Both the position numbers and the translations under genes were made by a program. Positions 1-64,000 of a stretch of DNA of 64,000 bases are shown one piece after another. Each line of letters opens with the position of its first letter. Within the stretch, counting starts at the first letter, position 1. This DNA is from Kudoa neothunni (lineage: Eukaryota > Animalia > Cnidaria). The stretch spans positions 2,293,329-2,357,328 of the forward strand of contig OZ199838.1 in assembly GCA_964304625.1 (NCBI GenBank). The letters run 5' to 3'. The notes below the pieces were generated by a model, which searched no databases, was not told the DNA's origin, and saw only the letters and a program-made list of their open reading frames with translations.

Positions 1-591
1 AGCTTAATCTATAGCACGTAGGTAAAATCAGCTTTTTGGTGCTATTCTTAAAATACTAATTGGGTTAAAAATAAATGATTGTTTCTTCATAGAAAATTTA
101 TTCAAATTTGAACAATGGTTACAAATATTTTCTAATGCATTGTAACACCCCCCTCACTAATTTAAACTGCAGGTCGCCACTTGACATTATATTAGATTTA
201 CATCTAGCTGCGCATGAAGAATTTAATATTTCATCTTTTGTTGTATATTATAAGAATAGAACCCCTCCAAAATGCTATATTAGCGATTAGCGTGTAACTG
301 AAAACTATATATGTTCAATATTTAGAAAAGATCTATTTCTAATATACATTTTTTAAATACATTCACTGTAATTAATACATAATATTAAAATTCCTTGAAG
401 AATGTATCAAGAACATTCTAGAAATAAATTAAAGCTATCTAATAATGTTAATGTATTTATTAATAAGTATCAATCGAATATATGCATTTGTTAGAGTTGA
501 TTTATAATACTTTATAAGGATTGTGATATTTATATTTTATTAATTATGAAAATAATTCGTATTCTAATAATAAATTGTTGCTATACTATGT

Positions 592-3500
592 TTATAATTC
601 GTAAGCAGTGTCTTTGGATTTTCTTCGGAACACGACCGAACCTATCACCACTAGCAATGCTCCTACGATCGGTACCATTGCGTATACACTAAGAAAAAAT
701 TATTAAAAAACGAATAAACTCTTTACATGTATTTGCTAACAGACCTAAATTAAATTAAATAAAAAAAATGAATTAAAAATACGAATGACTGTTCTTGGCA
801 GCCTCATATTCGTGCTTCTTTTCACTATCTACAGATTTTTTAATACAGCTTATTGTCATAATTTTACTAAAAATATATTAAAAAAGTTAGAAAATTCAGT
901 GTACCCTTTTGCAATCTTTACAATCGTTTTTTCAAAGATATCGTATATATCAATGTTGGTATATTCACTTTTTATATTTTGTCCTTCTGCTAATATTTAA
1001 GAAACAAAATCATCCATACAAATTTACTAAAATAATTAATTAAAATCATATAGTTTAAAAATGTTTCATTACCCTGAAGGTTGTGATATTTTCGAGTCTA
1101 TATTACATAATATAATTAATCAACAAGAAATAATAACATATATATTAATTTTATATTACACGGAATCTCGTGAATTTTATATTTCGAGAAATCCTTTACT
1201 TTCACACTCAACCTATAATCTTTTTTCCTGGATAGTCCGTTGATACCGATAAGACAACCATTGGATGAACATCCTTCTTCATCATTACACCAAAAAACTA
1301 TTGGTTTTTGATTTTCATCATCTGTTTTTTCGTGCAACATAAAGGGGCATTTCGAAGTTGTCGATTTATCAGTAAACAATACATTAATTGCTATACCATT
1401 ATCACCATAAGATGTATAAGTAACCGATGTATCGACATTAGCTATAGGCTATTATATCATAATAAAATCCAAAATTTATTACTAGTAGTAACTTCAAATA
1501 TTCTTGGTTTTTTACCACCAGATGGCTCCACAGTAACATCATAGGTTACCCCCAATTCTAGGTTAACAATTTTGAATGGGCTGTCACATTTATTTTCACA
1601 GGCTCCCATTCCTTCACAAGAAGCCATAAACTTGGCATTTGGGTCACCTTTTTTTTTTAGATAAATTCTACATACTGGAAGCGAATCGTGTTTTTGAAAA
1701 GGTGTAACAGTAACATTTCCCGCCTTTATAGATATTTGAGAAGTTGAATCTGTTAACTTTTCCTCACCAGCTAAATAAATCTAATATTATTATTATTATA
1801 AGCTAAACTTACTCGTTCTAAAGGAAATTTTTTTGATATAACCGTTTGTCACACCAAAGTTTCTAACTGTTACTGTAATTATATAACTGGTATCAGCTGT
1901 TAGGCTGGTAATCGAATATGACTCCTCACAGTTAATGTCACATTCACCTCCAGTACAAAGAGCTCTTTTTTCAGTAGATATCGTATTTGCTTTAGAAATA
2001 TTAATTGTGCATTCCTGATTATTATTTTCTGTGTCTATCTTCTTGTAATTTGCAAGCCCCGTAAGTCTAACACCTGTTCCTGTTATGTCTGTGATATTAA
2101 AGCCAATATCGTTCCCTACAAAATTATATTTATATTTCTAAGTTTCAATTACTTCTAAAGTATTGTTTGAAACCAGTCGTATCATATCTTCTTCTAACAA
2201 TCACACCAACATTTTGATGGTCTCCTGTGAAGTCCAAAATAGAATCTTGACAAAGTTGATAGCAACCATTCTCATTATTTTTACATGCGTTCAAAACTTT
2301 GCTCGTTTGATCCACACCAGCATCATCCACCTGAAATATACTGATATGGCACATCTCGTCATTATATTGGCCAGGAGAAAATGTAATTTTCAGTTTATTA
2401 TTGGTATTTTCAACAGCTGAAATAGAATAAATAACCTCTGACCTTAGAGGAATAGTGCTATTCAATAAGGTGGTATTTGTGAAGTAGTAAATTCCTGGCC
2501 ACATAAGTGTTGAGTTAATGTTATAATAACTCATGTGTCTATCAACTAAGAAATTGGCCGACTTTGTTTCAATTCTATCTGAGTATCTGGCAACATTAAA
2601 TTCGGAGTTTTCGGTATTGCTAAATGAGTCTACTTGCCCGTCAGCATACACTTCCCATTCGGTTTTTGAATTTGTTTTATAGGAAAAAGTAACTTTATCA
2701 TCAGTGTTGGTGATAGAATAAGTATGCTTTTGGTTGTAATCTAAAAACATCGAATTTTAATGCATCAATAATGATGTATTTAGAAATGTATTATAATGTA
2801 AAATAACGAAGAATATTTATTACAATTACCCATATTAATTGGAAAAACTCTATTTTTTTTGCATGATTCCGCATCATTATCGTCTTTACCATAACATACT
2901 AAGAGATAACGATCAATTTTAGAATTAATGTATCCAATCTCAACATTTACGGCCGTGCAGTCAGTTAAGCATAAGTTATTTTTAGTATTCGAAATACAAG
3001 GTGGCTTCACAAAATTAGGGTCTTCTTCAAAATTTGATAGTTTTAGGACACATTTATTACCATCTGGAAAATCTGATAGTTTAATGTGGAATTTCGTAAT
3101 ATCTTTATTAGATTGTTGTTCAAATTTTTGATATAGTTTTCCACGTCGGTAAAAGGCTAGTCACAATGTTAAAAAAATTATTTATATTTGTTTTACCTGG
3201 AATTTCTAATTTAAATGGGGGTGATTTTTTATTTACATATAACATTAATCTGTAATTATGTTTTCTATTATATAAGCCTGAACCAAACTGAATATCACTG
3301 CATTTCTTTTTATTTTTGTTTGATGCTTCACATTCAACGCAGGACTGTTGTATATTTGTTGGTGAAGCTAAATAATCAATTAAAGGATTAGTTACTATTA
3401 TTATTATTACTGTTTCGTTCTTTATACATATAAAACTGATAATAACACTCCATAGAGCCATCGTTAGCGATAATGCTTGTCGGTATTATTTTGAGATTAT

Positions 3501-6500
3501 TTCCTGTTGAATCAGGTGAAATTTTGAATTGAATCGCATCACCAGCTATTTATAATTATTGATGAAATTATAATTGGAAAATACTTGTTTTCTGTTTTTC
3601 AAGAGTATGAACCTTATAGCTGCCGCTGGGTACAATCTTAATATCATAGTTGGCACCAGAATACAAACCAATGATAGTAAATTCTGAGTTACACTTTTTT
3701 ACACACAATTCCTTTTCTGAGCATATAGCTGGATAATAATATAATTTTCCATGTTCTCTAACGTAAATTGAGCATGTTATCGTTGAAACCGTAGAAATTG
3801 ATGTTAGTGTGAATCCAGTTGTTGTGGGCGTAAACGATATCGTCTTACTAGAAAGAGCATTTGTTTGATCTATATATGTGAAATAATTTTCTGAAACTAC
3901 ATAAAATACCGGTTTTATGATAGAAGTATTTTCTTGGTGAATAACTTGGTATATTTTTCAATGATATCATAATATCATTTGCTAAATAAATGGGGTTTGG
4001 TGAAATATTCATTACTCCAATGCTGCAAGATGTAGGGTCGTTAACAGTTTTCCTACCAGTTTCGCTAATTAATGGAGCGTATACATTCCATGATTTTAAT
4101 TCACACGTTACAGTCGATCCAGCACTAACAAGTTGACCATCTTCGTCCTTATTGTTACCGCTAATATTAACTTTGATTTTACTATCAAATGTAGTAACGG
4201 AAGTATCATTGCCATGTTTCACTAGAATATATATTCATATTGCTTATAATTTAATCTATTACATATATAAACGTTATTTTGATAGCCAACAATAGGTTCC
4301 ATTCCAAATTTGAGAACACGTATTTTTACTGCTTTCACTTCTATGGGAATATCTCCAAACGTAACGTTACTGCATAAACTGAAAATGCAGTTTGCATTAT
4401 TATCGCAAGTATTTGAGAAAAATCTATTAGAAGATGATGCAGTTGCGTCAATCCATTCAAATGTGCACATTTTAGAAGGTTCTCCATTAACCAACTTAAT
4501 GGTAAGATTGCTACTTTCATCATTCACCCCCAATTCATAATAAAATCTATTAAAGACTGGTGCATTGGTTTTCACAAATGTATTGTCATAGAAGTAATGA
4601 AAGTCAAAATATTTAGGACAACTTATGTAATAGTCTTCAACTAGTTCGTCAAATTGAAATGAGCAACTATCCGTATTACAAGGTGGTCCCGACGTAACTT
4701 TGGTGAAGGAACCTAGCTTCTCATCATCCTTATATCCATTGCAATTTAGAGAACACTTATTAACACCTAATTTTATCTTATCCTTATCCAGTTCAGCAAT
4801 ATGGACTATTTCCTCGAAAAAATCTTAACAAAATTATATTATTGTAACAAAAGAGATTTACCTATGTAGTACGAAAAGACCTTTCCTGCAGTGAATTCGA
4901 TTTGTGGTAGTGGCGTCAGCGCATCGGTTAGTAGCTCTGGTGTCTCTTGTTTTTCCCTCTCTTGATTTTGATTTTTCTTCCCATCTTGTTCGACTTCTCT
5001 TTCATTAGGCCCTTTAACAACCAAACTAGGATCCGCTCCTTTTTCTGGACCTTCTTGTGACCTATCTCGTCCAACTGGTGGCGCTAAGACTTTTGCTTTC
5101 GCCATTAATGACTTTAATGGATAGGTTTTGTTTCCGGAATCATAATCTGTATTAACTATTTCTCCAACAGACATTTTAGCGATAACTCCATCAACCAAGC
5201 CTGATTTAGAAGTAGCTATGGGAGGGGGTTTAGAGTCTGTATAACTTACCGAAATGTAATTAGGCTTTTTTCCGCTATTAAGATCAATAATAAATTCTGT
5301 TTTGAGCTGGTCACAAGTTTTTTCATTTAACGAACTGTCACCAACACTAACGTATGCAGATAAATCATTGTCAGACTTTTTAATTGTGCATTTTTTATCA
5401 CTTTTCAGCAATAAAGCACCTGTAAATTTCATCTTGTATTTACTTAGTGCTTTATCATATATTAGAATCATTTCGCCTTTCTCTTCCTCAGCATTTCCTA
5501 ATTAAATATATTTAAAGTAAAATTATTTATTTATTTATCAACTTGTTATTTCTTTTCTTTCTGGTTTTGCATGGTCTCCATTTATCATGACTAGTTCATA
5601 CACAACTTCTGGGCCAATATAAGTCCATGGAATGTCCAACGTTTTTGATGCACCTATTGTTTTAACTCCAAGATTGCAATCGATATTCAGACAATCCAAT
5701 ATAATCTTATTGGAATCTTTTTCCAATAGAGTATAACGCCAAGAACTCCCAAGATTTCCTTCATTAATAGCAGATATAGTGAGAGTCGTCTTTTTTTCAG
5801 AAGATTGCACCGGTTCAGATATAGTAACAACGACTCCATTAGCTATTTACATTAAGCAACATTTAAATTATTTTAAAAATTACTTGAAACGGATTCACTC
5901 TCTGCACATGTGTAGCCTTTGGAGCAGATAGTTATTTTGTAGCTTGTTATAGGATCCAGGTTTATAATGGTGAACGCACTTGTACATACGTCCAGACAAA
6001 AAAATTTTTTTGAATTCTTTTCACACGTAGCAGGAAATTTGGATGCCTCTTCTCCTTCAATAGAATAAAACAATTCGCATCTTGCGTCATTATTATTAGA
6101 TCCAGCAGGAAAAAGACTAGATGGAGTTAAATTTAACTGAGTGTTTACACCGCCAACAGGGGTTGGTATAATTTGTTTTTCATTATTAAAAATAGCCCCT
6201 ATTCAACATTTAAATACATTTCTAATAACCGTTTTACCTTTTGTTTTGAAATAAAAATATCGGTGGTAATGATTCACTTCGGAAGAATCTACGATGTTTA
6301 GTCCCGTTATTTTCATTTTTAAAATGTATTCCGTTAACGGTTTAAGTTCTGTTATCGTTTTTGAAACGAAAGAGATACATCCATCCGTGCATGCTACATC
6401 ATCCCCGACAGTTTCTATGCCCATAAATTTCTCTATTAATTTGATTTCTTTGATTTTTGCTTCTTTCACTGTCGATTTTAAATCTTCATTTTTATTTAAT

Positions 6501-7666
6501 TCTGAAAGACTAATCGTAACTTGATTATTTTGTTTATCCGAAAACGCATCAGCGGGTTGTTCATTTCGAACTACATAAATTTATAAAAATTGTAATAAAC
6601 TTAAGGAATACATGTAACAGTTTGAATAAATTCTTTTGCACTTATTTTCCCGACTGATTTTACAAGTACTTGAGCAAAATTCAAATCATATTCGTAGAAT
6701 AATGTCGCCTTGTAACAAGGTTGAAGACACGGGCCAGCTTTATTCCTTGTAGAACAATAAGATGAAAAGTGTGAGTCGTTAATATGCTTTATTCCAAAGT
6801 AACACAACTTGGATGGTTCGGGATTTTGGAGTATTATTGTGAAATAATGCTTATTATTATTATTTTTTGATTTTGACCCAGTTGCAATAAACCAATCTTC
6901 ATCAGGTTTTTTGGGATTCAGAAATATTTCAGGTGATTTATCATTGAATTTGACGATATATTTTGGTTTATATGATTTAGAATTAAATGTAATAGGTTTC
7001 TCAGTGTAGAAATCGTTACTTGCAGTACTAGTATGTTCCTCATTAGAGTCAGATTTGAGAGTGAATCCCTTATCAATTTTTGTCCTAACATGCACAATAA
7101 ATTGGCCAGTTGTTTTCTGTACTCTTAATGATGATTTAATATACGTATCTATCAAAAATTTTTCATTAATTTCATGTGTAATCAAATTACCTTTGAATTT
7201 ATAAACTTTCTTTAAGGGGCAAATTTTGACACCTTTCTCATCTACTCCTTGACACCACCTAATATATTTCATTTCCTTAATTTCATCCCTACTGAATTTT
7301 AATTCAACATTTTTACAATCATAGATGCATCTTTCTGAAGCGGAATCATCTTTAGCATCAGCATCTGTTATAACAGTAGTGCACTTCGGAATAGTTTTAA
7401 GTGTTGAAGTCTCGCTATCATAATATTGTAGGGCACATTTTCTGTAGCTATTTTGAATGTGGTAACCAGAAAGAGTAACAACATATTTATTTTGAACAGG
7501 TGAAAAACTTAAGTTCATTATATTATTATCAATGTCTTGAGTAGAGATAAATGTATTCATTATTGCTAATCAATATTTAAAATATGAAATACTTGAAGTG
7601 ATTACCTGAAAAAATAATCAAATATAATGATGTAAAAAATCTCCAATTCAACGATGTTACTATCAT
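592..7666 (-). CDS. Large (~2,000 aa) multi-exon type I membrane protein with ~18 cysteine-rich FN3/Ig-like modules (surface protein paralog A)
   Basis: Hand-spliced. ATG at 7666 gives signal-peptide-like MIVTSLNWRFFTSLYLIIFS(A)IMNTF across a 40-nt intron (7566-7605). Successive exons are joined by ~39-45 nt phase-1 GT-AG introns (e.g. 7149-7190, 6571-6611, 6199-6237). FN3-like tyrosine corners: ITELKPLTEY, IINLDPITSY, IIGLYSGANY, ITSLTADTSY, IVNLELGVTY. Last exons give SVSKYIVYAMVPIVGALLVVIGSVVF-RRKSKDTAYEL*, stop at 594-592. Threading at about 990-1160 is ambiguous. Confidence 0.85.
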
Positions 7667-7909
7667 TTTTGAAGATTTTATGAAACAGATAATACATTTA
7701 TTCACGAAAGATATTTATATTAACATATTATAATAAGTCGTAAATCGTTTTCATTTAATCCGAATAATGACAAATTCAATATTTAATAAATACAATAGTT
7801 ATTAATGGATGAAACTAGAATATCACTTTTAATTCAAAGATATAATTGTTGTGGAAAGCAATATTTCATAAGAACCAACTTATATAATTGGATTAACGAA
7901 ACTGTAAAG

Positions 7910-10227
7910 CAGTGTTCCCAACCTTTTTTTTAGACGTGACCCATATTTTTTTCAAAAAAATATCCTGTGACTCACGTTAATATTGTAAATGCTTAATCGA
8001 ATTTAACATTAACAATTTTAATTTTTTGATAATATTTATATTCGATATTATATATAATAAAAATATTATGATTGAAACAGTACACTTTTATAATAATTAT
8101 TTTTAATTTATTAATTTAAAAATTTTATTTAGACTTTTTAGCTCGAATAATTATTTTTAAATATTATTATGAAACCGTCAAGCTTGTCTTATGTCGACTT
8201 ATCACTCTTGCTTTTTAATAATCACCGCTGGTTCATTATATTTAATTAATGTTTTAAATATAATATTTCATTTTAATGATTATTTTTGGTTTTTTTGACC
8301 CGATGGTATCATCTAAAGTTACAAACTACTAGAATTTAATAATTTTTCGTTTCAATATTCAATGCAACGAACACAATTTGTTTATATATAATTTCTTTTT
8401 ATTCGAAAAAGTATGAACAAAACTGTAGCATATTTTCTTGTATATTCAATAAATTTAAATGTATATCAATTTCGTCCGAATATAACTCACCATTACCTAA
8501 TATCAATATTTTTTAATACTTCTGGTATTTTAAACAAAATTAATTCAGCGAAAGAATTTTTTTGCTTTTAATTACAGAAAATTAATAATAAAGGAATAAA
8601 TATATTATTGTACGTGGATTAAATAGAAAATTCAATGTATTAAAGATTATTTTGTGGTTCAATCTAATATTTAAAAAATCAATAATAACAATTATAAACT
8701 ATTAATGTAATACTAGTATCTATTTGATGAAGGTATGCGTAATCACATTAATAAATAACACACCAGTTTGGTGTAGCATTGTTTGACCGGCATCTATTTT
8801 AATATAACATTAATTATATTGTTTGCTTTATATAAAAAATATTTAAACAAAAAACATTGTTATTTATTTTTAACGACTTTAATAAAAAATTTACGATGTT
8901 TAAAATATTCAATCTAAATATAGGAAAGTTGATCATTTAATTCAGTAAGGAAATCAAATATAATATCCACAGCAGGATTATATATAGCAGCAGTTAGAAA
9001 ATTTACGGTTTTATTAAAATTTTAAATGAGACAACATTACTACGTCTCTAAATTATTTTGGTTTATAATTTTTTATTAATTTTAGAGGTTCTGACAAAAT
9101 ATCAAATCATTATTTTCCATTGGCTGTCATGATGATTTAATTTTCTCAATTAAATAAATTACGCAAAATCAAAAGTAGATTTAAAATATGTGGATAAAAA
9201 TTTATGTGCAATTCCATGTTATTTATAATTACTCATTTAAAACTTTTTTTAATTAAAGATAATATATATTTTATTACTTTATTAGATTTTGATGTCAATA
9301 AAATGTCTTTTTAATTGAATATTTTATTAATTAAATTTATATATATATTAATTTTCAGGTTTGTTAAATATACTATTTAAAAAATTTATTACGTCGATTA
9401 TAAATAACATGACTGACATTTAAAGATGGTAAAAAATATAGTTAGGATGTGCAAATTATATTGTCATGAAACGTCTACAAACACATTATTTTGTATAATA
9501 AAAATCTTTAATTTCATATGAATTGATAATATTACTTAATATAATTCGTTCTGTATGAGAATTCGAGGCGAGTAATGCTTTCAGTGTCTAGATTTGAGTT
9601 ATTAAATGGACGAATGAATTGAATTATTAGAAAATAACTTCAAGTTTTAATATCTAATTTAAGTATAAAGTTTACTTTTTAAACATACTCGTCTCACTTA
9701 AATATCTTGTGAATAATCTTATTTAAGAATTAAATAATTAAAACAAACTATGAAGTCAACCCGCTATGTGCCACAGAATCAAACGAGTCCAAGTAATACA
9801 TGAATAGTTACGTGTCTGAAATTTAATGAATAGAAAAATTAACTCTCATCTGTATCAGACTTACAAGTTAATAAATTATTCGTGAGCACCAAAAAACGAA
9901 CGAAAGGGTGAGTATTGATTGATCGGAACACGTGTTGATTATTTGGGGTCGTATGATAAATTAAGTTTTTACTCTTTTCCATATTGAAATGTGCGATGTT
10001 ACTCATAAAACAACAATATGTAACTTAATTCAACATAATATTTATAGTAAATCAATATAAATCGAGTCCAAAAGTTAAAATAACATTTTCTAACCTGAGG
10101 GTATTCTACACGGCATGGTTCTGCGTTTTCTTGCGCCGTCCAAATTAGTCAAAAAAATTTTCACGACCCACAAAAAATCCGCCATGACCCATATGTGGGT
10201 CATAAGACACCAGTTTGAGAAGCACTG
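7910..10227. mobile_element. Non-autonomous hAT (Charlie-like) DNA transposon
   Basis: Termini CAGTGTTCCCAACCT (7910) and AGTTTGAGAAGCACTG (to 10227) are imperfect inverted repeats, with subterminal GACCC/GTGACCC motifs. The flanking 8-mers ctgtaaag and ccgtgaaa match 5/8 (eroded TSD). No transposase ORF. Confidence 0.65.
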
Positions 10228-10805
10228 CCGTGAAAATAATTCGTTATAATCATGGTTTTAATCAGATTATATGGTGTGGATTTTAATGATTCGCGCGTGC
10301 AAGTCACACAGCAAAGCTAATGTACGTTTTAATAAAAATCATATAAAAGCAAGTGCCAAGGATTTAAATTATTTTTTTCTACGCGAAAGAATTATTTCTT
10401 TAGATAATGTCACTTTCCACAACAATGGTGCATGCTCGAAGATATAGGATTAATTTTATTCCTATTAGTTTTCTGCTATATGGCGAATAATCCACAAAAA
10501 ATTTTCAACAAAAATAATTGTATTTTTTCGAAAATATCACATAGATATCAAATTGTTTTTTATCAAACTCAAAATAATCGATCATTGCCGTGGGTATACC
10601 TATTGTTTTTACCTCTTTCATGATGAAATTAAATTTGAATTAATCGTTAATAGTGGAATTTTCATACTAGTAAGTATAAGTTTATTCACACTGCTATGAA
10701 TTAGGATTAAGTTCACTTATTATGTCAAATTAGTTACACAAATAAAGGTTTATTTATGTAAACTTTGTATTATTTATTCAAATACTCTTAATTTACTTTG
10801 GATTT

Positions 10806-10885
10806 AAAATGACCTTGACCTACTCAAGGCTTTAGCCTACTTGGCCGGATAAGGAAGCCCATACGAAGCGGGGCTTTTGCGCTAG
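10806..10885 (+). mobile_element. Helitron 3' end (hairpin + CTAG)
   Basis: aaaatgaccttgacctactcaagg...aagccc-atacgaagcg-gggctt-ttgcgCTAG|T. A near-identical end occurs at 38611-38666. Confidence 0.6.
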
Positions 10886-11169
10886 TATGTAATATGATTT
10901 ATTTCCTTCGAAGATCTCTATATTGTTACGATAAAATGTGAATAATTGAAATTTAGATTGCCACAAACATTACACTTTGTTTTTAAAGAAATTGTGTATT
11001 CATCGTTGGAATACGTCATATGGAAATAAGTTTTTAAATGTGAGTCCTATAATAGAATAGAAAATAATAAATAAAATGTTTCAACCACTGTTGGAAGAAA
11101 AAATCATTTTGAAATAAAAACATTCTGACAGGACTTAAAATAAAATATTAATTTTTCTACAGTGTTGGC

Positions 11170-14100
11170 TAATAAATCTTCTGAATTTTGTGGGGAACTT
11201 TTTTATCAAGTCTATAGGGTCTATTTATCTACTGGGAAAAATAGCTAAGAATCGTGATGACGTTTTTATCGTTTGTTCTATCAATAAAATTGATTATTCG
11301 CGGGCGAATATAACATTTAAAATTTAATATGGTTCAAAATTGGTATGACAGTAAAGAAAAAAGGAAATATTTTACGATTTAGTTTCTGATAATAAGAATT
11401 AATATCTCCTGTTGATTTAATAGGGATTTCACCTATCAAAAAGACAAAACATGATACAAATAATGATTTAGAACCCTATAAGGAACAATTAAATAATGAC
11501 GATAAAGCTGAAAACAGTATACATCAGTCTATTAAAAGTTAACATTTAAATATGACAGTGGCTAATGAAATGGGAGGAAATTACTCTTAAACTAGCATGT
11601 TTAAATAATTTCAACTTCACTTTCCTAATAAATGATTTTTTCGCTAAATAATTTCTAATTTGGGGGAAAGATAGTGTGGTGGAATTTTCAGGTTGTTAAT
11701 GGTAATTGAGTTATTACATGACGTCATTTTAATTTGATAGATCACAGAAATTATAACATAAGCTGTCTGAAACAGCAAACTATTGTAATTACAAAAATTT
11801 CCTGTATTTCGTATGTTTTCCGTAATATGAATTTCCAATTGCAGGAGCACGCGCTATTATGTAAGAATTAGTAAACTAATGGTATTGGTTCCTCCGTTGA
11901 TTAACATCTCTCTGATTTTATACGTTCTATTATTGAGAATTTTAACCTTATTTATTAAATATTTTTTTCTTAAAGTTTATAAAACGTTTAATTTGTATTA
12001 GTGTATAACGCTTTCTATTTAAAGCAATGTTTCACTTAATTTATAAAATCGATAATAATTTTTTATTTTGATTTAGATTGATTTATGTTATATTGAACGA
12101 AGGATCATAAAAACTGATTATCGGCTAAACATATTGTAGTTATTGAGAAACAATAAAAATAATTAGTTGGATGAAATTTTAAATTGATGTAATATCACTT
12201 ACCCAACTTTTTACATGTTCAGTACCTAATCATTTGGGCGAAACAAATTAGATTCAGTTAAGCGAAATATTCTCAAACAATAAATCTGTGAGCATTTTTA
12301 CAGTTGGTAAGTATTATTTATAAATGATCATTTCAATTTATCAAATAGAAACCCCTTTTTATAAAATTAAAATATTATTGTTGAACTCTCATCAGATAAA
12401 CCACCAGCTTGGTATTGAAACGAAAACAACCTATTTTTGGAAGAATAATTTCTAGTAAGCAATAAAAACATTTCGAAATCTTAGGATGTGTATAAATTAT
12501 CGTGACCTAATTTATTATGATTTGGTGTTATCTTGTCCGTCTAAAGCAGTGTTTATCAGCATGGTGGCATCCCCCCCCCACCGGTGGAGCATGGAAATCT
12601 TTGCGTGTTTAATGAACGGCTCTTGTAGGACGTTGAAAACCTTGGACATTGATGTGACGTAGATAATGGTGAGATAATCGGGCAGTGTGGCGCGAAATGA
12701 AATAAACATTCCGATTTTTTTATCTTGTTTATTTTTAAGCGAATGTGAATATCCTAAAACAATTAAAAACACTGATTAATTATATAAAAAATATAAAAAC
12801 GTTTAGCATGGTTTTTGCTCAATAGAATCAGGATGGTTAAATTCCAATGTTGTCACATTTATAACCGTGATCTCCTCTTTTTTGATTTATCCAAAAAAAT
12901 ATTGATTAATTTTCAATATTAATTATCTAATTTTGGTTTATAAATCCCAAATACAGAAAAGTTTAGCCTGATACGAGTTTGATTACCGCAAGTTTCACTT
13001 AACTCGGTTTTTGACTGAATGAAGTAGTAAAATTGTTAATTTTTAAAGTTCACCTATAAATTAAATTAGATCTGATCGAATACATTTGAATTCTAATGAA
13101 AAGGAAATATATTAGTCATTTTCTAATTTTAATGTGTCATGAAGCTTGATTCGAAATTGCAAGCAGTTTATGTTAAAAAATCAATACATTTAAAAAAGGT
13201 GGGACGCGATAGAAAAAGTTTGGCAAATTCTGGTCTAAAGTAAAGAGCGCTTAGCGTTCTAGAGTGGCAACACTAACACTTGTTGGTATTTCAATAGAGA
13301 AACAAAAATAAAAAAAATAATTATATGCGCGAAATAACTATTCTCGGTGGGAATAAAAAATTGTCTTTGTGTTATTAATAGCCAAATAAACTGCATGTTG
13401 ATAAAACTAATATATCATTATATAGCGGAAAGAGAGTTCATTTAATATGTAAAATATTAGACTATATTAGACTCGCAAAAAGTAAAAATATAACATTTTA
13501 GAGATTATATAAACGGTGCATTATTTATCATCTTAGGAGTTAGCGCTGCTTGAATCATGCGCACCCCTGTAAATTTACATTAGTAATTTTTGATACTTTA
13601 CTTTGCATTATCCATATTACTCAGAATCAGAACAAATATAATCACATTGATAAATAAAAAATTGCCAACAAAGGATTTGAAAATAATTTTTAACCACCGA
13701 ATTCATTACCGTAAAATAAGAAAATTTGTTGTCTTGGATTTCTTTTAATAATAGTTTAACTTTTTAGCGAAAAAATTCAATTATTAGGAAAGTGGAGTTG
13801 AAAGTTTTATAAACTTGTTAGTTTAGGAGTAATTTCCTCCCGTTGCAATAGCCACTGCCTTTAAATATTATTATTGGTGGGGTTTTAAACCTCAAGATTC
13901 CATCGAAAGTAGGGTCAATCGTAAGGTCAGGCGGAAATCATATGACAAAAATTGAAGATATAAAGATGTTAAAAATAATTTATTACATCAATAAACCGAT
14001 AAATTCAATATTACATATTAAATTTATTTTCTGCGTGTGATAACTGTTATATTTTGTGATTTCTAACCCACATGATCAAGTCATTATATATCCTATTTCT

Positions 14101-14200
14101 TATAGAAAATACAAAATAACATAATAAATAGAAGATAATGAAAAGTTTTACATTATTTTGTATCTAATGAATGATAAATTTTTTATTTCTCAAAAGTTTA
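11170..14200. repeat. Dispersed repeat copy (11170-11549 plus 13861-14200) homologous to 25370-26080, split by an insertion
   Basis: cttctgaattttgtggggaac...gataaagctgaaaacag matches 25373-25735. taaatattattattggtgggg...catgatcaagtcat matches 25743-26080. Confidence 0.8.
11550..13860. mobile_element. Non-autonomous TIR element with ~100-bp TIRs at a TTAA site (Kolobok/T2-like)
   Basis: The left end gacagtggctaatgaaatgggaggaaattactcttaaact...tttttcgctaaa is the reverse complement of the right end tttagcgaaaaaa...gtttaggagtaatttcctcccgttgcaatagccactgcct. TTAA lies at 11546-11549 and 13861-13864. The right end reads TTAA|AGGCAG on the minus strand, as in Kolobok. Confidence 0.75.
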
Positions 14201-14556
14201 AGATTTTCAGCAACAGTTTTATATAAAGACTAGCACGATCCGATCCTGGGTATAGTACCGAAGAGATTATAACGGATTCATTGCACAAATGTTCAGCCAT
14301 TTTTTCAAGTTTGAGTGACAGAAATTCTTAAATAATTAAAATTATATATCTGTACTTATTATGTTAATCCATCGAATAAAAAATTAGGTTCTTTTAGATC
14401 CTAAAAATCTTGAGAGGGTGGTTGTTTTCGCTGACCTTAGAGCAGCGGCTCTAAACTTGGTGTTCACGAGTGATTTCAACAAAATTTGAATACAATTTTT
14501 CTCAACATGTTGTCATTTTAATTAGGTATTTTCTAATATTAGTGTAATTATTAAAA

Positions 14557-15720
14557 ACTAGCGCAAACTGCCCAGCATTGCTTGGGGAAGATTTCGCATA
14601 AAGACGTTTTTTAATAAAATTCAAAAAATATATTGCAGTTTCGGATTAATCCCTAGAAGCAGCTTAACTAAAAATGGTAAGCATCAAACTTTAAAAGATT
14701 TGGATTACGAAATTTAAATTATCATCATTTCTGTGTAGAAAAGTATCAATCCCGGCGTTCAATTAAAAATTTCGGTGGTCCAGCACCAACGCTAAATAAT
14801 TTAAGGTCAGTGTCGTATTTTTTGCATTACCGAATTATGTAAACTCTCTTAAAATGTTATCTAGAAGTTATTCACTGACCTGGGTATTTATCAAAGTCCA
14901 ATTATGACCCGGCTCAGTATGTTTGTACCTCACTGTTTAAGGAGGATAAAAAATAGAAAAAGATATAGAGATAGAATAAAATTTACAGAAATTAATTTTC
15001 ACTGTTCAAATTAATATCTTTTTCCTTGGCAAAAACTTTAGTGCTCTTTTCCGCAAGCAAGTTTAAATCTTGTCATTATCAACATAAACAATTTAATTAA
15101 TTATATGAAATGAAAGTAGAATCATTTGCATCGAATTTAATCACTGACAGTTCAACTTAGCGGACGATTTCAATGAAATCTACAGGCATAATCTTTTGAT
15201 TCTAAATTATCAATCTATCTGATTACAGCAAGCATTACAAATTCGCTATTTATGAAGCAAATATAGACCTTTTGCAATATTTAAAACCATACTGGAATCA
15301 TTGAAATGGGGCTTAATAATTCAAATATGTTAAACTCCCGACATAAGGAGTATATTTGCGCAAACACCCCAATGGAAACGTCAACTTTATATGAAGATAG
15401 ATGACATCGTTTTTATTAACAATTGATAAAATATAAATAGGAAAGTTAATTTCAATCGACTGTCAACACGACATAAGAGGGCGTTGATCCTGTTGTTGAA
15501 ATCGCGTAAACCGTTTCAACAAACTTAAATCGACCAAATCACCATTTTCTCAATATTTCTGGGGGAAGTTTGGTAGTGTGAAAACGATTCAAAGATTTTA
15601 AACATTGTGATTATTAAAAAATTTTATCAATGCCTCTTTATAAGGAAAACATTTTGATGCACATGTGTACTTGCTGATACACACACGGGCACTACTACTT
15701 TATATAGCAGGATAGTAGAT
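14557..15720 (+). mobile_element. Probable Helentron/HINE-like non-autonomous element
   Basis: Starts ACTAG...tgcccagcattgcttggg (short hairpin). Ends with acacacac...actactttatatagcaggatagtagat, resembling HINE/DINE-1-type termini. Confidence 0.4.
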
Positions 15721-16011
15721 ATATATAATAATAAATAATATACTTATTAAAAAGAAAAATCAGATGCGCGGAACGTGATAAAAGTAAATTTTAGTATGGT
15801 AGTAAGCTTAGCAATTAAATGGGTTGTCAAAAGAATTGGTTTTTAATGGGGAAAATTACAATTCTAGCAACATTAAGCTTGGTATGCTTTAGCCAAAATC
15901 GCCTTAGAAAGTAGACAAACATTCGGAAAAGTGAGAAGAAAAACAACTATTAACATAATATACATCATAGAAAAAGATTAGGATGGCTCTTTAGAAAATC
16001 ATTGCACCACT

Positions 16012-19000
16012 TTAAATATATTCATAAATGGCACTACAATAATAATGAAAGCATTAGTAAACATGTTGGTTAGCAACAGAGTGAAGAAATTTACGTAGTG
16101 GCAGAAGTTCTTCGGATATATTCAGAATCAATAAGTCGATTAATTTGGACTTTAAAGAGATCATAAGGCACTTCGAATCTATTGGAAAGCGAATCTTTCA
16201 CCTAATTTAAGTGTTAAAAAATCTTAGAAACATAATCCAAAATAATAAATAAGATTTTTTAGAAAGTTATACTTTCTGAATAAGATGATCATGATGGAGT
16301 TGTTTTTCCTTTTTCATAACATTAATAATACAAGCTTGTATTCTAAATGGAGTCACATTACCAATATGAATTGCAAAATTCGTACTGAAAAGCTTGAGAC
16401 TGTATTGAATTTTCCATAAATTTTTTGTCGCGCTCTTCCAATATATTACAAGGGGAGGCTAGAAATGCAATCAATACTTTGATTAATATCACATTCAATT
16501 ACCGGAATCAATAGTGAAGGTGCATAGGTTATATGTGAAATTTCGATCCATACTATACACAGCACAATCAGCTAAAACTTTATTAGCCAATTAGAGGGAG
16601 ATATAACAATAGTGCTCGTGTACTGTAAATACTTTCATGAACGGACTCGTTAATAAGAAGCAAATGAGGATTTCTCTCTGTAACTGCTAACGAATATAGT
16701 GCAGTCTTAATGTTATCTATAGGTAGATTGGTAGCTTCTTTTATTTGCTATCATCAACAATAAAAGCTATAGCATTAGTAAATAAGTTACTTTTACAGTT
16801 AATGAATTTCTATTCGAAAAGAGCATAAAAACGATCATACAACAAGTAGACATGGTGACATTATATTGTCGCTCAGGAAGTTCACAATCCTTAGAAACAA
16901 GTTCATATAGTATAGACAAACTTATTCGTGCATTATATATAAAAAATTACTTCAACAGCTGGAAAAGTTAAAGAGATTTCAGCAACGCCCTATCGGAATA
17001 GATTTTAAAAAATGCTGTTTAAAATACATTAGATGTCAATAATACATGAAAGGGTGATAATTCTAATTTTCTTTTCAATCTATCTTCAAGGTAATACCTA
17101 TTTTTGGAAGAGATTAAGGTTTTTTCGGCGTCATTATTGCTACAGTAGAGAATAATTACTTTTTCAAAAGTTGGAAAAATGTCGAGCAGCAATTAGGAAA
17201 ATTGGTAGGAACTGAAGGAATAGATTCAATAGGGCAGTACATTTTATTCAATATGTGCACATTGTAGGTGAAAGGGATCTGGTGCTATTTTTAGAAATTT
17301 TATTGTAAATGTTGTGCGATAAAATTTTGTCCAAATACCGAATATTCTTTCAACCAATCGTCAAAATCAACAGTTTGAATTTTGGACAAAGAGAACTCAT
17401 TTATAATATCAGACAGTGATGTCGCAAAGCTAATGCCACAATAATCCTAACAGCAATAATGCCATTCATCCCTCAGAGACAAATTCCATTATTGTACACA
17501 TACCTGCAGTATGCTAAGTATTCGTTTTTCAATATGAATATTTTGGGGACAATGGTTAGTCATTCGCTCAATAAGGCCATCGCGAAAAGTAGCTTTTAAA
17601 TAGTTCCTATAGCGAAAAGTATATAAATAATATTTAAATGGGTACGTTATTTAAATATTGAAAACATCGTTTTTGAATTAGTATTGAAAAGTTTATAGAA
17701 AGAATATTAAACTTAGGTTAAATAATACACTCCAGCTGCGTGTGAATAAAATTCGATATATAAACCCCGTTAGAAATTCATATATCAAGTTATTACATTC
17801 ATTATTAATATTATTTTATAAATCAAAAAATAAAATGAATAGTTTGATATTAATTAATTTTACTAACTATAATTAAGTGTTACTGTTTCACATATTTATA
17901 AATTTTTAAATGTTTCAAATTATTAGGGATTCAGCATTACTTAAATTCTCTTAAGATTAAAATATAATCTATGTATAATTTATTGTGGTTAATTTTAGAT
18001 AAAATTAAAGAATTAATAAAAATGTTAAGAGTTTACAATGATTTAATAAGTGATTCATAGTTTTAATAAAATTATGGACAATGGAATAAATTCTAATTAA
18101 TATAAGAAAATTTATTTATTACAATTATACCATGTTATACACAAGAAGTTAGTACAAAATTTACTTTGCGTTCGCATAAAATTGTATTTCATTTTATTTC
18201 TACATAAATTATATGAAAAGAGAATGAGTAATTATATATGAAAATAAAATTGACATTTTAAGGGTAGCCAAAATTAAAAACTTCAACTTTATGTAAAATT
18301 TATCCATAACATTAGAATGGAATATTTTATAATCAACAATTTTATTTTAATATTACAAAAGATATGAATGTAAAGAATTTAACTTTGTGCTAAGAGTATA
18401 TTTTCTTAGTTATGAATATTAATGGCTGAGAAGATTTTTTTATAATGAAAAATAGAAAAATTCATTATTTGATTAAAAATGGGATTAAAAGAAACAAAAT
18501 ATAAATATTCCGCTAATTAGAATCCTTCTCGATATCAAAGGAAACTACAACTTTTTTTCTACTTCTTATATTTTGAAAATTCATGTTGCGCAAGATTATT
18601 ACGTGATAATAAAATCAAATTTAATATTAAATCAGATAGGAAAATTATAAAATATGATAAAATCTGCTAATTATTAGAAAATAAACATATTACACAATTA
18701 GTAATAATTTTAAAATTTTTAAATAAAAGTAAAAAACATATTAAACAAACAATAGTTGAATACATAGGATTCTTATTTTAGTAAAAAAATAAATTCTAAC
18801 TATAAGCAGCCTGCGACTGCAGGAGAAATCTATGTGAAACCAATTATAATCTGTATTGAATCTTATCAACGTCAGAATAGTTATAGATTCAGTCTTGGTG
18901 AATTTGGATATTTAAAATAAAAGAATTAATCGAAATAAGTCAGTTCAGATTAAATATTATTCTCATTATTTTAGTGATAAAAAGTATAGAAAAGAGATAT

Positions 19001-22000
19001 TTTATCGTAATCGATAAATTAGTAATGTTGTCACGTGCACAATGTGAGGAATATTACATATTTTAAACTAAAATACATCAATAAAAAGCGAAATTAATAT
19101 AATGTACACAACCTAATTAAATCATGTCCATTTTCAGATTTAAATTTCAATATAGACTTTTAATGATAATAAATAAATAAAATATTTAATAGAAAAATGT
19201 TTTTTGATAAGTTAAATTTAGAACAAAAAAGAATTACTTTGTTTTTAATCAGTTTAAAAAACCGATTCATCCCTATAATCACACTATCATACTCTTCCAA
19301 TACGTTCTAGATGATTTTCGAACAAACAAATGAGAAATACCACCAATATAACCAGAAAAATACCTGCTTCAATAGAATAGATCGATGCAAACACATACAA
19401 AAATATTTGGCGAAATAGGGAGACGTGTTCAGCACATCAAGCACAGTCTAAAACTAAATAAGCAAGTGATTTTGTAATAGGCAACTAACACGATTGTAAA
19501 CATTCATCAACGTTGTGTTTTTGTTGAACGGTTGAACCACATTGGAATAGTAGTTGAGAAATTCGATGCAAGTCTGCAAAAAAACACACACGACACACAC
19601 AATCAACCGACAAATTTTAACTCAAAGTTGATACTGTAATGTATAGAAATGGTAATTGTGGTTCAAGTGAATCAGCAACGCGTTTGAGGAGACGGTTAAG
19701 TTTTTTTTGACCATCTTCAAGCATAATACGACCAAAATATTCAACGATTGGGCTCAAATTGACGTCAAATTTAATCGAGTAGTCAATAATCTTATGTAAC
19801 ACTACAGAGATGAATGATAAAAATAATTAAAAATGGCTGTAATGGAAAAAATAAACTAAAAAATACATTCAGTTTTTCTCTCTAATATGTAATTATCAAT
19901 TTTTATAGTTGACATTCTGTAGAAAATTTAAATCAAATAGTATTATCCACATTCGTTACCAGCAAAAACAAATCTGTAAGAATCTTCGAGAGAGAAATAA
20001 TCCAACATACTATTTCTAATAAAAAATGGATTGACAATATCGAAAATCTACATCAAAAATTCGTTCATTTAGTCCCATCTCCATAGCTAAAACTCTTTCA
20101 TGTTCCAACGAAACGATGACCTAATGAAAGAGAATTCAAAAGTAAAGATGGAAGACGAGATAGAGGTGGGTGGCTATTGGAATGCTAAATAATTGCTCAC
20201 AATTAAGTTTTTAGCTTAAAAAAACAATATCCTAAGAAATTTATTTACTCTTAGATTCCACGATTTATTCTATCATCTAATAAGCAATATACTCTTTAAA
20301 CTAGAATCTCTCAAATTAAATTAATCTCGTACCTCCTAAGAAAGTTTAAAAATGCAATGAAAATTAAAAATTGTTATAAAAAATGACTTATTTTTATTAG
20401 ATGACTATTATATTAAATTTCTTTACATCTTAAGTTTGACTAAATATGCTATATTCACAACTAATCCCATAAATAATTTTTTAAATTTCAATTAAATTTG
20501 ATTAACACCTAGCCTTTTAATATAAAACGTGAAGAATAATTCTAACTAATTTTTTCTAAAAATATAATTTAAACGAAAATTTTGAGTAAAAAACTTACGC
20601 TTAGGGATGTTTTAGGGGCAAAATAGTAAAAAGTCGCAAAATTTATCATATACTTTCATTCCTATTGAGTATTGGATGATATACGATTCTCTTTTCTTGC
20701 GCTTCAATTTTAAATCATGTTTAATTCAAATAAAATTTTGTTTAAATACAAAAAATTAATTTTTCTCGATTAAGCCATTTAGTAAAAAATATTGTCATTT
20801 AAACTTCTCCGTTTTAAAAGTAATTATCCTCTACTGAATATTCATGAAAATTAATCCACATCAAAAAGCTTCTAATACACAAAACGCCAGTTTTCAAGAA
20901 GGGCATGTAGATTTGGCTCCATAAAGATTAATTCATTTAATATTAAATAATATCAAATTTTTAATATTTCACAAAAATATGTTAGATACTTAATCCTCCA
21001 ACACCCGAGGAAAAAAGTTCCACGAAAACATGGAGGTGGCCTCTGTGACCACATGCAAAAATGTATTTTAAAATAATAAAAATCGTTGCACTTAAGGTTA
21101 ATTATTTACGTTATTTTTTGCATTTTAAAATAAGACAAATTTAATAAAAAAAATAAATGATACATTTTTATGGCGTTGTTTGCGCAAGCGCGGATGGCAT
21201 GAATAATTATGCCTGTATATATTTTAAATAGCGTGAAAAATTAGAGATCAACTGTTTTATTATTGCTTCATTTTTCACATTTTTTTCTTCTTATTATTAT
21301 TTTATTATCAAAATCCATTATTTTATTATGAAATCTCTCCTCATGTTGATAAGAAATATGTTAAATACATAAATTTCGTATTTTAAAAATCGAAATTCGG
21401 CATCACAAATCAATTTATGAATAAGAAATATATATTAATATATATATATATATATAGTGTAAGAACTTTTAGATTTTGAATTTTTGAGTTATGATAAGAT
21501 TGTCTAAATAAAACTTTAAATAGCTATATTTAATTCACTACTTTTGTTGATATGTAATTTAAACAAAATTATTACAATATTTGTGATTCCCATGTCAAAT
21601 TAAGTTAGTTAACAGAATCAAGTTGTTATAGAAACAAAAAATGGATTTTAAAATTTCTCATGCTTCAAAGTACATTTATAACTTTAAGTTTACTGCAGAA
21701 AAGTTTTTTTATATATTTTAACTATCTAAACGTTATTACTTATACGATGAGCATCACGTTGGATACATGTGTAACTTCTTGGCTTCTTTTGAGTTTAAAT
21801 GAAAAAAATTAAACGTAAAACTTCATTATTTAAGTATTTTTTAAAAGCACCATTATACTATAAAATACACGTCGGGAAAAAATGAAAATAAAATATTTTA
21901 CAAAAGTTATTGATATAACAAGCGCTGATTGGTCATAATGGTCACCTCCAGGTATTCGAGGGTTAATACTCTATTGTAAAACATAAAATTTTATCTGTAT

Positions 22001-23624
22001 CAATTTAAAATTTTAGCATGCTTGAGAGAACAATAACCAAAGAATGGTATTGAAGCAACATTAAATATAACAATCGATACATTTATATTACTTCTAAAGG
22101 TTCAATATTTTATTTACTTATTTTGGAAATATTTGAAAATAATAAAATTTACACAATATAATACTCGAATTGAACATCAGATTTTAAAAGAAATAAATTT
22201 TATAATAAATAAATTGAAAATTAGTTCTATTACGTTAAAAACAATTTCACTCATTTACTTCAACTGTAATATAAGAATGAAAAATATAAGTTTCAATAAA
22301 TTAATTACCAACGATGGTAGATTATAGAATTAGGATATAAGAAAATTCGAAGGTGCGCATCAAATTCAACATTAATTATAAATGGTTTATTGTTACAGTC
22401 AACAATATTTAGACGCGGAATTATTCCACCAACTATTTATTTTCATCATTTAATTTGAATGAATAATCAATAGTTTAAATAATTCGATGTGTACTACTCG
22501 AAATCAACATAAATGAATATAGCTGATTAACCGCATGAATAATTCAAACAAAATAGTGCGCATGCCTATATGGTTGAGTTAACAAACTGCCGCCATTCCA
22601 ACAGTCCCAACTTTTGGAAGTATGTATCAACCTTTTCAATCTCATCAAGATACATATCAGGAGTTGGATTCATGTTGAATTTCCCCTACAACCCAATCTA
22701 ACCCACAAACTAATTCATTTACACAACCTCGTAGGATTGATAAATCAATTCTTGAAGTTGATTCTCAATGATTTCGATTAAACTGAATTCTTTTTTTTTG
22801 AAATAATTAAACAATTTCAGCATTAACTGTGCTACGAGAAACCTACACAACACCAATTACCACATTTGGGGGGTGTTTGAAAAGTGATCTACTTATCGGT
22901 TTGAATAGTGGAGGGATTTCTCTTCTCTCTTATATCCATAATAAGGTTGATAACCGAATTCTGTAATTTGAATCGAAGCAAGTTGTTCGATTCAATCTAT
23001 AACAAATGTTAAAACAACATAAAAGACGACCAGAAAGAAGCACAAAAATTACAAATTGAATCATTCCTTGTTCGTATAATGATTTAATGCTTTTCAAGTT
23101 GTTACGAGAAATATATTTTTTCTCCATATACAGAAATACACAATGTGTGCTGGCGTGACATTTGACGATATCATCCAAAAAGTTGTTGATGTGTTTCAAA
23201 AACGATCCGTTATTTTCCTCGTCATTGTTCATACATCGGGTTAACTATAATATATGGAAATTGATCTCAATTTATCTATCCATCCTAATTGCAAAATCCA
23301 CCCCCTCGGTGATTATTTTAATACCTTAAGCCGAATGAATAGCTTGATATTGTTTTTCAATACTTTATAGGTTAGATTTGATCGGTTTCTCCTTACCAAA
23401 TAATATACTAGTCTATAAAATTCACAAATAGCACAACCGACCAAAAATCCATAAACTACCTATAGAGATACTCAAAATGTAAACCATCGTAGTCGTCGTT
23501 GTGTATACGATCGATAGCTGAATGTAAATCTTTCATAAAAGTTCGAAGTTGAGCCTCGTTAATTTCACTCTACATAAAGTTATACTGATGAAGTAGAAGT
23601 GTTTTAAACCTTCACCAATCCCAT
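16012..23624 (-). CDS. CUL3: Highly divergent cullin-3-like E3 ligase scaffold (multi-exon; 4HB segment not cleanly threadable)
   Basis: Spliced peptides match CUL3 in order. N-terminal half: MGLVK|SEINEAQLRTFMKDLHSAIDRIHNDDYDGLHFEYLYR|LVYYLV (cf. GLSFEELYRNAYTMV); CVFLYMEKKYI (cf. DILMYMDRVYV). C-terminal half: DGLIERMT..IEKRILSILQ|DYCGISFATSL (cf. [28 protein letters not shown]); YNVHILNKMYCP; MSTCCMIVFMLFSN; QIKEATNLPIDNIKTALYSL; IQACIINVMKKEK (neddylation Lys); LFKVQINRLIDSEYIRR; AIYEYI*, stop at 16014-16012. Includes ~2.5 kb and ~1.5 kb introns or gaps. Confidence 0.85.
20990..21966. mobile_element. piggyBac-type MITE inside the large cullin intron
   Basis: TTAA|TCCTCCAACACC at the left and GGTATTCGAGGG|TTAA at the right. 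Subterminal tggaggtggcctctgtgacc is inverted relative to ggtcataatggtcacctcca. Confidence 0.65.
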
Positions 23625-25069
23625 TTTCCAATTCGTTCGATCTCAGTGATTTTCGGTACCAACTTATTAAAGCCAATCAATCCTCTTTCATGTTATTTTT
23701 CTTTGTTAATATTCGAAATTTTTAAGTTTTTTTATTTTTCTCCAGTTTTCTAATTAAGTTTCGATCCAATCTTCCTTATTCTATGTAGATTAATTTTTAG
23801 TTTTAAAATTCAACAAATTCATTGTTTTATCTAACCTTAATATCCGATTCTCATTTTCAATAGTGTGCTAGTTTTTTAATACACAAAAACATCGTTAATT
23901 TCCATCTTTGAGGTGATATACTAAGTCATTGTACCTAATTTGTTTAGCGTGTAGGGCTCCAACTCAAATCTAAACGCCCAACAAACTGTTTTATGTCTTT
24001 ATGGAATATTAACTCATATTATTCTCTCCAAAATTTATATCAATAAATGGCGAAATTTATTTTAAAAAAATTATCATGTGAAGTTCCGAGTGCACGTTTT
24101 TGCTGTTTTTAACATTGATAAATTAAAATTAGTCTAAGTGTTAGTTTCTCAAACCTTAAAAAATTATAAAAATCAATATTCTGATGGGTCTATATGTTAT
24201 AATTTGGGCAGAGTTGGCATTTGCTCAGCTATGTGAGACTCGAGATTCTGATTCGCGCTTAGGTTTGGCATCTCTCGGTATGAATCGAGATTCATTTAAT
24301 TTTACGCTTAAAGATGGTTCTTAATTAGGTGTGTTTGGGTGATACCAGATTAACATGAGGCTTGAATATTTGACAGAGGGTTGAAAAATAGCATCCATAC
24401 ACCTATGCTGTATGTTTATTCAATGTGTGCGTACGCATGAAACCATGCTACGAGATACCAACTCTACATTGTTGCTATCTACAGGCATAAACTATAAAGT
24501 TATTTCAATTGTAATTTCGTGAAATTAAAAAATTCTGTATCAATAATGAGAATGTCATTGTAAATTTTGCGAGATTTACAAAAATTTGCGCACGTTGTTC
24601 CCTTAATGGTTCGAAACTAAATTTTATTCTAGAATGAAATAGTAAGAGAAAAATTTCATCTCATATTAACTACTTTTATGTTTTGATTAAAACTTAATTC
24701 GAGTTAAGTCAGGAGTCGAACGAAAGTGTGATCTCCATTTTGTTTACAAAGTAATAATTTATTATTTTGTTATCACATACTTGAACGGGGTTTTTAACTG
24801 AAATAGTTAATTAAATTTGTAGTTATTACGTAACAATATGTAATGTTCGATTGCGAGTTAAAGGTCTAATTGCTGCTCCAATAAATATATACAGCAGGTA
24901 ACAAGTCTCGCGCACACTCAATTTAACGCATATTTTAAAAAATGTATCTTATTAACATATTGATTGGTTTTTGTTTCGTTAATAATTTTCTTGCAAACTT
25001 TTGGTCTAAATGTTTATAAAAATAATCTTGAAGTAGATAACTAATGTAAGTGGAAGTCACGTGATTGAG

Positions 25070-26305
25070 CAAATGACGCAATTTTTTCTCGGTTCCAAGG
25101 AGAATATGTGAATTGAAGGACGTGGCTATATCTCAGGGAATTAATATCTCTAAAACTAATCCATCTTTTTTATTCATATTTCACTTATTATCCAATATTT
25201 ACGTGACTAAATTTTTTGGAACTTACAGAAAAATTTGAAGAATACATTTTCAGTAGAAAATAATAAATAAAATATTCCAAAAATTGTTTATTGTAATAGA
25301 AACAATTTTAAATAAAAAAATTCGAAAAGGGGTAAAATGAAACAAATTTTTAGATGATTCCGGCTAATGCAACTTCTGAATTTTGTGGGTATCTTTTTGA
25401 TGAATCTATAAGGTCTATTAGTCTACCGGGGAAAATAACTAAAAGTCATGATGACGTTTTCGTAGTCCGTTTCCCCAATAAATTTGATTATTCGTTGACG
25501 AATATAATACTTACAATTTAATATAGTTGAAGATATGTGTAACAGTTAAGAAAAGGGAAATATCGTATGATTTAATTTCTTATAATGTCAATTAGAAGTC
25601 TTGTGTTGATTTAATAGGGATCTCATCTATCAAAATGACAGAACTTTGTACAAATAATGCATTAGAACACAATAACGGAATAATTAAATAATAACGATAA
25701 AGATGAAAATAGCAAAGAATAATCTTTGCTAAAAGTTAACATTAAAATATTATTGTTGGACTTTAAACCTCAAAAATCCTTCGAAATTGAGTCCATGGTA
25801 AAGTCAGGAGGAAATTAGATGTCAATAATTGTGGATATAAAGATATATAAAAATAATTTGTTACATAATTAAACCAAAAAATTCAACATTACATAATAAA
25901 TTTATCTTTAGAATATGATAACTGTTATATTTTATGATTTCTAACCAACACGATCAAGTCATCGTATATTCCATTTCTTTTTGAGATACAAAATAATATA
26001 AGAAAAAAGGATAATTAAAATTTTTATATTATTTTGTATTTGATAAACGATATATTTATTATTTATCCAAAGTTTTATAAATATATGATAATTACACTTG
26101 AATACTAATCAACTCTGGATGGGTGCACTAGATTTATTCTTCTTCAAATTTTTCTATACCTTACAAAAAATCAAGTTAAGTAAGTATTAGATAGTATGTA
26201 AAATATGAATAAAATATACGGAATAGTTTTAGAGATATTCATTCCCTGAGATCTAACCACTACCTTACGTGAAATTGGTTTCTCATCGTAGTGAATTGCG
26301 TTGAT
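25070..26305. mobile_element. Foldback/MITE-like element with long (~150-200 bp) imperfect TIRs
   Basis: gtggctatatctcagggaattaatatctctaaaactaatcc (25123-25162) pairs with ggaatagttttagagatattcattccctgagatctaaccac (26220-26260). agaaaaatttgaagaa pairs with ttcttcaaatttttct. The internal part is homologous to 11170-11549 and 13861-14200. Confidence 0.7.
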
Positions 26306-27920
26306 CGAGACAAATAATAATTATTTTTAATAAAATTTTAAATGTATCTTCCCTAGAGGAATTTTCATTGATTGGTCGATTTAATGTAAAATATTAAATG
26401 TTTTTAAATCAATTAGTTGAATTAAGGACTATTAATAAGAGATTGACACATTTAAAAATCAACAAATGTTAATTTCATTTTTAAATATTATTAAGAATGG
26501 GTATAGAAGGTATGATGAAGTGATTTATAGTGGCAGATTTTGCGCCTCTTATAGATACTATAGAGGAATTTTATTAGATATGTTTTTCCTCAATCTTCCT
26601 ATTGTTTAATTTGGGTTTATTAAATGTATACTTGATCAATAAATTTTTCGATTGAAATTTGCTAACAAAAAGCGTGGCAAAATTAGATGGTCACGTGACT
26701 ATCATTATGGGAAAAATCTAGGATAAATATTTTTAACCAATATATTAATAAAATATACATTTTTTATTCAACTATAAAAATTAATAGCTTTTAAACCATG
26801 CGTACAACCGATCACCGAGTATATAGCTAATTTACTCCCATGACAAAAAGGTTGTCGACATTTGCTTTGAGAGATTTCAAACCTAACTGAAGCCACAAAA
26901 TACAGAAACTATCCTTTTGTTGGTCAAATACAATATTCTTCTATCAAAAGTCATTTTAATTTTATCCTAAATTATAAAGTAGAAATGATTCATAACAAAA
27001 ATTCCTAAATCTATATATAAATTATACCAATAAAAGAATGAAGTTCGTAGTATGATTCAACGTACGACAAAAATTAACAATAATCAAAATCTAAAAAGTA
27101 GGGGTGTAATTTTTATATGGTTGTCTATTTAGGATACTCAGTAATATTTTATATATCGACGTTTACGAGTCTTTTTTTTCTTATAACAGATATAATAATC
27201 AATTAAATTATGTAATCCCTATAATAATATTTTCTAAAAAAATCACCAAAAATATATCATCAAATATTAAATAGATAAATGAGTAGTTGCTAATAATAAA
27301 AATTTTTCTCATTATATCCCAGTAACTTTTCCATCATGAATTACATTTGTTTTATATATTTGGTAAATAAATGATAATATAATTTCTAACAAGATGTAAC
27401 TAAATCATTAAATAGAATTATATAGGTAAGTAAACAACTAATCTATATATTTCAAATTACTTTAGAATATTTACAGCATAATATTTTTCTTGAATTTCAA
27501 ATTTATCTTTTTATGACCGAAAACTATCAAATAGATTTTTGTCAAAATATAATTTAGTAAATATTATCAATATTATAGCAGATCATTTCTTTTTCAACCA
27601 GGGCATAATATTCCTTAGAAGAATATAAATCCACCGGGTCAAAAAATATAATCAATCAATCGAAGTTGACTGTTAGGAATACAATTTTAATTCGATTTAA
27701 TTTGACCACCAATCATTTCTCTATTGGACAAAATAGTTGAGGCGTACAATAAAAACGACGCTTTGATCCTTAAAATTAGTCACAAGAAAAATACTGGATT
27801 TAAAAAAAACAGTTTCAATTAACACAAATCAAACAAACTTAATAAATATCAACTAAATAAATAACGAGTTACTGTGTAAATATAATGAATTGTGTCTCCA
27901 GGATTGTTCACTAAGGTGAC

Positions 27921-28212
27921 CTAGGTTGAATATGATGGCGGGTTCACTTCTTCACTGCCAGTTTGAATATGGACCTCACCTTGCTTGGTCTCTACAACAT
28001 CTGGTTGTGTTATTTCGGTTACTTCGATCATTTTCTAAAATAGATACTGTTATGACCTATATATGTTTAAAACCCACCTGTAGTCTTTGTCTCTTACGGT
28101 TGTTTAATTCAACCATCGCATTCAATAAGACAAAATAGGCAATTACAATGAAAATGAACCACAATATGTTGAATGCATTAGAATTTCCATAACTTCCATA
28201 ACTACCCGACAT
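27921..28212 (-). CDS. 82-aa single-pass membrane microprotein with a C-terminal PPxY (PPSY) motif
   Basis: Exon 1 28212-28078, a 43-nt GT-AG intron, exon 2 28034-27921: MSGSYGSYGNSNAFNILWFIFIVIAYFVLLNAMVELNNRKRQRLQ|KMIEVTEITQPDVVETKQGEVHIQTGSEEVNPPSYST*. Hydrophobic helix followed by basic residues. Not in the ORF track. Confidence 0.75.
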
Positions 28213-29259
28213 TGTTATAAATATGTTATTGTCAACGAATCAATCTATCTTGTTTAAGAAAAAAGGAGGATGATTATAGGGGTTGCAAAAATAATCTACT
28301 TTGTTCAATAATTATGGTAATTAATTTTAATTTGTTTGGCATCTGAGACTAGAAAATTTTGGATCATCGTGCATACTAAATATATCTAACAGAGATATAT
28401 ACATGGGTCTCTACTGAAGAGATGGGGGTGTTGGTTTTTAGAATTTTAAATTCTCAAATTAGTGGTTAGTTCTACGATAGAACTCGCCGATAAACTTTTT
28501 ATCTTATTAATAATAATTTTTTATCAATAATCCGTTTAAATATGTAAGAATCTAAAAAAACTTTAAATAGGAACTTTCAATAGATCAAACATATGTTCTA
28601 TTTATCTTTATATTTTATCAGTCATTAATCCTCTTATTATAAACTTTTTTTAAATATTTTTTTATTTTATAAAAAAACAAAAATTAATGTTTTAAACAAA
28701 TTTTTTTTATTTGAATAATGTTATATTTATAGTTATTTATTCATTAACTTACGAATACTTGATTTTTTATTGGTTTTTTTTATTTATCATTTAATAATAT
28801 TATATCGATTAAATAAGCTGCACTGTTATAATTATCGCGTTTCATAAAGATGTTAAAATCTAGGAAAAACAACTAACAGTTATTGTTTAGCATAATATTA
28901 GTGGACTGCAAAATTATTACCTAATATTTCAAAAAATAGCATAGTGTACAGTTAAATTTGTCGACAATTTTTTTAAATAATTCATTATTTATATTTTAAG
29001 ACTGTGGAAAATTTACCCTCTATAAAATTGAGTACGAGTAGAGATTTAGGTGTGAAAATGAATTAGACTATGAGAAATCACTTATATACATGATTAAAAA
29101 AATTAGAACTTATTTTTTTTAAATAAATATTTTCCAGTAGAACCTAAATAATTGTTAGACATTAAATTTTTCTAATTACAAATATACCGAAAAACTCTAG
29201 AAATTTTCTATACCCTTTTTTTAAAATATAACATGCGGTTCTATTTCTAGGTGACTATA

Positions 29260-29894
29260 CAGTCAAACCTCAGTTATCCGGAAAATTTGGGACCGGCGAT
29301 TTTCTTTCTGGATAGCGATAGCGAAGTTCCGTTTTAATCGAACCTAAACAATGTCTTGTTCGAGCTTTTTTTTTAAATTTCCACTCAAAGAATCCTTTAC
29401 TTGATTAATAAGAAATATTTTACTATTTATTAAGAAAAGTATTTTAATTTCTGCCACTTAAATTAAAAATGTTGACATATCTATTAACTATGAATATGGA
29501 GACTTAAAGAAAACTCAGTGCATAATTATAGCAGTTCTTACACGTTTATAGAGGAGTAACCTACTTTTTTAAATAATCGATAATTAATTTTAGTTTAATA
29601 CACATACAGGTATGTGTTCAGATTTAGCACAAATTTATGTGAGAATTGAATGCTTAACCTGGATTTTAAAGGAAAAATTTATTAGTAAATAACCTAGAAA
29701 TATTTTTGTTTTAAATATTGTATTGATTTATGTGCTACACTGTAAATATCGAACGTTGATGGGTGCTACTTTCATTCGGAAAAATGATTAAATAGTTCTT
29801 CTGGTTTCCGGATAATCGAACATTTATGGGCACGTAATGTCAATAAAATCCAAATAAAATTTATAATTACTTCCGGATAATCGAGGTTCGACTT
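29260..29894. mobile_element. Tigger/pogo-like (Tc1-mariner) MITE
   Basis: TA|CAGTCAAACCTCAGTTATCCGGAA at the left and TTCCGGATAATCGAGGTTCGACTT|TA at the right, giving ~24-bp TIRs with a TA TSD. Confidence 0.75.
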
Positions 29895-31771
29895 TATATA
29901 TATATATATATATTAATACATCCGAAAATTAAACTAAATTAATATTTTAATGGGAAATAGAAATATTCATACCAACCTAATATATTGTAGAGTTAAATTC
30001 TAATATTTGGACAAGCATCATCATCATTATACATGTCAAAATAAATGTTAAAAAGGTATAATATAATAATTCTTGACCGCGATTTATTATTCCTTGCTGT
30101 AAAAATATATTTGGATACAGCACAAATTGAGCTTAACCTATTTTAAAAATCCTAAAATAGACAAAAATCAATTTATTTTATATAATTTACTAATCAAAAT
30201 TTAATATTCGTTCTAATATAATAATTATAATAAATATTTTATATTATATATATATATCAAATGCGATGAAAAATGTAGCTTTCTGTGTCATTAGAGATAA
30301 TTCTAGTTATACATCAGATCATAAAACCAAAAAAATGGCAGCGTGCGACATATTTTTTAAAAGCGTAGATAGATTAATTTTTCCAACAAAAATATGAAAG
30401 GGTTTAATTTTGAATAAATTTCTGACTAGTTAAATAAGGTTTAAGAACATTAATTAGTAAATCAAAGCCATAAAAACTTCTAAATTACATTTGCACTTCA
30501 TTTTTATAAGTATACATTGGGTAAATATGTAACATAGTTTTTTACAATAATATTCACCAGAAATTCTCAAATAAATTATTTATTTATTTTAACAAATAAT
30601 ATTTGGTTGAAGTAATGCAAAATATTAAACTTATCGTTTTAAAGAACTATAAAGCTTAATAGAATTGAAACACTTTCTTAATTTTTCTTTTCAAACAAAA
30701 ATTAGTTATATTACTAATTATATATCAATTTATCGATAATTCCAAATCGGATGGTAAATAGAGTAGGTTAATTAAGAGTCCTTTGATATAAATCAATTTT
30801 CTCAAAATGAGTATTCATCTATATAGTAGATAAAAAACCCGATTAGTTTGTATTCAACGATATAATTATATTTTCTATTTATATTAGTAGATACAAATAG
30901 GTTCATGTTGGAAACATCGTAATAACTGATTGATTTCCATTTCTAACAAATTACTTTGTTTTAATAATTTTATCATTTAATTTTTGAAATATGACGATAA
31001 TAACGTTATATAATGATAATGTTGAAACCAGATCTTTTAGTACACATATATTGCCGGATTCCGTGATATGCAAAAGATTGAATACCAACAACACATGGAA
31101 TATGGATGTGTATTGTAGGTTGTTTAAATTATCGATGGTTCTCACAGTACAAATCAAAATTGTTAAATTTATTATGGAAGTTTATTATCTGAATGTCACA
31201 AAATTTAAGCAACAATTTCTGTTTTAATAATTAATCTTTTATTTGAAGCTTCAAACTGTTGGCCAATAATCTACAAGACAGATATGACTAAGAGTTAATT
31301 TTTTTATACATAAGGAAAGACGAATTAATTTAGCTATTATAATGGTTGAAATAAGAAAAGCATCCAATTGTAAGGAATGGAGTGGGATTAGGATACTCTT
31401 GATATCTACTCTAATCTCCATACAAAAAAACAATGTCTAATTGACATTAAAAAATATAAAATTTATTTTAAAAAGGATACCAAAATAAATCTAGTGATAA
31501 ATCGTTCAACGACATTTTCACATACTTCATCATTAATGTTGTATAATTTTGTAGGTAGCACACCTCCTAAATTGTACGCAAAAATATTCCAATAAATATA
31601 TAAAAATAGTTTTAAGCATTTTATAACTCAAAGAAATAGCTATATCATCTTTACAGTGAGTAGGGATATATTCGAGTATCCTTTGAATTGAGTGATAATC
31701 TTAATTCAGGTTAAGCCCCGAAGAATTAGGCATTGCTGTTGAAGAGTTAAAATATTAGTGCCGTCGACGAA

Positions 31772-33959
31772 ATGAATATATTACTGTTGGCAGGTTTACT
31801 GTTAAACCAGGTGGTAGGAGGTAATTTTGATAAAATTAATTATGTTTAAAATCACGATTCGTTCCCTATTACGTACAACATGTAGCACGTTGTTGGTGTG
31901 TTCACCGCAAACAGGTTAATTTGTTGAATATAGGGTATTCAAAAGTAGTCTACAGCAATCCAAACAATCAGAAAGTGCTGTCAGTTACCAAAGGGGAAGA
32001 ATTTGTGGTGAGTTGGAATTTGGATGTGAAGGACAAAGGTTATCTTCACACTCGCATGATTTTACGCCACCAAGCTCAGTCAACTATAATCAGCAAATTT
32101 GATCACAAAAATTTTTTTATCTACAACAGTACCTATCAGAGAAATGTTGCGGATATTGAGCGAACACAAATAAAGTTAACGTCTACATCATTCGAATTGG
32201 ATGAAGTGTTGTTTTCTATTGAGAATAGTTATCGGGTGAACGACACTGCTACAAATGTGGAAGTGTACGATTACATACCAATATTTGTTATCGGTAGGTT
32301 TTATTCTATCACTCATTTGACAATAGATATTGTAATTTATTAATTTTTTATTGTAGCAAAGCCGCTCATCGACTGTCAGGACAATCAGCGATTTGTTGAC
32401 AACACACTCATTATAGAATGTACCGTGAAGTCGAAACCTGAAGCTGATATCAATGTGGGATTTCAAATGATGCACAGTGGTTTTAATACAACCAAAGAAA
32501 CTCAATTGGATAGTGGTGGATTCTCGATTGTGAATTTGATGATACGGTTTCCGTTGAATGTTTATTATCTCAATAAGATGTTGTTTGTATCGGCATCTGT
32601 GGGGAAATTTCATGAGATGATCAATGTGACTATTAGTTCGAAACGTAAGCGAATATACAATTTTTGCCGAATTTTTATCATAAATTCTAGTGCCTCCTTT
32701 TAACGTGAAATTATTTGTGGACGAGGACAACTCCCCCGAGCAAAATATTAGTGTCTATTCGTCTGACAGATCAAAAGTGGTGGTGAGATGTTCGGCGGAC
32801 ACTTTTTCCGGTCAAGTTCAATACACAATCAAAGCACCTAATAGAAAAACCCTCAACGATGAGCAGTTCGTGATTGATAGATTCGATGAGGCGGCTCACG
32901 TTGGCACATGGGAATGTAGTGCCAAGAATGAATACGGCACGGTGAAGTCGGATTCGATTGTGGTTAGAATTTTGGAGGAAAAACCTTCCATACCAATCAT
33001 CAAAATTAACCATCTCATCAACTCAACCAATACTTTCTGTGTTGATCTACTTGACATGATAACAGTGAGTTGTATGGTTATACATAGTAAACCATTCGAT
33101 AACAAAAATTCTATTCGATACACACTTCAAATGATCAACAGTGGATCCAAATACAACAAAACTACCAATGGACATGGGAATTTTGATATAGCTTTCGACG
33201 AAAGCTATCATGAGAATATCTACGCTTGTAGAGCTGAGAATGAAGTTGGTGTGGGTTCGCCTGCTATTTTCTATTTGTACAAAAACAAGGTTTTAGGTTG
33301 GTTTAGTCGTTATTAGTTGGAAACTTTTGTAACGGAGAATGTTTTTAGGATCTTCATCAATCAATTTCATGAAAACTATCGAAATCCATTCCACCTACAT
33401 GGGAATTATGTGTTTTTTGACTTCGTTGTTAGTGGTTTTTGCCGTGATATTGATTGTGAAACTGAGACATCGAAGTATTTCCATTACTGAAACAACTTAA
33501 TCAAACTATAACTAACTTTCTAATTATCAGCATTATTTCTATAGCTAATCGTATGCTATTGTGTGGTTTATGTTATGGAAACTCGACAGCGTCTGTTCCA
33601 GGTCATTCTATATCGTCAACTGTTACATCGTAATTTAAATATTATCATTGCGTATTTTTATATTGCATTGTTTTAGGCGCCAATTAGAAGCAAGCACTGA
33701 TGTATTAAACTTTTAAAAAGCCACATTTAATAACTCGTATCATGTAGGATAATAAAAAATTTATGGATTCGTTCGAGTTAAGTGATCAATCAAATCCTAC
33801 CATCTATGAGAAAGACGCTCATAAGAAGAACGAACAAACCGACCGAAAGTAATTCTTTATAAATCTTTAATGTTTACGCAATTCCGCAGGGATAAGTCAG
33901 TAACCTCTACCTCAAACGATCTCCATGGGAACATTGACGAAACTGCTCATCTTCTTTAG
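31772..33959 (+). CDS. Immunoglobulin-superfamily type I membrane receptor/adhesion protein (~4 Ig-like domains)
   Basis: Signal peptide exon MNILLLAGLLLNQVVG (31772-31820). Ig motifs: VVVRCSAD...HVGTWECSAKNEYG and ITVSCMV...HENIYACRAENEVG. TM segment YMGIMCFLTSLLVVFAVILIV-KLRHR. Several short cytoplasmic exons end DETAHLL*, TAG at 33957-33959. Confidence 0.85.
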
Positions 33960-34153
33960 TTAGTCATTGTTGTATTTTCTATTTTTTTTATTTCTCGAAG
34001 CTGTTAAATATGTGTGCCATATAAAAATATTCGCATTTATCTATAAAGTCGATCCAATAATACAAACATATCAAATTCAATGTAAATAAGACAGACAGTA
34101 ACAGTAGAACATATAACGATAATAATATTGGTAGTGATAAATTTGAGGGGTCG

Positions 34154-36412
34154 TCAAAGATGAGAAAGTTCTTCCAAATAGGCGCCAAAAAGTTTGATCT
34201 AAATTAACTGCAAACACTAAAACAACAATAGAGTTACACCACAAAAAAAGTTGTATTTGTCGATTTTCTCGTTCTGGGAATGAGCACCATCATCCGAACG
34301 GCCAATCGACAACAGAAGAACGTTCTTCTTAAGAATACTATCAAACCAAGTGGCCACAGGAATCGATCCGCCGATCCTGGTAAAATCGGGAGTCACGCCG
34401 TAAACTAATAGATCAAGTCAAATGAAATGAAATGAATAATGTTGTTGTGAAATAAAGGCGTGAAAACCTTTTTCGCATGCTATCTTAGCTGAAACGTAGT
34501 TAGGATGGTGGATATCGGTCACCCAACCGGGATCCGCATGTGAACAGAATAAACTGATAGCGTTTGAACTATCGCGTTGAACGACGAGGTTTTCGATATA
34601 ATTTTTCACCAGTTCAACGGTTTTGTCAGCTTCCATATGAGGAACAAGCCGAATCGAAAACTTCCCGATCACCTACTCATGGCAATGCGATGCATGTGTT
34701 TGTAAAGATCTAAATTTACTTTTCTGGGGATAACAGTCTTGTCTCCACATCCATCAAAAGATCCCTCAACGCCTAACGGAATTTGGCAAAATATTTACCT
34801 ACACGTTCACACGTGTAACTACCGTGAATGGATAAGGAAGGATATCGCCAGTTGTTCATTAGTAGTGATTCTTTATCATCACAACTTAGCTTACTGGCTC
34901 CTGTATAGGTTTTAATTTCTTCCTAGATACAACAATCATGATAAAGACAGAAGGTTCGCTATCAAAATCTAATATCTAATGAACTTACCATGTCGCAATC
35001 AATAGGTTTATATGTGGCAAATTCTTCATCGGTCAATTTATCCACCTGATCATATATTCCAGGTATAACAATCTTGCCTTTACAATCAACCAGTTTCGAC
35101 AGAAAATACATGAGATCAATCATTGGCTCGTTTCTAAAGAAACAAATCAACCCATTCAGTTTATCTGTTCAGGTCGAAACGTACACCATTCCACCATATA
35201 GACCTGAATGTAGATCGCATTTGAACCCTGCCACTTCCAAATGGAAATAGGCAGCTCCTCTATACCATAATCGAATTATAATTGGGTTCAACTATACTAA
35301 CACATACCGTAGACCATAGGATATGCATGGTTTTCTATTACCCAGCCAATAGGTATCACAAATACACACAAAATCAACATCCTACAAGGAAATACAGGCG
35401 ATCAGTAACTGAACCAAATAATAAATGAGCGATTAGTTACAGCAAAAAATTTATTTTTCTCATTCTCTATCAGTTCAATCATACCAATACTTCCTGATTC
35501 TTCCATAGCCTCAAAGCAAACCTTATCAACGTATTGGTTAGTTGATGAATGTGGATAGTTGAAAACCCAACAATATTCAATACTAAGCACTAAGCAATTA
35601 CTTTGACATTAATGCTGGGGAATGCTTTGAGACTATCTAACACTTTTAAGGCGCACAACAAACCAAAAACTGGACCCTAATTTAACGTATATTGTAATTC
35701 ATATTTCATATATAGAATATAGGCAGGATAATTTAAATTCAGATCCAAAACTACGTACTTTGTCATCCGATGCGCCTCTACCAATCAAACAATCTTTATC
35801 GTTAACGGTGAGCTGAAAAGGGTCGGAATCCCATCCGTCCTCCTAATTTCGAGTTAACGCTGGAAAAATATTAAAAAAACACTTTTCTAGCCGGTTGAAC
35901 GTCAATGTGACCATATATACAGACCTAAATAGTTTGAAAATCGTTTAAAAGACCTATCTAATCAATCGAGAAAGAGTTTACAGTTTTGTAACTAGGAGAT
36001 TTCATTTTTGAGCCAAGAATTATAGGGGGAACTTCGAGTTTTTCGCCATTGGCAAGAGTCTGAGTTTTACAGGGGTTGGCCATTATTTCAACATCAAAGT
36101 TAAGCTCTCTCAGTTTCTACAAACATTAATTTTTTTATCTCATCCAAAAAATAAGACCGGATTATTACTTTCCCCACAAATTCCACCATCTCAAAACAAT
36201 ACTTTCTAAAAGTATAGTCTCCCGAAACACTAGGTATAGCAATCCATTCTTTAAACTCATCGATAAACTCGTTCTATTCAAAAAATATTTTCACCATGTG
36301 CAACATCATAATAATACTTCTCTTAAATCAATTTCTCTAAAAATAATAATATTAATATAGTTGAAGTACAAAATTGAGCGTACTTTGAAAAAATATCATA
36401 ATTAAATGTCAT
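34154..36412 (-). CDS. CNDP2: Cytosolic non-specific dipeptidase (M20 family)
   Basis: Spliced motifs: EFKEWIAIPSVSG, YGHIDVQP, EDGWDSDPF, GRGASDDK|GPV, FEAMEESGS, DLHSGLYGG, WRYPSLSIH, KFSIRLVP, GGSIPVAT, DDGAHSQNEKI, IKLFGAYLEELSHL*. Many tiny introns. Confidence 0.93.
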
Positions 36413-38610
36413 CTTTTATTTTTATTCACAGGGTATTTATTTAACTATCGGTTTTCGTAGATAAATAAAATTCAAGCTAATTTTGAGATGACGATGGCGT
36501 GCTCAAAATGAATTTTTACAAAGAAACGACTTAAAACGACTGTCTCACGCGATTGTTTCAATGTTTCTATTAATATTTTGTTTATTTGTGAAATCAAAAA
36601 CAAATAAAAATGCTCAACTCTACGACAACTTTTTATTTATAATCAAATAGTTGAAAGTATTACCATGCTTCACGACTTTGTTTTGTTTAAAATGATGCAT
36701 TCTTCGTCACATAATGCGTAATAATCAAGTTATTTACTTATTAATTCATTAAGTAAATGAGAAAAAACATCAAAATAACATTAGCGAAACAAAGCGTTAA
36801 ATCTAAGTATACCTGCTATTAAATGTCAAGGCGATTTCTATGCATTATTAATGAATAGTCATGATGATGTAAATATGTGTCTTATTAGGCGAGTAATAAT
36901 AAACCAAAAATTCTATTATTCAAGCAATAGAGAATTTGTTTATTATGTATTCACTTTATAGCGAAGGATTCCGTAATGATGGAAATTAATCGTTAGATTA
37001 CTTATTGCATTGTTTAGTTTTACGAATTTTGAGATAGCAACGTGTAAGTATATTATCGGTTTAATTTTATCTTCACCTTCTCAGCCTACCCATACAGAAA
37101 GTAGTAATTCACTTAATAAATAATATTCCGATGGTACTAGTTTTGACTGTGTTTAATTATTTCTGCCCTCTTAGAGCGAAGAGATCGGGATAAATAATTA
37201 AATGTAACATATTCCAAAGAAAATTAAATATGTATATAGCCTTTAAATAAGAGTTTCTGGGATTACAACTTGTCATCGCTCATGAGTGCATGCAGGTTAG
37301 GATTAAAATTTGGCACTGATTATTCATTATTCTTACGGTTCAGTATAATCCCTTCTTCGGCATACACTATTCTTACGGTAAAGAATATCTTCTAGATTAT
37401 TTCTAAGGTATTGCAAATCTGATTTCATTGATGTGTAAAGCTAGTTTAAATTTATTATTTATGAAGAATTTGTCATGTTATTCTTCACTAGAAATTTCTA
37501 GTGAATATGATCCTTTATATCAGCGATTCTTAACCTTTCTTCTTTGTGGCCCCAATGTGTTCAATAGACTCATCACCTATCCCATTTTGTTTTAATGTAT
37601 AATCCAGCATACATACAAATATTTAAATCCTTTCGTTCACACTGTTCAATTTAATCCTATATTACTATTATTATTAATCTATATACAGTGCAGCATCGTT
37701 AGTTTGTAGTACTTAACTCATATTTGATTATGATTGGTTCAGTGACATAAAGGGTGATATTTTAAGGTTTTAAATAACCTAAATGAAACTTTTTTGAACT
37801 ATTTTAAATATGAAAAACATCTATCGTGTGTAATGCATCTATTCTACGTGATTCGTATTCATTCCTCGTATTATTACGTACGAGCGATGCCGCATTGTAT
37901 GTAAAGTCGTAGTGTCCTTGTCCATGTGCGTGTGTAAGTGCGTGTAAGTGTGTGTACGCACAAATCTTCTCCTTATTCAGGGACTTCCAGTGGTATCTGA
38001 GTTTTCAATATACTCCAAAAAATCCATAATTAACTACAAAAATAAAATGGAACCTTCTGATTGCTCATAAAGTGATGAATTGGTGGTGTAAACGTTTTGT
38101 AAACAGATTACCACTGCACATGGTTTTCTAATGGGTTCAGTGATATGCGTACATAACTCTAATTTATATTATTTAAATACAACTGAAACTGTGAAAATTT
38201 GCTCTTTTCTACTTTTGAACGTATTTAAGACGATCTACAACATTTGTTCGTGCGTAGACTGGGACTTGGTGTAAACGCAGATTTGTTGTTTAAACGGGAG
38301 ATTCATACACGTGAATAAATTATTTACATTGCACGTGTAATTAAAGATAAAAAGTTTTAAATATTTTTACAATAAGCATAAAATAATGTTAGCACGTTAT
38401 AATTAAATAAAACATTGTTAACAAACGTTTAGATTAGTTAGTTCATCGACGGGTTAGTTAAAGTGATTAATCGGCCACATGAGTTGTAGTAACTTATGAT
38501 TGCTGAATGAAAATAAAATCCAATAAAGAAGAAAGTGAGGAAGATCGGGTTATTTCGTACAATACTGTAGTCAAAAGAATGATAAAATAATTACAATTGA
38601 CTTTGAACTT

Positions 38611-38666
38611 AAAATGACCTTGACTTACTCAAGGCTTTTGTCTGCGAATCAGGGCTTTTGCGCTAG
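38611..38666 (+). mobile_element. Helitron 3' end, same family as 10806-10885
   Basis: aaaatgaccttgacttactcaaggctttt...agggcttttgcgCTAG|T. Confidence 0.6.
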
Positions 38667-40918
38667 TATATATAAAAAGTTCTTATGTTTGTCAGTGAGT
38701 GTGTTCGGAGCAGTACGCATGTGCCATGGAGAAACTTTTTTTAAATACAGCTTTTAGTTTGCATTTGAACAGATGATACCTTTAATAAAAAATTTTCTTT
38801 TACTTAGAAGTATAAATATAATCAATATCGTTATCAGAAGTATGGAATTTTATGGCTGTTTTCATCAATTACCAGATTAAGATGTAACTGATTAATATTG
38901 ATGTTTGTTTACTTCAGAGTGATACTCAATTAAAATGAACTTTTACTCACTGCATACGAAGAGAATCTTCCAATTATGGTGTATAATGTTTAGAAATGTT
39001 ACATATGTCAGTTTGGAGTAATTTTAAGATAGATAGATAGATAGATAGTGCCACTAGAGCCATATTTACAAGAGATGTAACACTTCATTTGAAATTTTAA
39101 GCATAACCAAATTATTTAGGATGTATTTTCACTTTTCAAGCGTTATGGATATAGTTAAGCAAAAAAGATTATGATCATTTTAAATAACATACATAATTTG
39201 AGATCTAAGTTGTTACCGTGTTGGAATAATTTGGGTCTCTATACGCATTCCAAAAACGATGTAAGATGTGTGTAGAGTTCTCAAATGATTTAATTTTTTT
39301 GATAACTTCTTAAATGAAAATTTCTTTTTATCAAAAATATCGATTGAGATTGAAACTATATTCGTCTTTTCGATAAGTTTTTACTCATTTTCTGGTTTTC
39401 TTAAACTTTATTGAAAAATAGCTGCTATCACTAATTCAATAAGTTTCTATATTTGATGAGATAATTTTTTAAACAATGTTTAAGTTTTTAGGAACCTAAT
39501 TATTCCTTATCCCCATACTTTAAGGTTAATATTCAAATAAATATATAATTTTCTACTCGCTAAAAATAATTCATTATGATATAAAAGATGAATGAAAATA
39601 CTCGACACCTAAATCTATACGTTGTTTCAGAATTCATATTCATGATTACTTTTGCGCAAAATACAATCCCTTCTCAATATATGACATGGAAGTTAATAAC
39701 AAATTATTGGTCTATTTGATCTAACTGATATTTTCACAAAGTTTTCGTTAATCTAAGAATAGTTCAATACGAAAAAATTTTTTAGGACGATCAAACTCTA
39801 CGTTTATTTTTAAACGGGTGCATTCCTTCAAGAAAACCAGTTGATATTTAAATATTTTAGCATTACTGTAATTTTTCAAACCAAAAACACCTTTACATTT
39901 TAGATTTAATCGTATTTTGTTGATTAAATTTGTATATTTTTGTTAAAAAGAAAGGTTTCATTTATTAAAAAATGGAGAAATTACGTTAAAATAGTGAATA
40001 CGTAAGTTACCACTCACAGATTATTAAAACCTCATTAACATCCTTTATAAAAGTGCAAAAAAGGGAGTAACAATTAATATTTTTATTTCTGACGCATCTT
40101 TGGTTGATTTTATTTTTTTCTCGTTTGTAGACTAATAATAAATCATGTAACTAGAGGGATTAATTTTTATCGTAAGATTTTGAAAAGAACTGAAAGTCCT
40201 ATTTAAGTTAATTAATGGTTTTATTTAGTGAATAAATGAAGTTTAATCGTTAGTTAAATTGCTCATAAAATTAAGGTCATTATATTTTTGGTCATAATTT
40301 GTAAAATAAACTTAAAAATACTCGTTAATTTCCCTCAATACCTCTATTTATATTTGAATGGAAAGTGCGCTCATAATTTTGTTTTTCTAAATCATCACAT
40401 TGCAAAAATAATGGCAAGCTTTAAAATGCAACAATTAAAATAGAAAAATAAAGTTTACAGGGTTTAACGTGCTAATTAAATTAACTTAATCGTAGAATCT
40501 CTCCATTCAAAAATAAAATTAAAAGTTAAAATATTCCACCACAGTGTCTGGAAAAGTTGGGAATTAGCGCTAGTTACAAACATTAACTCAAAAATTATAT
40601 ATAATTTATACGTTTTGTTTGCTTCCATCATCGTACATTAATTTTTAAATAAGTCGTATAATCAATCTTAAATCCTGGAAATAAACTAAGATTACGACTA
40701 AATAGGTCAAAATTTATATCGTATCATAAAATATATATATATACGTTTGAATATAATTTATTTAGCGGATAGTTTATTTTTAATTATGAATAGTGTATTT
40801 GATTAAATAATATATTAAAAAAAGCGGATCTCCTATATAATGCATCCAATTCATTAAAAATAATAATTTGGTTGACATGAATAGGACGATAACTTTCGTT
40901 AAGGATTATTTAAACAAA

Positions 40919-43803
40919 ATGAAAAATGTTATGTACTCCACGGGAATATTTTTTATCTTCATCTGTAAAATTTTTGTTGTTTGAAATTTTTTAATCCAAA
41001 TTAGTGAAAATTGTACTGCTCGAGACAGAAAAAACACCAAACTCTCTCACCTATAAAGTGATAAAAGATAGTAATACTATGAAGGTTCATTTAATTCTGA
41101 ATGGGGGAGATTATACCTCGTCCAACCACTGCTACGTAAAAAAATCAAACGATAATAATGATAATTTTGAAGATATCGATCCTTGTGTCAATCCAGGCCA
41201 AACTGACGGAGCTAATAATTGCGCTATAATTTGCAATAAAAGTGATCACAAATTAGGTTACGATAAGTTTTCCCCAAGAACAAAGTATATTGGAGTTTAT
41301 TTCGCGAAAACTTCAGCAGAAGCTGTTAAAAAAAGTACAGGCGCGACTGTTTTTGGTTTCGATATACGTAATTCCTTTGTAATTAAGTTTTTTATAAACT
41401 CTTGTAGCTTTACTCGTGAATCCACAAGTTACAATAACTACAAACGATCAAAAATTAAAATTGAGCACAATAACATGTAAAAAGGTTGCATGTCCAATTT
41501 ATTATAAGGACGTCCAATACGCTAACGGAGCAGTTGGAAGTACTTGTGCTGCGGGTAATAATAATAATGAAGTAGAATTCGACGTAATGATTCCACATTA
41601 TGAAATGAAATGCGAAAACTATCCAAGTTTCTTTTATAAACTGCAAAATAAATACACTTTATTGAAGACGGACGTTTATATACCACAATATTATGTGAAA
41701 TTTAATAATACCCTAAAAAATAAATACCTACTTAAATTCACTAATAAATTCCCTTTCGAAATTTGTCGATTTAGTATAAGAGAAGTATTAACTCAAAGCT
41801 CTAATGATTATACATCCAATTGCGGAGGGACAGGCAAAGAATGCTATGCACCTTGTGACAATGTAGAACTCAATTTCAAGGCATCAAAATCAGTTGTTGA
41901 AATATTGATACAATCAAGACATTTTCCATTAAAAAACGAAGACGGCACTTATTCTGGATATATCCAAAAGAAATTCGGTAATTATAATAATTATTACTTA
42001 AATAATGTTTTTTTTAGTTATTAGCGAAGCTATTGATGTAAATGGTGCTGGTGAATTATTATCAGCTCATTCTGCTACCGGTGTTACATTAAAAGTTAAA
42101 TTATTTAATCCAGATACTAGTCCAAAATTCAGTTCATGTACCGTAAGCTACTATGCTGCGGACAAGCCCCCTCCTGTACCTACTACCGCTAACACGAGGG
42201 CGACTTGCGCATCTCAAGATAGTCCGTGTGTTGAAACTTGTGCCGAACCCCTAATAATATCTCGACTTGCTGGCGGAAAACCTTATATTCTTGAAATTGC
42301 CGCATCGACAACAGAAACTGCCAATAATGTCCCTAATGATTTTAAAGAGCATATATTCTTTAGAACTAGTATGTTTAATAAAGTTGATAAAATTTAAACG
42401 ATACTTAGATAATGTAGATGGATCAACATTTCCCGATGTAACTCCCATAATAAAGGATACCTCCTTCACCATCCAAGCGTTGACTGATAAAGGAGCCATT
42501 GCTAATACTGATGTTACTTGCGCGTATTACATTAGTCCCCGCGGAAAGGATGTATATGTTTGTGCAATGTGTGTTGACAGTTATCCTTGCAGGGGATATT
42601 GTAAGGAACCTCAACACATCGTGGGACTAACTCCAGGAACAGAGTATGACCTCAAGGTTGTTGCTCACGACAAATATGGATTCAAAGTTCACCAAGTCAC
42701 AACAGGTATTTAATTAATGAAATAAATTTAAATAATTAAATTTTAAGGGATGTCAACACTTACACTTGAGCATCAATTTTTGGACAGAGGTTTCAAAGTG
42801 ATAGGCTCTTTGACTTCCCCCTATCCTGGAGCTGTGTGCCAATACAAAATAAAACTTAAGAAAGGCGAAACTTTTGATATGTTGTACGAATGCCCAGCGC
42901 CAACTAAAGCTGGTAGGACTGGAAATTCTGTTCTCGAACCAACGCTCTCTAAAATTGGAGTGGCTAGATCAGCAGACAAACAATCAACAGACGTTAAGCC
43001 TCCAGCTACTAATGTTAAAATCCCACCTTGCCAAACACTACCCTTATGTAGTGGTATCATATTTAGTGAAGGATACGAAGCGGAAAAAGAATATCAGGTT
43101 TTAGTGACCGCTGTAGGCAGGTCTATTGAAACCACAATAAATATACCTAAAAGTAAATTTTCTCACAAAAATATATAAAAGAAAAGAATTATCTATATTA
43201 TTAAATCTTATCTCTTTATGTTATATTGAGTTTTTTTCTAGACCCACTTCCTACAGCTTCGAATGACCCCAAAAAACAAATAATAATAGTGATCACACGC
43301 GATAAAAAAACCTTAAATGTGAAAACCACCTTGCCTCTTGGTGTGGATGAAAATTCGTTATGCAAATGGAAATTAACAAACTCTGAAGATTCGGCCAATC
43401 CAATTGTTAAAAAATGCATGGTTGTTGGTGAAGGTTGTACCAAGTTTCCTCCATGCAAAGAATTCACCATTGATGAAGTTATGGACACTAACAATTACCA
43501 CCTAGCTGTATTCCATAGTGAAGATGCGAGTATCCTTGGAATTGGCGAAATTAACAGAGGTAAATAATAAATGTTTGGTCGACTTTTTAATAATAATGTA
43601 GGTGAAACTTCAAATAAATCAGTGTAACTTCCAATACATGAGTATTATTTCTTTATTAATTTTAGATCAAAAAATACAATGTATTAAAACATGGAATGTC
43701 TGTTTTAATTTAAATATTTAGCATTATTGCAGTTGTAGTTCCAGTTGCTATCGCTGTCATTGGAATCGGAGTTTATTTTGGATACTCGAAGAACCGGAAT
43801 TAA
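40919..43803 (+). CDS. ~800-aa type I membrane protein with ~7 cysteine-rich FN3/Ig-like modules (surface protein paralog B)
   Basis: ATG at 40919 (an in-frame upstream ATG lies at 40877) gives MKNVMYSTGIFFIFIL|KIVLLET. Phase-1 introns of mostly ~40 nt separate the modules. FN3 motifs: IISRLAGGKPY, IVGLTPGTEYDLKVVA, GYEAEKEYQV. Micro-exons at 43602-43623 and 43666-43680. TM segment IIAVVVPVAIAVIGIGVYFGY-SKNRN*, TAA at 43801-43803. Confidence 0.88.
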
Positions 43804-44357
43804 ATATCTTTTAATATGGAAAATAAAATTTATATTGACTAGAATTCATTTTCAATTATAGTTCTTACATTTTTTAGATGTTACATTCATTTCCCTCTTT
43901 ACTTTATAATCACTGAAAAATATGTTTTTGTATATTTGTGTATTCTTATTAAATTGAAATTGAAGTTATATAAAAAAAGAAAAGTATAATTCACACAAAT
44001 CGTAATAATTGTCGATTTATTAAGTTATAATTGTATTTTCTAAACATGCGTTATAAGATAAAAATATATTCTTATGACCCTAGTCTTAAATTTATAGTGT
44101 AATATTTACAGTTATCCTCATTAGTTTACTGAATATTTTTGTTAAGCAAGTATAATATTATTTGAATAAAGAATAAAAATATATTTCTTAGGCAATGCTT
44201 TGTAGAAAATTAGTGCATACATTCAACGAAGATTTAAAATATGGAACATTATTCGGAGTTTCCTTAGCATTTAATCACATACAAATTTTCGAGAATTCAT
44301 CTAACTTCATGTACCCCTTGAATTGAGATACACGACATAAAGCTGACAAAAATTGCC

Positions 44358-46721
44358 TCAACCCTTTAAGACCGAATGGCGCTATTTTGAAAATTTCACG
44401 GCGTGTATTAGTGTTTCTGCATAAATATGTCTCATAAGGGCATTATTAATTTTTACTTTATTTTATTAAAAAAACAAATAACAATATTTTTCATTGTTTA
44501 TCAATAAAAATGCGAAATAAATTGATATTTTTTTTTGTATAATAGACAGGTAATGTTTGATTGATCGAATCATATTCTTAAAATTATTATATTTTCATTA
44601 AAAAAATATATAGTGGAAATTATACAAAATTTAAAAAAAATGTATATCGCCGTTATTAGTTCGTAAAAGTCAAAGTTTACAGTGAATGCTTAATTCGTGG
44701 TGCCAGAAGGCACCATTCGGCGCCCAAGTTGTTATGTCGGATTAACATTATCATGGATTCTGATTTGGTGAAAAGGATTAATGATAATGGCGATATTGTT
44801 GAGGAGTTAATATTACTACCTGATGCCGATATATCTGACATTGAAAACATATCTTATGATGAAATCGAAAATTTGAAACCCGAAATTCTCTCAGATACTA
44901 ATTCTGACACGGGGGATCATAACGACCATCAATCACAATTTACAAAAAACTCATCAAATGTGGTAGATGAATTCGTCCTCATAAATAACTCAAAAATGAG
45001 AATATTTTAGATCCTTATTCATATTTTAATATGGTCTTTCCCGACAAATTGTTTGGATTAATTTGCAAAGAAACTAATAAGTATTCCATAGCAAAAAATT
45101 CATCGTTTGGGACTACCGTAAACGAAATAAAATTATTCATTGGAATTCTTATGAGAATGGCTATTATTAAAATACCTAGAATAAGGAGCTATTGGAGTGC
45201 TGAACTCAACACAACAATTATAGCTGAGAAAATTTCGAAAGACCGCTTCATGGATATGCAAAAATTCATTCATTTTTATGATAATAATTATATTGTTAAA
45301 TCCCGTAACCACAGGGACTGTGATCGATTTTTTAAAGTGAGACCCTTACTAGACATCATTCGAGAGGACTGTTTGAAACTGAACCCAACTATAGTCAACG
45401 AGTGGATGAGCAGATGATTCCATTTAAAAGTAAATCTGGTCTCAAACGATATCTGCCATCCAAATCTACAAAATGGAGATTCAAGGTATTTACAAGAAAT
45501 GGGTCTGTCTGGTGGTATTGTCCATGAATTTTTTTGAAGATGGTAATTGTACTTATGATGGCGAAAGCTCGGAATTTCGAGGCTCCGACATCGAAAAAAA
45601 AGTTGGTCCAGCCTATTGAAAAGGAGAAACAGACACCACCTATATTTTGATAATTATTTTTCAACACTCCCGCTGCATTCGATTCTACTCAAAATGGGTC
45701 ATCATTCCACGGGTATGATGAGAAGAAATCGCCTCCGCAATTGTCCTATCAGTGATGATAAGACCTTTAAAAAATTGAAAAGGGGCAGTTAATAACACGC
45801 GGTATGTGTAGATGAAGATTCATAAACTAACATTGTGCGTTGGTTAGAGAGCTCTGTCGTAAGTATGACATCTACAGCTCACTCTATTTCTCCTATGAGC
45901 GCTATCGACAGATATGGTCGAAAAGATAAAAAAGTTGTAAAAATCGATTGCCCCCATATCATCAAAATGTAAAATCGAAGTATGGGTGGGGTGGACTTTT
46001 TTGACATATTGATGACTCATTATCGATTGGACCATAAATCCATAAAATGGTGTAAGAGGATATTTTTGGGGCCATTAATTTGTGTATCCTTAACGGATGG
46101 CTTGTCTACAAACGCCGATGCTTCTTAAACGAAGTTCTCGCCAAAAACAATCGCTGTTTAATGGATTATAGCGTTTCAGTGAGCGAACAATTGATGCATA
46201 TGAATCAGGTGATAAATATGATGAGGAGGAGAGGTAGGCCGTCCACATTCGATTTTGTTACTACACCAATTCCAATGACAGCTAGGGCCTATAATCTTTC
46301 TGAGTTAAAGGTAAGTACAAACGTACGATTTGGCCAAATATCTCATTTCCTAGAATTCACAATGGTCAAAGTAGGAGGTAAATTTTATGGACTGCATTCC
46401 AGAACAATGTGTCTCAAATGCGATGTCCACTTATGCTTAAATATAAATAGAAACTGTGTCTTAGACTATCATACAAAAAAATCAATTTTTTTATTACGTT
46501 TATCTATTATATGGGTATTTTGGGGGGACGACAACGACTTTTTAAATTTTTGAGACCAAGGTGTCTCCGAATGGTGCCATATGGCACCATTAAGTTTAGT
46601 AGACTTCCTAATTAAATATTTCTTAAACTTTCATATATATTATTAATTCTAATTTGTTAAATATTTTGACATTAACAAAAATATTTTCCCACTCTTCGAT
46701 TTTCAGGTTTCAACGAGTTAA
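44358..46721 (+). mobile_element. Full-length but decayed piggyBac transposon
   Basis: Ends TCAA|CCCTTTAAGACC and GGTTTCAACGAG|TTAA. Subterminal inverted repeats tggtgccagaaggcaccattcgg (44698) and ccgaatggtgccatatggcacca (46567). Contains a transposase remnant. Confidence 0.8.
44754..46433 (+). pseudogene. piggyBac transposase pseudogene (PGBD-like)
   Basis: Acidic N-terminus; EIKLFIGIL..RIRSYWS..RFMDMQKFIHF..KVRPLLD. Catalytic-region motifs VDEQMIPFK, YFDNYFS and MGGVDFFD. C-terminal Cys-rich RTMCLKCDVHLCLNINRNC..YH. Multiple stops and frameshifts. Confidence 0.9.
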
Positions 46722-47545
46722 TATCAATTTTTCCCTCATATATTGCAAACCTATATAACATCATAATTGTGTTAATAACTCTCGATCAGGATACTGAAAT
46801 TCCATTTTCGTTGAAAAAATTAATAACGTCTATTATTTAATGTTAAAGTAATATTAGAAAGTTCAATTTTAAAAATAGATAATATATCACAAACTTTAGA
46901 CGTCTCAATAGTCTTGTTTCCTACAACCTTGAGTTTATAAAAACCTCTAATAGGTTCAAATAATAATAATTAATTACTATTCACACAATTTAAAAACATT
47001 AAGTAGTATTTCACAAAAAATTTTATTTTTAAAAATTACAAAGCAATATAATTTATTTTGATATTATTTTATTGTCTCACTTGTTAGATGATCTGTAACA
47101 ACTTATTAAGTACTCCAGGAGAAACCACTTTCGGTCAATTTATTTTATTTCTTTATCTACCTTAATTTTTTAATTGAATTTTACCGAAACTTAACAAATT
47201 ATTTTTAAATATATTTTATTTCTCAAATATTTATCCCATTCGAGTCCACACCTGCAATTAAAAAATAATTATTAAATGTATACCATATTTTAAAAACGTA
47301 AAAATCGTTTACATAACGATATTCAATAATTACTAGAAACTAAGAAAATTTGTTGGTTTATTATTCTTATTATTATTTCTCCGTAATAGTAAAAGCAAAA
47401 ATTTTATAGACTAATAACCGTTTTCTCTATAATAAAATTTCAATAGAAAGTGAAGAGGAACCTATATGGTTTATTCGAATATAGAATACAAAAAATAAGG
47501 TCACTAAAAACTGTACATAACGATAGAAAAGCAATAATTAAAAAA

Positions 47546-50110
47546 TTATATTTTATCGAGACGACTGACAATATTATCAACAAATTTTTTTGTCGCCGTA
47601 TACGAAATATCGCCTAAATTTTCAGGCTTACACGTTTGACTGTGGGTTCTTTCCAACACAATAAACTGACCGTATTTAATGTCTACAAAACAGAATTATC
47701 TTCTATTTATCTACTGATTTCCACTTACCAGAGCAATCGGGAGGAACAATCACCAAATTGATACCAAAATTTATCGAGGTAGGTAGAGATTCAGCGAAAT
47801 TCAAACATAAAATGTGATGTTCTTTCAAATAGTTTACAAAATTGGCATTTAGTTTCGAAGTGAAGCCACAATCATTCTTCACGTATTTGGTGTCAAATGC
47901 TGGAATCAAATAATCTAATTTGAATGCTATGGGGGTGCCATGATGAGGTACACTATAGAATATTGTTCCTTTGGTCATTTTGGACAAACGGTCACAATAC
48001 CTGCCAAATACGTGTAAAATTTCGACAAATTGAAAAACCGCACATATTACTTTATATCTTGCGAGGCTTTTCTGTTGCATTTAGTGATTATATCTTTAAT
48101 CAGAATGCCACCAATTGAATGTCCAATCCAAATTATTGGTCTCTGACCGACGCCAGCTTCAACAAGAGACTTGATCAGATATCGACTGGCTTCAGGAACA
48201 CTACATTGGTTTCATTTAGTGAAATTACGACTCAAAACAAACTAACTACTAACCGGAAGGAAGAGGAAGGGCAATCCAAATGCCATCTAAGAAATTTTGA
48301 ATCAAAGCCAATCGATATAATTCGAATATTTGGAATATCCTTGGCTAGCCATTGCTAATGTAGCAAAAATAATCATAATAACAATAGAAAAGATGGTTCT
48401 ACTTTAGGCCACAAAGTGTAATTGGTTGCGGACTTTTTGTCACCAAGTATTCGCCATGTTTTTAATGGAGATCCATTGATACCATGGATGAGAATTACGT
48501 CAACACAATCGCTATATTTTCCCCTACACACACACACACATACACACATACACACATACAGTGATAAAATGTTACAATTATCTAAATTAAGAAAATGCAT
48601 TACTCAATGCTAACATTTTGAGATAGAATGTATAGGCCATGATTTATTTTGTATGGGTCCATTCGGTCGAGATTGGTAAGAATATTGGTGGCCAGTATGT
48701 GCAACTCGTTGTTCTATAGTTTGCATCAATATCTAACTGAAAACTCAATCGATACTTTTCTTTTATTTGAGGAGTACAGAAAAGGTATAAATTCTATTTA
48801 TTAACATATGAGAGAATTCGCGATGGCGCAAATTGTGAATTACTTTCAAAATATTCCATATCAGTGTATTTCATGGTGAGAGATTGAATAATATTGGCCA
48901 CTGCGACAAGAATTCTTAAGTCATCGTTGTATTTATAAATGACAAGTAGAAGCATATTGAGAAATTCATCTTTTTCCACGAATTCACGGACCACATCCGA
49001 ATCATAATTCTAGAAATTTGTTCCATCAATCAAATCCACATTTGACCACGATTACATAAACAATAAAATCTCGCAATATCTTCAAATGATTGAACAAGCT
49101 GGCACGTTGATCGTACACTGGCTCAACCATAGGAACGCCATCGTTATGGATATTGGAAAAAAGAAACTACGACAAAAACTCTCATCTATTTTATATCTAT
49201 TATTAAATGTACTCTTTCATTGTTGGTGAATAGATTCCAATCGGATTCTTGATTCAAGGAATCCATAATAAAATTAGAACATCTGGAAAAGTAGTGAGTT
49301 GGAATTTTTTTAATAAAAAAATCTAGAATTCTAATTATAGTTTCAGTTTCGATATTATTTGCGCATTGGCTTGATGTATTTGCGGTTGTGTTAGTTTTGA
49401 GAGACTCATCACTATCATCATCGGTATTAGTCAAGTGAATAAGACTGGAGATTTTTGAGGGTAGCACTTCACGGTTATAATCAATCAGAATACGTTGTAT
49501 CCACGCTTCAAATAGATTCTCACAATTCACACTAATGCTTTCGTCTCTCATCAAATGCAAAAGCATAGGACGAACAGATTTATTATTTGAATTGACAATG
49601 TTTTGAATAGGTTGTTCATCTATCGAATTTTTACCGTCTGAAGCGGCAATAAAATTAGATACATAATTTGGATTCGATTTGAATCAACGTTTTCAAGCCA
49701 ATCGAAAACCAACATGAATCTATATCCTCTGAAAAATAGTCAAAAATTATTTTTGTGTATTTTGAGTTAAGATATTCATTGTCGATACCTAAAGAAAAAA
49801 ATTATTTTGTCTGATATTAAACAAAAACTCTACATTTGGCTAAACACGTAGAAACATTCCATGTGATATAATCGGATAACTTGGTTACAACTTTTGTATA
49901 ATCTAAATTTGGTGTCATTTGATTGAATTAAAATCGAAGTAATTTACTCTCTTGAAGCGCATCATAGTTAGTGTATATCCTATAATTGACAAAATTGAGT
50001 TCAAATAAATTCAGAAAATTTTCGAAATACACTGCGGAACTCGAAGTAAACACTGTGGAAGCAAAAGCTAATTTTTTTAGATTTTGTGTTGTTACTATAC
50101 GCCTTAGCAT
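47546..50110 (-). CDS. SERAC1: SERAC1 (serine active site-containing protein 1, alpha/beta-hydrolase phospholipid remodeler)
   Basis: DVILIHGINGSPLKTWR, LWPK|..WLAKDIPNIRIISIGFDS, PIIWIGHSIGGILIK (GxSxG), TKGTIFYSVPHHGTPIA, LVIVPPDC, THSQTCKP. Basic N-terminus MLRRIVTT. Stop at 47548-47546. Confidence 0.9.
48526..48560. repeat. (CA)n/(TACACACA)n microsatellite in a SERAC1 intron
   Basis: tacacacacacacacatacacacatacacacataca. Confidence 0.85.
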
Positions 50111-53043
50111 TTATTGCGCTTGCGCACGATCAAAAAATATTGTTGTTGTCTAAGTCTCAATTGCGACATCAAATTTCTCAAACACTAATATGATTTTTTC
50201 ATTAATCTCCAAATATTTTCATTAAATATTTATGATAGAAGATGGTGGTGTGTTACGTGTGACAATAAATTAATCATGTTGAATTATTTTGCTCACGTAA
50301 TCTGGTTGTAATAAGTAGAGGTTCTGTAGAAAAATAGTAAAATATTTGTATATTAAAAACAATCTGCCATATAACAGTAGCTATGGTAGTTTTCACAATA
50401 ATAAAAAATCACCGAAATCTCGCATATGCGTAATTAATTCGAAAAATTCATTTTTATTATTGAAAATTACAATATAATTTTCAATAAAATCTGTTAGTTT
50501 GTTAATTTCTACATTATACAATGTAAATACTTTTTGTGAACTATTCTCGGTTATTATAAAGAAGAGGTCAAAATTTGGCCCAGGAGCTCTCCTCGACCGG
50601 CCCGCGAGGAGGTCCATGATAATGCTAAACTGTTTTATTATTATACGATTCTTTTATAATTCCCACATCTTTTAAATATAAATATTTAAAAAACGAAACA
50701 AAGAATCAAAGAAGCAAAGAATCAAATATTTCCCGAAGAAAATTTCTTATTTATTTTTACTGATTATATGATACTAGTCTTATTATGACGAATGAAAACG
50801 TCTAATAATTGATCTTTAATCTTTACGATTTCGAATCATCATTTAAGTATATGAAATCAAATCCAATATAAATAAAATTGGATAATTCTTGAAGTAGAAA
50901 ATAATATAAAACTAGCTACAGTAGTGTATGGGTCGTAAGAAATTTTTTAAAATTTACTTGTTTACTACTCCTTTTGTTTTAATTCTAATTTAAATAGATA
51001 GTTCAATACAAAGTAGATCATTTGGCGATCAATAATTGATTCTCAACACAATATTAGGGCTGAAAACTTACTGATTGGATGTAACGCAAAAATGGCACGA
51101 GCGCAGCGCTTAATTTGAACTCTGCAAAAAATAATGAATGAAGCGTCAATTTTAGCGAAACAAAACCACTCTACACCACCAAAAAAGTCTAAATTATAAG
51201 GTTTTACGAGTTCATTCCATATAATAAAGATGCTAAGCACTAAACGATGAAAAAATTTGCCAATAAAATAACACGATAATAAAAAGGTCTAAAAGTCCAG
51301 TTCCATTTATGTATATTTTCTTAAAAAATAGAATAGGAAATTCATTATTTCGAGAAGAGAAAATTATATTATTTCTCGAATCTTTATAAACCAACAAGAA
51401 AAAATATTTTTCTATTATAACACTGCTACTTTTCTTCGAACACAACCAGTGAGCTTCATCGGCTGGATCATGGAATTGTTAAAGTTTTAAAATGATGCAC
51501 AAAAGCAATCTAAATACGTCATTTATGCATCAGATCGAATTTCAAGATTGTGGCTACATTGTAACTAATGTCTTTGGACGTTATTCATTTGAAAATTAAA
51601 TTATGAGATTATATTAAAAGGGAAACCATAGTTAACTGCTTTATGAAATCAATTTTCCTCTCTGAAAATCCACAAAATGATGATTCCTAAGATGTTCCTG
51701 ATGATGATCATCAATTTAAACATGACATAATTGAGCTGATTGAAGGGGAGAAATCATTAGAATTGACAAATATTATTGATGTAACTCTTGAAATCAGCAC
51801 AGTCGACAACTCTGAAATTTTGACAACATCAGATTTTTCTGATTTTGACTTGGTTGATGACGACTTTGTTTATATTGATAAAGTTATTATAGCAAACCAA
51901 GAATAACTGAATTAATTGGGAAAAGCTAGAAAACTCTTTCCAAATAAAATTTTGTCATAACCAAAAATATATAACGGTATTTTAATAAAAAAAGGTATAT
52001 GCGTGAATTTTTGCTTAAAATTAAATTATTATTGATTATATCACCGACTGAAAATTGTTATTTTTCCTCTAACGCATGTGTTATTCGAATGTGCCCAACG
52101 TAAAAATGGATACAACGCAGTGGTTTTTATCTTCCCAATTTCTGCGTTGCATCCATACACTATTGTATTTCCCCATAAAATTGTCAAACGCTCGTTATCT
52201 TGGGCTCGCATCGCAGTGAAAATGTGTTCTTTTAAATAATAAAATATAAATTTACTAGGCCTATTTTTCATTGTACTGTAGAAAATTCGTTACAGCCGAA
52301 GGCTTAGTATATTTTTACCCGACCTTCTCTTCTAGTTTAGTTTTACTATCCGACGCCCCGTTATAAATCCTCTGTCATCTATAAAACATCTTATGCGCAT
52401 CTTTTTATTCGCTGGTTTCTTCATTATTATTTTTAGTTTAAAAATAACAATGGTTGAAAAAATTAAACTAAAATAAATAACTTTTAAATTTTAACCAATT
52501 CTCATTTCGAACAAGTCATTCCCGCGTGTAATCTCATCTTTGATTACAAATGAAGGTAAAAAGAAGTTTGTAATAGTACGATAACAACAATATTCATTTT
52601 ATTTTATTTAATTCACATGGACTTATGATTGATCGAATAGATTGAGAAGTGAGATGATACATTAGCAATAAGATAAAATATTCAACGATTCCATCCGAAA
52701 GTTAATTCTGCACGAAAAAATCTTCCACTTCTACTTCCCATGTGTTTTATGCGTAAGAAAAGTTTTTAGAGATAGATTAAAGATAAAATCTTTGTTTCCA
52801 GTGCATATTTTCGAACTTGTAGCGAAATACAACATTATTATTACTACTACTGTTGAAAGCAATATTTAATCACCAAACGGCATACTTGAAAATATGAAAA
52901 TCAAATTAAAGTGTTATAAGCCATCAAAATGAATTAAGGCAATGGAGGGATTATTTAAATTTTAAAATTTAAACACGCGCACGCAGCCAACAGCGTAGCT
53001 CCTTTCGAATCTAGCAGCGTGTTTACTGTTCTTGACTTTGATT

Positions 53044-54160
53044 ATGCTGAAATTAGCTCAACAAATTCCAAACAAATGCATTATAAACTGTAATATGAGG
53101 GATCAATTAAGGTCGATGGCCACTCTAAAAGACAGTATTTTCGCCAATACAAAATGCAGATGTTGTCTATGAGCATTATCTAGTTCGATATCGAATTCGA
53201 ACAATATCGAATATTCAGAAAATAACCAAATCAATGAAAATGGTTTCAGCTGCCAAGTATAATCGCTGTGAAAGAGAATTGCGAGCTGTCAAAGGTTTGG
53301 AAGATACCTTGAAGGGTTGTTTAACATGCTTTGTGATTGGGGTTTTGATTCGCACGTAGATTTTTCCTCCAACATCAAAATAGATGACTCGATTAAGACC
53401 CCCAAGCGCCTTCTTATTGCTGTCTCCTCTGATAGAGGTTTGTGTGGTGGAATCCATTCGTCCATCATCAAACACGTGAAGAATACTGTGATTGGTGGTG
53501 GATGTAGCAGTGAAGATACCAAGGTGGTTGCTGTTGGTGAGAAAATTAAGGCGGGACTCCAATCTCATATTCGTGAGTGTTTCGATACGCAGAATTAGAT
53601 GTTTGCGTGGTTGCTTTTATAATCTAAACTGTTGTTTGTAGCTGGACACATGTTGTTATCGGTGTCGGATGTGAGTAAGGTGAATATCACTCCTAATGAC
53701 GCTTTTCACATTTGTGAAGTAATAAATGAGACTGGTTTCGAATATGACGTGGCCGAAATTATCTACAATCGCTTTATTAGTGTGATCTCCCACCAAACAA
53801 CTGTTCAGAAGGTGTACAGTGACCGAGTATTAAAACTCATGAAAGATATATACGATTTCGATGATCTCACTGATGAGAGTTTGAAATCGGTGACCGACTT
53901 TCACTTGGCGTCAGCGTTATTTTATTCGTTCCGTCAATCTGCTGCAAGTGAGCAAAGTTCGCGTATGTCTGCTATGGAAAACGCTACGAAAAATGCCGGT
54001 ATTTTCCATTTCTAACTTGAATTAACTTACATTAAACATTGTAGATGAAATGTTACAAAAATTGTCACTGCTTTTCAACCGCACTCGACAAAGCATAATT
54101 ACCAGAGAGTTGATTGAGATTATCTCTGGTGCTTCTTCTTTGGAGTCCGATAAAAAATGA
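53044..54160 (+). CDS. ATP5F1C: Mitochondrial ATP synthase F1 gamma subunit
   Basis: Transit peptide then MATLKD|..[23 protein letters not shown]; [12 protein letters not shown]; [17 protein letters not shown]; [23 protein letters not shown]; TGA at 54158-54160. Confidence 0.96.
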
Positions 54161-54280
54161 ATTTATTAATTATTTTTACCGTCTTTAAATTTTTCCCTGG
54201 TTTTTTATCGCGCAAATAGGAATTAATGATTTTATCTGGGTTGGCGTTGACTTTAGCGTTGTTATATGGGTAAATTAGAC

Positions 54281-54965
54281 CAGTGTTTCCCAACCTTTTT
54301 TCTACCACGCCCATCTTTATTAAAATTATTGATTTTTTTAACTCGAACTGTGTATGACATTGAATAAAGCTCCCTATCACATTAAAATTTGAAAGCAATA
54401 GGTATATAATTTTTTCATTAAAATGTATTCGATTAGATCTAACTTAATGTATCGACGGACATTAAAAAGTAACATCTTTAGTTCTTCATTCCGTCCAATG
54501 AAACTCGTGGTAATCCAACCTCGATTAAGAAAGGCTCTCGTGTATATGGGTGTTAGAAACCTCAAAAAAAATAATATATAGAGAAAATTAATTAATATTA
54601 TATTAGATGCAATCAAAAGCAGGGAAGATCACAATTATAAATGAGAAAAGATTCAGGTAGAAACAGTCCCGCTTCTATTTGGGTAAAATCATGATAAATG
54701 TTACTGTATCGTTTTATATAATTAATCATTGCTTTGGTATTTATTTGTTTGTTTATGATATTCATGGTTACTAACAAATAAACGAGATTAAAAAATCGAG
54801 GTATTGATCTTATGGTGTCCCACATTGTCCAATAACCGAACCACTACAATCCTTGCCATATACCTGCTCAGGATTTTCCGAGTCCCACCTGAAACGTTCA
54901 TTAAATGTTCGAAAATTTCTATGCCCCATCAAAATTTTTCCAAGCCCCCACGTTGAGAAACACTG
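54281..54965. mobile_element. hAT (Charlie-like) MITE
   Basis: CAGTGTTTCCCAACC at the left and CGTTGAGAAACACTG at the right. Flanks aattagac and atatagtc (eroded 8-bp TSD). Same terminal type as 7910-10227. Confidence 0.75.
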
Positions 54966-55918
54966 ATATAGTCAAATTGTAATCCTACCTAATTTAAAAT
55001 ATCTTACTTGTATATTAAAAATTCTTTATAATAAATTCTAATTGAAAGACGTAAAAATATTAAAATTATTTAATTTAAAAAGTAATCTTCTAGCGAATAT
55101 ACAACATTTTTTAACTTCAGAAAAGTAATTTTAGTGCTGAAATACCATAATAGTATTTTAAATAATTAACTGGACCATCGTAATTTTCTAAATTTCTATG
55201 GATGCGTGAATAAACAAAACTAATGAATTTTTCGCTATATATTATTATAAATATATATTGGATTAAAACTCGCATATTATCGATTATCGCATCATATTTG
55301 CTGCTTAATAATTTTTACAGATACGATTAAAAATAATGAATATTATAAAAAATATCAATATATGCATTTTTCACTCAAAATAATTCTCCTCGATGATTTA
55401 AGACTTATGACTTAAGATTTACTTATGACTTACATATGTGTTATGATTTAGCTTGGGGTGGTGAGAAATAATAATAGATTTATGTACCTAGATGTTGAAA
55501 AGTGCAGAACAGAATAACAAATGAATTCATCATTTTATATAATAATTTGGACGGATTTATACAACATGAATGAAGTTATTAATATACTAATAACTTATCT
55601 CGCACACTCTATCGTCCTATTATACAACCGTCATCTAGTGTGCGCATCCCATAATCCGAGAAATGAATTTCCTCTGAATCTCAATTAATATACGCTACAA
55701 CTGACCCATCAATAATCAGTATAATATTTATTTTGCAAACCAATTAAACAGTCCCTTTTGAGGCGCAACGAATTCCAATAACTCTATAAATAAACCAAAT
55801 ATTTAGCAGTTGACCATGCGAAACAGATACGCTTTTAATTTGGAGTGAATAAAAATATTACAGCATTTTAATGTCATTCCTGGAATGCGCACGCAGTTCG
55901 ATTATATATCGAACAAAG

Positions 55919-57791
<1,873 letters not shown>

Positions 57792-60517
57792 TTTGTCTGG
57801 CTAATCTTGATTTTATTGTGGTTTCGTGTCTTTTTCTCTTTGTATTTTTTTATTATAATGTTTTTTAAATTTTCTATATGGCTATTATAATCGTAGACAT
57901 TTTTCTTTCTACTCGTTAATTAAATAGTCGTATTCATGTTTGCCTGTCAATGAATGTTACATTTCTTGGCTACTTTTGCAACCTAATTGAACTTGGCTCT
58001 ATAATAATGAGCGTCTTGTTCGTCATATGTGAGAATTATTGATTCACACCAACTTTTATTATCGAATATTCAATAATAACTATATTATAAATGGCCAGAA
58101 ATTATCAGAAATATGTATTCGGAGTGATTTTTCGTGTGCAATAAGGTATTAAGCAAGAATTTTTTCGTATTAGTTTTATTACGAACGAGTGGTTCGTTGA
58201 TGACATGTAGATATAATTTGAATATATTTTTATTTATCATGTTATAAGTCAGACCCATACCCCTGCGCGTGAAAAGGTGGGTTTCACGTTAATTTTGAGG
58301 GGCAATAAAAATTAATCACGAACAAGTTAAAGATTTAGAATAATTACTTTTTTTATTCATTGTTTATTATATTTTTTGAAACGGTGTTCCACTTAATTAT
58401 TTTATTTGAACGAAATTAAACTTGAGTTATCGAATAAAGTTGATAAAGCTGATAAAGCTGATTTTCATGTATCTATTCATATTTATTGAATGACGTTAGC
58501 TGCATTTATTTTATATCTATTTAGAATTATAAAAGGATGGTAGAACATACGTGAAAGTAATTTTTATTAAATAACCTCTATAATTGATAATGGTGTTTTA
58601 ACGCGACAAGTAGAAATAATATCATATTAGCGCTTGTTACTTTTACAAAGAAAAAAGAAGTTAGACTGATAGGCTCAATTTCCGTTTTATTAAGTATTAT
58701 ACTATTATTCATCGTACCTCCTTATATTGTTTAAGTTTATTTTATCAATATTGATAAAATTAAATTTCATTAGCGCCGTTCACAAATAATTTATTTTCAA
58801 ACGACAATAATTTCTAAATATTCAATTTAAAAATTATATAGGCATAAGTTAATTCTGAAGTTTGTATATCGTTCAATTTAGAAGCAGAGAGTCAGTAGAG
58901 TTAACAGGTAAAACACTTTTTTTGTATATAAATTTTTAGGTCAATGTAATATGAAATATGTATGTAAAAAAGGTTGTTATTTGTGCAAATAATGTAAAAT
59001 TATTAAAATGAATTAATGTGAAATTTATGAAAAACTTTAATTTATCCATACATCCTTTAAATCATTCTAGAAAACACTTCGCAGTGCTTGGAATCGCTTC
59101 CTCAGCAATATTTTTCAAGATATTAAATGGATTGATCATACAAAAATTCAAAAATAAAATTTTAGTAATGTTGACAGTTTAAACTTTTAAATCCTAAAAT
59201 CTGGTATCAATCGCCATAGCCACTATTATTTATGTCAATATTTAGATGGTATTTTTCTATTGTTAAAATATTCATTCATTTTATTGTTTTACCTATTTTT
59301 TCTGAGTATTTAATTATTTATCATTATAATATGTTCTAATACATCGTAATTTTGTGGTTTTGAAACCTTAATTATGTTGATTCAGCAGTGTTATAGTAGA
59401 TATTTCTTTAAGGAGAAAAAATAACATGCTGCATTCATCCTAAAATTAATTTTACAAATAACGGTTGATGTGACTTTAGAAAAAAATAATTAAGTGGGAA
59501 ATTAGAGTTTTTCCAGTTAGAATTTATTATTTCGCCTAACAATAAATTCATTTCTCATAGTAAACTAATATGAGAATTTTTTGACATAAGCCAAAGAAAA
59601 AGCTAGAAAATAATATTTAATTACATTACTAAGTCAACCTTTCTTGTATAAGATAAAACAATAACTAACTGAACAATTTAATGTTAATCTTCTCAAAATC
59701 GCACTCCAATAAAGTCAAAATTTTTATTCGAAAATTTCATTAATTACCTTATTAATTTATTAATTTGTTATAACTTAGCAATAAGGTCATATTGTATTAC
59801 TTAAAGCAAATAAAATATTAACAAATTTGATATAAGATGAAATCAATCAAGAAAAAAAATCGAAGAGAGACGTTTATCGGCAATGGAAAAAAACACTACA
59901 TGTAATTCACATAAGCATTATTGTAATTTGGCTACCTCCGAAAAATTCTTAATTACTTATCTAATCATTACTGTTTGTGTACAACAATGGAGATTCTCTT
60001 TATACGAAAAAATAAAGAATTTCTATTATTGGATCCATAAATAACTATCTTTACTGCTTCCAAGGTTAAACAATCTGCTTAGTTGAATAATTCTGAACAA
60101 ACAAAACTATCATATTAATATACTCCCTGACCGACATTACTTTAATATTTCAAATCACAGTATCTTAAATTCGCAAACTATTTAATAATTATTTCGATAA
60201 GGCTTAAGCATTTATGAAATTTAATAGGGTTCTATTGGTTTTGCGGTAAAAATTATCCCCCGGTTCTCCATTTAATAACTTTTTATTTAATTATTGTTTC
60301 CAGTTTAACATTGAGATGTAGAGAAGAGTTAAAATATCGTAACAATAATCAATAAACAATCAAACCTCTCAAAAACTAATCTGCTTATAACAAATAAGCA
60401 TGGCAAGCGATAGACGTAAATATAGTTCACATTCTACGTAAAGAAGCGTAATAAAATTTGTATCTTCGTTTAAAAAATTAGTTATCCAAAGCTTAGAGCA
60501 GCAGAAAAAACAAACGA

Positions 60518-62085
60518 TTAAGACTTTTTTAGTAAAAACTTGGCCATTAAGTGACAAATTTCAAGTGGACTTAGAATATATTTTTGGAGTTCGTCTACAA
60601 CTTCGTCCTCAGTGATGTTTTCATAGATATCAGTTTCTAAAAATAGTAAATTTAAAGCTTAAAGCTAAACTAACAACTCTACCTCCTACAGTGACGACGC
60701 CGAGATATTCAAAGAATGTTGGATAAAGTTTGATTTTCTCATTTTTCCCCGCTACAATATCAATCCATTAAACCCCCTTTAATCAAAATTTTATCACTAT
60801 GATTGTAGTTCATATTTTTGGGAATAATAAACATATAGACACTGTCACTTGTGGGTGAATCATTTGACACTTTTCCAAAGGCCAAATTGTAGGGAACATT
60901 GTTCTCGGTGAAAAAGTCCAGCAATCTTATAATATCTCTAGAAAAGATCAAAAATGAAGCCAAATTTTCTCCACAACAAACCGGTTAGCGTTTATGGTAT
61001 TTTCATCAATATTGGACGTGGATTGGAAAAGGAGGCAGGTGAAAATGCCCATACGAATCAACTGCAATCCTGAGATTTCGTTATTTAACGATTCCAACAC
61101 TGTGAACTGTGGCAGAGAAAAGTTTTCATGAATGTGTAAATGAAAATGAAGATGGTTCACTGACGCGTAAGCTCCAAGTCCATTGAATCCGACAAAAGCC
61201 CTACATCCACGATATCCAAATCAGTCAACTGATTATAGTTTCAAGTCGTTTAGAACCTGTGATCCATATTTTTATAAAGTTGAAGAATTACGAGCAAGCT
61301 TTCTAGATTTACTCTCTACAATTATCAAATTAACATTCAAAAATAATCAACTCCAGCTTAACAACCGACCGGATACATCGAAATTGATTAAAGACCTGAG
61401 AGAAGAGTTTGGTGGGAAACGGAATAATCAAATAATGGTACATATTAGAAGGAGAAACATTGGCAGCGACAATCATTTTTGTGTGAGGTTCTGATATTGA
61501 TGTGTCGCTGAGGAACGGCGCTGATTTCACAAAATCAATAATACAAACAACTTCTTTGGGTTCTATTTGGGTGAAGTTAAATTGACCAACATCAAACAAC
61601 TCTTGAGTGGAGTTGATGACTTGAGGAGGTCTTCTATTAGAAAATCGATGACAATTCAACTAAATTGCGCAACTTATACTACCGGAAGAAATTTGATCAA
61701 TTAAACTAAGGTATATTTGTTTGCGTTTATATTCCACTTAATGGAAATAAAAAAAGACAATATTTACTTGAATTAAAAAACAATTCAAATCTGTTTTAAG
61801 CATTCTCATGGGCTGATCCCTTTCAATCACATATCTCAAAACGTTTTCCGTAATCAGTTCATTCCATCGCTCCACCATAAAATTACAAAAATCAAATGGT
61901 TCTCTTGTCTGGTGAAACAATTCATACCACTTAATATATCAACAATCTTTGGATGTTACTGTGTGGTGGTTGTTGGCGATGGTTGTATTACATCCGGAGT
62001 TATCGCTTTTCGTCATAATCGAATCTTCTCCCACATTGAACCACACACATTTTCCGGCTAACTTTTCAAAAAAAGGATGCTCCAT
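60518..62085 (-). CDS. GDPGP1: GDP-D-glucose phosphorylase 1
   Basis: WNELITENVLRY, LNCHRFSNRRPP, FDVGQFNFTQI, ANVSPSNMYHYLIIP, VGFNGLGAYASVNHLHFH (HIT-like HxHxH), NVPYNL, FFEYLGVV. Stop at 60520-60518. Confidence 0.9.
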
Positions 62086-63097
62086 TCAAATATTAATATA
62101 CTCCAACCAACAAATGTATGCACCCTAACTGATGATATGAATCGAACAATTCGAAATAAGCTCAAATATGATCCCGTATAAACTCGTGCTCTGTTGTATT
62201 AGCATGCCAACCGGTCGATACTGAGAGTTTCGATCTTGGATTAATAGGGATTGGATGCTTAGCAGAGTCGCGTAAACAGTTAAATCGAAATTTTGATGTG
62301 ATATACACATTTTGAACAACATTTTGAACAACATTTTGGGGAAGGTTTAAGGTCGCTATATAATTTGATTATTTGTTATGCGGTTATTCATGATGAGTTT
62401 GAATGTTTCTTTATTTGAATAAACATAAAGTGTCAATAAAGATGGTTAATCGCAGTTTCATTTATCTGTATTTGCTAATAGTTTATAGCACCTGCATCGA
62501 TATTAGCAATGTCCCGGAATCACATTAATACCTTGTAAGAAATATTGAAGATCGTGGCAATTCTCACGTATTATTATTATGTTAAAATAACCTTATATAT
62601 GACCACAAGCAACTATAAAACCCCATATTGGACACTTTGAAACCTTTTTAACTGTTATGGACAAGTAATTTCAGTGAATCCTTATGGATCAACGTCTATG
62701 CTTCTTTGAGTTGGCATAGGTATTGGATCATGATCTTTGATACGTGAAATTGTGCACTCGGTAGGATTAAATTTTGCTGTGAAAATATCCATAGTTTAAA
62801 CTTAATCCTCTGTTTGCAATGTGGCAAAATTAAAGACTGCTGCTATTGGCTCTCAGATTTAATCTTAAATATCTGTACCTTTTTGCACAGTTTTTTTAAA
62901 TCCCGTTGCTTACTAAACCCTAATATAGTTTGAATGTTAATTTCACACTGTGAAATCTTCCATAGCTATTTATTTCTAATCATTAATAACGAGAACGTAA
63001 GAGGAGGTTGGAGGTAATTGACCACAGAAAAGAAATGCTAGATGGGAACAAATTTGAACCAACTAATAGAAATTTTAATAATGCAGCCTAACCCAAA

Positions 63098-63145
63098 ATA
63101 TCCGGAAAATTTGGGACCAGTGATTTTCTTCCCGGTTAATCGAAG
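63098..63145 (+). mobile_element. Fragment of the same Tigger-like family as 29260-29894
   Basis: tatccggaaaatttgggaccagtgattttctt matches tatccggaaaatttgggaccggcgattttctt at about 29276. Confidence 0.6.
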
Positions 63146-64000
63146 ATAAACAAGATAGTGTCTCTTTCTACCACACCGGTGCTTGCACGGGGATTATAGG
63201 ATTATAATTATTTCGTTTTTTTTTCACTGGTTATTGCGCTTTCACAAACAAAATAGCCTGTACGAATAATAAAATATATTTTTCAGATATTATTTATGTA
63301 TGGAAAATGATTATAGATTATAAAAGTTAACTGTTATTTTGTTAAACATATGATCGATGTATATGTGCAAGGTTTATGATTTAGGAATGCGATAATAATT
63401 AGAGAAAATATTCATTTTATCAAAATGAATTTTAAGTCAGAATTCACAATAGCCAACCGAGTGTCTTCTCTTATAATCAACAATGTAAGGTGAACCCAAT
63501 AAGTAAAATTCAAAATTTAAAATTAAAATTACGAAATTTATTTTAACAATATAATTTGATGACGATATGTTAATATTATTTTGGGGCTCACGTTTAGTGA
63601 TAGTGAGTAGGTGATAATAAATTAATATGGCGGAAAGTGTACACAGATTATTGAAGGTCAATTCTCTTCATATACCGAAATGAAACGATGGCTTGATAAT
63701 TTTGTTAAAGTACTGTTACAAAAATGTTATTTCCTTACATTGAAATTAAGGAATCTGGTTTCTATAACAGAATTGGTAGGTGCATCAAATTTAAAAAATG
63801 AAGATAATCAGTTGGATAATGTTAATACTAACGAAGAAAAATTAATTTACAGATAGATTAAATATATCTGCCCACATGGCGACGTTAACCATTCAAAAAA
63901 CGTACATCTTCATCTTAGTACTCGCCATCAAAAGGTTGCCCGACATTTATTAACATATCTACTCAAAATGAAGCGTTTATGTGCTTAACTACAATCTAAC

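What the first reader, a model, noticed from the sequence alone, without database searches (positions are those of the whole stretch)
592..43803. Two divergent paralogs of an unrecognised Cys-rich FN3-like type I surface-protein family (592-7666 minus; 40919-43803 plus)
Seen: both genes encode a signal peptide, a string of Cys-rich beta-sandwich modules, a single TM helix and a very short tail (RRKSKDTAYEL*; SKNRN*), with no enzymatic or signalling domain. They align module by module despite low identity. Example 1: A ITCSIYVREHGKLYIIPAICSEKELCVKKCNSEFTIIGLYSGANYDIKIV vs B VTCAYYISPRGKDVYVCAMCVDSYPCRGYCKEPQHIVGLTPGTEYDLKVV. Example 2: A KIKLGVNKCSLNCNGYKD..FQFDELVEDYYISCPKYFDFHY vs B KLKLSTITCKKVACPIYYKD..VEFDVMIPHYEMKCENYPSFFY. 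I do not recognise the family. Inference: a lineage-specific, rapidly diversifying surface coat/adhesin or variant-antigen family, analogous in design (not homology) to Plasmodium 6-Cys or Toxoplasma SRS proteins, which would matter for host interaction if the organism is a parasite.
Basis: partly seen in the sequence, partly recalled or inferred. Interest (0 to 1): 0.85.

Follow-up and report, generated by a model that had tools for sequence, protein, structure and literature searches.

The report
Giant FN3 surface-protein family in Kudoa
The two genes are intact members of a family of at least about 200 single-pass membrane proteins, each a chain of disulfide-stapled fibronectin-III domains, in the tuna-muscle parasite Kudoa neothunni; no paper I searched describes it, and it is the best current candidate for the parasite's unknown host-facing surface.

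Summary
Both genes are intact multi-exon genes: signal peptide, a string of beta-sandwich modules (one or two per phase 1-1 exon), one TM helix and a tail of 5 to 11 residues. Gene A (592-7666, minus) has 20 exons and 2044 aa. Gene B (40919-43803, plus) has 10 exons and 822 aa.

The modules are true but very diverged fibronectin type III domains carrying four conserved cysteines. This rests on an AlphaFold model (pLDDT 87), only FN3 hits in PDB and the ESM Atlas, and a profile match to titin and fibronectin.

A and B are not a pair. They represent two subfamilies of a huge family. Each of three exon queries gave at least 150 genomic matches (360-480 candidates), so there are at least about 210 genes in a 40 Mb genome. 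The genome is the published K. neothunni assembly. Gene A is roughly three B-like units in tandem.

Outside this genome only 21 unnamed contig fragments match. dN/dS is 0.2-0.6 and highest in the membrane-distal module, so there is no proof of positive selection. No RNA data exist, so expression and antigenic variation are untested.

This scan had already met the family on other windows (s1-692989 and others).

The parts
592..7666 (-). Gene A: A-type (long) family member, 20 exons, 2044 aa, about 19 FN3-like modules
   Evidence: Splice model with one open frame. Five paralogs are collinear exon by exon, E2-E16.
7606..7666 (-). Gene A exon 1: signal peptide (MIVTSLNWRFFTSLYLIIFS)
   Evidence: Hydrophobic N-terminus.
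4263..4823 (-). Gene A exon 7: double FN3 module, counterpart of B exon 3
   Evidence: blastp E 4e-7 and hhalign 96.7%. At least 150 matches in the genome, about 60 of them at 52-78% identity.
3585..3869 (-). Gene A exon 9: four-Cys FN3 module, counterpart of B exon 5
   Evidence: blastp E 7e-10 and hhalign 96.1%.
1160..3156 (-). Gene A exons 12-16: C-terminal unit collinear with B exons 2-5
   Evidence: hhalign pairs: B_E2~A_E12 71%, B_E3~A_E13 68%, B_E4~A_E14 95%, B_E5~A_E15 55%.
990..1159 (-). Unresolved 170-nt stretch. Either one long intron, or a 62-nt intron, a 24-nt microexon (1074-1097) and a nested intron.
   Evidence: Both readings keep the frame. No RNA is available to decide.
592..688 (-). 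Gene A last exon: TM helix plus the 11-residue tail RRKSKDTAYEL and stop
   Evidence: Kyte-Doolittle hydropathy 2.47. The TM helix and the AY[DE]L end are conserved in five paralogs.
40919..43803 (+). Gene B: B-type (short) family member, 10 exons, 822 aa, 7 FN3-like modules
   Evidence: Splice model with one open frame. Six paralogs are collinear over E2-E7.
40919..40964 (+). Gene B exon 1: signal peptide (MKNVMYSTGIFFIFI)
41005..41367 (+). Gene B exon 2: membrane-distal module, the most variable one
   Evidence: 41-63% identity to paralogs, against 65-80% for exon 3. dN/dS is 0.5-0.6.
41408..41977 (+). Gene B exon 3: two tandem FN3-like domains with 7 conserved Cys
   Evidence: Alignment A1. 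AlphaFold pLDDT 75.5. The top Foldseek hits are tandem-FN3 cytokine-receptor modules. At least 150 genomic matches, all with E below 5e-51.
42409..42705 (+). Gene B exon 5: single FN3 domain with the motif C..A-x-C-x5-C-x3-C
   Evidence: Alignment A2. AlphaFold pLDDT 87.1, pTM 0.78. FN3 hits only.
43602..43680 (+). Two microexons of 22 and 15 nt (43602-43623, 43666-43680) encoding the stalk, with a 42-nt intron between them
   Evidence: This is the only in-frame path I found, by hand, from exon 7 to the TM exon using about 41-42 nt GT..AG introns.
43722..43803 (+). Gene B last exon: TM helix plus the tail (Y)SKNRN and stop
   Evidence: Kyte-Doolittle peak 2.87. Conserved in paralogs as ..YFGY.KN.N*.

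Best explanation
SHOWN. Genes A and B are intact representatives of two subfamilies of one very large, Kudoa-restricted family of type I membrane proteins. A-type members are about 2,000 aa with about 19 modules. B-type members are about 820 aa with 7 modules.

The ectodomain is a rod of diverged fibronectin type III domains. Each domain carries four conserved cysteines, most likely forming two disulfides. Almost every domain, or pair of domains, sits on its own phase 1-1 exon. That layout lets modules be duplicated without breaking the frame, and gene A is about three B-like units in a row. The chain ends in a short stalk built from microexons, one TM helix and a cytoplasmic tail of 5-11 residues. 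The tail is conserved within each subfamily and is too short to signal.

INFERRED. The proteins sit on the parasite's plasma membrane and act as an adhesin or coat layer at the interface with the fish host (or the unknown invertebrate host). The membrane-distal module would be the ligand- or antibody-exposed tip, since it evolves fastest. The repertoire would be diversified by tandem duplication into arrays plus dispersal. The published annotation probably missed the family, because the genome was repeat-masked before gene calling and had no RNA support.
For: Gene models and topology.

FN3 fold: AlphaFold pLDDT 87 and pTM 0.78. All top PDB matches are FN3 domains, TM 0.55-0.68, and the Atlas matches are FN3 too, TM 0.65-0.70. 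The module profile matches titin at 2e-11 and fibronectin at 6e-7. L73 and Y79 and four Cys are invariant or nearly so.

Family size: at least 150 matches scored out of 360, 480 and 411 candidates. For B exon 3 the weakest scored match still has E 5e-51.

Collinear paralogs with conserved intron positions.

Coding constraint: dN/dS is 0.2-0.4 across many pairs. Per exon it is 0.5-0.6 for the distal module and about 0.2 for exons 3, 5 and 7.

Taxonomic restriction: 22 hits in 1.84 billion representatives, all unnamed. Nothing was found for A exon 2 or in the Atlas feature search.

Genome identity and masking: the contig sizes, including the 18,219-bp mitochondrial contig, match PMC12239612. That paper states RepeatModeler masking before BRAKER3 and too few RNA reads.
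Against: - There is no transcript or protein evidence at all. The four runs that hold the locus are DNA, with introns retained.
- Surface location is inferred from sequence features only.
- Kudoa plasmodia grow inside muscle fibres, where an antibody-facing coat is less obviously needed.
- No exon shows dN/dS above 1.
- Some copies carry stops: about 5% of the B-type and about 20% of the A-type exon matches.
Confidence: 0.6

Rival explanations
1. The family serves the parasite's own cell-cell adhesion or recognition. Examples would be cell-in-cell contacts during sporogony, fusion or non-fusion of plasmodia, or an allorecognition-like system. It would partly replace the classical metazoan adhesion genes that myxozoans lost.
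For: FN3 chains are classic metazoan cell-adhesion modules. The most variable module is the distal one. From my own knowledge, and not tested here: the cnidarian Hydractinia has a clustered family of single-pass allorecognition proteins with sequence-orphan beta-sandwich domains.
Against: Several hundred copies is far more than housekeeping adhesion needs. The tails are too short for the signalling motifs seen in allorecognition receptors. No expression data are available.
Confidence: 0.22
2. It is a programmed variant-surface-antigen system, in which one or a few genes are expressed at a time and switched to evade fish immunity.
For: The family is very large and lies in arrays, many near chromosome ends. 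By my own count, about 44% of the B exon 3 matches lie within 1.5 Mb of an end, where 22% would be expected. The exposed tip is variable. A 2026 preprint proposes variant surface proteins in another myxozoan.
Against: There is no evidence of exclusive expression or of a switching mechanism. dN/dS is below 1 everywhere measured. Large arrays also lie in chromosome interiors. An earlier follow-up in this scan on a related locus found gene conversion but no switching system (s1-687407, not checked by me).
Confidence: 0.12
3. The copies are a decaying repeat family or an annotation artefact, not functional genes.
For: The published work reports 45.6% repeats and masked them before annotation. Some copies contain stops. 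A piggyBac-like transposase fragment lies 1.2 kb downstream of gene B.
Against: A and B keep uninterrupted frames through 20 and 10 exons, with canonical splice sites. Eleven fetched paralogs keep exon order and boundaries. dN/dS is 0.1-0.6. Cys, Leu and Tyr core positions are invariant. Both subfamilies are conserved in other, unnamed samples.
Confidence: 0.04

Closest known systems
Fibronectin type III domain superfamily (Pfam PF00041 and relatives; titin, fibronectin, Dscam, contactin, neogenin)
   Same: Seven-strand beta sandwich of about 95 aa. The E-F strand signature gL.PgT.Y...V.A has an invariant Leu and Tyr. Profile and fold matches go to FN3 domains only. Each domain sits on a phase 1-1 exon, as in many animal FN3 and Ig genes.
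   Different: Four conserved Cys (B strand, then A-x-C-x5-C-x3-C between strands C and E). Every exon scores below Pfam's threshold (15.4 bits against 25). The chain carries no Ig, kinase, phosphatase or other partner domain. The copy number is unheard of for FN3 proteins in so small a genome.
Class I cytokine-receptor homology module (IL-2R gamma, IL-7R alpha, TSLPR)
   Same: The 190-aa exon is modelled as two tandem FN3 domains, with four conserved Cys in the first. These receptors are its best Foldseek hits (E about 2e-4).
   Different: TM-score is only 0.3-0.45. There is no WSXWS motif and no Box1/Box2 tail. The similarity is at fold level only.
Protozoan surface families (Plasmodium 6-Cys/s48-45, Toxoplasma SRS, Giardia VSP) and the VSP-like genes reported in Sphaerospora molnari (bioRxiv 10.64898/2026.02.11.705288)
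   Same: The design: signal peptide, Cys-stabilised modules, membrane anchor, a tiny tail and a large multigene family in a parasite.
   Different: A different fold and no sequence relation. There are no Pfam hits, and neither fold search listed a 6-Cys or SRS structure among the matches shown. Cys content is 3%, against more than 10% in VSPs. There is no evidence of switching.
The same family as seen earlier in this scan on other windows (s1-692989 'Huge FN3-like surface family in Kudoa', s1-695904, s1-695905, s1-698950)
   Same: Same genome, the same four-Cys FN3-like module and the seven-module architecture of B-type genes.
   Different: This window adds five things: the long A-type subfamily as a tripled unit, the module-by-module A/B map, per-module dN/dS, the external fragments of both subfamilies, and the link to repeat masking in the published annotation.

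Membership tests
FN3 superfamily | Beta sandwich of about 90-100 aa with seven strands (A, B, E against C, C', F, G) | tested here: met
   AlphaFold model of B exon 5: pLDDT 87.1, seven strands. The Foldseek PDB top 50 are FN3 domains almost without exception, TM 0.5-0.68. Atlas TM is 0.65-0.70 to FN3 clusters.
FN3 superfamily | Sequence signature of the E-F strands (conserved Leu, Tyr corner) | tested here: met
   L73 and Y79 are invariant in 26 modules. The profile matches titin at 2e-11 and fibronectin at 5.6e-7 across exactly these strands.
FN3 superfamily | Pfam PF00041 gathering score | tested here: not met
   The best score is 15.4 bits against a cut-off of 25, on two exons. Most exons have no hit.
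Class I cytokine receptor (CHM) | WSXWS motif in the second domain and a Box1 cytoplasmic motif | tested here: not met
   There is no WSXWS in B exon 3 or its 41 aligned relatives. The tails are 5-11 residues long.
Class I cytokine receptor (CHM) | Two tandem FN3 domains with four conserved Cys in the first | tested here: inconclusive
   The tandem FN3 model has C23, C28, C46 and C68 conserved. TM-score is only about 0.4, and the disulfide pairing cannot be read from the tools.
6-Cys (s48/45) and SRS families | Pfam s48_45 or SAG domain, or the corresponding fold | tested here: not met
   No such Pfam hit and no such structure among the fold matches shown.
Variant surface antigen system | Mutually exclusive expression and switching | not testable with these tools
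   No RNA run holds the locus. The runs laid on it are DNA.
Kudoa four-Cys FN3 surface family (this scan) | Signal peptide, chain of four-Cys FN3 modules on phase 1-1 exons, microexon stalk, TM helix and short conserved tail | tested here: met
   Both genes and eleven fetched paralogs.

The most novel reading that the evidence does not exclude
Kudoa runs a contingency repertoire of several hundred FN3-chain surface genes, with only one or a few displayed at a time (antigenic variation) or used as a self/non-self recognition code. That would be an animal parasite using a protozoan-style variant-coat strategy built from a metazoan adhesion domain. The repertoire would have been hidden from the published annotation by repeat masking.
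Probability: 0.12. Interest if true: 0.9.

Novelty: new variant of a known kind. Interest (0 to 1): 0.6.

Why it matters
Nothing is known about the molecules at the surface of Kudoa, a genus that spoils tuna and other fish and includes a human food-poisoning agent.

A family of at least about 210 genes would be 4% or more of the gene count in a genome annotated with 5,316 proteins, and its largest gene family by far.

If the published repeat masking swallowed it, the reported 'reduced gene repertoire' and the '45% repeats' both need revisiting.

The family gives concrete targets for antibodies, diagnostics and stage-specific expression studies. It is also a clean example of domain-exon amplification (phase 1-1 FN3 exons) in a fast-evolving animal genome.

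Tried and rejected
- Pfam on 20 exon translations gave only sub-threshold hits.
- Searches for homologues outside the family: the A1 profile against 1.84 billion representatives gave 22 unnamed fragments, one of them (P0022, 549 aa, JGI) an unrelated borderline hit. A exon 2 against 5.8 billion clusters gave nothing. The ESM Atlas feature search gave nothing.
- RNA evidence: no RNA run holds the locus. The four runs laid are DNA contigs with introns retained, and the two 'joints' seen (198 and 238 nt, not GT..AG) are contig artefacts or paralog joins.
Over C1:2526001-2563000, phmmer with the A and B exons and the A1 and A2 profiles hit only a complete A-type paralog on the minus strand, not the plus-strand cassettes. 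No relation is detectable at this sensitivity.
- I tried to resolve the 3' end of gene A by exhaustive path search and by comparison with a paralog. Stretch 990-1159 stays ambiguous.
- A simple scan for nested introns in the two 89-nt introns found none.
- Disulfide pairing could not be read, because the model's coordinates are not exposed.
- The joined (spliced) proteins were translated only inside my scripts, to check frame, hydrophobic ends and Cys counts. They were not sent to any search or folding tool. Every search and fold was done exon by exon, by reference.
Full report
**What is there**

The window is AT-rich (22-37% G+C) and has few long ORFs, as expected for an intron-rich eukaryote.

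On the minus strand between 592 and 7714, and on the plus strand between 40919 and 43803, stop-free segments follow one another at gaps of about 40 nt. Each gap holds exactly one in-frame GTA..(T/C)AG intron of 37-45 nt.

Joining the exons gives gene B with 10 exons and 822 aa, and gene A with 20 exons and 2044 aa. Each is one uninterrupted frame.

Both proteins start with a hydrophobic signal-like peptide. Both end with a single strongly hydrophobic helix and a tail of 5 residues (SKNRN) or 11 residues (RRKSKDTAYEL).

All module exons are phase 1-1.

In B the stalk is encoded by microexons of 22 and 15 nt.

In A the stretch 990-1159 is either one 170-nt intron or a 62-nt intron, a 24-nt microexon and a nested intron. 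Both readings keep the frame.

The joined proteins were translated only inside scripts, for frame and composition checks. No search or fold used a joined sequence; everything was done exon by exon, by reference.

B exon 5 against A exon 9 gives blastp E 7e-10. B exon 3 against A exon 7 gives E 4e-7. With small profiles built from paralogs, hhalign gives 96-97% probability for both.

The module map is:

| B exon | A counterpart (hhalign probability) |
|---|---|
| E2 | A_E12 (71%) |
| E3 | A_E7 (97%), C-terminal part of A_E2 (94%), A_E13 (68%) |
| E4 | A_E14 (95%) |
| E5 | A_E9 (96%), A_E15 (55%) |
| E6 | A_E11 (58%) |

So gene A is about three B-like units in tandem. Its last unit, E12-E15, is collinear with B E2-E5.

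'Cys-rich' is an overstatement: Cys is 3.1% in A and 3.5% in B.

**What the modules are**

Pfam finds nothing above threshold. The only suggestive hits are fn3 and the DSCAM Fn3 family, at 15-20 bits on the E-F strands.

An alignment of 26 modules of the B exon 5 type (A2) shows C37, C54, C60, C64, A52, L73 and Y79 invariant or nearly so. The motif is C..A-x-C-x5-C-x3-C....gL.PgT.YD.KV.

AlphaFold on that alignment gives pLDDT 87.1, pTM 0.78 and seven strands.

- Nearly all of the best Foldseek matches in PDB are FN3 domains: fibronectin FN6, neogenin, contactin, Dscam and monobodies. TM is 0.55-0.68.
- The ESM Atlas matches are FN3 clusters at TM 0.65-0.70.
- The A2 profile matches titin at 2e-11 and fibronectin at 5.6e-7 through the E-F strands.

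The 190-aa exon (alignment A1: 42 sequences, seven conserved Cys) is modelled as two tandem beta sandwiches at pLDDT 75.5. Its best matches are tandem-FN3 cytokine-receptor modules, at E about 2e-4 and TM 0.3-0.45. There is no WSXWS motif and no signalling tail, so this similarity is at fold level only.

The modules are therefore real but strongly diverged FN3 domains with a four-cysteine staple. The disulfide pairing could not be determined.

**How many copies, and where**

The window lies at C1:2293329-2357328 of a 40,260,978-base assembly in four contigs. Three contigs measure 17,154,348, 12,040,071 and 11,048,340 bases, which leaves 18,219 bases for the fourth.

These figures equal the published Kudoa neothunni assembly from yellowfin tuna: 40.2 Mb, N50 12.0 Mb, three chromosomes and an 18,219-bp mitochondrial contig (PMC12239612).

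Three single-exon queries each returned the maximum of 150 scored matches:

| Query | Candidates | Note |
|---|---|---|
| A exon 7 | 360 | about 60 matches at 52-78% identity, the rest B-type at 21-34% |
| B exon 3 | 480 | the weakest scored match still has E 5e-51 and about 47% identity |
| B exon 5 | 411 | |

That makes at least 150 B-type and about 60 A-type loci, so at least about 210 genes. The real number is probably clearly higher.

By my count, about 5% of the B-type and about 20% of the A-type exon matches contain stops.

The copies lie in arrays. Examples are C3 at 0.08-0.46, 0.78-0.95 and 4.57-4.93 Mb, C2 at 7.86-8.17 and 9.79-9.87 Mb, and C1 at 16.3-16.9 Mb. By my count, about 44% lie within 1.5 Mb of a chromosome end, against 22% expected, but large internal arrays exist too.

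A and B are the only members in this window, so they are dispersed singletons.

Six fetched B-type genes are collinear with B over exons 2-7. Five fetched A-type genes are collinear with A over exons 2-16.

The TM helix and tail are conserved within each subfamily. A-type ends ..RRK..D..Y[DE]L*, and five of the six B-type copies end ..YFGY.KN.N*.

**Are they genes?**

No RNA could be obtained. The only runs that hold the locus are four DNA data sets of one sample, with introns retained. The genome paper also says that too few RNA reads mapped to Kudoa.

The coding status therefore rests on four points:
- Frames stay open through 10 and 20 exons.
- Exon boundaries are conserved in 11 paralogs.
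- Core residues are invariant.
- dN/dS (Nei-Gojobori) has medians of 0.20-0.37 in every dS bin for two modules.

Per exon, between B and its nearest relatives (dS 0.3-0.6), dN/dS is 0.5-0.6 for the distal exon 2. It is about 0.4 for exons 4 and 6 and about 0.2 for exons 3, 5 and 7.

This is a gradient with the tip fastest, but no exon exceeds 1.

**Distribution**

The A1 profile against 1.84 billion representative proteins found 22 hits. Twenty-one are unnamed, exon-sized ORFs on short ENA or Logan contigs. The contigs I traced come from runs SRR31175926 and SRR33849685 and from metagenome assembly ERZ28624939.

These are genomic DNA of related organisms. They have the same tiny introns, although some intron positions are absent. 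They cover both subfamilies at 26-68% identity and keep exon order.

The A/B split therefore predates those species. I could not name them.

**Literature**

No paper in the library combines Kudoa with fibronectin type III.

The K. neothunni genome paper does not mention gene families or surface proteins. It masked the genome with RepeatModeler and RepeatMasker before BRAKER3, and reports 45.6% repeats and 5,316 proteins.

A multigene family of this size is exactly what de novo repeat finders mask. That it was missed for this reason is my inference and is not tested.

A 2026 preprint proposes unrelated VSP-, RIFIN- and STEVOR-like surface families in Sphaerospora molnari.

**Earlier notes of this scan**

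The family was already met on other windows. Note s1-692989 calls it a huge FN3-like surface family of about 200 or more members with seven modules. My independent counts and fold agree with that.

This window adds:
- the long A-type subfamily;
- the A/B module map;
- per-module constraint;
- the external fragments;
- the masking explanation.

The FN3-like cassettes of a putative adhesion GPCR nearby (s1-704270) are not detectably the same module type.

**Verdict**

The most likely reading is a host-interface adhesin or coat repertoire with a variable tip. A parasite-internal recognition role and a true variant-antigen system remain open. The junk-repeat reading is largely excluded.

Noticed in passing
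window 45031-45414 (+): ORF fragment with a clear piggyBac-type transposase domain (Pfam DDE_Tnp_1_7, E 5.6e-20), 1.2 kb downstream of gene B's stop. It could relate to how this singleton B-type copy was dispersed away from the arrays.
   Followed up: no
window 990-1159 (-): The only long 'intron' of gene A (170 nt). It can also be read as a 62-nt intron, a 24-nt in-frame microexon (1074-1097) and an intron nested in the donor of the next one (G|GTAATG...TTTTAG|TAAATT...TATTAG). This is the layout that earlier notes of this scan called stwintrons in this family.
   Followed up: partly
window 2741-2829 (-) and 43153-43241 (+): One intron in each gene is 89 nt, about twice the otherwise very uniform 37-45 nt. 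A simple scan found no nested-intron structure.
   Followed up: partly
window 4931-5083 (-), inside gene A exon 6: A charged, Pro/Glu/Lys-rich low-complexity linker interrupts the module chain. Exon 6 is the least conserved exon among A-type paralogs (41-44% identity).
   Followed up: partly
window 32690-33313 (+): A 208-aa ORF in a locally G+C-richer stretch (32-36 kb, 36% G+C) has weak Ig-domain hits (Ig_5 3e-4, I-set 9e-4). It may belong to another beta-sandwich surface gene unrelated to A and B.
   Followed up: no
window 53632-54012 (+): Exon of an ATP synthase gamma-subunit gene (Pfam ATP-synt, E 1.6e-19), an ordinary housekeeping neighbour.
   Followed up: no
G000:C1:2555365-2561667 (-) (loci L066, L068): A complete A-type paralog, collinear over exons 2-16 with gene A at 44-62% identity.
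   Followed up: yes
L042 and L044 (Logan contigs of run SRR33849685): In a related, unnamed organism several module boundaries that carry introns in K. neothunni are continuous ORF (for example B exons 2 and 3 fused). This shows intron loss or gain within the family.
   Followed up: partly
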